Positions 1 through 64,000 of a DNA stretch of 64,000 nucleotides are shown here, one piece after another. How positions within the stretch are numbered: the stretch's first letter is position 1; each line of letters opens with the position of its first letter. A model generated the notes under the pieces. The model saw nothing but the letters and a program-made list of their open reading frames with translations. It searched no databases and was not told where the DNA came from. The stretch covers positions 1-64,000 of the forward strand of contig KZ538211.1 of the NCBI GenBank assembly GCA_000934665.2, written 5' to 3'. The position numbers and the translations under genes were made by a program. Source of the DNA: Catajapyx aquilonaris (Eukaryota).

Positions 1-55
1 AGTACACTTGCATTGAAGCTACGTGCCCTGCACACCAAAAGAGCGTTTATGTTCC

Positions 56-152
56 TGTGCGCATGCGTAGAAAGCAGTGGCTCCGCCCCAGTCGCCCCTC
101 TGCGCAAGCGCACTGCTTCTAGCGCATGCGCAGAAAGCAGTGCGCATGCGCA
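56..152. repeat. GC-rich palindromic cluster with repeated GCGCATGCG(C) and AGAAAGCAGTG units
   Basis: gcgcactgcttct-agcgcatgcgc-agaaagcagtgcgc (108-145) is an imperfect palindrome. TGCGCATGCGCA at 141-152; GC box ctccgcccc at 81-89. Confidence 0.6.
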
Positions 153-3100
153 AACGGACGAGTTATACATGCATAGGGCATCAGATACGATTTCAACCAG
201 TATGAGCAGCAAAATTGCGCGTATTCACAGTTCATAGTGCGACATGACTTATTCCTTGCATTCATGCAACTGGTACTAAATAACTTTTGAGGCGTGCAAA
301 TTTTTAAAAAAATAAAATGCAACGGGGCGTACCAGAGGGCAGTAACATTACCGGCGGATGACGGGTGTAATTATATACGGGGTTGGGTTATGTATCATTT
401 GCATGTACAACTTTCCAAACTGGGAGTGTCTGTAAAACATTGCGCGTGGAACAGTTCAATAAATTATCATCGTTACAGCTTCCCCCCATGGGACAGAGCT
501 CTTGATTATTTTATGCACACTGTACAGTACACACACACACGTGTTGGTAAACAAAACGCATTAATAAGTGCATTAATAAATATTGAAGCGCTTGGCAATT
601 AATATTCGTGGCGGCCCGCTACTGTTAAATATTACAGGAAGTGACCGCCACTAATAAAATGCGCCCCGGTATGTCAGAGGTCGACTCCGCCCATTTCAGA
701 CCAGGGTGTCCAATCGCAAAATGCATTATTCGTACAACTATAGTCCTTACAAACTGTTTGGTAACAAGGAGTTTGGGCCCACAGCACAAGGCACGCCCGG
801 GCAGATCCATCCGTAAACAATGGAGTATATGGTTGGCGGTTTATGATAAATGGAGAGACAGATTAGGGGGGGCTGATTGATACTGGTGACCTCTGACCCC
901 CGGGCCTCTTTCCCTCCCCCTACTCTATCGAAAGTGGGACTCAATCATCTGGACTGAATCCGTTGGTGGCGAGTCCTGATAAGCTTTAATGGAAATCTGC
1001 CACTACCTTTTTCCACTAGGCCTCCGTGTCCGACGGACGGGGGGAAGGGGCAGGGAGGGAGGGAGTCTCCCCTGTAGCCCCGGATTAAGGACCCCGGATT
1101 ATTGCCCCGATTGCCTCTCTGCCCCCACCACCTATTCTTCTGGCTTCTGTCTGACGGGACACAAAAGACAGTCCAGGGCCTTTTCCAGGGATGCTGGACA
1201 CCTCCTGTCCCCCCCTCCGGATAAATTCAATCTCCGCCCCATTGTTTCCTAGGCCCTGCATCGTCCCTCCCGGATTCGGAAAAAGCCTTCTCTCCGGATA
1301 GCTACTCCTCTGCTTATAAATACGGGGGATCCCCCCAATCAATTTATCGCCACTTCCGCTCAATGCGACTTGTTGGGATTGCGGATTTCTTTCTGGTCCA
1401 CTTTTGTGCAGAAACAATGTGTATATTACACACTTTAATTAATGCACCAAGACAGATATTAGACGCAAAAATCGTCACAGCGTACCAGCACATTTCCAGT
1501 GTGAGTTGCGAGTCCTGGTATGGCAACAATTGCACGGATGAAAGCGGGCTCCCTAAAAAGGATTGATTTTTAATTCTGTTTCAGGTGGAGTGTGGCTTGA
1601 TCCTAATCCACCTTCCCCATCACCCCCCATCCCCCAAACGCGGTTTTGAAGTCTGGTCTGGATCTGTCAATAACTGTCCGAATCCCAAAAAGGGGGTATC
1701 CTTTGACATGATGTATTGTAGCAGTAATGCCATTATTGTGGGCTATAGAGGGGGGGTCCGAAGAGTTTTAATTGCTGCGAAACGAGGTTTTAAACCGAAT
1801 CTGACGTGACAAGCACAGACCGGTGCACACGCTTTATCTATTTGTGCAGGATGGTGTATAGGTCGAGAGGCAATAAAGCGGATTTAAAACGGGGTGGATT
1901 AGGCGCTCCATCAGTCGCGCAAGCGCATTCCCGCAGAGTGCGCGTGATGCGCAACAACGGGGCTGGGAAACGTGCGTGCGCACTTCCGCGTGTGCACGTA
2001 AGGTTCTATACCAGTGTTTATCAGCACAATTGGCGAATTCCCTGTCCCTCTGCTGCTGGCTGTGTACTGACACCATTGCGACTGAGCCGGGAGCAGACCA
2101 CAATGGTGTTTGTGTTATGAAAACAGTGGGAGTCGTTCTGTCGCAAAATCGCAGGTTATTCCATCCGGATCGAACCGCACTTGCGTACGAATTTGTCATA
2201 ACAATGGGCCCCCCTCCCCACCCCCCTAAAATTCCATCCCCCCTCCCCAACCCGTGCAAAACACAATATCAAAACATTGCAGCCAGCAGGTATGTCGTTA
2301 TAAATGACTCGCAATTTGATATGGATATGTCCTATATGTGCCGCACTATCCCTTGATTCCCTAACATTGCCATGTGCAGTATAGAGCAATGAAGGTCCGT
2401 TCGGCATGAAATTTGGTGGTAACTATCAAGCTGAATGTTGCTAATTACCATTGTGGGCTCCCCCCCTTTTGGTTTAATCAGTTTTTCGCACCAACGCCGG
2501 GTTGTCTCCCGTGAACGGGGTCAGCCAATCGTGAAAAGAATACAAAGGGACACATAATGCCCCCCCTCTATACCTATACCTCCCCCACTGGACGTTGTGT
2601 GTGTGTCGAATACCCCACATGTTATGTATGTATGTAGCAGCACAGTGTCAAAGACAACCGCATGGTGCTGTACAATGTACCGGCACCATCGCGCACTACA
2701 CGTAATTGCTGCTGATGACAACCTCCATCTAAGCAGCATATAGCTTCGTGAATAGTAGCCACATGAAATATTCGGGTGTAAAATGCTATCAATGGACCGT
2801 CCGTCTGGCTGACTGGCATCTCTCTCACCCAGTGCTGGACGGAGAGGATCCATCTCATTTGGGAGCCGAAAATCTCTCTGGGCATCACGTGTGTATGTAC
2901 GTGTACATGTCGCGCAGTAATTAAGCGATTGCAGCCCGGCTCACATCGGACCAGTCAAAGCCTCTGCCTCTCTCCATACGCATATACATACACCATGGAG
3001 CGTACTATTAACACTACTAGAACGGGGCTCTCTGCCGCCTCTGTTGGATTACATCCCTGATTTCATCAGCAAACGGTTTACGCATGCTTGGACACCCATG

Positions 3101-3470
3101 CCGGATCACATTTACGCGGTTTATACCACCGCGCCACTCGCTCTAAACCCTGTCTGTCTGTCCGTCCACATATGCGCGCAGGTCGTACGTGTGTGGTTAT
3201 CAGTCCGACTTCCTATATAGGGATGAGCTCACACGACTATAGAACGTATTTGTGCCGATTCGCGTCGTAATGGATGGAAAGAGGCAGAGGATCAGTCTGG
3301 TAGATTCCGTGGCCTTCAATTAGGAGAATTAGGCAGGAATTCTCCCCTCCTGGGTCTTGCCTGCTGGCTGGTTACCACCCATCATCATCCTCGAAAGAAG
3401 CGGGTCCCGAGCACGAAAACGCAACCAAACAAGAAGCTGCAACTAGTGTGTGCATAAGAAAGAAGAGGTT

Positions 3471-3522
3471 GGGTGGGTGGGTGGGTGGGTGGCACCCTCC
3501 CGATCCATCCATCCATCCATCC
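3471..3522 (+). repeat. (GGGT)5 followed by (ATCC)5 tetranucleotide repeats
   Basis: GGG runs at 3471-3489; ATCC units at 3503-3522. Confidence 0.9.
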
Positions 3523-4197
3523 AGTATGTAATAATTTGAGGCATGCAGAGATGGAATAAGGTAATTGAGGGGAGGCTCGTATGTCTTCACCTGCCTCTGG
3601 GTGCAACCCATCAACTCGGCCTGAGTAAACACTGGGGCCCAACCAAACCACCCTTCCCTTAGCTGGGTGGCCTCGTCTCATTCGACTCATTTTATCCTTT
3701 GCCAGCCCGAATGTTTTTCGATATTACTCCACATGTTTTTGGGCCACCCTGGGCAAGCACCCACCCACTCATCCTCCTCCAATCTCTTCATTTCACAGTG
3801 TTACACGGCCACTGTAAATAGAGGTCAATTACTGCACACTTCTCTCGTGTTTCGAGCAGGCTTTGAACTAGATACACCCATTGAATTGGGGGGTGAGTTC
3901 AAAGAGAATAGGATTGGGTGTTGGGGGGGAAGTATACAGTGCTTCACTCCACCCACCCACCCACAGAGTTTGCAAGAAACTTGTCGGGGCCCAACAGAAA
4001 GGTCTAGGAAATTGAAGGGTTATGTCGAGGGAGCCCTCTGCTGTGTTTTGGAGCTTCAAAGGGATCCAGAAATCCAAGTGTGTTTCAATCTGGGTGGGTG
4101 GAGTGGGTGGGATGCTTTAGATATCAAATGTCATTAAGTTGGGTGAAAGCGCCATCCATCCAGCAGAGGCCCCCGGGGGTCTTTGAAGAGAGAGACA

Positions 4198-4199
<2 letters not shown>

Positions 4200-4251
<52 letters not shown>
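4200..4251. repeat. (CT)26 microsatellite
   Basis: Directly visible. Confidence 0.95.
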
Positions 4252-4254
<3 letters not shown>

Positions 4255-5231
4255 CTTCTCTTCTTCCCTTTCGCACTACTACTTCACAGGCACGCGCTCT
4301 GCTCAATTGCACGTCCTTTTACACTCTCTCTGTACTGCAATACCTCTCTTCACGTACACAAGATTCCAATCTTCGGACATTCTTCTCCGCGGGTCTGGCA
4401 CAAAGGGGGGAGGTTGGGTTATGTAATTGCCGGCTTGTCCTAATCAAGTGGAGACGAGTTTAATTTCTGACAAGACTCCAGGGTATTATTATCGCTTGGA
4501 TGGGACAAGGACTCCAGCAACTAATTTCATTACCAAGGGGCAGGTTTGGCCAAGATTAATTCCTATACTCGAGGGCCTCCCCGGTTCGGACCATCATGGT
4601 TTGGATCGTGCCTAATAATTTGATTACTGCAGTTCTAGGAATAAATTGAGCCCAAAAAATTCGTTCCCCGCCACTATTCTGGACCAGACTGGGGAGGTAC
4701 ACATGTCTGGTTGGGCATCACGGTGGGTGTGTTTCCAATGAATTTTCCGGCTGCCTGACCCGAATCGGAGCGCAACAGACACACGCACACCCCAGTATCT
4801 GTGTGTGTGTGTTTGTCCCCTGCCTCCATTGCGACGTGCTGTTGACACACGAGACGCGACTGGCAGCGCTGCACAGTTACTAAACCGTGGGTACAGCCTC
4901 GCTCCGAAAGCAGACTTCGCTTTGCGAGCAGATCAATCGCTTCGATTGGCCCACCGATAATTATTTGGACACACTGTCACTCCTACCAGGATAAGTGCTC
5001 AATTACGTCAGCAGTTACGTATGTAGCTGTTTAATAATTTAGTTAAAAAGGAGCGTGACGGTGCGTGACAAAAATAATATGGATGAACGTACTTCATGAA
5101 CCTTCGTACTTTCTAAATGGGAGCTAAGCTAATATTTCACTGTCGCCAGTTCCCACAATGGAGAGAGGGCTGGAAATTAGACATCTCCCGAGATATTTAT
5201 AATAATAAAAGGTAGGGGAGGGGGGGGGGGG

Positions 5232-5309
5232 NNNNNNNNNNNNNNNNNNNNNNNNNNNNNNNNNNNNNNNNNNNNNNNNNNNNNNNNNNNNNNNNNNNNN
5301 NNNNNNNNN
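5232..5309. other. Assembly gap (78 N) between a G run and a C run
   Basis: Directly visible. Confidence 0.99.
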
Positions 5310-5471
5310 CCCCCCCCCCCCTCCCTGCCCCCGATGCATGCATGAAATCCGGAGTGACAGTCTGGCATGAAGACATTCACTGAATGGAAAGGGCTGTTGA
5401 ATTCCGTCAATCGCGTCCAACAATGCTCTGGGATTTTTTGTGTGTGTGTGTACACGACAATGTTGCAGATG

Positions 5472-5485
5472 GTTGCCTAGGCAAC
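5472..5485. promoter_or_regulatory. RFX X-box, perfect palindrome GTTGCCTAGGCAAC
   Basis: Exact match to the GTNRCC-N2-RGYAAC consensus. Confidence 0.45.
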
Positions 5486-8400
5486 GCTGCTGGCGACGTT
5501 GCCAGGTGGTGAGAGAGCACGTGTTGCAGTGGTGGCGAATAGCAATTTCAAGGGGAAAGGATTTTTGGTTAGGCCTGTTGGGGCAGGCTGCAAGAGAGAA
5601 ACGTTCGTTCGAAGCGAGAGCGAGAGAGTCCCTGGTCCCAGGCAGTAGTCAGCAGACTCACGCTTCGTTTCCCTTGGAGCGAAGCAACGTGGCGCAAAAA
5701 CGAGCTGCGAGCCACGCCAACTGCAAATCACAACCCATCCTCCCTTAACCACTGCCGCTGACTAGACCTGCCCAACAAGCGACCAAGTCACATTCGACCC
5801 AGGTCGACACCTATCAACACTCCAACTAACTTTTAGGCAGAAAAATATTCAGTTACTTTCGCTATATGAAAATTATCAAAAATAGGGAATTTCGAGCTAT
5901 TACGACCCAATACTGTCTGCTTGGACCAATCACATTGGACGGAGGGGGGTGTCGAGAAGCAGCCCAAATAAATGAATGACTTTTTGCCCCCGTTTTCCAG
6001 CCAGCTTCCACACACATTAATTTCGACTGTCAGTTAACAATCTAGACGTTTCATATCCGGAAGGCGCTCCATTCTTTTCACTCTTTTTTTTCTCTCTCTT
6101 CCGGAGATACATGGCAGCTCTTCTCAAGATCCTTTTATTCCTCGCTAATTACACTTACCCCCACGGGGCAAGCACTACCAAAAATTCCATGCAATCAAAC
6201 AACATGGCGGCCGAATTTTAACGTTCGGTGCTGCAACCGGCCGATTCCCGTTGGACTGATGATGACCATCGCTTTCCTAATTAGAGGTCATATTCGCCAA
6301 GTTTTGTCGTCTTTGTCCAGATATTTATTGCGCTCCTGATGCTCATTAGCGTCTTAAGTCGGATCGTAATTTAACGTCGGGCTCTCTCTACGCGCACACT
6401 AATCCGAGGGAGTCGAAGTTACAAAAAAAAGAGAGAGAAGAAGAAGGAAACAACTCTTGGGGGCGTCCACACAAGGGAAAAACAACATAATTTAGTTTAG
6501 TGGTAATCTCCGGGGGAATATATCAGTTAAAGTGTACACGACAACGCCTTAATGGTCAAGATCTGGTGGACGCAGAGTTACGAGCCGGCCGTGTTTAAGA
6601 GTCGTTACAATGGCTCTTTATGGCGACCCCCCTCCCACCCTTCCATTCCTCCCAGGGGGGGCAACATTACAATCACCCAACAACCACAACGGTCGGTGCA
6701 TGTGTAATTATTCCTCTCTCTTCTCCCACTCGGAATACTAAATTTTTATTGGATGCAATTAAGTACTCGACGTGTTACGTTTTGAGACAAAATAATTAAT
6801 ACTTCCGTCGTCTTGTGTACTTTTGCCTTAATCAGGTTGGAGTCGTTATCATTTTTCAAGGGATGGAAAATTGCGCGTGGGTTGGTGCCACTGTTTGCTC
6901 CTCGCATTGTTATAGTGAAATTAGTGTTATGACGTAAACTTGTCACCAGCCGGTTTATTTTCCCAGTGTCAGCCCGCCGTTAAGAGAAGCCAGCTAATAG
7001 CAGCAACATCACGACATTTCCCTATAAAAGTAGCAGACGGCGATAAAGCGGCTAATTAAAAAGAGAGACAAGGACATTACACGCATATTTCGATGCAATA
7101 GAATGCATTTTATATTCAAAAAGCTGATAAATAGACGGCAGGCCAGTGCCAGGTGCATGGGGTCTAGGGACACGAATGAAATAATTACCAAATATTGAAA
7201 CATCCGAGTGGCCCATTAGGACCACAGGGTCCAAGGCAGTCGACTGGGAATTAAAGTACACCAGTTCGTGCAACTGGCACCATCAGTTTATTTCAACATA
7301 AACATTTTTTATACTATACTTGTCGTCCGGATGTCCAGTTTGGGAAATCCGCATATGTTTCATTTTTACTCGAAAAATATTTATTATAATATACACCACC
7401 ATAATATTTGTATAGTCTGTTGAAGATGCTGTAGCACTTTCTTTTACGCGAGATTAAATGCTGGAAAATAGGCCACGTTTAAAGTTTGGGCAAAAATGAA
7501 AAGTTTTGCTTATTGCCTCTCTTTTGTCTGGAAGAGACCTACTTTTCTCCTTGGGACTACCCCAATTTGAAATATCTGAAGACAGCTGGGTTTTGACCTC
7601 ACATTTCGGCGCCAACATGAATTGTCAAAATGCCAGGACCTCCCTCCTCCTGAGTGATTCTCCCACCATCCTTGGCATATACTATATAATAAAAAAAGAG
7701 CCAAGTGAAAAGCTGCGACATTCCAGAGCTTCTTCTTCCCCCAGGAAACAAAGGGTTTTGGGGAGGGCGCGTATCCTCCTTCCCCCGGTTATTTGAAATC
7801 CGGGTGACGGCAAAGCAGAGGACAGGGGGTGGATGGGTGGTCCTGAGAAATGCGGCATAATAGGTTTCCGGGCAAAAGCAGTCTTGCTGATTGAAAGGAG
7901 GAGGGGTTGCTTGATGATAATTGCGCGACCAAGAGGGAATTGCTGAAGGCGTCTCTCCTCTGCTGTTGAGGGAAGGGGGTCCACTTGTTGTATATATCCA
8001 TCGTCCTCATTACTCCTCCGCCGCTCCGATGATCACTTCTGGGATACCCGCTAACTTGCATCGAGTGCACTTGCCTGGATTAATTGTATGCGACGATGCT
8101 CCGCCTTTAAGTCAGGAGCCTTTTGGAGAAGTTTCGAAACATTCTTTGTGTCTGGCATATGTCACCAGGCGCCAGGATTGATTGTTCTCTCCAGCAACCG
8201 ACAGTGGTTACCGGAGTGAACAATTTGCCAAATGAATGGTGAGGGAACGGACTTGAGACGGTTTTCACAGGCTGGCTGGGTCCAAAGTGTGCTTCGGGGG
8301 TGGGGGAGGGGGTGACCGCATCAGAATAATCAAAAAATATTTCTGAGGGGGGGCAGCCCGCAGCAGGCAGGCAATCTTCCAATTAGGATGATCAGTCTAC

Positions 8401-9127
8401 TCAATCACCGCCATCTGAATTGACTACACCAATTTTCCTTCCCCAGGGTAAATTAAACCTGGTCGCATTACAGTCATGGGAGTTTTCCATCTTGATGGAC
8501 TGACTCTAGGCCGACTAAACACGGCTCGAATTAACAAGTCGACGGTTTCTGTGTTTCAAGACTGGAATTTTATGTCTGGAGGAAAAAAATTCGTTATGTC
8601 GAAATTCGGAGAAATAAGAGTGAGAGCCGGATTATAAAAATTGGGGCCATTAAAAGCAATCGTCGTGTCTTGCACCTGGAACTGTGAACCGCATGTGTAT
8701 ACCTGGTGTTAAGCATCCGTCACCTTACACGCCAACGTTCATCGACTAACCGCTGCAACAGCAAATGGAAGCAACAAGAGTGTGCAATTGTCCGCGTGTA
8801 TGCTGCAGGCTATATGCACTCTTGATGGGGTCGGGTTGCACTTCGCTTCTGTGCGTAAAACGACACTTGTGACTCCCCGTCACTCGACACCGTCACCGTA
8901 CACACGCCGCTAATACGCCTCTCAGAAGGTCCTAACACGTCCCGGGGTTTTATTCCCTCATGTCCCGAAGGATATACTAGGATCAGAGGGAATTCCCTAG
9001 GGAATGACGGGAATTGCCTGGGTGAGAAGAGCCCCCTTGCCGACGATTCCTGGTGGAGATGCCTGTGCATCAGAAGCACAGCAGAGAGATGGACAAGACC
9101 AAAGTCCCTCCGCCTCTCTCATTTTTT

Positions 9128-9129
<2 letters not shown>

Positions 9130-9159
<30 letters not shown>
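9130..9159. repeat. (CT)15 microsatellite
   Basis: Directly visible. Confidence 0.95.
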
Positions 9160-9162
<3 letters not shown>

Positions 9163-9706
9163 GGGTGGTGTGGGTGGGTGTCCAGCACGTCTAATTAGCT
9201 CGGGTCAGTTCCGGCGCAAGTCTCGCAGGAAATATGCAGCTCGGCTCATTCCTCACGCTCCGTCAACACTAAGCCGACGCCACTCCAGGTTTTTCTGCCT
9301 GGAAAATTAGTGTCATCTGCACACTCCTTGCTCTGCTGCTGCTGATGGAAATATTCTCCCCCTCCCCTCCCTCCCTGCTCTGAAAAAGTCACCTCTTTTT
9401 GGAGCCGGGAGAGAGGACCAGGCCTTGTCCATCGCGGCGTCAAAAAGTAATTCCCGGCTCCCGACATGTGTAGGGACATATTCAGCAGGGAGGGCTTACT
9501 CCATATATGCCATCAGTCCAGGTCATGCATCTCCCTCTTGCGCCTCATGCACGTCACCACAAAAAAAAACACGCCTCTCGATGTGGTCTAATGCAATTTC
9601 CTGGACATGCTTCTGTCATCCGGATTTTTCCCCCCCTTTTGTAAAAAAAAATACGGGTGGGTGGCTCATTCAGTGTTATGGTAATCAGACACCAGGTTTT
9701 TTTTGG

Positions 9707-9755
9707 CTTCATCACTCCCGACACTCTTCATCACTCCCAACACTCTTCATCACTC
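9707..9755. repeat. 19-bp tandem repeat, ~2.6 copies (cttcatcactcccRacact)
   Basis: Units start at 9707, 9726 and 9745. Confidence 0.85.
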
Positions 9756-11021
9756 TCCGAATGCAAGAACGGCCTAAGGTTTAGCCCAAGTGCATTCTGT
9801 TGTACAACAACGTAAGTTCGCATTTCCCTCCCTGCGCAAGTAGCTGTTGGACACACCTGTCCTCAACAATGCGAGGCCAGGTGCTCGCAATAAGGCAAAC
9901 AGTGGGCGTAGGCCTTGTGACAAAAGGGCAGCAAGCAGCGATGGATCTCGCATGATTGGATTATAAATTTCGCGGGGGGACTACTCCTGCTGCTTGATGG
10001 TAGAGAGAGTAATTAAGGCGAGGCTTCCCCGGCAACTTAAAATATGATTATTACAGGGAGCAAATAATCTATTAGGCTCATCGCTTCCGTATGGCCCGCA
10101 CCTGTCTTTCCCATCCTAATTGCCCAGTGAATTCGGCCAACCTGCCCTATTCAGACAGACCCGTGCCCGGATCGGTCCGGACCATTCCGGATGATGCAGG
10201 CGTTAATTAGCATAATGATCCAGGTCCTCTTTTTTGAAGCCATAACACCTAGGGCGTCTGCTCAGCAAAGGTAATGCGCTATCGGGCCTGGACCGGCATC
10301 ATTCTTTGTGATAAGGGGGTACTCATCCCTCCTACTTCAAACACTGCCAAAATCCGGGTAAAACCCCATCTTTCACCCTCTCTCGTTGCCCATGTTCTAT
10401 GGAGGCTGCAAACACCCCCTCTCCTACGTACAAAAAAAAAAGTTGATTAAAGTAATGTGGGGCAACAGAGAACCCTCATTAGGGATGATCCAGCTCGGGA
10501 CCTGGGGCAATGCTTTGCACTTCCCCCCGTAATCCATACATGCATCATACTCCTCAGCTCAATGCTCGATGCAACTTACACACGCATGCATAAAAAAAAA
10601 TGGCGCATCCGGGGCCAGCCTAACCGTATGTATTAGCACCGTACATGAAATAAAGCCAACCGGAGGGGGCTGGAGAAAAAAAAGAAAAAAAAACAGGGAC
10701 TGAAAATGGCCTGGGATGGAAGGGAGGCGGAAAAAAAAGGTTTCATTGTTGGCCGATTTTGCGGGGGAGAGGGAGAGTATTCGCCCCCCTCTCCCCCGGT
10801 TTGGGCGAAATTACAATTTGGCCAACCGAGTGCGTCACTAATTGGAGATCGGTACGCCGGATATTGGTTATCAAAGGCTCTGACAGTTTAACCGTTATAG
10901 GCCATAATAGAATTTTTCCCCCCGTCTCTCTGTGCTTTTTCTGGTCTCATACTCTCCAGCAATAATAGATTAAAAACCGGAGATTAAACGCTTCAGTAAA
11001 AATTAATCTGTTCCAGCCCCC

Positions 11022-11554
<533 letters not shown>

Positions 11555-12722
11555 GACGGTACCAAAGCAAGTATGCCAAAATTATCTACGCTTTGCGTGA
11601 AAGGAGCATTAAAACCCGGATAGAGCTCATCTCCCGGCCGCCTCTATTACACGCTGAGAAAGTTGGCTGCTGCCGGATGTAATTATTACAATGATCCAAT
11701 TCCCATTAGACTTGTTTTCTTGTTTACGGCCAAGTCCTGCTGCTGCTGGTCCCTGATTCTGCCAAAGCCACTTCTTTTTTTAAAAAGGGGGATCAAAATG
11801 GCTTCGAAGTTGCCTGTTCATTAATTTGGCTGGCATTTAGGTCCCGGGCAGCTGGGGCAACAATGCCAGCCTATTAATTAGTGCAGGGGGCCCCTGCGAC
11901 CTTGACACCCTGTGATGTGTGCCAATCAGCCAGCAGGAGAAATCTTTAATTATTTTGTCGAGAGGGGCACCCCGCGAGTGGCTACCTGGCGACCACACCC
12001 TTGATTGCATTGCTTGTTAGCGCACCCAAACATAATGGAAACATCTCTGGATACGCCCCTTCAGACCATTCCAATTTGACGTTTCAATTTGGCCCGCTGC
12101 TGATTTATGCGATGGAAGGTGCCGCGCCAACCGATCATGACTCGACAACTTTCCGATCCAGTCAACAATACAAATGCTCCAGATAACAATGGGTCCGTCG
12201 CGCATTGGACCAGCCTCTCAACGCAGAACAAGCTCAATCCTGTCATGAGAGTCGAGCGCAACAATGGCAACCACAAATAATGAGAGCATTTTCTTACCTG
12301 GTTGCTGAGGCGACAGGATTGTGGTAGGTGACCTTCCCCGGACACTGGGGTATGACCCGGGAGCTAACCGCGTCGCGAGCACATCCGGCACATGCTGCAA
12401 TTAACCTGATAATGCTCGACGCACTAAGCGGCAGGGTTAAAAATTGCGCGGCAGGAAAATGGGACTGCGGAGGAAGGAGGGAATCAACAGGGTCAAATGG
12501 CTCAAAGGTTAAAACCATCTCGGAATGTTACATGGGGTAGAGGTAACATGCTGGAAATAGCCAACACATTGTAATATTACAACTCCTGCCAATTAGTTTC
12601 GAAGCAATGCGCTGTTCTAAAAATAATACTAAAAAATTGAGGGGAAAATCTGGTTGTTGGATTTTGTCAAGCACACCCTGTCCAGAAATGAAAACAGAGT
12701 TCAGGATGACCTGAAATTTTCG

Positions 12723-12728
12723 TTTATT
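12723..12728 (-). terminator. Probable LSD1 polyadenylation signal AATAAA (3' UTR ~1.1 kb)
   Basis: On the - strand the AATAAA is preceded by UGUA elements (tattttgtat, attgtaa) and followed by a U-rich element (ctctgttttcatttct). A second AATAAA at 13397-13392 may be a proximal site. Confidence 0.5.
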
Positions 12729-13822
12729 GAATATTAAAAATGACACAATATTCCAGCTTGGCTTACGCTTATACAAAATAGCTGCTTCGGACGAACAACT
12801 TACAATTTGAAATATTACATAGTAACTTATACACCTACAGAAAAATTGAACACAAGAGGTCGCAGATGTCTCCAAATGCTTGCGAAATAGTACTAAAAAT
12901 GGCCCACATGGAAATCTATATACAACAATTTTAAAATTGATTTAATACCCCATCTACTGAATAAGTAGTCTGCGTACGAAACGAAAGATAATTAAATATT
13001 GCGTGTGTGCATGACAGTGTAACTTATAATTACTAAATGCACCGTTTCATCCCAGCATCCACCAGTTCCCCCCGCTATTAAACACGACTCTTTGAACCGG
13101 GGAAAAAATCCAAGTTAAACGAATTTCGCCTTCCAACGTGAAATTCGTGGCAGTGCATTCACACAACATTCATGAACGGTGCAATATTCGTAACAATATT
13201 TGCACCTTGGCTGCAAGGGGGTTGTTGCCTTAGTGTTCCAGCGAGGCTACATAAATGTGCTTAACAGAAACGTTTCAAAATTGTCACGGACAAAATATTT
13301 GTGCTACCTGCACAAAAATGGTGACAAACAGATGGGAGGCTACATAATCTGTTCAAGTATCTCCTACGACGTGTAACCCGATGCTGATGCATTTATTCTC
13401 TTTTTAAAAAAGCAGTGCAAGTACACGTTTCTTAAAATGTCATGAAAACACTACTGGGGGTAAGGTTGTGGAGAGGTTATTAAGGAAGTGCGTGTGAGCA
13501 CATGATGAATCAACATGTGGCACAAATATTTAGTAGCCTTCCAAGAAAAAAAGTGCAAAATTGTGACCGGAAGAGAAACGATTGTTCAGCACACAATTTG
13601 AAAATGAGTGCAATCTGAGGCGGTGGCAACTTCACATGCTTGCTGGAGAGAGTGGCCAAATGAAACACCATCAGCCTGTAGGTAAAAAAAAGGGAATCCA
13701 AAAACGAAACACCAGATGAACGGTGGACACAAAAGGCACGACATGTGAATATGGGGGGCACACAGAGTGAACGGAACAGAAAACGTCTAAACTAGAGGAA
13801 CCTTCCACTAAGGAAGGCGCGT

Positions 13823-14094
13823 TCAGGCAGCTGCCTGCGTGGTGGGGCCGATGTTGGCCAGGCCCCCGGAGCCTCCTCCTCCTGAGCTCTGCTGTGAGCC
13901 CCCGCCGGATGCACCGGCCATGATGCCCGGTGCCCTGGGCCCCCCTGGGGTGGAGCTGGACCCTGGGTTGGTGGCCATGGGCGGAGAGGCGTAGGGGCAG
14001 CCCAGGAACTGGTCGGCGATCCTTCCCGCCTCGCGAAGACCGCTCAGGAAGGCCCCGTGAACAGTGGCCGGATAGTTCCGGATAGTATGCTCCC
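13823..14094 (-). CDS. KDM1A: LSD1/KDM1A terminal coding exon, 272 nt including TGA
   Basis: (G)[31 protein letters not shown] is the C-terminal FAD-binding motif, followed by a G/S/P-rich tail. Acceptor tttatag|GG; stop at 13825-13823. The four exons total 1001 nt and join in frame. Confidence 0.95.
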
Positions 14095-14559
14095 CTATAA
14101 ACATAAATTTAAATATTCACCCTCCCGTGTTAAGTCGAGTGGGTCCCAACAAAAGCCTTATAATGAAGTCCCTTCCCCAAAACACACACTCTAAATATAT
14201 ATAAAAAAAGCCTTAAACAAATTCCTTAATTCCCTTTTCAATTTTTCATGCCAAGAGGATGGGGGGAGGCTCCAAATCTTTTCGTCGCCTGCAGCCAACC
14301 AAACCCCAGGTCGATTCATTAAACATGTCAAATAAAAAAGCAAAGGGGATGGTGGAGGGGGAAGGAAGGAAGCTGTCTTAGCATGGACAAATTGTAATCT
14401 GATTTCAAGCCCTTTAGGTAAAAAAGAAAGAAAAAAAAAAACAGCTCTAATGCAATAACTCAGCCCGTGACGTGAGGGTAGGCTACACTCGAATCATCAT
14501 TTCCGTCCCCTTATCGCGGTTTCAGAATGTTCTTTGGGTTGGGCTGAGACAAGACTGAC

Positions 14560-14898
14560 CTGCAAAGAAGAGTCGTGGGACGCATATTCCAGGCTGGGGC
14601 TGTCCTGGGATGGACTGTGGGGTGACGGGAGCGGCCAGGATGTCGTAGTCGTTCCCTGAGGAGCCCACGGCCACGAAGGAATAGGACCCTCTCGACCAGG
14701 GGTCAGCCCTCCACCGGGTGACCACCGTCTCCTTGGGCTGTGGCACGGCGCTGTTTCCGAAGATTCCCTTGAGCACGGCGATGCAACGGCCGACGATCAC
14801 GTCGTCGCTGACGTTCTCCATGATGGCGGCAGCCTCTCCGGCCACCAGGGCCAGCAAAACAGGCGCCTTGTACAGGTTCCAGAACAGGAACAGCTCCC
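14560..14898 (-). CDS. KDM1A: LSD1/KDM1A exon, 339 nt
   Basis: (G)[93 protein letters not shown]...PRLFFA(G). Acceptor cattttcag|GG; donor GCAG|gtcagt. Confidence 0.96.
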
Positions 14899-15807
14899 CT
14901 GAAAATGGCGAGGGGGGGCAGACACCATGTAATGAGCATTGCCGCGGCTTGCAAGCATCAAGTACGCTGGATGGCTCCGACCGGTGGCAGGATCAACATT
15001 CCCGCGCTCAAAATTCGCATTTAAATGTACGGAAATTACGCCTGGCCAACCGTCGTCCTTCGCTAAATAAACCCCCTGCCTGATGTGTTATTCTCATGCC
15101 CCTGCTGCTCTCTCTACTAATTCCTAGTTCATCCATGCTTCCGCTTGCTGTCACGGTAGGTGCGTGTCGATATATGTATGTTTTTAAAATAAATTGTCCC
15201 GATATCTGCGCCAAATCTACCAAAATGATCTACAAAAATAATATTGCGGAAGGGAAAGTATATGCAAACCATGTTATGTAAGTTATAGTGCGGATGCGCC
15301 ATGTTTTTGCTCCGGAAGTGATATATACGTTGGAAAAAAATAATTAAAAAAGCCCGCCTTTTGATCCGGAGTGTTTGTTCATTTGTTATTTACACTGTTT
15401 CCTCTCTCCTCTGTATCTCTCTTTTTTTCCAGTCTCCCGATTGCGCGCGTAGTATATAGTATAGGCTGATGGTGCTGTTGCTGGTTTGATGGTGTCCTGG
15501 CGCTTTGCATGCGTTAAACTAATGCCGCCTCGCAGGCTGGGTGCACAAAGCGCAGGCCCCGTGTGCACAATCCATTGGAGAGCAGCACAACCATTTCGCA
15601 TTGAAGTTTGCACTACGGGCTCTATTTCCGCCAAACAAATAATTCCGGCTGTTTGCACACAGATCACGTCGGCTCTTTGCACACGGCCCGCCCGCAGTTA
15701 CCTACTGCATTGTTCCCCGCTTAATGCACTTATGGGGCCCCAGCATCCGTGTGTAATTTCGTTGCATTATTTCTTTTCGGGCGGGGGTGGCTCCCTCGGA
15801 AATTTAT

Positions 15808-15913
15808 TTCCTCGGTAGGTGGAGCCACCCTCGCTCAGTAATAACCACTTTCTTTTGGCAGATGGCGCCACCCTCGCTCTGTAAATGTTAGTTTCCTAGG
15901 CAGATGGCGCCAC
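15808..15913 (+). promoter_or_regulatory. Three tandem CTCF-like motifs in a degenerate ~42-43-bp repeat
   Basis: AGGTGGAGCCAC (15817), AGATGGCGCCAC (15860) and AGATGGCGCCAC (15902), all in the same orientation. The first two share the flank cctcgctc(a/t)gtaa. They match the AG(A/G)TGGCGC core of CTCF sites. Confidence 0.55.
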
Positions 15914-15924
15914 AACACACGCAC

Positions 15925-16161
15925 CTCGGCTGGCAGTGGTGCTTCCGACGTGTCCGAAGAGGTTGGCATTGGGATCCCAGAAGATGCGGTCGAAGCAGAG
16001 GACCACCTTGTTCAGGTTGCCGAATCCCAGCCGCTGCACGGAGGCCACCTTCCACTCGGGCAAGGGTGGCACAAACTGGACGGTGTTGGGCAGGCCCTGG
16101 GCACCGGAGGCCGTGGCCTGCTTCAGGACACCCAAGGGCAGGGTGCACAGCACCGCGTCAC
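15925..16161 (-). CDS. KDM1A: LSD1/KDM1A exon, 237 nt, amine-oxidase domain including the catalytic Lys (human K661 motif)
   Basis: (G)[14 protein letters not shown]...[52 protein letters not shown](G). Acceptor ttttcag|GT after a 78-nt intron (16162-16239); donor CGAG|gtgcgt. Confidence 0.96.
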
Positions 16162-16239
16162 CTGAAAACGGGGCAGACAAACGGTGGGGTCAGTTTCATG
16201 GGATGAATAATCCGGAATACCTGCACTGGGGCAACTGAC

Positions 16240-16392
16240 CTTTGTAAGTGGAAGGGTTCCCGTGGTTCCTGGAGTTCGATGTGAGGACTTCGATGCCGTT
16301 GGGCCCGTAGCGGATCTGTCGTACGGCGGTGTTCAGCTTGATGTCCAGTCCCTCGGACAGCGATACGGGGACGCAGGAGTACCCGTTGCGAA
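16240..16392 (-). CDS. KDM1A: Lysine-specific histone demethylase 1A (LSD1; Drosophila Su(var)3-3), most 5' exon in the window, 153 nt; gene is partial, upstream exons not found
   Basis: Translates (V)[50 protein letters not shown](G), matching the LSD1 amine-oxidase segment [21 protein letters not shown]. Acceptor tttttgtttgtcccctcgacag|TT; donor AAAG|gtcagt; phase 1 at both ends. Confidence 0.93.
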
Positions 16393-19300
16393 CTGTCGAG
16401 GGGACAAACAAAAAGCAATTACATGACAAGGTGACGGAAACCCTCGAGGAACATCATAGCTAGCTGGAAAGTAGCTCGAGAGCGCGGTAAACATGTCACT
16501 TGAAACGTTTGCTCGCATCTCCCCGCCCCCCTAGGGCCGTAACTCTGCCGGTTACAAAGTCGGCTCGTTATTCCACACTTGCCGTAACGGCACGATTTAC
16601 GTCATTACAATCCGGTAAGCATCCGGCGCCATAAACATCCGGAGGGCGTCGGACCTCACGACACTTCCGTCCCGGCCTTGTCACGTTTTCCCTGTACCTG
16701 TCCGCAATATACGTCACCAGGGCCTCCCTTTTTATTTGAACGGCCGGTACCGCATCGCCGTACACACATAATCCGACAAATAACGACCTCCCTGCATATG
16801 GCTTGTACAGCATATCTGATTGGGAGCAAGGTAAGCGCTGCAGGTGTTGGCTGTGTGAGCGTGTGTGTGTGTGTGTGGATGTGGCGTGGCTTAGAGAGGA
16901 AGGAGGGTGGGGGGAGCATGTGTATAAAGATGGCCGACCTGTGCGAAAAAGGTGGGAGAACTGGCTGGGCCTGTCTGAAATGAAGCGGTCAGCTGGCGGT
17001 CTTTGCCTAGCTTCAATCCTCTTACCAGGGCCATTTTGCCCCTCCCACCACCCAGAAGGTGGGGGGAAAGGGGAGGCGGAGTCCAAACACGATATATCTG
17101 CACACACACACACACACCACTCTCTCACCGCCACACCAGGTGATTCTCAAAACTAAAACTTCATTCCGAGACGAGGTAAAAACCGGCGGGTATAGGGTGC
17201 TTATCAAATCCATGGTGAATCATACACGTGGCGAATTATTAGAATGATTAATACTAATATTACTACCGCCATTAATAGGGAAATGGGCAGATCAGAAATT
17301 ATATGGCATCCATGGGCATCGGCAGAATCCCTGATGGGAAATGGAGGTGACTCGTGTGATTCCCAGTTTTCTGGTGGTAATCCCGTAATTACACGCGTTG
17401 CTGACCAAAGCTGGCCAATCACCTGACTGCACTCCATTTCTCTTTCGGGACATCTCTATATGGATTGGGAGTCACCCGACCAGCAGCAGCATCAGGGACA
17501 CGCCGAGAGTGGAGATTGGCGTCCGACAAAAATGTGTGTCCATCCGTGCTAATGCCGCATGCCAAAAAAAGAAAGAATAAAAGTGACTAACCATTTCTAT
17601 ATGTACGCAGCAGCAACATTTGATGAGCGACTAATTACACCTTGAATTAGTAACGCGGAATTCAGAGAAAGAGCTTGTGTAACTTTATACGGCCCATTTC
17701 AACTGGGTCACGCCGGCTAATCACGAATATTTGGACGGCTTAACCGACGTCAGCACCCACTTTAAACGACGCGTACAAAGTTGGACAACTCTCTGAATTC
17801 CGTCGCTACTGTGTAATCGGGTAATTTCATTATACAGGGTGGTGCACTGTACCCAGTTCAACAGATTCAACAATCCTATGACGAACAATTGCCTTTTTTC
17901 CCCAAAGGTCCAAAAAGTCCACCACATTCAAACCGCACGTTCCGAAGAAGATATTGCCAGATCATGACCCAAGAATCTGCACTCTCTGATGGCCACCGGC
18001 AACTGTGGCGCGCAATTTCGGACATCGGCCACACCTGGCCATCTTAAATTGTGGTCGGAGCGTGTTGGCAAGAAATCCCAGCAATCATGCGGGCCCAGCT
18101 TTCTTAATTGCCAAACGCGGAAGGCACCCCCCGTCCGCCATTGGAATATGAAAACTGACATCCCGGATGAAATATTAGGCGGGCGCTTATCTGGACCGCA
18201 GAAGCACCCAACAAAAAGGGGAAGCAGAAAAAAAAGCAATGGCCGAGCCTTGGTCAAACACGTTGAACTGATTGATCTCGCGGTGAATATGCAGGGAAGT
18301 AAAGGCATGTGAGAGAGAAAAAAAAAAGGGCTAAGTCGAGGGCACCAAACCCCCTCCATGCCTTCTTCGAAAAAAAGGATAAACCGGTCCTGAGAATCGG
18401 CTGGCATCTGTCATTACGCGCTTGCCATCAAGGCTCTTCAAGCTCAGGCTCGCGTTCCTTCGTGCTGCCCTCTCCTTTTTTCAACCTCGGTTCTGAAACC
18501 AACTCTGGTCAAGTGTGGGAGAGCACCACACACACACACACACCCAAAATTAAAACTGCGCTGCTTGTACCCCCTCGATTCCTCCCTAAAAAAAGTTTTG
18601 GGGCACCAACAACCAGCAACCTCTCAGGATGGGTCCCGTGCTTCCGGGCTCGAGTGAGTCATTACTGGAGGTTTCCAACTCGACGAGTACTGCTAAGCTC
18701 TTCACAACTTATCAAGCGTGCACTCATTTTTCGACTCAAAACACGATCCGGAATTTTTTCCCACCCGGTTTACGATTTACATGGTGAAAAAAAGTTCAGT
18801 CATTTGAATTGGCGTAGCCGCAATCCACCTGCTAAGTCCGCAGTTCGATCCCGTATAGGATTTCCATATCGAGGTGTCCCAGCATTAGCACGAGTGAGGA
18901 GTGACCCGTCAAGGAGAGTGTAACAAGGAAGCAGTATGTAGACATACAGGTTGGAGGGGACAGAGGCGTTGACATCACCTGGAAGAAAAGGGAAGGAAGG
19001 TGGGTGGGAAGGCACCCATCAGATGAGCCTGGGGGGACCTCCTCAGTTTACAATCCGATTTTTCACCCTGGGACAGAGTTATTAACTCGCGCTTCGGGAA
19101 GAACTGACGGCCCAGGTCCCTGCGGATCGAATAACAATGCGGGCCTCCAGAAAAGACGTGGGGGGTAGGGGGGGGGGAGGGGAAGAGGGCTTTTTCACCT
19201 TGTCAAAGATTACCGGGCCCCGATTTTTTGAGGTGGCAGGGATGTAGGGAGGACGAACCGAGTATGTAAAATAAGGTAATTTTTCCTGTCTCCCCCCATC

Positions 19301-22300
19301 GCTTCCAGGGGAATATCGAAAACGCCTCCGTGTCCCAGTTTATCGACACAGCATCTTATATTATTCTCCCATCCTTCCCCCCCTCTTTTATTCAGATATT
19401 CATCTCCGGGTGGCCCAACCTGCCAGGAGAATTGATCACCGGAGATTAATTATTCTTGGCGTGGCTTGGGCCTTACGGACAACAATGAACTTGCGGCGGG
19501 CGGGAGCCATCGGATTTATTAATTCGGGAAGGACGCATCGCCGGAATGCACCTGCGACGACGCTTCGTGTGTACTTTTGCAGCAGAATGTGTTGGTCGCA
19601 TGATTTCGGGTCCAGCCAAATAGCCAGACTGCTGGTACGGATCATGAGACCAATGGAGCGGCAAATTTGAGCTGAAGCATCATTTTGACGTGGTGCCAAA
19701 GCCAGCTCAGAGAAGATGCCGACTGGATAGTTTTTTATATCCGGAGGGAGTGGAGAGTGTATATAGTATCGGGGAAAATGGGTTGTTGAAGAGTGTGGTG
19801 GGCATGCATATTCACGGAAGAGTAGCTTCGGTCGTTAAAGAGCCCTCGGGTTTAATCTCGGGAGGATCGTTGACATAAGCGGGGAGAAGCGCCATCACTT
19901 TTTTCCCCCCTAGGCCTGTGCTGCAGCAGTGTGAGGTAAAAGTGTCTCCAGTGGGAGGGGAGGGAAGAAGAGGAAAACAATGTCGGTGCTTAGGGTAGTG
20001 GAAAAGTTTGGAGGATTGCTTTTTACCGGATGCAAGATGAGGAGGTGGCTGTGTTGTAAAAAGGAATGTGGGGTGGAGGCAAGCCAGTAAAGAGGGGGGG
20101 ACGAGGATGGCGGCAGGTAGCGAGACACCAATTCAATTAACTTTGACGTTGTCAGGCAAGAATTCGGCTTCTCCTCGTCGAGTGGGGCCGGTCGCAGCAG
20201 TGGAGGGAAAAGTGGTTTCCTGGCTGCAGGGATCAAAGGGGGGCCACACACACACACACCTGGGCCGGAGCACACAGCCTCCTATCCACCCACCAGCCGT
20301 TTATTTGCCTTTGTTGATGGCTGGGGAATTTTCCGCGACCTGGACACATTCACGCCGCAAATAGACACTCGCAGGCAGCCCGAGGGGACCCCCAGACCCC
20401 CGCGCTGCTCTCCGACGCCCAAAGACAACACTGGGCCGCCGCCACCGACGCAGACCCAGCCCGCAGCCTGATGCATTATCTCTCACACACACACAAGACA
20501 CGGACATCAACTATTCATCAGCCGACAGAAAGCAGCTCCCTCCCTACTTAGCACTTGGCGTAAAAACTAACGTCTGCTTGCCACTTGTGTATACATACAC
20601 CGACCAACGCAGCACTGCATACATGTCATTTGGCTGGCTTGGCGGCTCGTTACAGGATGCATAATTGTGTTCTCACGACGCCGTGGTTCATGCCCACTCG
20701 TGTTTATTGTGTGCCTGGGTTGGGCCAGCTTTGCTCCGGCACCCATCCATTTACAAGGAGACAATCACGAGCATTAACATTTGTACTTTTGCAGATGTGT
20801 TATACTCTCGAATCTTGGGAGGAGAAAAGAGGTATAATTTACCATTTTTCCCGATTTTTTTTTTGACGGGTACAATCGCGTGGGTAAAAGGTGCGCACGC
20901 GTGCATTATGAATAGGCCGTGCAAAGGAGGCCAACTGGACCCGAAACCCGAAATTGGAGGGGGGCAGGTCCACCCTTGTACACACACATCTGCTGCTCCG
21001 CGATTGGGAAAATTGCACTGTTCCTGTCATTAAACCGCGCTTTCTAAAACAAATATCAACCGTCGCTTGGCCTGCGAGGATGGCCGTAATTTTTAAAACG
21101 CAGCACCTCCAGTAATGCTAGTTATTTCGTCCTCACACCGCCTTCCGAGTGTAGACTGATGCACTTGAAAGAAACATGCACTCGACGGTTCAAGCGTTCT
21201 GTTACACAATGCCTGCGGTTACCTCGAAAATTCTCATTACGACTGCACCGCAAAATAGTGCTCCTTTCTTTCTCTTATATCACTCGACTCAGGTATGTAC
21301 TTGAACTTTGAAGGACCTTATGTTCAGAATGACCCGACAAATTGTTATAGCTGCAAAGACAATTCAGGTGTTAACTTTTCTGACTTGTAGCCTATAGAGT
21401 GGGCGCAGTATAGATCCATATGTGAATGAACTCATTGCACGTGTGTGTGCAAAGTGTACTAATATCACACACACCGAACCTGATGACGCGCAAGTGGCCA
21501 GCTTCCACGCGTTCCACAGCGTTCCCCTCACATTGCAAAACCAGCCAATATAAACAAAGTTGCGGCGCTGTTATCCGGCAATTGCCCGGAATAAAAGTTC
21601 CATGCAACGACGTCAGTATCGAAACACCCTAAATTCGGACAATTAGCTATCGGGTGTTGGGTGCACGTGATGAACTTGATATACAGGCATAGAAGCATGC
21701 CTGGTGGTCCGGGGAAAAGCTCCAGCTGGTGGTGGTGGTGCGAGGGGATGTTTTTCTCCATGATGGCCAGTTGCGTTCGGATGTGCGGGCTTGAGGTTTC
21801 CAGAAAGCGCAGTAACCGTCGGAGAGGATACTCAGCACCGACGCCACCGACGCCGCCCACTTGGAAATCCCCCGCCAACATTAGCCGGAATCCGAACCCG
21901 CCCGCGTTTGTCTTGCCCCCCTTTCCCATGCCCCCACTTTTAATCTGACTCCAGGGGAAAACGGCTGAGTAGTTAGACTCATTTTCGGCCTCCCGTGATG
22001 GCCGTAAACGACTTAGCTTACGCCAGGAACTTGCTACAAGGCCCTCCCACTCCTCCTCCTTCCTCCACCCCCTACTTGCCTCCCTCCGATTAAGTCCGGA
22101 TGATAAAGCGACAAAATTTTAATCAAGTGACATTATATGTGCGACGAGTTGCTTACAACTAAATGGCCGCCGGAATTTCAATTAAGACGGCATTGTGTCC
22201 TGAAAGGAGACGAATGGATGGTGCAACCTCTCACTTGGAGGAGGACCACTTCCCCTATTACTCCCGGGCTCCTGTCAGCGACGACTTTACTCTTATAAAT

Positions 22301-25300
22301 CACCGAGCTTACAATTGCACGCCGCCAATCGCAGCCCCCCCCCCCCTTTCTCCCGCCTTCCGTCTCTCTCGCTCTGTCCCAGCACCCTGTAGACATTAGC
22401 TCTGACACCTATTTGCACGGAGGTGACATCAAGGGCGAGCTAGTTCACTCCTAGTAACTTTGCCAAATTCTGCTCCGGCCGAGGAAGGACTGCCACGTTG
22501 CCTGACTCCGTCTTTGACCGTCCACAAAAAAAAGGGGGGCGAAATCTAATTACCGATTCAAGGAATCGGACTTTCCGACTAAGATACGTATACCACAGTC
22601 TCACAAATGACTTCCTGTGAAATTGCACGAGTAATTCTTCCTATATAAACGTATATAATTCACCTGGTTGCCCGACCACTCATATAGCCTATACTGAATA
22701 GTCAAAAATTGGAAAGATTCGGCGTGTACAATATGCTCGGGAGTATATAATTAATAGGTAACGAGAGGGTTTGTTCCTCAACATATTCCATTGCAAAAAT
22801 CCGAGTTTGACCGAGGAAACTCTGCAATTATCTGAAAAGCACCTGCGATAGCTTTACAAATAACGGAGCGCGTATCCTGCAATTCTGCATCGGAGGCGAA
22901 TGTTGTTATGCACGGCTATAGGAAACACGTATTCTGAGAAGAATGCTTGCTCACAAAAACAGCGAGTAATGAATCAGGCAGCTTTAGTTCCATCAGTTAG
23001 GGGAAAATACGATCGTTGCCCCCCCTCTCCTGGCTCGAATGGTGCTGGCCCCCTCCTGGCCCTTTCCCCTTCGGAGCGAATTGTCCCGGCACGATTGAAG
23101 CCAATAAGACCCGGCAACAAATGGGTGCTCTGGTGGCATGAAAGCCATCAGGGCCAACCAGGCATCAGATTCATGAAAACTGGCACCATCACGGCAGGCC
23201 ACGAACATGTCAAGTGGGCGTGCCTGCGGAAACACCATGCAGGGCCTTCAATCAGCTCGAGATCCTCCAGCACATACCATCATTTATACTGCGTATAAAT
23301 ACTGCAGTGCATAACGCGCATTACACGTCGACGTGTACGTGACGTGGTGTGCAACGGAAAGTGTAGGCAGAGGCACTGGAGAGATATCTTATATGGCTGG
23401 CCCATTTATTCCCGCCACACATCCACACATTGGCGGTGCAGCTGCAGCAGTAGCAGCCAGCAAAAGCCGAAGCCAATATGAGTCACAGCTGGCGAGGAAG
23501 CTCAGGCTAATGGCCCTTTTTGTCGGCCCTGTATGAGTCGTTCCAGTCAGGTGGAGGCTGGGTCGCCGAATAATGGCCCCAGACTCTCTGGCCTTTTCCT
23601 AACTCTCCCCATCCCCCACACCACCCCTCCCCCATTCCCACCTAGCCATAACCAGTGATCGGCATGTCATGCAAAATCAGACAACTAAGGCAATTAGACC
23701 CCTTCGGCTCCATCACGCTGCTACATATTTTTAAAGTCTCCAATCAGTCGAAAGCTGCCAAGTATTTCAATCTTCCACTCATTATGGTATTGCGACATTT
23801 TGGAAAAATCCTTTATATTGGATGACAGAACAATGGCTAAAGCAGCAATGCAGCAGCTTGAAAGCGAGTAAAGGCCAGCAGTGAGAAGGAGCTAAACCGG
23901 ATAAAAACTTCCTCGCATTTAAGTCTCGTTATCCGCGTGGTGGGAGGTGGGGGGAGAAGGGGGTGGCTGGGAAATTCCTCTGTTTTAAGGGCCACAAAAT
24001 GAAATCCACGCCTTCCCTCGCTCATTACACGGCCCCCTCCGGAACCATCATTTGGAAATTTGCGCGCACCGGATCTTGCAATCAGGCAAATTGGCGCAAG
24101 TAGTAACTGATAAAACTGCTAATCACGAAAATGGCCGATGACGAGAGCCGCGCAATGTGTGGTCCTCTCTCCATATAGTGGGAGGGAGGGGGGCCAAAAA
24201 GGAAAGGTTGTTAGGGCTGTCACTCAGGCAGGACCACTTTCATATGTATAATTAGGTGGTGGCAAGGTGGAAAGGTGGGTAGCACGCATGCAAAAGCAGC
24301 TGAGGCGTGGGGCCAATGACAAGTGGAGGAACGGTTGGCCACCACCGCTCCTCGCCCGCCTTTTCCACCAAGCTTGGCTCCTCCTCCGTCCTTCCTTCCT
24401 GCTCTCTTTGGACACACACACACTCACACAGCTAGCTATCCGAACACGCCATCACCACAGGGTGATTCGCAAACGACAATGCATGCCAAGAAGTTACAGA
24501 CTGTTTGCCCTCCAGCGGAAATCACAGCAAAGCTGAGCCATTTGCACAGCAGGACCAAGTCAACTAGACCAGGTCCACTATGTCGTTGCATTCCAACACT
24601 GATGGGCACTCTCGGGTCCCAACGGAATTCAACGATGCTGACACGCAGTCACTGGGTTAGCAGTGCCTGGCAACCAAATAATGGACCGGGTCCAGTTCAC
24701 TTGGTGCTGTGCAAATGGTCCGCAAGTGCATGCAGTCCCTAATTGTTGCTCCTCTGCTGCTGGGGTAATAACACGTCACTTCCTCCTCTTGAACCGAATA
24801 GGCGCAATGCAGAGCTGGGAACATGCACCTCGCATCAAAACCATTATACATGCTGCGTTTTGATTGGTATCTATACTCAGTTTGCACTAGTCGCTCACTT
24901 TGTGCGCCCATTCTGGCAGAAAGGATACGTCTTTCTTATCCTGGCTGTTGGAGCTCCATCAACTAAACATCTAGATTTGGGAGCCCAATGTAGTGGTCCT
25001 AAACCGAGCTGATACCTTCATTACGGAGCGGAGCGGCCATATTTTGAAAACATGATAGCCCCGGCCGCTTCGAATAAGTCCATTCAGCGCATGAGTTAAT
25101 TAGATCAGACGTCGCGATTAGTGGGCAGCTCCCAAAGGACCGTGAAGCAAAAGGAATATCCAGCTGCTGGTGGTACAACAAAAAAGAGATATAGAGCACG
25201 GCCGGTATAAAAATTTCCAGGTAATTAGGCTTTCCCCCGTGCTGTGGACGGACGTAAAAATCCCTCGGCAGCTTAGCAGGAATCCACACAGCAGATTAGC

Positions 25301-28300
25301 GTCCGCATTATTATTTTTTTTCCATAATCAACGGTGTTGACTGCCTGCCAGGAGACAGCAGGAGCAGCTCGTGCCAACCACCCAGTTTTTGACTCCAACA
25401 AACGTGCTCCCAGCAACCTGACTCTATATAAGGAAGAATCGCGTTAGCTCAGGTGATGAACACTAAAATGGAGACAATAAATTCGGATGATTGTTTCTCC
25501 GATTTCAAGTGGTTTCTGGAGTGAACAACCCTCTTAAACTCTGTTGAACTAGGAAAGAGCAGCACATTGCAAATACAGGAGAAGAAGTTGATTTTCATTC
25601 GCAGTGTCCCAGCAGAGCAGGGTTCTTGTCATTGGCAGCAGCAGAAAGTGGTCTGAACTTGGTGGCTGGCAAGGAACGAGCTCGAGATGGTTCCAATCCT
25701 GGCGGTTTATGGCAGCTCAAACTTGCGAAAACACCTCTTTAAGGACCGGACAACATCATCACATCCGCGACAAAGTGTACCCTGCTGGCCATCGACCAAA
25801 GTGTATCAAACTCTACCGGGGTCCTCAGTTATATAAGAAGAAAAAAAAGTGCGCTCTCGAGACCTTATATAAGTTAGCATCAGTTGGCGGAAATGTGTTG
25901 ATGCCGCTCCGCAGGGGAGGGGAGCGCAAATTTTTATTCATTTTTATATAAAAAGCGGCAATTTCATTAAGAACCGCACTTTTCCATAACAAAGGCGCGC
26001 ACTGACAGGAGACGACCATTTGCGAAATTATTATTCAGACTTTGAGGAAGCTCGGCGCAAAATAATCCCTTTTGAAAACATCATTCCGTTTGAACCAAAA
26101 TCGCTCCAGAGAGTTTTTATCCCCCCTCCTCCCATCACCTCGTTTTCCATTTTTGCCCGAGGCCCATGAATGCACAGCTCATTATTATACATTTATAAGC
26201 TGTCTAGGCAAAAGACAGCCGCATTATCATAAACTCCTCGCCCGTAACGTATAAATGTTAAAATAAATTAAAATGTTTCAGATATACACTCCCGATGAGA
26301 CCAACTGCTGCTGCCTCGGACACAATTCGTTTCAGCGGCCTTCGCAAAGTTTTTAATATTTGAGTTGCATCAATAAAGTCGAAATTTTTCCACATTTTAA
26401 GGCAAGAGCAAATAGTTCGGATATTTTGAACAAAGTCGTAGTTCTACTCGACTATTTCAACACGCTGTCAAACTCCTGGGCGATACTGCAGCCTGCAGAA
26501 TTGAATTTTACTTTGGAACACCATCCTCACTTTTCAATTAAATGTTATACAGTTGCTTGATGGTTCTGCTCGAGTTCAATCTAATTTTCACCTTCCAAAA
26601 GTTGGAATTAGCCGGCTTCTCTTATAGCCCGGGGGCAATATTGATTCCAGATCCAATTCGCTGGGTGTGCCATTTGCTTCAAGATTTCGGGGGAAGACAA
26701 AAAATAATACCATAAAATTCGATATTCAACTATGCCAGGGCATTATAAAGAGTTGCTCGATTGTGCACTAAAATTAAATTCCGAAAACAAGGGGCCCCGG
26801 CGTTATCATCAGCCGTGTAACAGGCTCGGTCATTAGAGGCCCGTGGGTACAATAAAGAGATAACGACATATTTGGCTTATTACAAATTATAATTATCGAG
26901 CAATAAACCATTACGAATGACCCCTCTAGAAAGTGGAACAAACGAGGGGGCTTGAATCAGGAATCAGCTGCATTCTAGGGGGAGAGAGAGACCTACCTAT
27001 ATATACGACCACCACCCTCACAACGTTATACACTGTTCTAAACTTGTCCTATGCAAATCAGTTTTATCCACAGTAGAACTTTTATGTATGTAGAAAATAA
27101 CCTTTCGCATTTTATTTTATTTTCTGAGCAGGTGTTCCCAAGTCGCAGGTTGGTGTCTCCCTGAATAACAGGTATAGAGGTGGGCACTAAACTTGGACCA
27201 CTATACAGTGCGGGCTAATAAATGACTCAGCTTTGAGGGGGAGCCTTTGAACGAGAAGGAACACTAAATATAAAAAATGGCAGCAGGGAGAATAAGGCTG
27301 GCCAAGTTGATGTTTCCAGGGAGACTCGTACAAACGGAAATGGAATCGGCGGTGCTTCCTCGGCCTAACACACAGAAAAAAAGAGAGAAGAGAGACAGAG
27401 CGAGAGGATCGGCACGTGACAAGCAGTTATACCGCGGTGCCCCGGTACAGGAGCCCCATCCACAGCGTACAATTCCAAAGTCCCTCGCGCGACATTTCTG
27501 CTGGTCCATCAGCCCAATCCCATCCGTCCCATCCATCTCGTGCCCGTCATGCTTTCCGGACTGATCCTCTCCCATCTCTCCAAGCATGCATTCACCTTGA
27601 TTAGGTCACCAAATGTATAGCTGGCTATGCGCCGGTCTACACGGGCTCACCACACATTCCTGTTTCAAGAGCACACGCTGCAAACCAAGCCATATTTCAA
27701 TTATTTTAATAGGAGCATCAATTAACGATCGAGTAAAAATTCCGGCTGCATGTACACGCACATAAATGCGTGTACGCTGCATACTAATGAATGGGCATCG
27801 ATTTGGGCGTAACAAAGTTATATGCACACACGTGCAGCCAGTTAAAAGGGAATGCGCAACGTGGGCTGCTGATACACAGCAAGAGATGAAAGTGCGGGCG
27901 GCATCAAATATTAAGCCCCTTGCTCTCCGTGTCCCCTAACATAATGTTTTACGCCGAAGGGGCGCAAATGAAGATAAATCCCAGGCGCTTGAACCGCTTT
28001 ATTGGGTTACGGCCCAGATCTCGGGACAAATAATTGAGCGAAATTAGCTCCTTTTCTGCTGCAGCAATAAGCCCCTAATCAGGCTCTGGAGTTACACACT
28101 ACTATTACCACTCGGCCTCCAACAGAGGTCGTGAATTATACGAGGGAGCGCCTTCGCAAGCACAAACTCGCAAAACATTGCCGTGCGGGAGAGGGAGGGG
28201 CCAGGCCAGATATGCCATCGCACACCAATTACGCACTTTTTTTGCTCTCATCCTCGGACAGCCAGCGCGCTAAATATTCCTCGGTTATAAATAACAAAAA

Positions 28301-31300
28301 TTCGCCATTAGGATCCTTTCTCCCCCCCTGCTGGCTGCGGTGATATTACACGTGCCGGATCCGGTTTCCCCCCCAGCTCCTGAAGGAAGTGACGTCCAAT
28401 ATTAAGGGAAGGAGGGAAATGAAGATGGAAAAAAATCTGGTGATATAAAAATCAGGGGGGGACACCAAAATATTTCCTTAATCCAAACTCGAACTCATTG
28501 TCCCCCCTTATCTGGAGTCTTCCACACCCGAGAGCCAAGCCTCTTGGGAATTGTGCTTCGACTTCCTCCCACCCCGCAAAACCCAGCGAATATTATTTCC
28601 CGCGACATTAAAATTCTCTCTCCTCCTCTACTTATTCGGAGGAAGGGGGAGAAAACGAGTCGGTCTTCCATTCATAGCGCACGAGTTGCCCTATAAAAAG
28701 GGACGAGTGGGGTATAGAGAGAGGAGAGAAGGGGGGAAGGGGGAGAGAAAAAAATTTGCAACTAAAAAACCATAGAATCTGGGAATGAAAAGGATTTATG
28801 AAATGCTGAATGCGTAACTGCAAAACCGCACCAATCCGGGGGATAATTAGACTAATTAAAATGTATTTGCCATTTTGCGGTCACGGATTATCCCTAAACG
28901 CCAGTTGATTAGCGGAGTTACAAATAGAATTACGTAAACTGCGACGATTAATTGATGCGCACTGGACGAAAATGCATACAATTAGAGCGCGTTATAAGCG
29001 TCGGCCTGCTCCATTCGGACCGGCACTGATCTGGCTTTGATGGCCAGGGAGCTGCTGCCGCCAGCACACTTTCGGCACATTCGGGCAGGTCAAGAAAATG
29101 ACGCATCGGTAGTTGCGGCCGATCAAAAACCCCGGCCAATTGTGGAAGATCGCAGTCATCTGCGATGGGGGGTTTCCCCGTAACGAGCCGGCCATCTGCT
29201 GGCTCACCGTTTCAAGTATAGCCGCTACTGTGTCAAAACCTGGGGCCAGAAAATGACGTCCACTCAAATGAAGAGATGGCCCTCACCAAAAACCATCACC
29301 AGGCACACAAGATGTGGGGGTCGAGCCACAGCCAGCCATGCAGCCAGGGTCCCCCCCATAGAATGAAAATTCAGCAGAGGGTTGGCTCTCCCCCAACTCT
29401 ACATATGTTCCCCCCTTCCGCATCGTCAGCACATCATACATTCACAAACACGCATTCACGGCTTACGGAACTTCCTCAAACTCGTGTCACGCGCGATACG
29501 GATCGCAACCCCGGATGAAAATTTTTTGGCCGGAAGGACAAAATACGTGATGCGGCTTTGCTGGGGTCGGGGTCAACACGTGTTCTGCGAGCAGCCCAGG
29601 AGGTCCGGGTGCCACAAAACGGTCGACGATGTGCCCCATTCAAAATGGACTCTCAGGTCGAGAAACGATATTGTTGTCAATGCCACTGATCATGCATCAA
29701 GTGCGATTGATCCGGTGCATGCTCCTCAAAGAAAATGCAGCGTGCGTGTGTGAAAACCCACGGTGAGAGTAAAAGAGTCATACGTCTCCCCCCTCAATGG
29801 CCGCCATCTGCAAGTGAAATGACGACATCCCATCCCCACGCAAGCCAGCAGAGCAGACACGGGGCTGAGTACATTGGCCATTTGCTCCTTCAGCCATCCA
29901 GCCCCCTTGATCCAAGACGGAGGGAAGGAGGGAGGGCATCTACTCCATTACATCCGGCGGAACGACATTATTGCCTCATGCCTTTATTACTTTTATACGA
30001 CGTCAACTCTCCCCCCGTCTCTCTCCTTCCTCCTGCTGCCCATCTTAATTCTCCCGATGGCGTTGGTCTGGATGGATGTCAGCTGCATGGATCATCCGTC
30101 CATGCAGGACCCCCGTGTGGATACTTGGCCCTTCAGACGAAGATGACACACACACTCCCCTCACTGCCTGCAACAAACCCAAAACCACATCCTCTTCCAC
30201 CTCCTCAATTACCACCGATTCCAGGGGTCCAGGGGTGGTCCATCCTACACGTGCCAATACCGTAGAGGAGTATAGTTCCCTGGCCAAGTTCCCAATCAGT
30301 ATGACACTCGCTAATATAGTAATTTCCTTGAAACTGGCTGCTGGACCGAACCGCTCATATAAACGCCTTTCCCTTGTCCTGGGGACTCGAGCATAAAGCA
30401 ACACTATTATGTTATAGTCTTGGAATTGTGTTGCTGCGGCCCTTATTAGCTCTAGTTTCAAAACTGGTCCGCGCTACTAATTTCAAAGTCAGCCCGTGAA
30501 GCCGATGCAAGCAAGCAAGCAAGTAGTGTGTACCGGATTCGAAACTAGTCGCCAAGTTTCCCAAACTGTGCTACTGCAGTGAGAGGGGGTGATTAGTATA
30601 GGGATGGGAAAGTGGTGGCGGACAAGCCTCCAGGATAACCAAGTCCGGAATTAAATTGGATGTGGAGGATTTTGGCAAGTCCTCCTCCTCCTTGCTAATT
30701 CGCCTCACACCTCGGGGCATGTCCCCTCCAACTAACTTGGCTTTAAGTCTTTTCCCAGAGTCACCGTCCCCTCCGGACTGGCAAGGAGGAGATCCCTTCC
30801 AGCAGCTCTTACAAGCTTCCCCCGCCAATTGCTGCTGTTGGCTACACCCCCATCCAGAACGACGCCTATAACAATTAGACGTCCCTCGCCCGACGACTAC
30901 TGCCCACAGCGGTCAATTTGATCCTCCCTGACGGCCCTGGGGGACCCACCCAGCCCAGATGCAACAATAAGCACAAGTTACTCCTCCACATCAAACGCTG
31001 ATTCAGCAACGCCCAGCAGTTGGAGAGCATGGATGCTGATGCCAATGAATATGGCAGCCATGGCATGAAGGAAACAGCTGCCTGCCCTCTCTTCGGCCAC
31101 CGGGACCTGAACCCCTCCTCCTCCTCTTATATGGCGTGATGTTAATTAATTTACTTAGTGTACATTCGCTTAATGAAAATGGCATCGTAGAGGGGTCGTA
31201 AATTGGGCTCACCCCCTACCCCCGGGTAGAGGCAGCAGTAGCAGCAAGGGGGGATCCGCAATGCTGAGTTTGCAATGAAAACGGTGGTCCCCGGGGGATG

Positions 31301-34300
31301 CTCAACCCCCACCTGATTATCCGCGTTACTCAACACTTTGCCGCATTAATATCCGGTCGCAATCGCCTCCGTCCACGATCCGGTGCGGCGCGCGGCCGCC
31401 TTTGAATGCGCCCAAATGCCCATGCAAATGTGAAATTAGATCTGGTGCCACCTGCTCCTAACTCCCGGCCGCAGCTGACTTACATCTCAAAACGCACTCC
31501 CTACTCCTCCTCCCCCCTTATATATTTACAGTCAGTCGCTTTCTCTCTCTCTCTCCCAGCAGCCCAACTTCCCCCGAATCGCTTCAAATTTAAATTAGGC
31601 GCCGTTCTCCGGAGACTGCGGCCTAGGTGCACCCACCAGGCAGATAACCCAAGATGAGGTTTGAGTGACGCTCCTTTGGGGGCAACGGGGAAAACCCCCA
31701 TCTCCTATAACGCCCAAGGAAGAAGGGGGCCTCGGGGACACCACGACCCCGCTCTTATTTCCATTATTTTTAATGAAGGTGGTGAATATAGGCGTGTGTG
31801 TGCGGATGTGTGTACAGCAGACGGCACACAACAGGCGGAGGCGCAAAGTAATCTCCCTTTTCATCTTCTTGCTTCGGATTGTCCGGGCCTATTCAATGGC
31901 TCCCTACCCTCCTCCTGCTCCTCTCTGCAGAGGCTTGGGGTCCAGATGCATCGCAGGGGAGGGGAGTAGGATTACGTCGCATCAACAAGAGTTGGAATAT
32001 GGCCCACTCATATACTGTGGGTTCAGGACTTGAAGCTTTGTCTCGCTCCCCGCATAAACCAGCACATATCGTGGGCTATATACACTCAGAAGCAGTTGCA
32101 ACAAACACTGCATGCTATACTCCAACTGGCGGAACCTTATACTGTATGTTGAAAGGTCTACGGAGTACCAATCCAAAAATGCACATTTATCATCTCACTA
32201 ATTTTGCAGATTAGCACTTTTGTTGACAGCAACTAAATTTCTTCAGAAAACACTCCAATAGGTTGATGTGTTGTATGGTGAGAAGAGGAAGAAGTGCGTT
32301 GTCCTGAAATTCATTTTACATCTGTTTTATAACATTCACTCAACTATCAGCAAATATTGCAACGTGGAGCATAACACTATGCTCGGCTTCATGTCACGGT
32401 CCGTCACACTGGCGTAAACCCAGATTTGATGAGGCACAGTGAAGCCTGACATATACCAGACAGCGCAACTAGTTTCCCACAACTCCAGGCAGAACCCTAT
32501 GTCATTTGGAAAAGCCTCGTGCTGCTGAGGCTCGTCAGCATAATATCATGCGGATGTGATAATCTATAGCTAGGCCTTATAGTCAAGAAACGATGGCTAC
32601 GGTTTTTTTCTTTTCCTTCGCCCTCCTTGAGTGGTGCTGCTCCTTCCGCGCCAGCAATCAATTGGAAAAGAGGCAAGTCTGAAATCAGAAGCGGCAGCAT
32701 CCGTTAATTAGGCAACTCCCAAACCTCACATTTACTCGGCCTTTCTCATGACTCCTTCCACCAAGGGATGAAGTTTCATTCGCGGCTGCTGCTTCTTCCA
32801 AGGAAACTTCCTCCCTTCCCCTCCTCCCCTTCCCTCCCACTCCCCATCTTCCCGGACAAACTTTGCCTGGAATAATATTAGCATGCGGATGTTTTATTCC
32901 GTTGCTACTTCATCCCCGGCTTGAGTTTTCTCCCCCTCCCGCATTTTCCGGATGCAAATGAAGCGCAACAGGGAGAAAAAGGGAGATAGTATCCAGGGTA
33001 ACACGTACAAAGTTATGCATTGTAAAATGAATCGGAAAAAACCCCTCCTCCTCCTTCCCTCTCCTCCCCAGTCCCCACCTCTCCTTCTCTCTTTCCTTCC
33101 TGAGCTCTTAACATATACAAGCGGTTCCGTCAAGAAGCTCCTGGGCCTCGTTGCAAATTTAAATTGCACCTGCCGCTGCGTTATGGCACTACTTTCACCC
33201 TTTTAACCTAGCTGCACGGGGGCAAAGAGGGAAGACTTTGCAGAACAATAAACGACGTAGTAAGTGACGAGCCTAGCAGGGAACGCCATCTGTCGACGCC
33301 GCGGTCGATATCAGTCTGTTCTATAAGCCCTCGCTTTATCCAGCCAACAGCTGTACTATAACTATTGCAATTAAATACCGTTCGATTTACTCAATGTGCA
33401 ACGTCCACACTTCCATAAGACGACAGGTGAAGAGTTACGTATTGTTCGCGCCAGTATTAAACCAGCGGTATTGCCCCTATGTGAACAATCACATGTGTGC
33501 ACCCTGCTGTACATAGCAAACTGAAGCAATGTTGATGCAGGGGAGGTGTACTAGTTCTGATCCAAGCGTAAGCAAAATTTACGTATTTTCCAGCGCTTCG
33601 CCTGTATACCCACATGTGCTGGGCATGTTGAATTTGGGTGCCCGATTCCTGATGACCGGGCAGAAAATTCTCCCGCCGAGCGGAAAAGCAGCAAAAGTTC
33701 ATAAGGAGAGGCTTTTGGCATCATATAGTGAGAGTGGCCAACCAGCCAGCTCATCAATCTTATCCCCCTCCCCCCTTCCTCCTCCCATCCATATCCTTTT
33801 CTTCCTTGGGCGTCATCATCAGGGTGCTGACTTGCCGTGATTTATCTCTCACGTGAGGAGCAGCAGACCGGAATATAAGCACCCTAAAAAATTACTGGCT
33901 GGGCATATGGAAGGATTAGTACCATTTCGGCCAGGGCATCATCATCATCTTCTTCGGAATTAGCTCCTTTGGATCCTGGCAGCTCAGGTGGGTAAATGGG
34001 AGAAACTTCTGACCAGCAGCGATCACTGATACTGATTTTCTTTGTTTTTCCTTAGCTGCAATGGCATAATCAGTATTTTCAAGGCCACAAATGCGAGTAA
34101 CTAGAGTGATGCTGCAGGCATTCTGGTGGTTCACTATGGCTGGAGCCAGGCAGGCAGGCAGCAGCAGCAGCTAGGGCTCCGGACGCATGCTAATTAATTA
34201 GGTGCAGCTCGGGGAGATGCGTTCAATAACAATATCCTCTCCGGACCGAGATGAAATCAAATGTTGATTCAACTCTTCACATGGGCCCACCCGACTACTT

Positions 34301-34870
34301 TCTGGGCCGGGCTTCCCCATAATGATCTCGTTGCCCAAGCCTCGCTACGACAAACATATCCAGCGTTGCGCCTACGCTTACACGGCTTTTCCCGGAATGT
34401 CAACATTCCCCCGGAAATAATATAGATTCGCGCCCGACTACCCCACCCATCCCACCACCCACTGTAAAAAAAAGAGAGCCATTTTCCACCGACTCGCACA
34501 AAAGGGGGAGGCTGCATTACGCTGATTATTGACAGACGGAGTAATAAAATGGTGGCAACTTTGTACAGCGGCCTGGACTTTCCACCAACAATGTTTCCCT
34601 CTGTAGCCTACACTCAACCGACAGTAATTCGTGTGGCATCAAGTTCTTTACACTGCATGAGTAAACTGACAAAGGGCCGGACATTCGGAGAGAAGCGAAC
34701 ACAACTGCCACTGATTCGTCAAAGCCCTCTCGAAAAAACGCACTTCCCAATAATTTAAAATTATCCGCATATTTTAGCCAGCTCACTCGATTCGCATTTA
34801 ATTTACCCAAATGGGCATCTAATGGGTCAAAATCGAGTTGTGCAAATCATACACATTTCACATCACCAAA

Positions 34871-34931
34871 GTGTTTCACCTTATGGGTCACATACAATTA
34901 TTGTATATATGCGACCCATATGGTGAAACAC
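34871..34931. repeat. 61-nt near-perfect inverted repeat (hairpin)
   Basis: gtgtttcaccttatgggtcacata pairs with tatgcgacccatatggtgaaacac: 24-nt arms with 2 mismatches around caattattgtata. Confidence 0.85.
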
Positions 34932-37900
34932 CTCCTATATGACAGGATTGTGTCGTATACGTATCCTCGTTTGGAAAGTGTTTCGACAGGTTATTCTCTC
35001 AGTGGGCAGAAGAAGGATAAGCGAGGAACTGGAAGGTAGTGTGGGGCCCGGTTGCTTCTCCAGGCCGCTCTCTCCGCATCCCGGCGACATCTCTGGATGG
35101 CCAGCCAAACCTCCCCGGCTCTTTTCCCTACTCCGCCCTTTTCAATTGAATCATGCCGCCATCCCCAAACATGTAGGGTCCAGGAGTTGGATTATTGTCG
35201 GCTGTGCTGCCAATTCCCGCACGGTTTGCGGTGGTATGCCAAGCCAATATGTGCCGTACGCATTTTAAAATCGCGCGCACACCGGGGAAAAAAGCGGTAG
35301 ATAGAAAAAGCCGAGAGAGTTATGCTGTACTTATGCAACCGAGCGACGCAACGGCGCCGCCTCGTTAATCTCCTCACGTGCCGTGCGACTCTGCACAGCC
35401 ATTAATTCCGGGCAGAGTTCGGGCCCCTCCCAAAAATACGGTTTGCCGCGAAATTTGTACCAATTTGGGTTTGCACTGCGGAATAACAAACGAGCCTCTA
35501 ACATATGCTACCTGTCTGCAGGACCTGCAGCTCTTACAGGCCAGGGGAGGCCCGCTCTCCTAAATTCAGATTTAATGGCCCTGTTCCGATTCCATATTTT
35601 TGGCTTGCACTTTGGCCGCCCCCCGCTGCTGCACAATCTAGCCAAACCCTCGCACTTGTTGCAATGGCGCTGCACTGCCTACAGTACAAAAGATGCATAT
35701 GTAGCAGCTTAAAAATAATCAAACTTCCAAACTAATTTCTTCTTAGTCTGTTCGCTGGGGAAAACACTCGAACAATTTCCCCTCTATCTCCTCCTCCCAT
35801 TGTGAACTGGAACTGGCGCTGTGCACCACCTGGCACGGTGCTTCCAATACAGGGCAGAAGTAAGGGGTCATTTCCTGATCAATCTTTCACGCTTTGGGGG
35901 TTATCAGGTGGACGGAGGATAGCCAATATCTGAATGGCTTTGCGGACAACATGCAGGATGCAAGTGCATCAGCGTTATCGGCTGGCAATCCCCGATGCAG
36001 CAATCGAGCCACACCTGACTCGTAAAAGGGGGGGAAGCGCGCAAAGTAATGAACACAGGGGGGTTGAGGGGCGGGGGATATTTTCCCGGAGCCTGTCAGA
36101 TGCGAAAATTGGGAAATAAAACCAAAGTGTCGCGCGAGTCGAGTATTTTTGTGGGCTGGAGGGAGAGGGCCGAGGGAGTCCCAAAATGAGCGAGGCAGTG
36201 CCAGGTTAATGGAGACCAGGGGCCCGGAGAAAAGTCTAGGTCCTCCTCCCCTAATGAAAATTATCCCCAGACTTTCACACCGAGAGCGTTAATCTTTGGC
36301 CCGTCACTGCTGCGGCTTTTCCGGAATTCCTGAACGGCTCCCAAGCCGCCCCCGGGCACATATGTATACCGACGGAATGGGGGGAGAGATGTCCGCTGGG
36401 TTTTTCCTCCGCTCCATTTGCAGCTGGGATGCTTGGCTTCCGGATTCTGCATAGTGCATGGGATTCTCTGATAGGCAGGCAGGCATCCCACCTTTTGGCC
36501 CGGACGCTGATCCACCGTTACCATTTCACGCACGTCACTTTCCGCCGAATCATCACTCCCAAAGATAGCATTTCACACTCGGACCACTAGGAAGAAAAAA
36601 AAAGATACAAAAGAAGGGAAGGCTGGGGGAGAGAAAATCCGTGGGCTGAAGCACACTACACTTTTGTTCCACTCTCATTGATGCGGTTTCGCAACACCTG
36701 GCCCTCCCCGTGTCAATCTCCCGGAGAAGGCCGAGCTGCCATTGCAAATGTGTGCCTGCGGAGGTAATATACCGTGGACCCCGCTGCCTTTTATCCTGGA
36801 CGGGAGCGGATCATGTGCGGCTCTAACGCGTTGCGGGACTCCCTGCCCCGCAGGATACTGCCCAATATCCGCTCTAATCGCGTCAAGAGCGCCTAGCAGC
36901 ACACAAGAGGAGAGGCCTGCTGCACCTTTCTGTTCAGGTTCACTCAACCACTCCATCCCAGCTTCACCAAAATAATTCACGACTGCAGCACTTGCAAAAG
37001 ACAGACCAGAAAGTTACGGGGGAGCTGGCACCAGCGAACACCTTAATTTGCGTCCGTATACAACCGGGCCTAAGCAGCGTATGCCCAATAAAATATCCAA
37101 GTTATGCCGACAGTTTTGACTCCGAGGGAAGGTTCAGTTAGACCCAGCCGGATACGATAAGTGTAAGTAACGGTGAATTTGGGAGCAGCAGCTAGAGTGT
37201 AAAATAGCGAGCCTTCATTACGGCAGGAGTGTGAGCAGCAGCAGCATCCATGGGGTATATAAAGGGACGAGAGGTTTAAAGAGGGATGTCAACACCTTCC
37301 GGGACCGGTTTGATAAGGACTCCTTTTTCGAAAGGGGGGTAGAAGCTTATAGAACTATAGAGGAACACAACAGGAGAGCGGCCCTTATCGGCCCTTTAGG
37401 TCTTAAGTGCATTTTAATGCTCTTTTCACGGCCTATTGGATCAGTTCGGTTCCGATAAGACCGATCGGCAGCATGGGACTCCATCCCGATGCAATATGAC
37501 GAAAAAAGAGGGGGGGGGGGGGGGNTGACCTCAGTGCCGGGCGTTTATTAATTATTGGTGTGTATATGGCGAGTGAAAACGGTCGTTTTGAGCGGCCAGA
37601 TATGTATCCGGCAGTTTGCTGGGAACCGATCAAGCACTTGCGAATGACGTTTTTAGTGCACCGGTCGGGCGGCTATTTACGCCCGGCATAACTCCCGGGG
37701 CCAGCCAGCAACCAGCTTAATAATCCATCCGGAAAGCACCCCCCCCCTCCATAAACGATACACCCGTTTCCCATCGGGTTCGACCGATTTGATAACATTT
37801 CCCCCGGTCCGCACATAACAGCGGGCCGAATAACTTGTTAAAAGCCGCGGGCGCATCGTATAAAGTTTGGGTCGGCCGACAGCTATACGGGCTGGCCCGG

Positions 37901-40333
37901 AAAAGCATATAATTGTGCGTGATACTGGTCTAATTTCCCTCATCAATGCCAGGGCGGCAGAATAAAGGATGATGTGTGGAGGCCTGATGTATGAATGCGT
38001 GTGTGAGGCCCATCTCTCACCCATTTTTGCCTAATGAAGTTGCAATCATGCCGGCGACAAAACGCCCCCGACTATTTATTATTAAACGTCGACAAACGCA
38101 GCAACGGTGCCGATCATATATATACCCCACTCTTTTCCAGCCCTTTTGTCAACCCAGTAATGTCGCATGAAACGCCACCGCGGGGGGTTATCGTCGCCTC
38201 AAGTGAGTATGATTTGCCACACTCGCTCACACGTACTCGCCATGCATATAACCGTCATTAAAGCCTAATTGCACGCGCACCTCTCCCACCCTTTTTTTTC
38301 CAACCCGATTCGCTGGTCACAGTACAAGTCGGCTCAACAATAACCAGGGGTTTAGTTAAACGCACCTGGGTATTCTCACGTCATTAATATTTCAATTTTA
38401 CGGCCCACTAATGGCCATAACGTACACTAAGCACCACTAATTCTGCATACAGGCTGGTGTACTTCCCTATAGAAAGGAATAATGAAGACCAGCTGATGTA
38501 CTGTACAAGTATAAAAATTAATTAAATTTTTGCTTATATCTTGCATGCCAAATGACATCGAGTGCGCGGGAATCGAACGCGAGAGCAGCACAGCCGCGAT
38601 GCAATTAGCGCGTGTAATTTGAAGACGACGGAAAGGAATAGTTTCTGGTTGTAGAGAGCTAATTAGGTTTAATAAGTGAAAAAATGGCACGCAATTAAAA
38701 AGGCGGAATGATGGGCCTTGGGGTATGTATGTGGTACGCATCAGCAGCACCGGAGGCGGCGGAGTCGTCAGCCGGAAGACGAAGAAGCACTTGTGGGCTG
38801 GCAATGTTTTTCCCATCAGTTTTACAAATAAAAGGCAGGCGAAACAAAGCGTTCACAATGGAGGCACGCACGCCCACCAACTGCAAACAGATTTAAAAGA
38901 GTGTTCCTCCCACGGTGACACATATCTACGACCCAACACTCAGCTCGTAAACAAACAGGATTTCTTTGAGGATCCACAAAATGTGTGAGAGCCATTCCTT
39001 CCCCACAACAGCGCAATGGCACATTAATCCACCCAACACAAAGTGTAGCAAATTATTAAGCGTGTTCGGTCCCAAGGAACAAGTTCTGCTTCTCCGCAGG
39101 GAGCAACTGGATTCCTGCTCATTGAAAAAAAAGAACAAGAAAAGTCGAGGAAAAAAAAAAGTTCTAAAGGAAAGAAAGCGCGAGAGTGCAGGAGGGGGGG
39201 TTAGGGGGAGGAATGATGTGAAATTTTGTCACCAAACTCGCCACAAAAAAGCAGATATCAGTTAGACGGGACTGTTATTCGGGAAGGGCAGTTAATTCGA
39301 AATTTATTACCCCGTTTACATTCGAGTACAATATGGAATACTCACTCCTTTACTTGCAGCGAATGAAAACTGAACAAAACACGTCGGCAGATAAATGTTG
39401 GGGAACAACGCATTCGATTATAAGCACTACCTTCATTCGACACGCTTGTAGACGATAATTTCGTAGTTTCACAATGAAGATAAACTATGGCTTATTATTC
39501 CCAGACTATGTTTGCAAAAATAAAAAGGGGCGGCATATTGGCTACTTCTTTATACTGTATATGCCTCCGTTCAAGCCACATTACGCGGAGAAGACGGCTG
39601 AAAGCCTAGTTCACATTTGAAGGAGCGCAAATGCCTAATTAGAATATTAAAATTAGGAATGAAATCAAAGCTCCTACAGTAATGAAGAACTGTACGGATG
39701 ATTAGTCCACCCAGGCAAAAATGCTGTGCGGGACTCCGACCCCAAAAAATGTACACGGAGGGTATGTATTTTCCACATTAGCCCTGGTGATTGGAGTGTA
39801 GGCTTAATTAATCCCGGTTAGTTGAGCGGCTTCATCGTCCTAAAACAAACCCTAGGGCCATCAGGGAACTATTTTGGCGGCCCCCGAATAGTTTTTCTAA
39901 AAAATGACTCGATCCTGAGGGCATGTGAGGGATCCGAATCCGCCGAGCCCGGATTCGCTCAAAGGGAAGGCCATGGCTGATGCACACTATATAAACGCAA
40001 CTCGGTATCACTTTGTCGTGAAAAACACAAGAGGTGGAGGGGTAAGATATAAGGCTGGGAGGGGGGTGGGAGGGAGAATACAATGATCGTGATGGCGGGC
40101 TCCGCGGAGGAATTCTCTTCTCCCGCGGAATTTCGCAGGTGCTTGATAATCAGCCTTGTTGACCTTGAAGTTAAATGGCCTGCAATTTCGGGCCCGACAA
40201 CTAATCGAATCTCGCCGAACGCACGATCGGAGCAAATCTGCCATCATTTCCCAAGACCCCGGACCAGACTCGTGTTTTGTGCACGGAGATGGAAATTGCC
40301 AAGTTACGCATTTTCCCCTTACGCTGCTTGGGC

Positions 40334-40336
<3 letters not shown>

Positions 40337-40391
<55 letters not shown>
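40337..40391. repeat. (TC)27 microsatellite next to an ambiguous base
   Basis: Directly visible; n at 40399. Confidence 0.95.
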
Positions 40392-40394
<3 letters not shown>

Positions 40395-43300
40395 CTACNG
40401 TGGGTGGGTGGGAAAAGCCCTACACCACCACTTCACCGCGTAGAGCAGGGTAATGAGATAGATTGGATTGAACCGCCGACCCGGGTGGAGAGAGAGGGCC
40501 AGGTTAAAAAAAAAAAGCGAGGTTCAAAGGCCGTTCTGTAACTATGTGCTTTCAAGTTTCAGGCTCATGCATTACCATTAAATTTTCAATTCGGCAGGGT
40601 GTCTGACACGGTTATTTTTTGCGGGTATTTAACGGAATGTGCCGGGACCTAGTGCACGTGCTAACAGTTATTCCCAGCTGGCTGTTAATTCAGGTAATTT
40701 GACACATGGATTCCTCTCGTTAGGGCTGTGACTGGATGGGCCTGCCTGCCAGCCTGCCTGTATGTTGCTCCCGAGGCGTCGTGTCGTTCACTACCGTAGT
40801 ACACGCTGTACATGAGCGTGACAAAAAAACAAAAACTACGGGGGGATAGGCTGGCAAGGTGGCAATTACAAGAGCGAGCTGCCACTACATCATCTAAACA
40901 TTAAAAAAGGGGGCCAAATCCTGTCATTGAGCACTTGACACTCCAGATAAAAAGGGTGACAAGGCAAACCTGTCGCGCGGTGCTGGTTCAGCTCAAACCC
41001 CCTAAAGGACAAGCAGAGTACATTAGTTGTTGGTCCCAGTGGTTTTTGGTTGGTTGGTCTGGTGGGTGATGGTGGTGATGGCATCTGGTGCAATCAATGC
41101 CTGGTCGAGGAAGACCGAAGATGGCCGAGCAGCAAAGGACGGAGGGAGGGAGGGACGGAGGGAGGGAGGGAGGGAGGGATGAGGAGGAGGCATCAGCAGG
41201 GCCAGGCTGAGAGTTGCTGCTGCTGCTCTGAAAACCAGCTGGACTGGTCCACCTATCTGGCTCTCCCATCGTAACTCAGGTGATTCGCATACAGAAACGT
41301 AGCCCGAAACAGCCAGCCAGCCAGCAAGGGAGGGCAGCAGCTCTGGAGGGATAGAGTATGTACCAGGAAGCTTTCACGGATCTAACACCTACTGCAATGC
41401 CCACGCCAGGGGTCACCTTGGATGTACACATTTGGCATGCAGGGTATGTGAGAGAAAAAGAGATAGAGAGAGTGTGTGTGTGTGCTGGTGCTGCTGGATA
41501 ACGGAATAGGTGGCGATGGTGGCGTGACAGGCAAAGCGAAATATTCATTAAGAGGGGGGGCTAGGCCGGACCGAAGCAAATTGGGGGCCGAATCTCCGTT
41601 GACAGGCGCAGGCTGTTGAGGGATGGCGGTTGGGTGCATTTGCACCGTGAACAACTAACCTATTCAAAACACCCATCATTTTTCCTCCGCCATGAACACA
41701 CACACACACAGAGCTCGGCAGCATCACACAGCCAGCCAGCCGTGCAGGATCGACGACGCCAAGCATTCTCGCCTCTTACTTAATAGCGACCATCAAACGC
41801 TTCTCATGCCGACGACGATGCTGGTGCTCAAACCCCACTCGCCTTCCTATCGACGAACCCAAAAGTTCATCAGAAACTTTCCCAACACTGCCTCAATGAT
41901 TATCGGATTGTCCGGATGTCCCGATGGCAGTGGACTGCTGGCTGATACTGCGCACAATGTCATAGGGTCTGGAACTTATGCGCACAACTTATGTCTCCTG
42001 AATGTTCGTCAGGGCAGCGAAAAGGATATTCTACCAGAATTTTCGACAACAAAAAATTGTACTACAGTCTTATACAGTATGTATGGATCACACGTAGGAC
42101 TGGCAAATCTACAGATTGCCCCATAATATTGGGTGGGCCAACAAGGATGAAGGAAGTAACATTGCTAAGAAAAAGTATGCTTATTTAGCTGATTTTACGT
42201 AACCAGTTGGACCATCTTGTTGTCTCTTAGAGAACATTTTATTTGTCCCACTACATTGACAGAAATTTATTTTTATATACAGCATTTGATTGTGGAAGGA
42301 AACAGGATAGGAGAACCTCAAAAAAAGCAGCAGAATCGAAGTCGGGATCTCGGGGGTGATGTACCTTTTGTCGTGCAAGCCCTCAAACATTGTACAGCAC
42401 TTCTTACATCAGCTAAAAGTAAAGTCTGGTAAACACTGTAACGCAGATAAAGGAATCCTTCCCCTTAACATAGGTCGGGTAACTTAGTTTGGAAGCAAAA
42501 GTTCTCTGCGCGATGTCCGGATTCGCGTGTTTGTATTTCCAGGCTGGATGTGTGTACTTTGAAAGTATGCGCAGTTTCCGTCCGCGGTTGGATCGGGCTG
42601 TCTTTTTGGTTAATATTTAGGGGCTCGGGGTGTCGTGCCTTTCCCTGCCTGGAATAACCAGAGTTAATTTGTTTTTGTATTCGCTACTTTCATGAGGTAG
42701 GTAAGGGGTACATTCAAAACGCTGAGGATCGGGCATTTTAATAGTTCCTTATGGGAGGGCATGCCTCGCCATCGCACGTAACAAATGCCCAGAACGTGAT
42801 CCCTGAATATAACGAGGACTTCCTGTATTCCAACGCCATATTTTAACATCAATCATCGGAGATTTTCAAGTCCATTTTGGGATATTTACAACAGAGTTAT
42901 GGAGTTTGGGGGCTTAAGTCGGATGCAGACTCCTGCACTTTAAGGACTCATTATCCCGTCAGAAGAGTTAAGTTACAATGGCTTATTATCCCGCGTGACA
43001 TTTGAGAGCGGTTTGAGGCGAGAGATTTAAGGACTCCTTGAGATAGTCTACTTAGGGCATATTTATGGACATAAGTCGGGGCAAGTAGACTTTAAGTTGG
43101 GTTTAAAATGGAGTGTCCGCCCCTCGGGGGCCGTGCTTAGATCGGCGCATAGTTTCTCTCTCTCTTCACCGGTGTAATGATCAGGGCGTGCTACCCATGG
43201 AACCGCCTTGAGTTGGAGGCTATTTAAGGTGCACCCGATACCAATCTCCATCCCCAGGCAGGCCGAGAGAGAGCAAGTTGAACATTCCTGCGCTCCGAAA

Positions 43301-46300
43301 GAGATGAGGCCGGCCTCTGCTGAGCTGCTGGAGGGGTTTTGACTCCGGGGCGAGAATCGGGGGCAGCCCCCGGTGCTCCCTACTCTTTCTCTTATCTGTG
43401 CAGTGTCCCGGCTGTCAAGGCGTGACTGGACCCTGCTCTTGTGAGCCTGATGCGCATCGCACGAACCGCAACTTTTGTGCCGGGGCCCGCCAACAATCCC
43501 CCGTGTGCTGGCCCCCATTGACCCCTCTCCCCTGGGCGGCGGGGCTGCTTTTTCCACAGGAAAACCGGAGGCCAACGCTGCTGCTGCTGCGATATCTGAA
43601 GTCTCATTTTGCCAACCGCATGACGCGTATTAATCTCATCTGCTCCCACACTGTATAATCACGCCCACTGAGAGCAGCTTCTTATGATGCTCGATACAGC
43701 CTCCCATAAACAGCGGGGATGGAATAAGGAGGGGTGCAGGCTATTGTTGCGGACGTAACTGTGCTTCGGGCCCACTATTAAGATTCGGACCCTCTTTTGC
43801 CGGATGCAAAACTGGCTAAATTTCGTGCTCTGACTCGCGGAGCACACCCAGTGGCAGCGGCGACGTGTCGTGCAGGCATGCAGATCAATGTCATACATTC
43901 TGGAAGAATTTCGGTACAAGCTACATACGCGCATAACAATCTGGGTATAAATCGCAAGAATCTGAAAGAATCTTGCACATGCGGAAGAAATAACGTTGGG
44001 GCGGGGGTCTGGATAGTGTGTGGTCAAAGTGTGCCGGCAGAGCTTGCATGTTGGGATCATCGAACCCTGTCTGGTGCCGAACCTTCTTTCCATTAGTTTG
44101 GATCAGATTGAAAGGGCCTTGCGGGCAATCTCAAATCGACACGTGCTTCTGGGAGCGATCAAAGTGGCTGATCATCCGGAGCTAGGAGAATCAAGGAGTC
44201 CAGAGAGCTCTCTATATAATCACTCAGGTCCCACGGAATGCAAGGGCTGCCAAAACTGATTGCCGCCGCTGCATCTCTCCCAAAGGAAAAAAAAACACGC
44301 GCAAATTTGCTTGGCGCAAAGGAAATAGCTGCATCCAATTACATGGACCTTAGTCCTAGGTGGCGCAATTAAGTCCGTGGCAGTCCACTTCCTGCCTTTT
44401 GTTCGGAATTTCCAGGGCTGTCAAGGGCCGCCTCACACAAATATGTCAGGAGCGCTTTTCACGACTTGATGACGCATTCCGCAAAAATCACGCACCCGGC
44501 TAACAAGACGGATCCATGCTGCAAAACCCTGGAATTTTGCACGTACCCGCTTGCTTGCTTGCTTGCTGGGAGCAAAGCTGCCAAAGCAAAGATGACGCGT
44601 CCAATATCGACCACGGAGCCACTATTTTCCTCCAAGACGTGCCCAGATCTGATTGCATCCGGCGCCTCTCCCCTTATACCGATGATGGCATGTAGGCTTC
44701 CAAATCCCGTGAACAAACTCATCCGGCTCTGGTGATAGTGATAGATTTCATCACCCGTATATTTTTCCTCCCCTCAGACTTATAACTACTTGAGGGGGTC
44801 TCCCTTCATCGAGAGGGAAATAAAATCGCCAATTGGATCGGAAAAGTCTCTCCGCTTTTCCCCCACACATTCTCCCCGCTATCTTTCTCCCTCCTCTCGC
44901 CGCTTCCAATCCAATTTCAATATCAGCTCTGTCCATTATTGATTCCAGCCACCAATAAGCTCCTCCGCACAAAAACCAGCCCTCTTTCAGGCCACTCCAA
45001 AGTATCCCAAACAAAAGAGACAAAACTCCAGTTCGGATAAGTTTTCAAGATTTTTTTTTTTCTCTCTCTCTCTCTAGCTCTCTGGTGTGCCGCTCCTCTT
45101 CACCCGGGGTTCCCTTCCAATTAGTGAATGAAATGATGCCGAGTAATGTGACGCACTTTGAAGCTCCAAGACCGACTGGGCCTCACACACACACACATCG
45201 AGCGAACGAGAGAGATAAAAAATGATATTGGCAGTGAGCGTTGGGGTAGGTTTGTCAAAGAGAAGGAAGAGGAGGGTTTTGGCAGGGCTTTTGTGACGTC
45301 CTTTGAGCGCACAGGAGACAACCCCTCCTTCCGTTTGACACTGGAGAAGCCTCCTTTGTGCTGGGAGGGACCTTCTCTCACGGCGCCCCCTCCACCCTTA
45401 TACATCACATTATTGTTGCCCACTTCTCCCTCAATATTTGAGCAAACAAAAGACAATTTTCGCTAACGACCAGTTTGGAACTAAGGAGGTTTCGAGAGGA
45501 GGAGGAGGAGGAGTTGCGCGCAAGTTTGGAGTATAGGCTGCTGCTGCTTCAAAGGCGATTCTCTCTCCTGACCAAGCCGAAAGATGAAGTCCGAAATGAT
45601 GAGAGGTGGTCCGGTGAGGGGTCCACGTCCGAGCGATTGGATTCCAGCGGCATCATCATAGTAGAGCGATGAGGGGCAACCGTGCACGTCCTGGCTGGGC
45701 ATGCACGTGCGGCCCATTTTGTGGGGGCTCCGGAGAAGCCTCGGCCCCTTCTTGTGTCGCCACAAACGCCCGTCTTGACATGCCCATCTTTTACCGCAAG
45801 ACGAATGGCGACACGGACCCAATCACGCCCCTGCTGGTGTGCCCTACCCTTACGGCCCGCCCTGGGGTCAGCCATGACCCTGCTCCTGCCCCTTCTCACC
45901 CACCAGGTCTTGCCTACGCAACGAGGAACTCATTCGACTCGATGCGACTGCAGGAATTTACTGCAAAAAAAAGAGTATTCGGGCGTGCAAGGTGATCCCC
46001 AGCTAACCAGACCGGCAAACTTTTAGGACGTATTTCATGTGGGCACCAAGGATCATTTCATTCGTACAAGTGAGACCGCCGCGCCGACGCGACGCGACGC
46101 TCGTTACTATACTCGTCACCTGAAAAGTGAAGGATGAGTGGATTGAGTCTAAGGCAGCATATAGTGTCATGGCTTCTGCCTGCTAGTATAATCGCAGTTT
46201 AAATGAAAACTGTTAGGTAAGTTGTAAATACTGTATCAAAAAGGATGAGCGCACGGAGGGTTGGTTGCATACCGGCCAGGATATTTTCATGTCTGCGTTT

Positions 46301-49300
46301 GAAGCCAATTTTCCCTTTTGCACTTATTGATTACTCGTTTATTAACATAGGGATTTGTTGTCACCACCCATAGTTCGATTGATTAAACCAGGCTTTATTA
46401 GTCTATGATTTTAGTAAAACGGTATTTGCACATGTTGTTGCCAATACAGGTGACCATTTTTGAAATGGATCGAAAAGCAGATCATGCAGCCAGAGTTTTG
46501 CCTGGAAAGAGTAGAACCAAGTTCTATCAGGGCTGCTGGGGTAAGCGTTGTAACATCTAGCCATGCAACAATATTATTGCTCTTATGCTTTTTTCCACAT
46601 ATTTGTTGCACTTGGCCTGCTCGGCCATATTAGTTGGAAAATTCTCCCACTAACAATTCACCTGACAGCGCCACTTGGTGACTCCCCATACACCAAATGA
46701 CAATACCTAGTACGAAGTATAGCGGCAGGTCAGATCTGTCCGAAACTTCTTTTGAAGACCTGGTGTACCACTGTGGAGATTGGAGTGCTCAATGGCTCGC
46801 ATGAAAACGTCAGAGGGAATCAAATTCATCGTGTGCGCTCGTGCAAACTCTTGTCGCTCCTTTGGCCAATTATGGCACGAGGCTGATTGCCGGAAACGAT
46901 TGAAAAGCAAACAAAAGACGTGGCGGGAACGCCGGGACAAAAGGGGAGGTCGGGGTCTTGGCGAATTCTCTCAGGAGGCTTCGGCGGTACAAACTTTCCT
47001 TCTGCAAAATAATTAATCGGCAAAGGGAGATAATCAAGGTGGAGGCTTTTGTGCTACCCTCGGGGCAGCCGACAAGCCTTAGGCCTCCTCGTAAAAGTCG
47101 GCCGGAGCCCAAGTGAAGAGGTTCCACACTTAATGGACTCCCAACAAGCAAGCTCTGATTACCTTGGCTGCAGAGAACCGCCAACAAGTAGCAGTCCATC
47201 TGGAGGAAAAAAGAGACTAGCCGCGTGAGTCCAGTGCAAGCCTCTTATCCGGGCCACTCCTAATGGGATTGGGCAGCAGGGATCCGGAAAGCAAATCCGG
47301 GGGACTCCTAAGTGGCCGGCCAAGGGACTTATTTCCGCCTTGGAGATACAATTAAAAAGTTTTTTTTTTCTCGGCCCGTGAAAAAAGGGCGCCTCTTCAA
47401 CAGGCGCAGGCAGGCTCCCGGAGCCAACTCCTTCGCGGCTTTTCACAACTTTTCACCATCGACGCCACTCCGGCCTGACAGAAAAGAAGACCAACTAGTA
47501 CTCCGGGACCCTATTGTACGGCTCCAAAAAGCCAGGGAGGTGACGGCCTCTACACAACCGGAACGCCTTTGTCCCTCAAAACTCCCCAGGACCAAAAAAC
47601 GAAACGGGAGGACGGGAAAAAATGGCCCGAATTCCGGCGGGAAAATATCAGCCAAATTGCGTCCTTGGGAGCCTGATCAAACGGGGAAGTGGAGCAGGAA
47701 GAACCAAGAACACACCCAAAAACCGCAGCCATTCCCAAACCTATTCCAAGGAGACCCTTCTCCTCCATCTAGTCGGACACGCTCAACTTCTTTTCGCCGT
47801 TTGTTTCGCCCAACTAGGTTCATTTCACGGACACTCATTCAATCCAGATAATTCCTGTCATTAATGCGTCTTCATCTCTCCCCCCTTTTACGTCTCTCTT
47901 ATGTGGGCCCTTTGTGTGGAGGGATATATGATGCGCGTTTCGCTCGGATGGCTATCGCCTACCAGACTGACTCCAACCTGCAATTTCGCTCATTGCTATG
48001 TAAACAACGCCAATGAGCGTAAATCATGTCTGGGAGTCTACAGCAATGTATAGCAATCAAAACGCGGCCTGTTCTCGCGATGACCTATAATATTGTGCTA
48101 CAGGGTGGTGCTCTGCCAAAATTTCACAGTCCAATTGGCATTGTTCATTGCAGCCATCAGTTCAAAGAGAAGAAATCCGTTGGTGGAAACAACGCAACAA
48201 CGGTCCGCATTCGTGTGGGGGGATGGTTTAACCAGGGTTTAACCAGGTTGCGGTCACATGACTAAGTCGTAATTTCTCCATCCTGTCCAGATAGGCAACA
48301 TGCGCTCTTCTCCTGCCTTGCAGGAAGCATATCGCACAGGCGCGGATTGGGCAGAACCTTAACCTGTATAGCAAACCTACGTGTAATCGTCAATTGATTT
48401 CCTTACTGTGAAGGACAGTGTAGAGTTACGCAATATCACTTTATCGCCACCTGCGAGGGAGGTCGTCACCTCAGCAGGTGCAGCATTCAGCGGAAAGAAG
48501 CCTCATTTGGAACAAGTAATTTCCAGCCGAATTTCAATTCGAGCTCAACTGCTGGAACTTTGTCAACACAATAATTGGCGGTTTTCATTTCAATGACGGT
48601 ACCACTGAACATATATAGTGAGGCGAAACCCCAGACGGAATAAATCCAACTGGGAATAATGGCGAAACCGCGGTGTTGCAGTTGTGACATAGCCATTCAA
48701 TTCTGATATTTCATCAGCACCCACGACGTGATGCGCTGCTCTTGCCACAGAAGTAGGCTCTGAGGATGATGAATGGTACACAAACCGACATGCTCAAGTA
48801 TCGCTTACGCGGGTCAACACACAATGAGAGCGAGGCATAAGCGGCCCATGGTAATGATAAATGGTGGGTCGGAGGCTCCCAAGTCCAACTGCTTGAGTTT
48901 CGTGTCTTGGCCAGCGCTTGAGCCAACACCCAAGGAGACCTCCCGGATTGAATTGGCCTCCGGGCCCGACTCAATTTCACTCATCTCGTCAGATGAAGGA
49001 GGTCTTCACAAGGCAGATGAAAGGAAAAGCTGCCTCTGTCTCGGAGCCCTCAAAAGCAAGCCAGCCAGCCAAGCCATCCCACCCCCAGCTACACTACACC
49101 AGCGCTCGCTTGCCCCAAAACAGTGGTCGTGACGCGCACGTCAGAAGACGGAATGATTAGTGATGCAGCCTCTCTTTCTCCGGCTCCCCTTCCCGTCACG
49201 GTATGTACACAGTGTTTCATGATGATGCAGGCCAAACCTCGGGTCAACACCTGGCCGTGTCAATGTGTCATTCGGTCGTCGCAACATATAGTCATCGAGA

Positions 49301-49686
49301 TAACTGGTGGTACTGTAGTAATCAAATATATGATTGTGGTGTCTCAATTGTCACGGATACAGCCTATTATGCTTCAATCGCCTACTATTCTCCTCATATC
49401 GCAGTTTAAATTACGTAATCACACGGCATCTACATTAGATATGGAAATGTCAGGTTCGCGTGGAGGGGCGCATATCTGCCAGGATATCGTGCGCCTTGTG
49501 TTTGCAGCACCTTATCTCCATAACAAGGCTACGAAGACTGGCGTCGATGGGTTCATCCCGTATACGTCGGCCTGATTCATTATGAAACACCCTGTACACA
49601 CAGTCGTCACGGACATGGACTGGCTTCGAGGGTCTGAGGAAACATGGCCCTCCTTGCGTGTATACAGTACACACTGACGCACTCAC

Positions 49687-49785
49687 CGAGCTGACTCCAG
49701 CTGCGTGACGCAACCACAACAGAAGAAGGCTTACCTGCAAGTAGAGAGAGAAAAAAGAGTGAGTGAGTGAGGTGGGTTGTTAGAA
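49687..49785 (-). other. Candidate recursive splice site (AG|GT at 49735/49734) with a 48-nt cryptic exon (49734-49687)
   Basis: - strand reads ttCTAAC...ctcactcactcactcttttttctctctctacttgCAG|GTAAGcc...gctcg|GTGAGT. There is no AG between the branch-point motif and the acceptor. Confidence 0.65.
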
Positions 49786-52071
49786 CTCGCGAGTAATTAA
49801 TTTGCCAGTAAAGTACGGCACTTAATGTTTGGCAGCATGCTGACAATGTCAAGGCGGACACATTAGCAGGCGATTAAGCGGCGGCGAGCGGTCAGGGACT
49901 CCGGCGCAATTAGCCCCTTGTCGCCACCTGCGGCCAGGAAGCGGGGTCCGAACCAGCGTACCGGTACGTCCGAGGCCAGATGGGGGGGCCCCGGCGATCA
50001 TAACCCCTCGATAAATCTCCGGTGAATACTCCGGTGTGTGTATGGCAGGGGAGGGGGAACGGGGATGGTGTGGGGCTTTGTGAGCCAAGTGTTAAAACGC
50101 CGGCCCTCGCCCATCAACCTGCCATGGACCCTTTTGTTTCGCTAACGACACAACAACCACTCTGAACCGGCCGCCATTCTACCCCCCTCCCTTCTCTCCC
50201 CCTCTAAAAAAGACTTATGCATCTCCTGGCCTTAATTTGCACTTCAAGGTGAGCCTCCGACTTGGCCACTTGTCCGAGCCTCCTGCAGCGTTACTGTGCA
50301 TAAAAATGCACGCGGACACTACAATCTTGTCCGCCAGTCAATATGCCTAGTCATAACTTTGCGTACAAGCTACACCAATCCTCCGCGTAGATAACTCACA
50401 ATGTTTATTCAAGAGGGCCACCTACGTGTGTGTTATCTGCTCGTCTAGATTGGCCGCGTAATAACTTTCGAACTCAGCCTTTCCATTACCCCTACACTAC
50501 TGCACCGCCAACTGCAAACAAAAGAACGCAACTGGAAGCAAACCCAATAATTGCTCGCGTACTATAACAAAGCAAGTGATGTATGCCCTCGCTCCTCTAA
50601 AAAGGCTCAGGGCCTACGAGGGTTGCTTTTAACGAGTTGCAGCAGATAACACGTGCTCGAATAAGTGGCGATTTCATTTCAGACTGATAGCAGTCTACAT
50701 GACTTATTGCTTCCAGGACAAAAGTCATAATATGTTCAATGTACTGCGTGCTGTATCTAGAGAAAGGCACACAGATCACTTCTTAATTAGCTTCAACCTC
50801 GGGAGATATTCCATCATTTTTATTCAGTTGCCAGCAAACATAACCATTCACACTGAGTAAATCAACTGAGGCAGCATTTTAGAGATTCGAGGATTTCTGG
50901 AAGATTTGTGTATGGGCTGAAATCGGGATTTATGCAAGAGTACACGTTGGATTTACATGAAGTTGTTGCTTCCTCCTGAACAGTATTTTCCGAACCGCTT
51001 CATTTTTTTCATATTCGCCGATAAGATGGTGCACTATTGTGTTTACGTTTACCAAAATGCAAGTTACTCCATCTACTTTTTGCTTATAACATTTGGACTG
51101 ACAATCGCCTCCCGCGACCCCGACTTTGTGAACTTCTCGTCCTAAACTCGCACACTCATACCTCCTTGGAAATCTTGCTATGCAGCACACATCAGTGCGA
51201 ACGGGCCACAAAAAGTGAGTTGCGCAACAGCAACAAAGTCGGGCAATAATGGGTTAACAAACGTTCCCACCCCCATCCCGCGCCAGTTGGCCTGACACCG
51301 CCAAAAGACCGACATGCATCAAAAACAAACTCGGCAAAGTTGCCAGCGAGACCTGTTGCAGGAGTGAGAAAAATCATAAATAATCGCCGGAAAACATTTA
51401 ACATCCAGGAAAGGCCGGGGAGCTGCTGGAAAGAAGCTAATTGAGCATCGTGAGGACGACCACTTATTTCCAACCACCCTTCCGTCCACCACCCCCATCC
51501 AAATCACAAAAAGAAGAAGAAGGGAACCAGCACAGCTAAAAGGCCCTGATTAATGTCTAGTGATTTTGTCCAATTAAGTTGGAACCACGACCAAGACTGC
51601 GCTTCTGCACACCGCGTCTTTGTTGCCTCGTCTGACTAGACGCGCCGGAAGACAGACAGCTCAGATACACACAGGCACACACACACACTAAAAAATCCAG
51701 AGATAAAGTCAACTCTCACCCCCCGAGGGATTCAAGAAATTTTCGGGTAGTCGAAGGTTCCTTGGACCGTAAAAAAATAAATAAAGAATCTCTTGGAACT
51801 CGAATGAAGTCTGCATGATTTACTCGCGTTAACGTCAAGTGGGTTATTGTTATGGTTATTAGAGCATGCTTGGCAAGCCGTGGCTCGGGGTGACCTCAGG
51901 ATGCCAGGATGCCACGTCTTTTCAAGGTGCCGGGGTTGCCATTCAATTTGCAACCGAATCAAAAACCTGCTTTCCACCATCATGGTGGTGGGGAAGGAAG
52001 GCCCCTCCAACACAACACAAAAAATTTAAAGTCCGATTTGTAGCACATTTCCCGTCCGGCATTGCGGATAT

Positions 52072-52073
<2 letters not shown>

Positions 52074-52102
<29 letters not shown>
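52074..52102. repeat. (AC)14 microsatellite
   Basis: Directly visible. Confidence 0.95.
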
Positions 52103-52104
<2 letters not shown>

Positions 52105-52979
52105 CCTCCTTAATCAATCCCCCCCTCCAGGAGTAGTATCAGGGCTCGTTAAAACAGACCTCAATCTGAGATGGTGGGCCATAAAACATTAATTTGTATC
52201 AGTCAGGCGAGATTATCATCCAGCGCGGGACACAGCCATGTAAAACAATCGAAGCTGCTTATTTATTTTTCAGGATAGGTATCAGGAATGTCCAGTCCAG
52301 GATGTAATTGGGCCGCGGGGAGATATCTTCACTCGGTCATCTCTCCTCCCCCGTCCAGATTGGACAATATCCCCCCCGAGATCCAAGGACATGTTTTACG
52401 GCCAAAAAGGAGCTCCGAGTTAATTACGCTGACTTTGATGAAGGGACGCTCTTTTTCCAGCCCGGCGCTGACCAGTCCCTGCTGCCCCATCCCCCACAAA
52501 TATATATTTTTTTTGTTGAGAGAGCGGAGGTGATAGGAGTCAAAAAGCCAGGGCTTCGCGTGACTCCATTTATGAAAGTCCACTTCCTGGACGAGATAGA
52601 TTCGTCATTTGGTGGGATAATGAGAACTCGTGTGTCTGCTGCGTAACCCCCCCTCAAGACTGAGCAGGGGCTGAGGCTCCGACCGGGATGGAATGCAGGG
52701 ACAAACGAGGTGCGAAGAAATCCAGGGATGTCCGCGGGGTACACGTGTCCACGCCCTGGCCCAATCGATTTATTTTCACGCCCTTATCGCCGACAACTTC
52801 TCCAGTCAACAACAACAAAAAAACATACTGCCCGTTTTTTTGATCGCTAATGAGATGTTTATACAGCCGATTGTTTCAACTTTTCAATTCGCGGCTAACG
52901 ACGCTCACGAATGAAGAAGTGCTTGCTATACATACGTGTGATAAACACGGGGTTGATAAGCAATAAATCCTGGCCCCGC

Positions 52980-52993
52980 GTTGCCCCAGCAAC
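52980..52993. promoter_or_regulatory. RFX X-box GTTGCCCCAGCAAC
   Basis: Matches GTNRCC-N2-RGYAAC; lies ~9.4 kb upstream of the Toll ATG. Confidence 0.35.
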
Positions 52994-55900
52994 GCCTTTA
53001 TCCCCGGACACTCCTAACACTTCCTGGACGCGAGGCTCTAACGAGCATAAATCTTGGGGTCAACCAGAGCCAGCCATTAGGAAAACCTCGGCAAGTTTCC
53101 AAATCCTACCCCAACGCCTCCTGGTAGAAAATGCAGCCTGGCCTGTACCCCGTTCCCACTCTCTGTCTCCTAAGCCAACAAATAATCTTTTTCAATAAAA
53201 AAAAAACAGAAACCATCCGCGTTGCCTGCTTGAACGCATGCAATGTAGGTAAGTTGGCAGAGTTGAGCAAATAACGTGTCGTACCCGAGCATTCAAGTCG
53301 CCGGCATGTGGTACTGCCCTACTATAAAACGGCTTAAGAAAAACTGGCCTCGAAAAAAATATCATTGACTGATCCACATTCAGCAATAAATTGCTGGCCT
53401 TAAACCGATCAAACCTGTTCTCGAACATTCACTTCGCACACTAAGGAGATATCTGTACAATTAAGTTACTCCCAAGCATTGGAAAATAAAGGTTATGACG
53501 AGATTGAAAAGGAAGGTGGATAAGAAAGAAAGAAGTAGACAGGAGGGAGGGGGCTGTTGGAAAACAAACTGACCCAATACCACAAACTAGCCCATTACGT
53601 CTCCAAAAGCGAGAAAAACAAACCACTCGTTGGGGTGCAGTAAATCAGGGGTCCGGTTTTTCGGCGGGGGTATACAAAAACAGTAGAAAAAGAACGAAAA
53701 AGAGGTATCATTTTTTTCATCCCCCCCCCCCCCTCGCCAGCTCCTCTCATGCACCTTAGGGCCAGATGGGTGTTTTTCGGTTTTTCCAGCACAGAAGCTC
53801 CTGCCCTTGACACTGGCCTAAAGGAGTCCAAGCCCCTCTCAGGTGAGTGGGTGTCATGGAGACCTTCGCATCGTTCCATGGCTGCCTGGCACACTTGGAA
53901 ATAACCCAGCAGGGCTAAGATGCACAAAATTCACCTGGCATACACTGCCAATGACAAGTACGCAGGTAGTACTGTATTAAAGTACGGTGGATGTACATGG
54001 TCGGGGTGCATATTGTGGGGGAAGGGAGGGGGGACCCGACAACGAAGCGGCAACCATGGTTCTCCCTCCCCTTCCCACACCTGTCCGTCAAACTTCTCTT
54101 CCATATTACTTGATTTCCATCGCCCTTCTGATTCCAGGGAATTTGATTCGCTCCACTGACCTGCCATAATTTCCCTTTCCTCCTCAAGGGGGTGGAGGTG
54201 GGCAGCGCAACTGTTTCTAACAGAAAATTATTATTCTGTTGAACACGGTGCATGCACGCCTCGGCTGTCGAATAAAGAATAAAGAAAGAAAGAAAGAAAA
54301 AAAAATGCTTTTCCTCAATATGTTTTCTTCCCAAGAGTGTCCATCCAGCCAGAGAACAAAGCTCGGAACAAAGGTGGGAGATGGATATTTCTCGGACTCG
54401 TTGGAGCAGATAGAGCAGAGTTGTGGGCAGGTAAAAAGGTGGAGGTGATGGCGGTGGTGGTGAGGAGGTGGAGGAGGAGGCCACGACCGGTCTGCCCCCC
54501 GGCGGCAGGGCAACTAAGCACAATGCTGGGCCGAGGAAGGATTGCCCCGGGCGACAGGCAAGGGATACCTGCTGCAAGGGCGAAGGAAGCCACCCTTTGG
54601 GATTTGCTACCTATTCCTCAGCCCCCATTCAGAGAATAATTTGCCCATTTCCTAATGAAGCAAACCTCTCTCCGTGAAAAAAGGGTAATTCAATCACGTC
54701 TGTGCACTTGGCTCATTCCGCGCTTAACCGTGCAACTGGCACCGTTTAATTGCGGCCAATTATGACCTTAACGAGCTTTGTAAATGTCAGCGTCACATAC
54801 GCAAACAAAGGTTGTGCGTCACGCACCGGGAGATTCACGTGTCGGGGTCCAAACCACTGCCAACAGCCCAGAGATGCGTTACAGAATTTGCAGCAGTAAC
54901 ATTAAAAAAACTCAAACCTCAGAAAGCAAGGATTGGACAACAAAATCGGAAATGACCCCGGATCAGCTGGGGTCAGCTGATCTGATACCCCTCCAACCGC
55001 CTCCAACATTAAGGCACAGGTAAGCGTCCATAAGAACTAAAAGGTGGAGGACGGTCACACAAACACAGAGGGGCCGAGGCTCTAATGTGATAATGCATCA
55101 ATGCAAATGCAGGGTCATGACCCTGCCTTTTTTCCCCTCCCTCCCTCCCTCCTTCCCTCCCTGGTTATACGTAAAAATCCCCCCTGGCAAGCAGGCAAGC
55201 AAGCCAGGCACCAAATGCGATCCTTGCCCCTTCGCCCGTTCCAGTCGGTTGATGTTGGCAACCGTGTGGAGGAGGCGGGTTTGCCCTTGCTTGTTAGAGG
55301 AACCTGTGCAAGGGGCAGAGTTAGTCCGCGGCTCGCAACAACACAGGCTGGGTCGCGGCCACTGCTGCCAACAACAGCAACAATAACAACAACAACAAAG
55401 GCGAGGTGCAGACAGTGTGGCCGAGCTCTGGATATATTTTGCATGCGTGAGGAGGCTGCAACATGTGAGGGGGTGCAGGAGGCCGCCCCGGAAAGACATG
55501 GTGATGGTGGGCCCTCCGGATATTAGCGGCCATCGGAAAGGTGAAGGCCTCCAAAAAGGGAATAACGTGTGTTGGGAAGAAATAAAAGTGGCGTGGTGCA
55601 CTCGCGAGTGTGGGAAAAGGTGTGGCCGGCCATCAGTGCAGTGAAAGGCCGGGCCTTGCCAAGCAAGTGCGCTTTTTTTCGAAACAGTGCGGAGTTCCTT
55701 CCAGACCTTCACCCAAGGATTAGCTGGATTCAGAATATTATTACAGGTGAATTTAAGCATGGGGTTTAAGGCCATGGGCCTGGTTTGCAACACACATTCC
55801 ACCGGTTGCATTAGCACAAATTAAGCCAAATTTCCAGTTACGGATTCGCAATACGTAATCGGAGATGCGATACTAATTTGAGTTGACGCAACTGTGAAAT

Positions 55901-58900
55901 TCACTCAGCTTTCATATTTGCGCAGATTTGAAACGAATTAATTTAGTTTTGACGACGGATCAGGCTTAGGTCGAGTGGCCAGAATTGACCAACAGGACAA
56001 GAAACAAGTGGTGTGTAAGTGTGAAGGGCGGGGCGGATTTGTGTGTGTGCCAGTGTGAATGAATAAAATGCAATTTGGCGGCCTAGGCCCCGGTGTAGGA
56101 TCCCCGGCGAGAGCAGGGGGCTTTTGGGCCGACAGACACCTCGGGCTCCGGGTGCCATCAATCGTGAGGCCGGACGGAGAGACCCCGGGAGAAGGATCTA
56201 CCTTGACGCCCCTCTTGTCGTGCACAAATCGTGCGGATTCAAAACCCCCCAACTTGCCAACACCAGGCGGAATAATGAGAAAAGGGAGATGACGGCCAAA
56301 AACTCCCGGCCACATTGCGTCCAAAACGTCCAGAATTAATGCCCGATAATTCTAGAGTCACGCACTCGCTCTTCAACATTTTGCCAAGTTTCGCCTCCTT
56401 CCTTAGCCTCGGACTTTGAACTCGGTCTCATGTTTTCAGACCTAATAGGTGCAGAAGCGGATTTAAAAAAAGGAGAGCGGAGAAAATCCGTTTGTAACCG
56501 ATTATGAAACATGGCTGATTAAATGGAGATTACGGTTGCGGTATGCGAACATCATCGCGATTACTCGATTACGGCCAAACAAATTGGGCTTACACTAAAG
56601 GTCAATAGTAAGAGCACATTCTGCCAATTATATCGCAGCATTAAAAAAAAACCTGGACACTGAGCCGAGTAAATAACGGCAGGCTTGGTGCGAAATATTA
56701 CATCCTCTGATTAACGTTTTAGATGGTGTCAAGCTAAATTGAATTTCAATATTATTACTGATTCTTAATACTCGAGGCCAATTATTTGCAACTGCAACAT
56801 TTGTAACACGCAACTTAAAGCATAATTTAAGCTGTTCAAACCGGCAGCAGAGCTTACAGTGCACAACTGCACATGTCATTCACATCCAATGGCGCAGGGC
56901 ATGTAGTAACTTCATCCTTATCGCAATTAATTCGCACAGGCCGAACAATTTCGGGGTGTTTCTAATGACTCGCAAATGGCCACCAAGCACCGATATTAGC
57001 ATTAACTTCCAGTTATCTGATGCATAGGTTTCATCCGTCGAGGGCAAAATGTCATCGGACTCGGACTCGCAAAGCACAACTGTGCATATTCACGTAAAAC
57101 AAGCACGAAACGTGCATAACGGTGCAGCCTAACGTCAGCGAGACGCACATGCAACGCATAAATTTTCACATGAATACCGAGTTGGAGAGACAGATATATG
57201 GCAGGGCGAGGCGGATGTGTTCGGTCCTTCAGAGAGAAAAAAGTTGAAGCGAGTCTGTTTATAAACAAGTGATGGTGTACTTGCATGTGTTGGACCCACA
57301 TAACACGAGGCTTCACATATCCTATACACAGTGTTAAAAGATTATGGAGCTCGTTCGTTGGAAGGCCTCGACTCGCCCAGCATATGGCGCGAGGCTAGGC
57401 CTAATACTTCCCCGCACAAAATATATCGTTCTGGGGCGAAATCTACGCCCAACTTTGTTAATTGAGAATCATACATGGCGTTAGTTCTGGTGCACATGCT
57501 TTTAAATTACTGCACCATATGTTTAGCCTGTGTGTTTGGGATTGGTCAGAAAGTGGGTGGCACAGTTGCGGACACTCTCACAGACAGCAGTCCAAAGCTG
57601 ATTGAAAATGTCCGGGCCTTGCGACTTGAAACTACTTAGAGAATGTAGCACGTCATGAATGTTACTCATACACGTTATTGCTAGTTTTAATGCTATTTAA
57701 AAATGCTCGTCTAGAACGGCAATAAATACATGCGCGTAAAAATAAAATAGCGTAACAGTATTCAATCCCCTCCTCTGGCCCAGAATCTGCAAGAATATTT
57801 ATCAAGTGAGAAGCTGCTTCCTCGTCTGCTGGAGGTTTTTCATGCTAATCATGCATGCAAATATCCACCATCAATGAATAAAAATGAATGAAATCAAGCG
57901 CGCCTCTAAATCTGCCACTTACACGAATGGTTTTTTAGCGTACACTTTCCAATAATTGAAGGTTGGACGGTTTTTAAAAATCCCTGCACTTTTGATACTT
58001 TCGCCGAGATATGCCAGAAAAAGGGGTGCAGTTCAGTGATGCTAGAATGCGGGAAATTAGCTTCTTCCAAATTGGGACCGCTCACATTTTTGTAGCAAAG
58101 CTTTAACCCCAATCAAAGTTCCTCCGCTTTCCCAAATATGATTTTTGATGATTATTTTTTCCCATTCACTACTTCAACAGTAAGAAAAGGTGGACATTTT
58201 GATAGGCCTAATATTCCTCAACATAAAATAAACTTCGGACATGTGCAAAAATAGGTGGGAGTTTTTGAGGCAATGCGCCTATTTAAGGAGGCCTCCCAAG
58301 ACTTATCAGTAGCTCCTACCAAAAGAAGCAATTATATATTAACTGAATTCACGTATGATTCTGAAGTGCTCACATATCAATAGGTTACACAGTGGACCCG
58401 AAATAACGAGAGAACTCAGGGAATATGGAATTGCACGAATTTAACACCGGCGTCTACTATTTATTTATTTATTTATTTCAAGCAATGTCCGTGAACACAC
58501 CCAATAAAGTTTGCGACCCACAAAATTTGCAAACCGAATTCGTTGATGAATCATTCGCCCTCTCTGCATATTATTTTGATTTGCTCCCTTTGCCACCAGC
58601 ACACTATACCGTATGTATAATCAATCTCACACGGAATAAAAAAATATATGAACTGCCTAATTTGCCAATTGTGCTCGTTCAAATCCCTCACGATTAAATG
58701 TCCAAGACGTACCTAAGTCAAGCCGACAGGCCGCGCATCCTATTCAGTTCTATACCATAAACATTGAGTCATCTAGAGTGCCTGTCACCTGACCCCCATG
58801 TCCCCGAAAGTACAGAGTCGAACTGCTTGTCGAAAGCCATTGTCGTCGGAATCCGTCTTTCATTTTGCTAGTAACAAACGAGTTAGTTGCAGTATGAGAG

Positions 58901-59314
58901 GGGGTCTCTGCCAGAGATAATTTCCTGAGACCTGTGACCAGCATATAGGTGGTCATTTCGACATAGGAGACACCCAGTGAATAGCCTGTGGTGTGTACAT
59001 GAGCACCAGATAATAGAATGCAACGAGGTCTCCCCCCATTTTCCATTCCCGTTAGGGCAATAGGTTTAAAAGTGCATCAGTTGTGCAACAAGGCCAAGAG
59101 CTGTGGTGTGATGGCGGCTGGCCAGGGCTCTTGCATTTTTCCAAGACCGGCACACCTTAACAAGGAGGGAGCGAGAGAGAGGGAAAGATGGGATGGAGGG
59201 GAGGAGAGGGGTGAGTGGGGGCACAGGAGATGGGGTAGGGGGCGCCATAGGTGAGGAGATTCCCTCCCTGGGAAAGGTCACTCACATCGTTCCCGCTGGA
59301 ATCTCGTAGCAATG

Positions 59315-59347
<33 letters not shown>

Positions 59348-59372
59348 AGCTAGCAGGCAAGCAAGCAAGCAA
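59315..59372. repeat. Compound (AGCC)8 / (GCAA)4 microsatellite
   Basis: Directly visible. Confidence 0.9.
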
Positions 59373-62322
59373 GGCTGCCTTCGCTTTAGCCTTGCCTGCA
59401 CAGCCAGAAAAAGGTGGAGGAGGCTGAGAGATGCTGATGCTGGAGGTGCTTGCATAGCAGTCAAGAGAGATGGGGGTGGGATAGGAGAAGGGGGGCATCG
59501 GCGGCTCTCTTTCTTGGCAAGCGAAACGGATCTGGAGCCTACTTGGTGCTGCAGCAGCATCAGGCTTGGAGGCCGATGAAAGCACCATCACAGCCATTAT
59601 ATCACGTGACAGGGGCTCCCAGGCCCTGCTCTTCACCCATTTTTCATGCCTTCCGAATAACCGACTTCAACTTTTAATTGAAATATTTTCTCCGGGGACG
59701 GATTCTTCGCACCCGCCATGCTCATTCCTCTCTCGCCTGTCTCAAGGTAGGGGGTTCACAAGCATGCTGCAGGAATGGTTTTTTTTCTTTTCTTTTTTTC
59801 TCCACGCTTTTTGGCAGCGAGGTTCACCCAATTGGCTTACTACCACTCGCAGCTCGTACAGCTAGCCAATGGGGTGCTTCTCGCTGCCAAAAAGCGGGGC
59901 GAGAGCGAGTTTCTCACGAGATTGTGAACACCCTTTGATATTATTACGAATCAATTCCTTCCATTGCATAGGGAAAAAATTACGCCAAAATCCTACCCAT
60001 TTCGGTTAGGCCTACGTCCACCTCATACACGCAATATCGCAACGAGCTCGCGTAAATATAGTGATCTTTCTCATTGCCATGTTAACTGAATGGTCAGAAA
60101 CCGCAACGTATATTACGACTTGCCATATTAATACCACGAACAACGTAAAAAAAAGGCAATTCAAAATGATGTCATTTCCGACTGTATTATACATCCACTC
60201 TATAAATCGAATGCCTTTTAACCTATAGGTTTTGAAATGTATTTCAAGTACCGGTACGTAATATTGAAATAAACATATGGTTTAGCTGCGCTATATGATT
60301 ATTTATTGTGCAGATTATTTCCAATATTATCAGATGGAATAATGACGAGCAGTATTTTTATATTCGCCAGAATATCCGCACATGCAAGTTTGGAAATCAA
60401 TAATTTCTGCATTTATTTAAACCAGAATTGCAACATAAAGCACTAGTAATCATGCATAATTTGCATTTAAAATTTTGATGTTTACGGTATAGTGTCTCCA
60501 CATTATATAGCCGCATAAACTTTACATTTAATAAGTGTGCGAACTACGTTCGGTGGCAATTTTAATTTGAAAAATTGCAAATTCACGATATTCGAAACTA
60601 CGTTTTTGCAATTCCATAATCGATAATTGCTTGGCATACATTATTTGGAGTAACTATTGTTGAAAATTATCGGCTAAACCGATCCTTTGGTTAGCATCAT
60701 TTCTTGCAGTAGTTTACCCCGTGAATTAGTGTAAGTGAAGTTAAGGCAAGTCTTAATAAGCTATTGGGTTCCTAAATATCACATGACATGTCAGTAGTGC
60801 AACTGGCCACCATGTACTAAAGCGACCTAAAATCAACCGGATCGCATCACATATTAAGACCAGTGCAGATGAGCAGCAACGCAATTAATATACGTCCCAT
60901 CCTAGATGAGTTGTTTGGCCATGCCGGCTGCTTAAATGGGGGATAAATAAATCTGCCCCTCCTGTTATAAGTCTAAGCGCACGCAGGAGAATAACTCCAG
61001 CAACACGCAATTTTTTGACGCAATAAAAAAAATGAAATAGTGTGCAGCAGGATTTGACCCCGGTCTCCAGGGTTGGAATTAGCATAGAGAGGCGCCTGGT
61101 GGCTGGCAAATTGCGAGGATTTGTGCGATGCAACAGGCGACGAAGAAGTTTTGCTTCCTAGACACTCCCAACACATTACAGCTTAAGGGAGGAGGTGTGC
61201 GTGCGTGAGTATATATATCTCTGCGAGCAAGCCAATCAATTTAGTCCAGATGCCATTAGTTACGTCTTCCGATAAAAACCGGCCCCTCTCCCCGCTCCGC
61301 CACCTTTCCCAACTTCCCTCTTCTCAATTTGCACGTGTGTGTGTGTGTGGTACTTTATGATGTTCTTGAGGTAATCCATTGGCGTGGAGGATGAAGCTGT
61401 AGGACGGCACATTCCTCTTCCCCGCACCCTTTCCACGGGTCGCACACAAATCCATCCATTGGATAAGTCACGCCCGTTATATCAGGCTTCCCTATAACGA
61501 ATATGCCTTACGTGACTGGCGACTTGTGAATGGCTCTCCCCCTCGCCAGCAGCTATACACATGCTGCAGTATACACTAGCTGGCTGCCCCTTTCCAGACG
61601 CAGGCAGCACTTGGACCAATTAACGCGGGGGCCTAAAACACATTAGTCTGAATTACGGCTCAGGCAGCATTCGCCCAATAAGCAAATCTTCTTTTGGCAC
61701 GGCGGCCATGCAAATCGAGGAGGGTAGGTGGAATTAAATCGGGATTTTTTCCCCTCTAAAAAAGGAGACTATTGGAGATTGTTTTTCAGGAGGCCCTAGA
61801 GGCACACGAGGCAGAAAACGGACGCACATTGCTCCATACGTCCCTTAATTATGGCGTTAATTAGTGGCACAGCTGCATTCGCTGGCAAGAAGTTTGAATT
61901 GATAGCGAGAGCAGACTCTAAACGACGCGAGGCAAACGGAAAATGATTTCAAATCGGGAGCCAAGTTGGCGTCCGTCTCAACATTAGCTGTAGTCAAGAT
62001 AACGTTTAATGGGTGCTGCACTGCCTAAATCCAAAGCCGAAGAGAATGGAGGATAAGATACATAAAATAATGTATAGAGAGTAACTTTCCTTCCATCCTA
62101 CTCGGCTTTGGATTTGGGCAATGGAAATGCTTTCAATATGAGAATGTGTCGATTATTATTTCATCCCTGCAATGACACCCCTAATGGACAGATGATCCTA
62201 ATCAGGCAATGCTGCTTGTAGCTCTTCTTATATTGGCTGATTTGCATGATATGCCCAACGGGGGTGTCACAGTTGAACGTCCTTGAACTTGTGTGATCAG
62301 AAACTAGTATTAAAATAATAAT

Positions 62323-62353
62323 GCGTGTTTTGTGTTTGGTGTGCGTGTTGCAG
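62323..62353 (+). promoter_or_regulatory. Probable splice acceptor of a 5' UTR intron of the Toll gene
   Basis: gcgtgttttgtgtttggtgtgcgtgttgcag|G lies 83 nt before the ATG, where AT-rich sequence switches to GC-rich sequence. Confidence 0.55.
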
Positions 62354-62363
62354 GGTTGGTGCA

Positions 62364-62440
62364 ATGGGACTGGTGCAGGGTTGCAGCTGATGGGCAGCAG
62401 CATCAGAGGCCGCACTGGCCCCGAGCATAGGAGGAGATGA
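62364..62440 (+). promoter_or_regulatory. Two chained uORFs in the Toll leader (62364-62390, 8 aa; 62390-62440, 16 aa)
   Basis: uORF1 MGLVQGCS* ends in TGATG, which starts uORF2 MGSSIRGRTGPEHRRR*. The uORF2 TGA overlaps the main start in ATGA. Confidence 0.55.
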
Positions 62441-64000
62441 AGCGGAGAGCGGCGGCGGCGGCGGCCCGAGTGCTGGCGGCCATCCTCGCCTGCCTGGTCG
62501 CCACTTCTTCTTCCTCCCCGTCCTCGGGGGGCTCCGCGCTGGAGGACTGCAGGTGGCTATCCAGCATCGACGTCGGGGTCGTCCGAGGCGCCGGTGCTGG
62601 GGGAGGTGGAGGAGGCGGAGGCGGAGGCGGTGGGGGCCTGGAGTGCCGGCTGAGAACCCTGCACGGCCACATCTCCAGCGCCAACCTGTCCTCGCAGCAG
62701 CATTACCAACAGTTCAGCGGTGTGGCCCTGTCCGAGCGCCTCTTCTCCCTCAGACTCGAGTGCAACGACCAGCTCTTCTTCGAGAGCTACCTGGAGGCAC
62801 GCACCTTCCGTGACCTGGTCCAGCTCCGACACCTTGACCTCGAGTACTGCAAGATCGCCCGTCTACCCTCGCAGGCCTTCCACTCCCTCACCTCCTTGAA
62901 GCACCTGTCCATCCGAACCCACAACACCGACTGGCCCGCCATCGCCCTCGAGGCAGACCCAGGAGCTTTCGACCAGCTGCTCAGCCTAGAGAGGTTGGAC
63001 CTCAGCTTCAACAACATCTGGACCTTGCCCGAGGACATCTTCTGCCCGCTCAGGAGTCTCCGGTACATCAACCTGACCCAGAACCGGCTCCAGGACATCG
63101 AGATGCTGGGATTCACCAGGGGGTCGCTGACCCCGGAGTGGAAGAGGTCGAACACCGGGTGCGGAAACAACATGAGGGTGCTGGACATGGGGTTCAACAG
63201 CCTAGAGACTGTTCCCCCGGAAGCCTTGGGAACACTGAGCCGCCTGGAGGAGCTGTACCTGGAGAACAATGTCATCTCCAGCCTTCCAGACAGGGCCCTG
63301 GTAGGACTCGAGTCCCTCAGGATCATCAATCTATCCGGGAACAAGCTAGTCAACCTGCCTCCCGAACTGTTCGAAGCCACGAGGGGCGTCAAGGAGATCC
63401 ACCTGCAGAACAATTCCCTTACGGTGCTGGCCCCGGGCCTGTTCGAGGGCCTGGACCAGCTCCTGGTGCTCGACCTGTCCAAAAACGAGCTGACCAGCGA
63501 GTGGGTCAATTCAGAGACCTTCAACGGCCTGCTCAGGCTGGTGGTTCTCAACCTGTCCCAAAACCGACTCTCCCGCCTAGACTCCGCCATATTCCGAAAC
63601 CTGTACAGCCTCCAAATCCTGAGACTAAACAACAACGAGATCAACAGCATAAGCGACAACTCCTTTGGTTCCATGAGCAACCTCCACACCTTGATCCTGT
63701 CCCACAACCAGCTGCTGACCGTGGACGCCAGCACCCTGAACGGCCTGCAGGTTCTGAGCCTCCTCTCCCTGGACAACAACGCCATCGAGTCCATCCATCC
63801 GATGGCTTTCCGGAACTGTTCCAACCTGCAGGATCTGAATCTGAGCGGGAACAACCTGTTCCAAGTCCCCGTGGCCCTGCAGGACCTGCAGCTTCTCAAG
63901 ACGCTGGACCTCGGGGAGAACCATATATCCAACGTGGAGAACGTCTCCTTTAGCCGCATGCAGCACCTGTACGGCCTACGACTCATTGACAACAGGATAG
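62437..64000 (+). CDS. Tollo: Long-LRR Toll receptor, Tollo/Toll-8-like (Toll-2/6/7/8 'Long Toll' group); N-terminal 521 codons, truncated by the window end
   Basis: My translation (absent from the ORF track because it has no stop in the window): signal peptide MKRRAAAAAARVLAAILACLVATSSS, Cys cap CRW...LECRLRTL, then LECNDQLFFES, LEYCKI, LSIRTHNTDWP, LDLSFNNIWTLPEDIFCPL, LTSEWVNSETFNGLLRLVVLNLS, LKTLDLGENHI, LYGLRLIDN with repeated LxxLxLxxN units. In-frame TAG 9 nt upstream of the ATG; no intron in 1.56 kb. Tollo versus Toll-6/7 is from motif recall; TM and TIR domains are not visible. Confidence 0.9.
   Translation, partial: MKRRAAAAAARVLAAILACLVATSSSSPSSGGSALEDCRWLSSIDVGVVRGAGAGGGGGGGGGGGGGLECRLRTLHGHISSANLSSQQHYQQFSGVALSERLFSLRLECNDQLFFESYLEARTFRDLVQLRHLDLEYCKIARLPSQAFHSLTSLKHLSIRTHNTDWPAIALEADPGAFDQLLSLERLDLSFNNIWTLPEDIFCPLRSLRYINLTQNRLQDIEMLGFTRGSLTPEWKRSNTGCGNNMRVLDMGFNSLETVPPEALGTLSRLEELYLENNVISSLPDRALVGLESLRIINLSGNKLVNLPPELFEATRGVKEIHLQNNSLTVLAPGLFEGLDQLLVLDLSKNELTSEWVNSETFNGLLRLVVLNLSQNRLSRLDSAIFRNLYSLQILRLNNNEINSISDNSFGSMSNLHTLILSHNQLLTVDASTLNGLQVLSLLSLDNNAIESIHPMAFRNCSNLQDLNLSGNNLFQVPVALQDLQLLKTLDLGENHISNVENVSFSRMQHLYGLRLIDNRI

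Follow-up and report, generated by a model that had tools for sequence, protein, structure and literature searches.

A Toll gene of the Tollo/Toll-8 kind, probably nested antisense in a giant LSD1 intron of Catajapyx aquilonaris, and the linkage of the two genes in other insects

Analysis of a 64,000-nt stretch of the Catajapyx aquilonaris genome (contig KZ538211.1, positions 1 to 64,000; hereafter the window) indicated that a Toll gene of the Tollo/Toll-8 kind probably lies antisense inside an LSD1/KDM1A intron of more than 47.6 kb, and that the two genes form an old pair. The Toll open reading frame (ORF) runs on the plus strand, opposite to the LSD1 exons (Table 1). Of the host exons that should flank Toll, the window holds the 3′ ones; the 5′ LSD1 exons would lie beyond Toll, outside the window together with the 3′ end of the Toll gene, so that nesting in the Catajapyx genome itself is what we infer. 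The first-pass annotation had proposed a Toll gene antisense in an LSD1 intron, and both the geometry and the same arrangement or adjacency in other insects agreed with this, with the nesting resting on 5′ exons placed outside the window. The LSD1–Tollo neighborhood looks like a conserved host-nested pair of an ordinary kind, apparently undescribed, and not like an oddity of the Catajapyx genome.

Table 1. Features of the LSD1–Toll locus in the 64,000-nt window.
Feature	Position	Strand	Remarks
LSD1 3′ UTR, part present in transcript-like contigs	12791..13822	-	run X5 contigs
LSD1 exon D (last coding exon)	13823..14094	-	Amino_oxidase match; acceptor AG 14096-14095; stop codon 13825-13823
465-nt intron of LSD1	14095..14559	-	GT..AG; spliced out in X5 contig
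LSD1 exon C	14560..14898	-	PF01593 E 8e-20; KDM1A chains E 1.8e-58
1026-nt intron of LSD1	14899..15924	-	GT..AG splice sites read
43-nt tandem repeat, 2.7 copies, with three CTCF-core-like sites	15800..15913	+	inside the 1026-nt LSD1 intron beside exon B
LSD1 exon B	15925..16161	-	PF01593 E 1.2e-15; splice sites
78-nt intron of LSD1	16162..16239	-	GT..AG
LSD1 exon A	16240..16392	-	starts with last two bases of a Val codon; profile positions 490-545
Giant LSD1 intron, visible part	16393..64000	-	at least 47,608 nt; 5′ end beyond window
Unique non-coding DNA, 46 kb, LSD1 exon A to Toll start codon	16393..62436	.	presumed Toll upstream/regulatory region
Long-LRR Toll (Tollo/Toll-8-like) ORF, first 521 codons	62437..63999	+	uninterrupted, open at window end

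The final four coding exons of the minus-strand gene, an orthologue of Su(var)3-3, span 16392-13823 and join into a frame of 332 codons without a stop. All four exon translations matched the Pfam family Amino_oxidase (PF01593; E 6e-06, 1.2e-15, 8e-20, and 5.8e-07) and together covered positions 200-442 of the 443 in the profile. Judged by similarity, the gene is LSD1/KDM1A, since its oxidase domain resembles that of KDM1A more than those of KDM1B or polyamine oxidases: exon C scored 198.6 bits against human KDM1A chains, 64.4 against KDM1B (E 7.3e-17), and 56.3 against spermine oxidase. Identity to the best arthropod LSD1 matches was 86-89% for exon C. The whole block makes up the C-terminal half of the amine-oxidase domain and was 85-88% identical to the insect LSD1 sequences that matched best. 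The three short introns had exactly the lengths given in the first-pass annotation, all with GT..AG ends. Contigs of the transcript-like run X5 covered the 3′ end of the gene (12791-13401 and 13588-13873), and in another contig of this run 13846-14093 was joined to 14559-14668 (joint 14093->14559), i.e., the last intron had been spliced out. At the other edge of the block, the acceptor cctcgacag preceding exon A ends at 16393, the final nucleotide of the long intron.

These properties bear on whether the four exons could be a truncated 3′ duplicate that came to lie near Toll by chance, with a working LSD1 elsewhere and no nesting. The 3′ block is the only part of LSD1 seen in the window, and such copies do occur: in Anabrus simplex, a 389-aa C-terminal LSD1 fragment is found on the Tollo chromosome and an 851-aa full-length LSD1, 96.4% identical, on another contig, indicating that extra partial copies of the gene can exist. 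For Catajapyx we consider a duplicate improbable, given the intact frame, the high identity to insect LSD1, the canonical splice sites, the well-formed acceptor on the 5′ side of the block, and the splicing of the last intron in run X5. A 25,994-nt DNA contig of run X1, which spans 12001-32000 without a single differing letter, passes unbranched through the exons and argues against a second near-identical copy; because the assembly may itself derive from X1, the contig does not count as independent support. Moreover, the layout of a C-terminal block followed by Tollo recurs in Diploptera and Laodelphax, and in Laodelphax the two halves are joined in a single 811-aa product.

Exons for LSD1 residues 1 to ~490, including those for the SWIRM domain and the Tower insertion upstream of exon A, were absent from the window by both tblastn and profile HMM. 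With nine full-length arthropod or annelid LSD1 proteins as queries (tblastn, E up to 10), the known exon block was recovered alone, all other HSPs having E >= 0.025. A search of 3106 six-frame segments with an HMM built from 18 full-length LSD1 proteins (hmmsearch --max) gave four matches at profile positions 490-775 of 782, and the next-best segments had E 0.67 and E 2.5. As no exon for residues 1 to ~490 was found, at least 47,608 nt of intron lie above 16392, and the start of Toll falls within them. The exon preceding exon A, which encodes the conserved stretch ...WDQDDDFEFTGSHLT, must then lie beyond the Toll start. The first-pass annotation had described an intron of more than 47.6 kb with an uninterrupted opposite-strand Toll ORF, which was confirmed, the ORF running from 62437; it had also named an upstream LSD1 exon within 16393-62400 among the observations that would overturn its reading, and neither search found one.

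An exon missed within 16393-62436 would shorten the intron and place Toll upstream of LSD1 instead of inside it. Very short or divergent exons can evade such searches, and one weak match on the minus strand, at 30912-30977, recurred with E 2.5-7. The preceding exon, however, encodes a stretch (...LKHWDQDDDFEFTGSHLT) that ranks among the best conserved in the protein and is the same or almost the same in the LSD1 proteins compared, and at the permissive settings used it turned up with neither tblastn nor hmmsearch; the weak match would correspond to residues ~257-274, leaving residues 275-490 without exons between it and exon A. We regard a missed exon as extremely unlikely. The 30912-30977 match itself was rejected as an LSD1 exon, its translation being unrelated sequence.

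The Toll ORF (62431-63999, first Met at 62437) remains open at its 3′ end. A hydrophobic stretch after the Met, as in a signal peptide, is followed by a long LRR array (LRR_8, E 6e-68, seven stretches within 523 aa), and the fragment is colinear with residues 26-476 of a 1284-aa Tollo-like protein of Diploptera at 56% identity. The visible part represents 521 of about 1250-1290 codons, with the transmembrane and TIR parts beyond the window end; homologues of 1200-1300 aa carry TIR (PF01582, PF13676). A long LRR ectodomain is shared with the Loto or long Toll genes of arthropods, among them Tollo/Toll-8 (PMC6013529, PMC8609888). Copies of TOLL8 in Culex are described as single-exon genes (10.1101/2024.09.12.612760), and the Catajapyx coding sequence is likewise uninterrupted as far as it is visible. 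The label Tollo-like, used in the first-pass annotation, was borne out by the best named matches, which are Tollo or Toll-8 proteins (Anabrus Tollo scored 578 bits, Anabrus toll-like receptor 6 518 bits). In a quick maximum-likelihood tree, the N-terminal fragment stood at the base of the Tollo and Anabrus ‘Toll-6’ groups and was resolved with neither (long branch of 0.81, 39% of columns filled). Linkage to LSD1, as for the Tollo of other insects, favors the Tollo identity.

The 46 kb that separate exon A from the start codon of Toll are unique, non-coding DNA. None of the 115 ORFs of at least 100 aa outside the LSD1 and Toll genes in the whole window matched Pfam, Rfam gave no matches, and the window contains only two short internal repeats. 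A long N run occurs once, at 5232-5309 (78 nt), so that 16393-62436 is free of long gaps; single N's stand at 37525 and 40399. These bases, and the fact that the comparison with read-derived contigs covered 12001-32000 only and used runs that may be the source of the assembly, leave some room for a misjoin within 16393-62436 that made false neighbors of the LSD1 3′ block and Toll. Such an error would have had to re-create by chance a neighborhood found in ten other annotation sets, and we think it very unlikely.

The first-pass annotation further suggested a regulatory block, with the intron handled by recursive splicing and bounded by a CTCF-like cluster. Ratchet sites, known from Drosophila work, combine a pyrimidine tract with AG/GTRAGT. 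In 16393-62436 none was found on either strand, the LSD1 strand included, against an expected 0.07 from 100 first-order Markov simulations of this part of the intron, and recursive splicing at such sites therefore has no support here. As for the cluster, the three CTCF-core-like sites are present, but they sit in the 1026-nt intron, and the window-wide count of five is not clearly above chance (shuffle mean 1.99; 5 of 100 shuffles reached five). A regulatory-block arrangement as such is plausible.

The microsynteny survey that the first-pass annotation had proposed was based on locus tags, accession numbers, and contig sizes, without coordinates or strands, and equal contig size served as a proxy for the same contig. 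By these tags and accessions, ten annotation sets that together represent five insect orders had Tollo between or beside the LSD1 halves, in the same arrangement or in close adjacency, a linkage that spans a great evolutionary distance. The two genes stood 1-7 tags or accessions apart in Laodelphax, Diploptera, Rhynchophorus, Brassicogethes, Danaus plexippus, D. chrysippus, Colias, and two Neodiprion sets. In Laodelphax striatellus, the N-terminal part of LSD1 (LSD1-N, LSTR008170), Toll-8 (LSTR008172), and the C-terminal part (LSD1-C, LSTR008174) follow each other with one tag between each, all on contigs of 2,235,989 nt, an order that fits host parts on both sides of a nested gene. An 811-aa Laodelphax Logan protein, a transcript product, spans both halves at 99.8% and 99.4% identity and is continuous over the junction. 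The LSD1/Tollo pairs were L9F63_005433 (LSD1-C) and L9F63_005436 in Diploptera, GWI33_016385 and GWI33_016392 in Rhynchophorus (320,902-nt contig), OWR44349/OWR44348 in Danaus plexippus, CAG9562576/77 in D. chrysippus, CAG4930704/700 in Colias, and CAH0552810/815 in Brassicogethes. Two Neodiprion annotation sets gave consecutive XP numbers, and in N. lecontei the two genes were nine numbers apart.

Neocloeon triangulifer was an exception: its complete 792-aa LSD1 model lies on a 20.0-Mb contig and its Tollo on an 11.7-Mb contig, showing that the linkage is not universal. LSD1 and Tollo were also on separate contigs in the fragmented assemblies of Ephemera danica and Microctonus aethiopoides. 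Nesting of Su(var)3-3 and Tollo is not known from D. melanogaster.

Annotated LSD1 models broke at the same intron. Among the matches listed for LSD1 proteins of 197-629 aa, a length range that enriches for fragments by design, 45 of 120 ended exactly at the giant-intron junction, including proteins from Collembola, Odonata, Ephemeroptera, Blattodea, Hemiptera, Hymenoptera, Coleoptera, Lepidoptera, and a sandfly; in another list of 120 LSD1 matches, 9 proteins began there. The locus tags of LSD1-N and LSD1-C in Cryptotermes differ by four. The giant intron splits LSD1 into two ‘genes’ in many insect annotations, and these models need merging. Judged from gene models and annotation order, the pair is old: LSD1 models of many hexapods break at the same intron position, and Tollo adjoins or splits LSD1 in the ten annotation sets.

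The junction-ending models could also reflect a real product. The 45 of 120 listed short models, together with two blattodean junction-ending tails that are alike, one of them from a transcript assembly, hint at an ancient host-nested pair, hexapod-wide or possibly older, that would act as one regulatory unit: Tollo enhancers would fill the intron, LSD1 transcription would run head-on through Tollo, a truncated LSD1 isoform would be regulated, and the outputs of the two genes would be mechanically coupled. This isoform would retain SWIRM, the N-terminal oxidase part, and Tower and lack the C-terminal oxidase half, and would arise via an alternative terminal exon or intronic polyadenylation. 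We hold this speculative and rather unlikely. In the reading we favor, LSD1 and Toll are independent transcription units; LSD1 polymerases would read antisense through Toll and the 46-kb region upstream of it, the whole stretch being spliced out, and the 46 kb would most likely represent the promoter and enhancer landscape of Toll.

Persistence of the pair likely has one cause in the host, as any single breakpoint parting Toll from LSD1 would cut an essential gene, and probably a second in the interleaving of Toll enhancers with the LSD1 intron, in the manner of a genomic regulatory block. It is possible, although we lean against it, that the pair is nested and persists passively, a gene in the intron of an essential host being hard to remove and the 46 kb being mostly neutral DNA. 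The Neocloeon data, which suggest that the pair is separable, are in keeping with passive persistence; a unique interval without transposon-like ORFs or repeats fits a constrained landscape, although the weight of this is small, as it depends on the genome-wide repeat load.

Both gene nesting and conserved blocks of microsynteny are familiar phenomena. In genomic regulatory blocks, a developmental target gene and its bystander genes are held together by interleaved enhancers. The LSD1–Toll locus resembles such a block in having a patterning receptor beside or inside a broadly needed chromatin enzyme, a linkage over five insect orders, and an extended tract of unique non-coding DNA that lies within the bystander intron, upstream of the target; it may differ in being held merely by the need for an intact LSD1. 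A comparable pair is tim2/2mit of Drosophila, in which an LRR transmembrane receptor gene lies in opposite orientation in an intron of a large chromosome-related housekeeping gene, in 21 of 21 Drosophila species examined and in Apis mellifera, but not in the four Lepidoptera examined (PMC3786989). An LRR receptor gene antisense in a host intron would be common to both pairs, as the Catajapyx locus is read here. They differ in the genes involved (timeless2 with 2mit, LSD1 with a Toll of the TIR-bearing kind) and in that 2mit has an intron; whereas tim2/2mit was not retained in the four Lepidoptera examined (PMC3786989), LSD1 and Tollo are adjacent in the annotations of Danaus and Colias. The passages on Toll-8 or long Toll genes in PMC8609888 and 10.1101/2024.09.12.612760 contain no mention of LSD1 or a host gene. 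Literature searches found no description of the LSD1–Toll pairing, in agreement with the first-pass annotation, which had known of none.

Tollo/Toll-8 is an embryonic patterning and neuronal receptor, and LSD1 is a core chromatin enzyme. Their pairing appears to have survived in insect orders whose lineages parted hundreds of millions of years ago. It offers a natural case for distinguishing persistence by interleaved enhancers from mere integrity of the host gene, and for asking whether a patterned gene is affected when transcription of a housekeeping gene passes through it in antisense.

The C-terminal half of LSD1/KDM1A was recovered as four ORF pieces on the minus strand (16453–13823), all four of which matched the Pfam Amino_oxidase profile and together covered profile positions 200–442 of 443. 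Exon C matched human KDM1A chains with 198.6 bits (E 1.8e-58) vs. 64.4 bits for KDM1B. The last four coding exons (A–D), as delimited by splice-site reading, are separated by GT..AG introns of 78, 1026, and 465 nt, exactly the sizes given in the first-pass annotation. When joined, the exons yielded 332 stop-free codons with 85–88% identity to LSD1 of several hemimetabolous insects. The first two bases of exon A complete a valine codon, and the exon must therefore be spliced to an upstream one; the acceptor in front of it is pyrimidine-rich (...ttgtttgtcccctcgacag, last base 16393).

Features of the LSD1 3′ block in the window
Feature	Position	Strand	Basis or description
LSD1 exon A	16392-16240	minus	splice-site reading
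LSD1 exon B	16161-15925	minus	splice-site reading
LSD1 exon C	14898-14560	minus	splice-site reading
LSD1 exon D, stop codon included	14094-13823	minus	splice-site reading
43-nt tandem repeat, 2.7 copies	15800-15913		carries three CTCF-core-like sites, all oriented alike; beside exon B, within the 1026-nt intron

One contig of the sequencing run X5 (kind of run not on record, share 0.21; no RNA run is listed) joined 14093 to 14559, skipping the 465-nt LSD1 intron, and because of this spliced joint X5 behaved like RNA. Other X5 contigs covered the LSD1 3′ UTR at 12791–13873. Within the range compared (12001–32000), X5 left exons A and B uncovered and is thus mute on the upstream partner of exon A. 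Downstream of LSD1, no recognisable gene was present in 1–13500 (no Pfam match among scanned ORFs of ≥100 aa), and a 78-nt run of N lies at 5232–5309. Some 2.3 kb beyond the stop codon of LSD1, 527 uninterrupted T at 11026–11552 on the plus strand correspond to poly(A) on the LSD1 strand; this homopolymer may be genuine or may have arisen in assembly.

Searching the window by tblastn with nine full-length LSD1 proteins returned the known exon block alone, from query residues ~446–535 onward, every other HSP having an E-value of at least 0.025. Likewise, a profile HMM of 18 full-length LSD1 proteins, run with --max over the six-frame translation (3106 segments, each ≥10 aa), gave four matches at profile positions 490–775 of 782, while for positions 1–489 nothing credible was found in the window (the best at E 0.67, on the strand opposite to LSD1, and E 2.5). 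An LSD1-like match at 30912–30977 on the minus strand (E 2.5–7) was rejected, its translation being unrelated sequence. The exon expected before exon A encodes ...WDQDDDFEFTGSHLT, and because this stretch is nearly invariant among the LSD1 proteins compared, an exon carrying it should not escape the search. An overlooked LSD1 exon in 16393–62436, which would speak against nesting, was thus found by neither method, and the intron is no shorter than the 47,608 nt of it that the window contains, the Toll start codon being inside it, as the first-pass annotation had proposed for a >47-kb LSD1 intron containing a Toll start on the opposite strand.

The Toll ORF runs on the plus strand from 62431 to the window end; its Met at 62437 precedes a hydrophobic leader, after which come the LRRs (LRR_8, E 6e-68, seven stretches). 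Its colinearity with residues 26–476 of the 1284-aa Diploptera protein L9F63_005436 indicated that roughly 40% of a Toll coding sequence, from its start and without interruption, falls within the window. The best database matches were proteins named Tollo or Toll-8 (47–57% identity). Identity to all pterygote Tollo proteins was low, which points to a lineage without close relatives among the annotated insects. In a quick maximum-likelihood tree of 30 rows, the neighbours of LSD1 in Laodelphax, Diploptera, Danaus, and Rhynchophorus shared one Tollo clade (SH-aLRT 100). The window fragment, which fills 39% of the columns, was placed on a long branch (0.81) in a fork with this clade and an Anabrus/Ignelater pair, whose Anabrus member carries the name toll-like receptor 6. 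The earlier designation Tollo-like was retained as a provisional label on the basis of the best matches and the shared LSD1 neighbourhood, but draws nothing from this tree position. Periplaneta P0220, our label for a 1414-aa protein also named Tollo, belonged to a different Toll clade, and its accession numbers were excluded as linkage evidence. Bacterial-type promoter and terminator predictions upstream of Toll were set aside as meaningless for a eukaryote.

Transcription of LSD1 proceeds towards lower coordinates, and since none of its upstream exons occupies the interval that separates exon A from the Toll start, they are expected beyond the latter. The Toll gene is oriented away from exon A, and the visible part of its coding sequence is unbroken. 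The locus comprises two intact genes on opposite strands (Toll to the extent covered) and a giant host intron. From this geometry and from the annotation records of relatives, we infer that Toll is probably nested antisense within the giant intron of LSD1.

Relatives were compared by locus tags, accession numbers, and contig sizes, with equal size and neighbouring numbers serving as proxies for adjacency that carry neither coordinates nor strands. The linkage of LSD1 and Tollo is conserved, and by these proxies Tollo appears to lie between or to adjoin the LSD1 halves. The Laodelphax protein clusters with Nilaparvata Toll-8, and the two LSD1 halves of Cryptotermes are B7P43_G09327 and B7P43_G09331.

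Annotation records of LSD1 and Tollo/Toll-8 in relatives
Species or set	LSD1	Tollo/Toll-8	Remark
Laodelphax striatellus	N half LSTR008170, C half LSTR008174	LSTR008172 (Toll-8)	all three on contigs of 2,235,989 nt
Diploptera punctata	C half L9F63_005433	L9F63_005436	
Rhynchophorus ferrugineus	GWI33_016385	GWI33_016392	on a 320,902-nt contig
Danaus plexippus	OWR44349	OWR44348	
Danaus chrysippus	CAG9562576	CAG9562577	
Colias eurytheme	CAG4930704	CAG4930700	
Brassicogethes aeneus	CAH0552810	CAH0552815	
Neodiprion, annotation set 1	XP_046424091.1	XP_046424090.1	consecutive numbers
Neodiprion, annotation set 2	XP_046480497.1	XP_046480496.1	consecutive numbers
Neodiprion lecontei	XP_015514778.2	XP_015514787.2	9 apart

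There were, however, counter-cases. In Neocloeon, the LSD1 model is complete (792 aa) and Tollo is on a contig of different size, while in the fragmented assemblies of Ephemera and Microctonus the two genes are on separate contigs. In Drosophila, LSD1 and Tollo are not known to be nested. Anabrus simplex carries, on the chromosome of its Tollo, an LSD1 fragment of 389 aa from the C-terminus and, on another contig, a full-length LSD1 of 851 aa; the two proteins (P0043 and P0244 in our labelling) are 96.4% identical over 358 residues, for which duplication, a haplotig, or the misplacement of a scaffold could be responsible.

Gene models of LSD1 also break at the position of the giant intron. Nine of the 120 proteins listed were short models starting at ...(V)RNGYSCVP (Diploptera, Cryptotermes, Coptotermes, Zootermopsis, Homalodisca, Anabrus, Rhodnius, Lycorma, and Cephus). 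In a second list, restricted to 197–629 aa and therefore enriched for fragments by design, 45 of 120 stopped at ...FTGSHLT followed by a short unrelated tail, including models from springtails, damselfly, mayfly, cockroaches, stick insects, and bugs as well as wasps, ants, bees, beetles, moths, and sandfly. The two halves are encoded by a single mRNA: a Logan protein of 811 aa spans both Laodelphax LSTR008170 (99.8%) and LSTR008174 (99.4%), continuous across the junction, and a 777-aa Logan protein likewise joins two Rhodnius LSD1 fragments. The recurrent ...FTGSHLT endings, with 34-aa tails that are alike in a Periplaneta RefSeq isoform and a transcript-derived Logan protein (P0248/P0252), give hints of a real truncated LSD1 isoform, whose last exon would be an alternative one lying inside the giant intron. 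Searching the window for the short tails of the truncated models gave noise only (best E 0.02). In two Homalodisca vitripennis gene models (P0004 and P0243), the exon-A peptide is repeated several times in tandem. This points either to exons duplicated locally or to assembly repeats where the giant intron has its 3′ end.

The 46-kb interval between exon A and Toll (16393–62436) contains no long N gap, single N's occurring at 37525 and 40399. A 25,994-nt contig of the DNA run X1 covers 12001–32000 with no other letters; since X1 is possibly the source of the assembly, this does not constitute independent support. Outside LSD1 and Toll, none of the 115 ORFs of ≥100 aa scanned across the whole window matched Pfam (122 were found; six in the T homopolymer at 10950–11679 and one across the N run, 5127–5648, were left out), Rfam gave no match at gathering thresholds, and the window has two internal repeats, both short. 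Two unusually long stop-free frames lie close together on the minus strand at 53918–54610 (231 aa) and 55101–55820 (240 aa); both lack a Pfam match and have translations of non-coding appearance.

Recursive splicing of the giant intron, as proposed in the first-pass annotation, was not borne out: no ratchet site (pyrimidine tract plus AG/GTRAGT, a motif from Drosophila work) occurred on either strand of 16393–62436, with 0.07 expected under a Markov null model. The CTCF-like cluster described there is present as three sites beside exon B, but the AGRKGGCGC count of the whole window (5 vs. a mean of 1.99) was equalled or exceeded in 5 of 100 shuffles. This cluster may have a boundary role.

In such an arrangement, polymerases transcribing LSD1 would run antisense through Toll and the 46 kb upstream of it, the whole stretch being removed as one intron, and the 46 kb would form the promoter and enhancer landscape of Toll. 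The LSD1-Tollo pair could have been kept because even one break within the intron would disrupt an essential gene; Toll enhancers may also interleave with the LSD1 intron, as in a regulatory block. Retention may thus be regulatory or passive, and we prefer neither. The closest described case encountered is tim2/2mit, in which an LRR transmembrane receptor gene likewise lies antisense in a host intron, that of timeless2, a nesting kept in 21 Drosophila species and Apis, but not in four Lepidoptera (PMC3786989). For LSD1 and Toll, our literature search found no description, in agreement with the earlier statement that none was known, although supplementary synteny tables of microsynteny papers could list the pair; nor is it mentioned in passages from three papers on Toll genes (10.1101/2024.09.12.612760; PMC5850136; PMC8609888). 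Host-nested gene pairs being already known, LSD1-Tollo would be a further such pair, without an earlier description found. Its immediate practical use lies in annotation, many insect LSD1 models being split in two at the giant intron.

Follow-up and report, generated by a model that had tools for sequence, protein, structure and literature searches.

Recursive splice sites are an already well-known kind of element, and the sources available to us document recursive splicing at the RNA level in Drosophila, human, and mouse. In flies, as described in the article of Joseph & Lai (2021; PMC8605326), ratchet points are tandem acceptor/donor sites located on a cryptic RS-exon of ~50 nt that has its own donor, and when the two donors compete, the stronger one wins. 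The same article describes the cryptic RS-exons of flies as "generally out of frame", in contrast to the mI and mII exons of Ubx, which have 51 nt, keep the frame, and are expressed. The preprint of Duff et al. (10.1101/006163) reports that 43.8% of introns overall have TT at positions −5/−6, compared with 196/197 fly ratchet points, which also have a stronger pyrimidine tract. It gives recursive introns a length of 11.3–132.7 kb and their segments a length of 2.6–63.6 kb. Moreover, most fly introns longer than 40 kb have recursive sites in the data of Pai et al. (2018; PMC6110457). For arthropods beyond Drosophila, our literature search (PMC, bioRxiv) gave computational strand enrichment alone, namely the report of Shepard et al. 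(2009; PMC2773006) that RP sites are enriched on the sense strand in large introns of mosquito, honey bee, beetle, and sea urchin. A 2026 preprint (PMC13105047) is concerned with first-intron sequence features.

In this study, we analysed a window of 64,000 nt from Catajapyx aquilonaris, that is, the whole stretch of DNA presented above. A preliminary description of this window had reported a CTAAC motif on the minus strand, followed by an AG-free tract, a CAG with GTAAG directly behind it, and a second donor 48 nt further on. On direct reading, all of these coordinates are right. The elements of the site are as follows.

49783–49779, minus strand: CTAAC branch-point-like motif, read directly, with the putative branch A at 49780
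49738–49778, minus strand: AG-free pyrimidine-rich tract of 41 nt, with 18/20 pyrimidines just before the AG
49729–49737, minus strand: candidate ratchet point CAG/GTAAGC (a slash marks a splice junction), with the junction at 49735/49734 and GTAAGC at 49734–49729
49687–49734, minus strand: candidate cryptic RS-exon of 48 nt, between the CAG acceptor and TCG/GTGAGT
49681–49686, minus strand: putative RS-exon donor TCG/GTGAGT, with GT at 49686

On the minus strand, the site reads ...gagttCTAACaacccacctcactcactcactcttttttctctctctacttgCAG/GTAAGCcttcttctgttgtggttgcgtcacgcagctggagtcagctcG/GTGAGTgc. CTAAC is a branch-point consensus, and the putative branch A at 49780 is located 45 nt upstream of the acceptor G. 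AG is absent from the whole stretch between CTAAC and the CAG at 49737–49735. The bases at −5/−6 are TT, and the junction reads cTTGCAG/GTAAGC. Within the tract, 15 nt belong to a microsatellite, (GAGT)n, which appears as (ACTC)n on the minus strand; apart from this repeat, the site region is single-copy within the window. The 11-mer core TTGCAGGTAAG occurs once in the window, with both strands counted. We compared the site with the fly table of recursive sites by substring counts in the supplement of PMC6110457. In table S1 of that paper, AGGT is counted 560 times, AGGTAAGC 43 times, AGGTAAGT 37 times, and AGGTGAGT 51 times, while the core TTGCAGGTAAG is found 38 times and the exact 13-mer CTTGCAGGTAAGC twice. 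By these counts, GTAAGC and GTAAGT have about the same frequency at fly recursive sites (43 vs 37; PMC6110457).

The 48-nt unit has further properties of interest. Read in intron phase 1, the RS-exon candidate gives G-KPSSVVVASRSWSQL, after which the Val codon is restored, so that it is in frame and stop-free. The GTGAGT of its donor agrees with the consensus at all six intronic positions. Compared with the regenerated donor GTAAGC, this RS-exon donor is not obviously weaker, and the two seem to be of similar strength. Since both are near consensus, skipping of the 48-nt RS-exon is not predictable from sequence. The bases at −2/−3 of the regenerated donor would come from the upstream LSD1 exon, which lies beyond the window.

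The LSD1 gene is represented in the window by its C-terminal part (the last ~300 residues of LSD1/KDM1A), which was located on the minus strand by its amine-oxidase exon and by tblastn with six full-length LSD1 queries. Its exons and the presumed intron are listed below.

13823–16392, minus strand: last four LSD1 exons (16392–16240, 16161–15925, 14898–14560, and 14094–13826 plus the stop codon)
16393–49686, minus strand: presumed downstream intron segment of 33,294 nt, which would be removed in a second step
49738–64000, minus strand: visible part of the presumed upstream intron segment, at least 14.3 kb, running past the window end

Together with one preceding G, the four exons form an unbroken C-terminal reading of 333 aa that starts with VRNGYSC. 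The nearest matches of the LSD1 exons are to horseshoe crab (93% over 83% of the query) and mayfly (89% over 98%). The exon at 16392 is preceded by a normal acceptor (...ttgtcccctcgacag/TT, junction 16393/16392) and its first two bases are the second and third positions of a Val codon. This start in the middle of a codon places the intron in phase 1, and the upstream exon should therefore end in G. No earlier LSD1 exon was detected by tblastn with the six full-length queries between 16.4 and 64 kb (47.6 kb). A match of residues 335–361 of P0044 to 49795–49718 had an E value of 2.4 in a low-complexity tract and was rejected as chance. Similarly, a weak match at 30968–30912, which recurred with five of the six queries (E = 1.8–8.2), was rejected as an LSD1 exon; in translation, it gives a GLGG.P-like peptide closely preceded by a stop codon.

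It is plausible that the junction 49735/49734 lies inside this giant LSD1 intron, whose upstream exon would be located beyond the window. The preliminary description had spoken of a giant LSD1 intron, which receives independent, indirect support from the phase-1 acceptor, the 47.6 kb upstream in which no earlier LSD1 exon was found, and the insect gene models that break at this point, some of them neighbours of Tollo, as described below; the exon that would close the intron on its upstream side is outside the window. The value of ~33.3 kb given in that description for the distance to the next LSD1 exon agrees with the 33,342 nt that we measured to the first exon base at 16392. The description had gone on to take the site as evidence for a real intron. 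This is near-circular, and the only part of the argument that is independent is the occurrence of the motif on the LSD1 strand and its absence from the other strand.

Two features of the assembly are recorded here. On the plus strand, positions 11026–11552 form an uninterrupted T run of 527 nt (A527 when read on the LSD1 strand). The run is located ~2.3 kb downstream from the stop codon of LSD1, lacks an AATAAA immediately in front of it, and may be either a giant homopolymer or an artefact of the assembly. Ambiguous bases or assembly gaps comprise 78 N at 5232–5309 and single N at 37525 and 40399.

Based on these observations, the best explanation in our judgment is a Drosophila-type recursive site, consisting of a ratchet point and a short cryptic RS-exon, in a giant phase-1 intron (at least 47.6 kb) of an arthropod LSD1/KDM1A gene, and we hold this reading to be true with slightly better than even confidence. 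In the proposed mechanism, 49734–49687 would be defined as an exon while the polymerase transcribes the intron. Its boundaries would be the strong acceptor, formed by CTAAC, the long pyrimidine tract, and TTGCAG, and the donor G/GTGAGT. The upstream LSD1 exon, which should end in ...ACN G, would be ligated to 49734, and the first segment would leave as a lariat. This ligation would create a new 5′ splice site, G/GTAAGC, which would be used in place of the RS-exon donor and joined to the acceptor at 16393/16392. The second step would then remove the remaining 33.3 kb along with the 48 nt, and the mRNA would carry no trace of the site. Of the recursive-site reading in the preliminary description, every sequence-level element holds and agrees with the features of fly ratchet points, while stepwise removal of the intron is what we infer from them.

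To assess the rarity of the site, we counted AGGTRAG cores in the window and required a tract with at least 15/20 pyrimidines and an AG-free zone. The minus strand has three AGGTRAG cores, and only the one at 49735/49734 has the tract (18/20 pyrimidines, AG-free); on the plus strand, 0/8 qualify. The preliminary description had called this the only strong AG/GTRAG with a full tract on the minus strand, which is borne out by these counts. A relaxed scan (at least 5/6 donor matches and at least 13/20 pyrimidines) passed the candidate site, one true LSD1 donor, and nothing else on the minus strand. On the plus strand, it passed six sites, and just one of these has a donor within 120 nt, at 118 nt. 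Across the 64 kb of the minus strand, GTRAGT occurs 11 times and GGTRAGT twice, the donor 48 nt past the site accounting for one of the latter two. Additionally, a metagenome scan with the 20-nt core gave a single match, L001 (34% GC), which has no similarity beyond the 20-mer and was set aside as a chance match.

Separately, two more strong acceptor-like sites with TT at −5/−6 were observed on the minus strand, at 46120 and 18979. They have 17 and 20 of 20 pyrimidines and are followed by the weak donor-like sequences GTGACG and GTGATG, respectively. The plus strand of the window has no acceptor-like sites of this kind. The sites at 46120 and 18979 may be weaker recursive or cryptic acceptors.

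Among the rival explanations, an unused chance decoy comes first, followed by an expressed exon and by a site of another transcript. According to the first, the juxtaposition would have arisen by chance in non-coding DNA that is either untranscribed on the minus strand or carries a decoy ignored by the spliceosome. We simulated 400 sequences of 64 kb for each of an order-1 and an order-4 Markov model and searched them for AGGTRAG with at least 16/20 pyrimidines and an AG-free zone. This core plus tract appears at least once in 6.5% (order-1) and 5.5% (order-4) of the simulated sequences, so that these two elements alone arise by chance in ~6% of simulated 64-kb strands, which speaks for this reading. 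Part of the tract is also a microsatellite, and the site was selected post hoc, solely on the basis of its sequence. In contrast, when a GTRAGT 20–120 nt downstream is added, the full composite appears in just 2/400 simulations (0.5%, order-1) and 0/400 (0%, order-4). Moreover, the site agrees with five separately published fly features, and it lies on the LSD1 strand, the other strand having no core that qualifies. We consider a chance decoy unlikely.

To compare the position of the intron among insects, we searched with the N-terminal 390 residues of mayfly LSD1 and limited the subjects to 214–683 aa. Since this length filter favours truncated models, the resulting counts should not be read as frequencies. 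In all, 119 proteins were listed, 95 of which contain a FEFTGSHLT-type motif, corresponding to the end of the upstream exon. Among these 95 insect and other arthropod models, 19 run on into VRNGYSC-like sequence, and the other 76 end just past FEFTGSHLT with an unrelated tail (median 17.5 aa). The first residue of the tail is G, V, D, E, or A in 74/76 models, as predicted by a phase-1 intron after G, and it is G in 48/76, as a read-through into GT... would give. In the C-terminal LSD1 model of Diploptera, VRNGYSC follows MFS, from residue 4 of 295. For annotators, this means that LSD1 gene models are split at the phase-1 intron (FEFTGSHLT / VRNGYSC) in many insect genomes.

A side observation concerns P0241 and P0245, both truncated LSD1 models and one of them Periplaneta isoform X1, which share a similar 34-aa tail after GSHLT (D.EL.HHF...). 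The resemblance may point to an alternative terminal exon that is conserved within their lineage. This tail has no match in the 64-kb window.

The same protein comparison bears on the second rival explanation, in which the 48 nt would be an expressed alternative LSD1 exon, either an ordinary cassette or an RS-exon of the Ubx mI/mII type. If the 48 nt were included via GTGAGT, LSD1 would gain 16 residues (GKPSSVVVASRSWSQL) at the junction of ...GSHLT with VRNGYSC.... The length of 48 nt is a multiple of three and open in phase 1, which sets the unit apart from most cryptic RS-exons of flies and agrees somewhat better with an expressed exon. It also has a strong downstream donor. The frame-preserving 51-nt RS-exons of fly Ubx are expressed, and the stronger donor wins, in the account of PMC8605326. 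However, being both in frame and open would be expected by chance with a probability of ~0.15 by our estimate, and an ordinary exon would start with GTAAG by chance in roughly a few cases in a thousand, also by estimate. Furthermore, all 19 of the read-through homologues, as well as the full-length P0002, pass from GSHLT to VRNGYSC-like sequence without the 16-residue insert. The insert would sit inside the conserved amine-oxidase core, at a position that we take to be next to a catalytic His, and a functional isoform therefore seems unlikely. Taken together, we regard expression of the 48 nt as an LSD1 exon as quite improbable.

Upstream of the site, the window contains the start of a second gene on the opposite strand.

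62437–63999, plus strand: start of a Tollo/Toll-8-like gene, with a signal peptide and an LRR ectodomain, running past the window end

The N-terminus of this Tollo-like protein shares ~53% identity with insect Tollos and contains, not far behind the signal peptide, a run of 13 glycines, which lies within 62437–62700 on the plus strand. The visible part of the presumed upstream intron segment passes antisense through this gene start. The order in the window is thus the LSD1 C-terminal exons on the minus strand, 46 kb, and the Tollo-like gene on the plus strand, an arrangement that fits a Tollo gene nested in the LSD1 intron. In other insects, the locus tags of an LSD1 piece and of Tollo are L9F63_005433 and L9F63_005436 in Diploptera, LSTR008170 and LSTR008172 in Laodelphax, and GWI33_016385 and GWI33_016392 in Rhynchophorus, a tag distance of 2–7. 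LSD1 and Tollo are also found on contigs of identical size in Periplaneta, Bacillus rossius, Chrysoperla, Brassicogethes, Colias, and Anabrus. The proteins behind the observation of split LSD1 models and Tollo adjacency are P0007, P0123, P0150, P0198, P0255, and P0270. This pattern suggests that Tollo may have long been nested in the phase-1 LSD1 intron, with the other species judged from tag order alone. A literature search on the nesting of Tollo in LSD1 gave nothing relevant.

We also searched the intervening DNA for coding sequence. Pfam was run on 233 of 236 ORFs, after three had been dropped as low-complexity or N-containing. No match above the cut-off was obtained for the 93 ORFs of at least 70 aa in 44.4–61.5 kb or for the 140 ORFs of at least 70 aa in 17–44.7 kb, on both strands; one sub-threshold match in the latter region was to DDA1 (16.8 bits vs a cut-off of 24). 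Transposon domains were absent from the 233 ORFs of at least 70 aa, which cover ~45 kb at 17000–62400. Rfam gave 0 matches over the whole window.

These results bear on the third rival explanation, in which the splice sites would belong to a different minus-strand transcript, for example an unannotated non-coding RNA running upstream and antisense from the Tollo-like gene. The Tollo-like ATG (62437) is on the strand opposite to the site, which lies 12.7 kb upstream of it, and a same-strand GTGAGT at 50399, 664 nt upstream of the site, might serve a local exon as its donor. The position of the upstream LSD1 exon outside the window also leaves room for such a transcript. Against it, neither the 93 nor the 140 ORFs gave a Pfam match above the cut-off, and none was obtained from Rfam; in addition, another transcript would leave the GTAAG directly after the acceptor unexplained. 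We consider this origin improbable and place it behind the expressed exon. Finally, an alternative terminal exon giving a truncated LSD1 is not supported, since no polyadenylation hexamer (AATAAA/ATTAAA) is present within 2.5 kb downstream of the site and the insect tails are without a match in the window (39 truncated-model tails, tblastn; best E = 0.039, noise).

Returning to the recursive site in the LSD1 intron, a more elaborate version can be imagined, in which the 48 nt would be a regulated recursive exon and not a silent ratchet point. Use of GTAAGC would yield the normal LSD1 enzyme, use of GTGAGT an isoform with 16 additional residues in the amine-oxidase core, and the choice between the two donors would act as a switch; the giant intron would have carried the opposite-strand Tollo since early insect evolution, and splicing of the host might be coupled to transcription of the nested gene. 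This is a speculation to which we give very little credence. If the recursive site itself is real, a close match to the fly consensus (the 11-mer TTGCAGGTAAG, TT at −5/−6, and an RS-exon of ~50 nt) in a distant arthropod would lend support to an old origin and a wide distribution of the fly-type mechanism among arthropods. If it is unused, the site would be merely a rare decoy.

Comparison with known systems places the candidate closest to the ratchet points of Drosophila (kuz, Bx, chinmo, and the Ubx RP). Like these, it has a (Y)n TTGCAG/GTAAG core, in this case with CAG directly joined to GTAAGC, a prominent tract (18/20) with TT at −5/−6, and a downstream donor that bounds a cryptic exon of ~50 nt (48 nt here). 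The presumed intron is longer than 40 kb, and the 33.3-kb segment is inside the fly range. Unlike the fly RS-exons, which are generally out of frame, the candidate RS-exon of 48 nt is in frame and stop-free in phase 1. The host is also a distant arthropod, in which the site is known from its sequence. The candidate thus has every sequence-level feature of fly ratchet points, bar the out-of-frame tendency.

The expressed recursive exons, namely Ubx mI/mII and the vertebrate RS-exons, are similar in being short and frame-preserving and in starting with a 5′ splice-site sequence, and in them either the regenerated donor or the donor of the exon itself can be used. In contrast, Ubx mI and mII are deeply conserved coding exons, and among the homologues examined here, none has an insert at the LSD1 position. 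Pseudo-exons or decoy pairs in long introns resemble the candidate in having a good acceptor and a good donor close together, deep in the intron. However, they need no 5′ splice-site sequence right after the AG, and the AG/GTAAG juxtaposition found here is specific to recursive sites.
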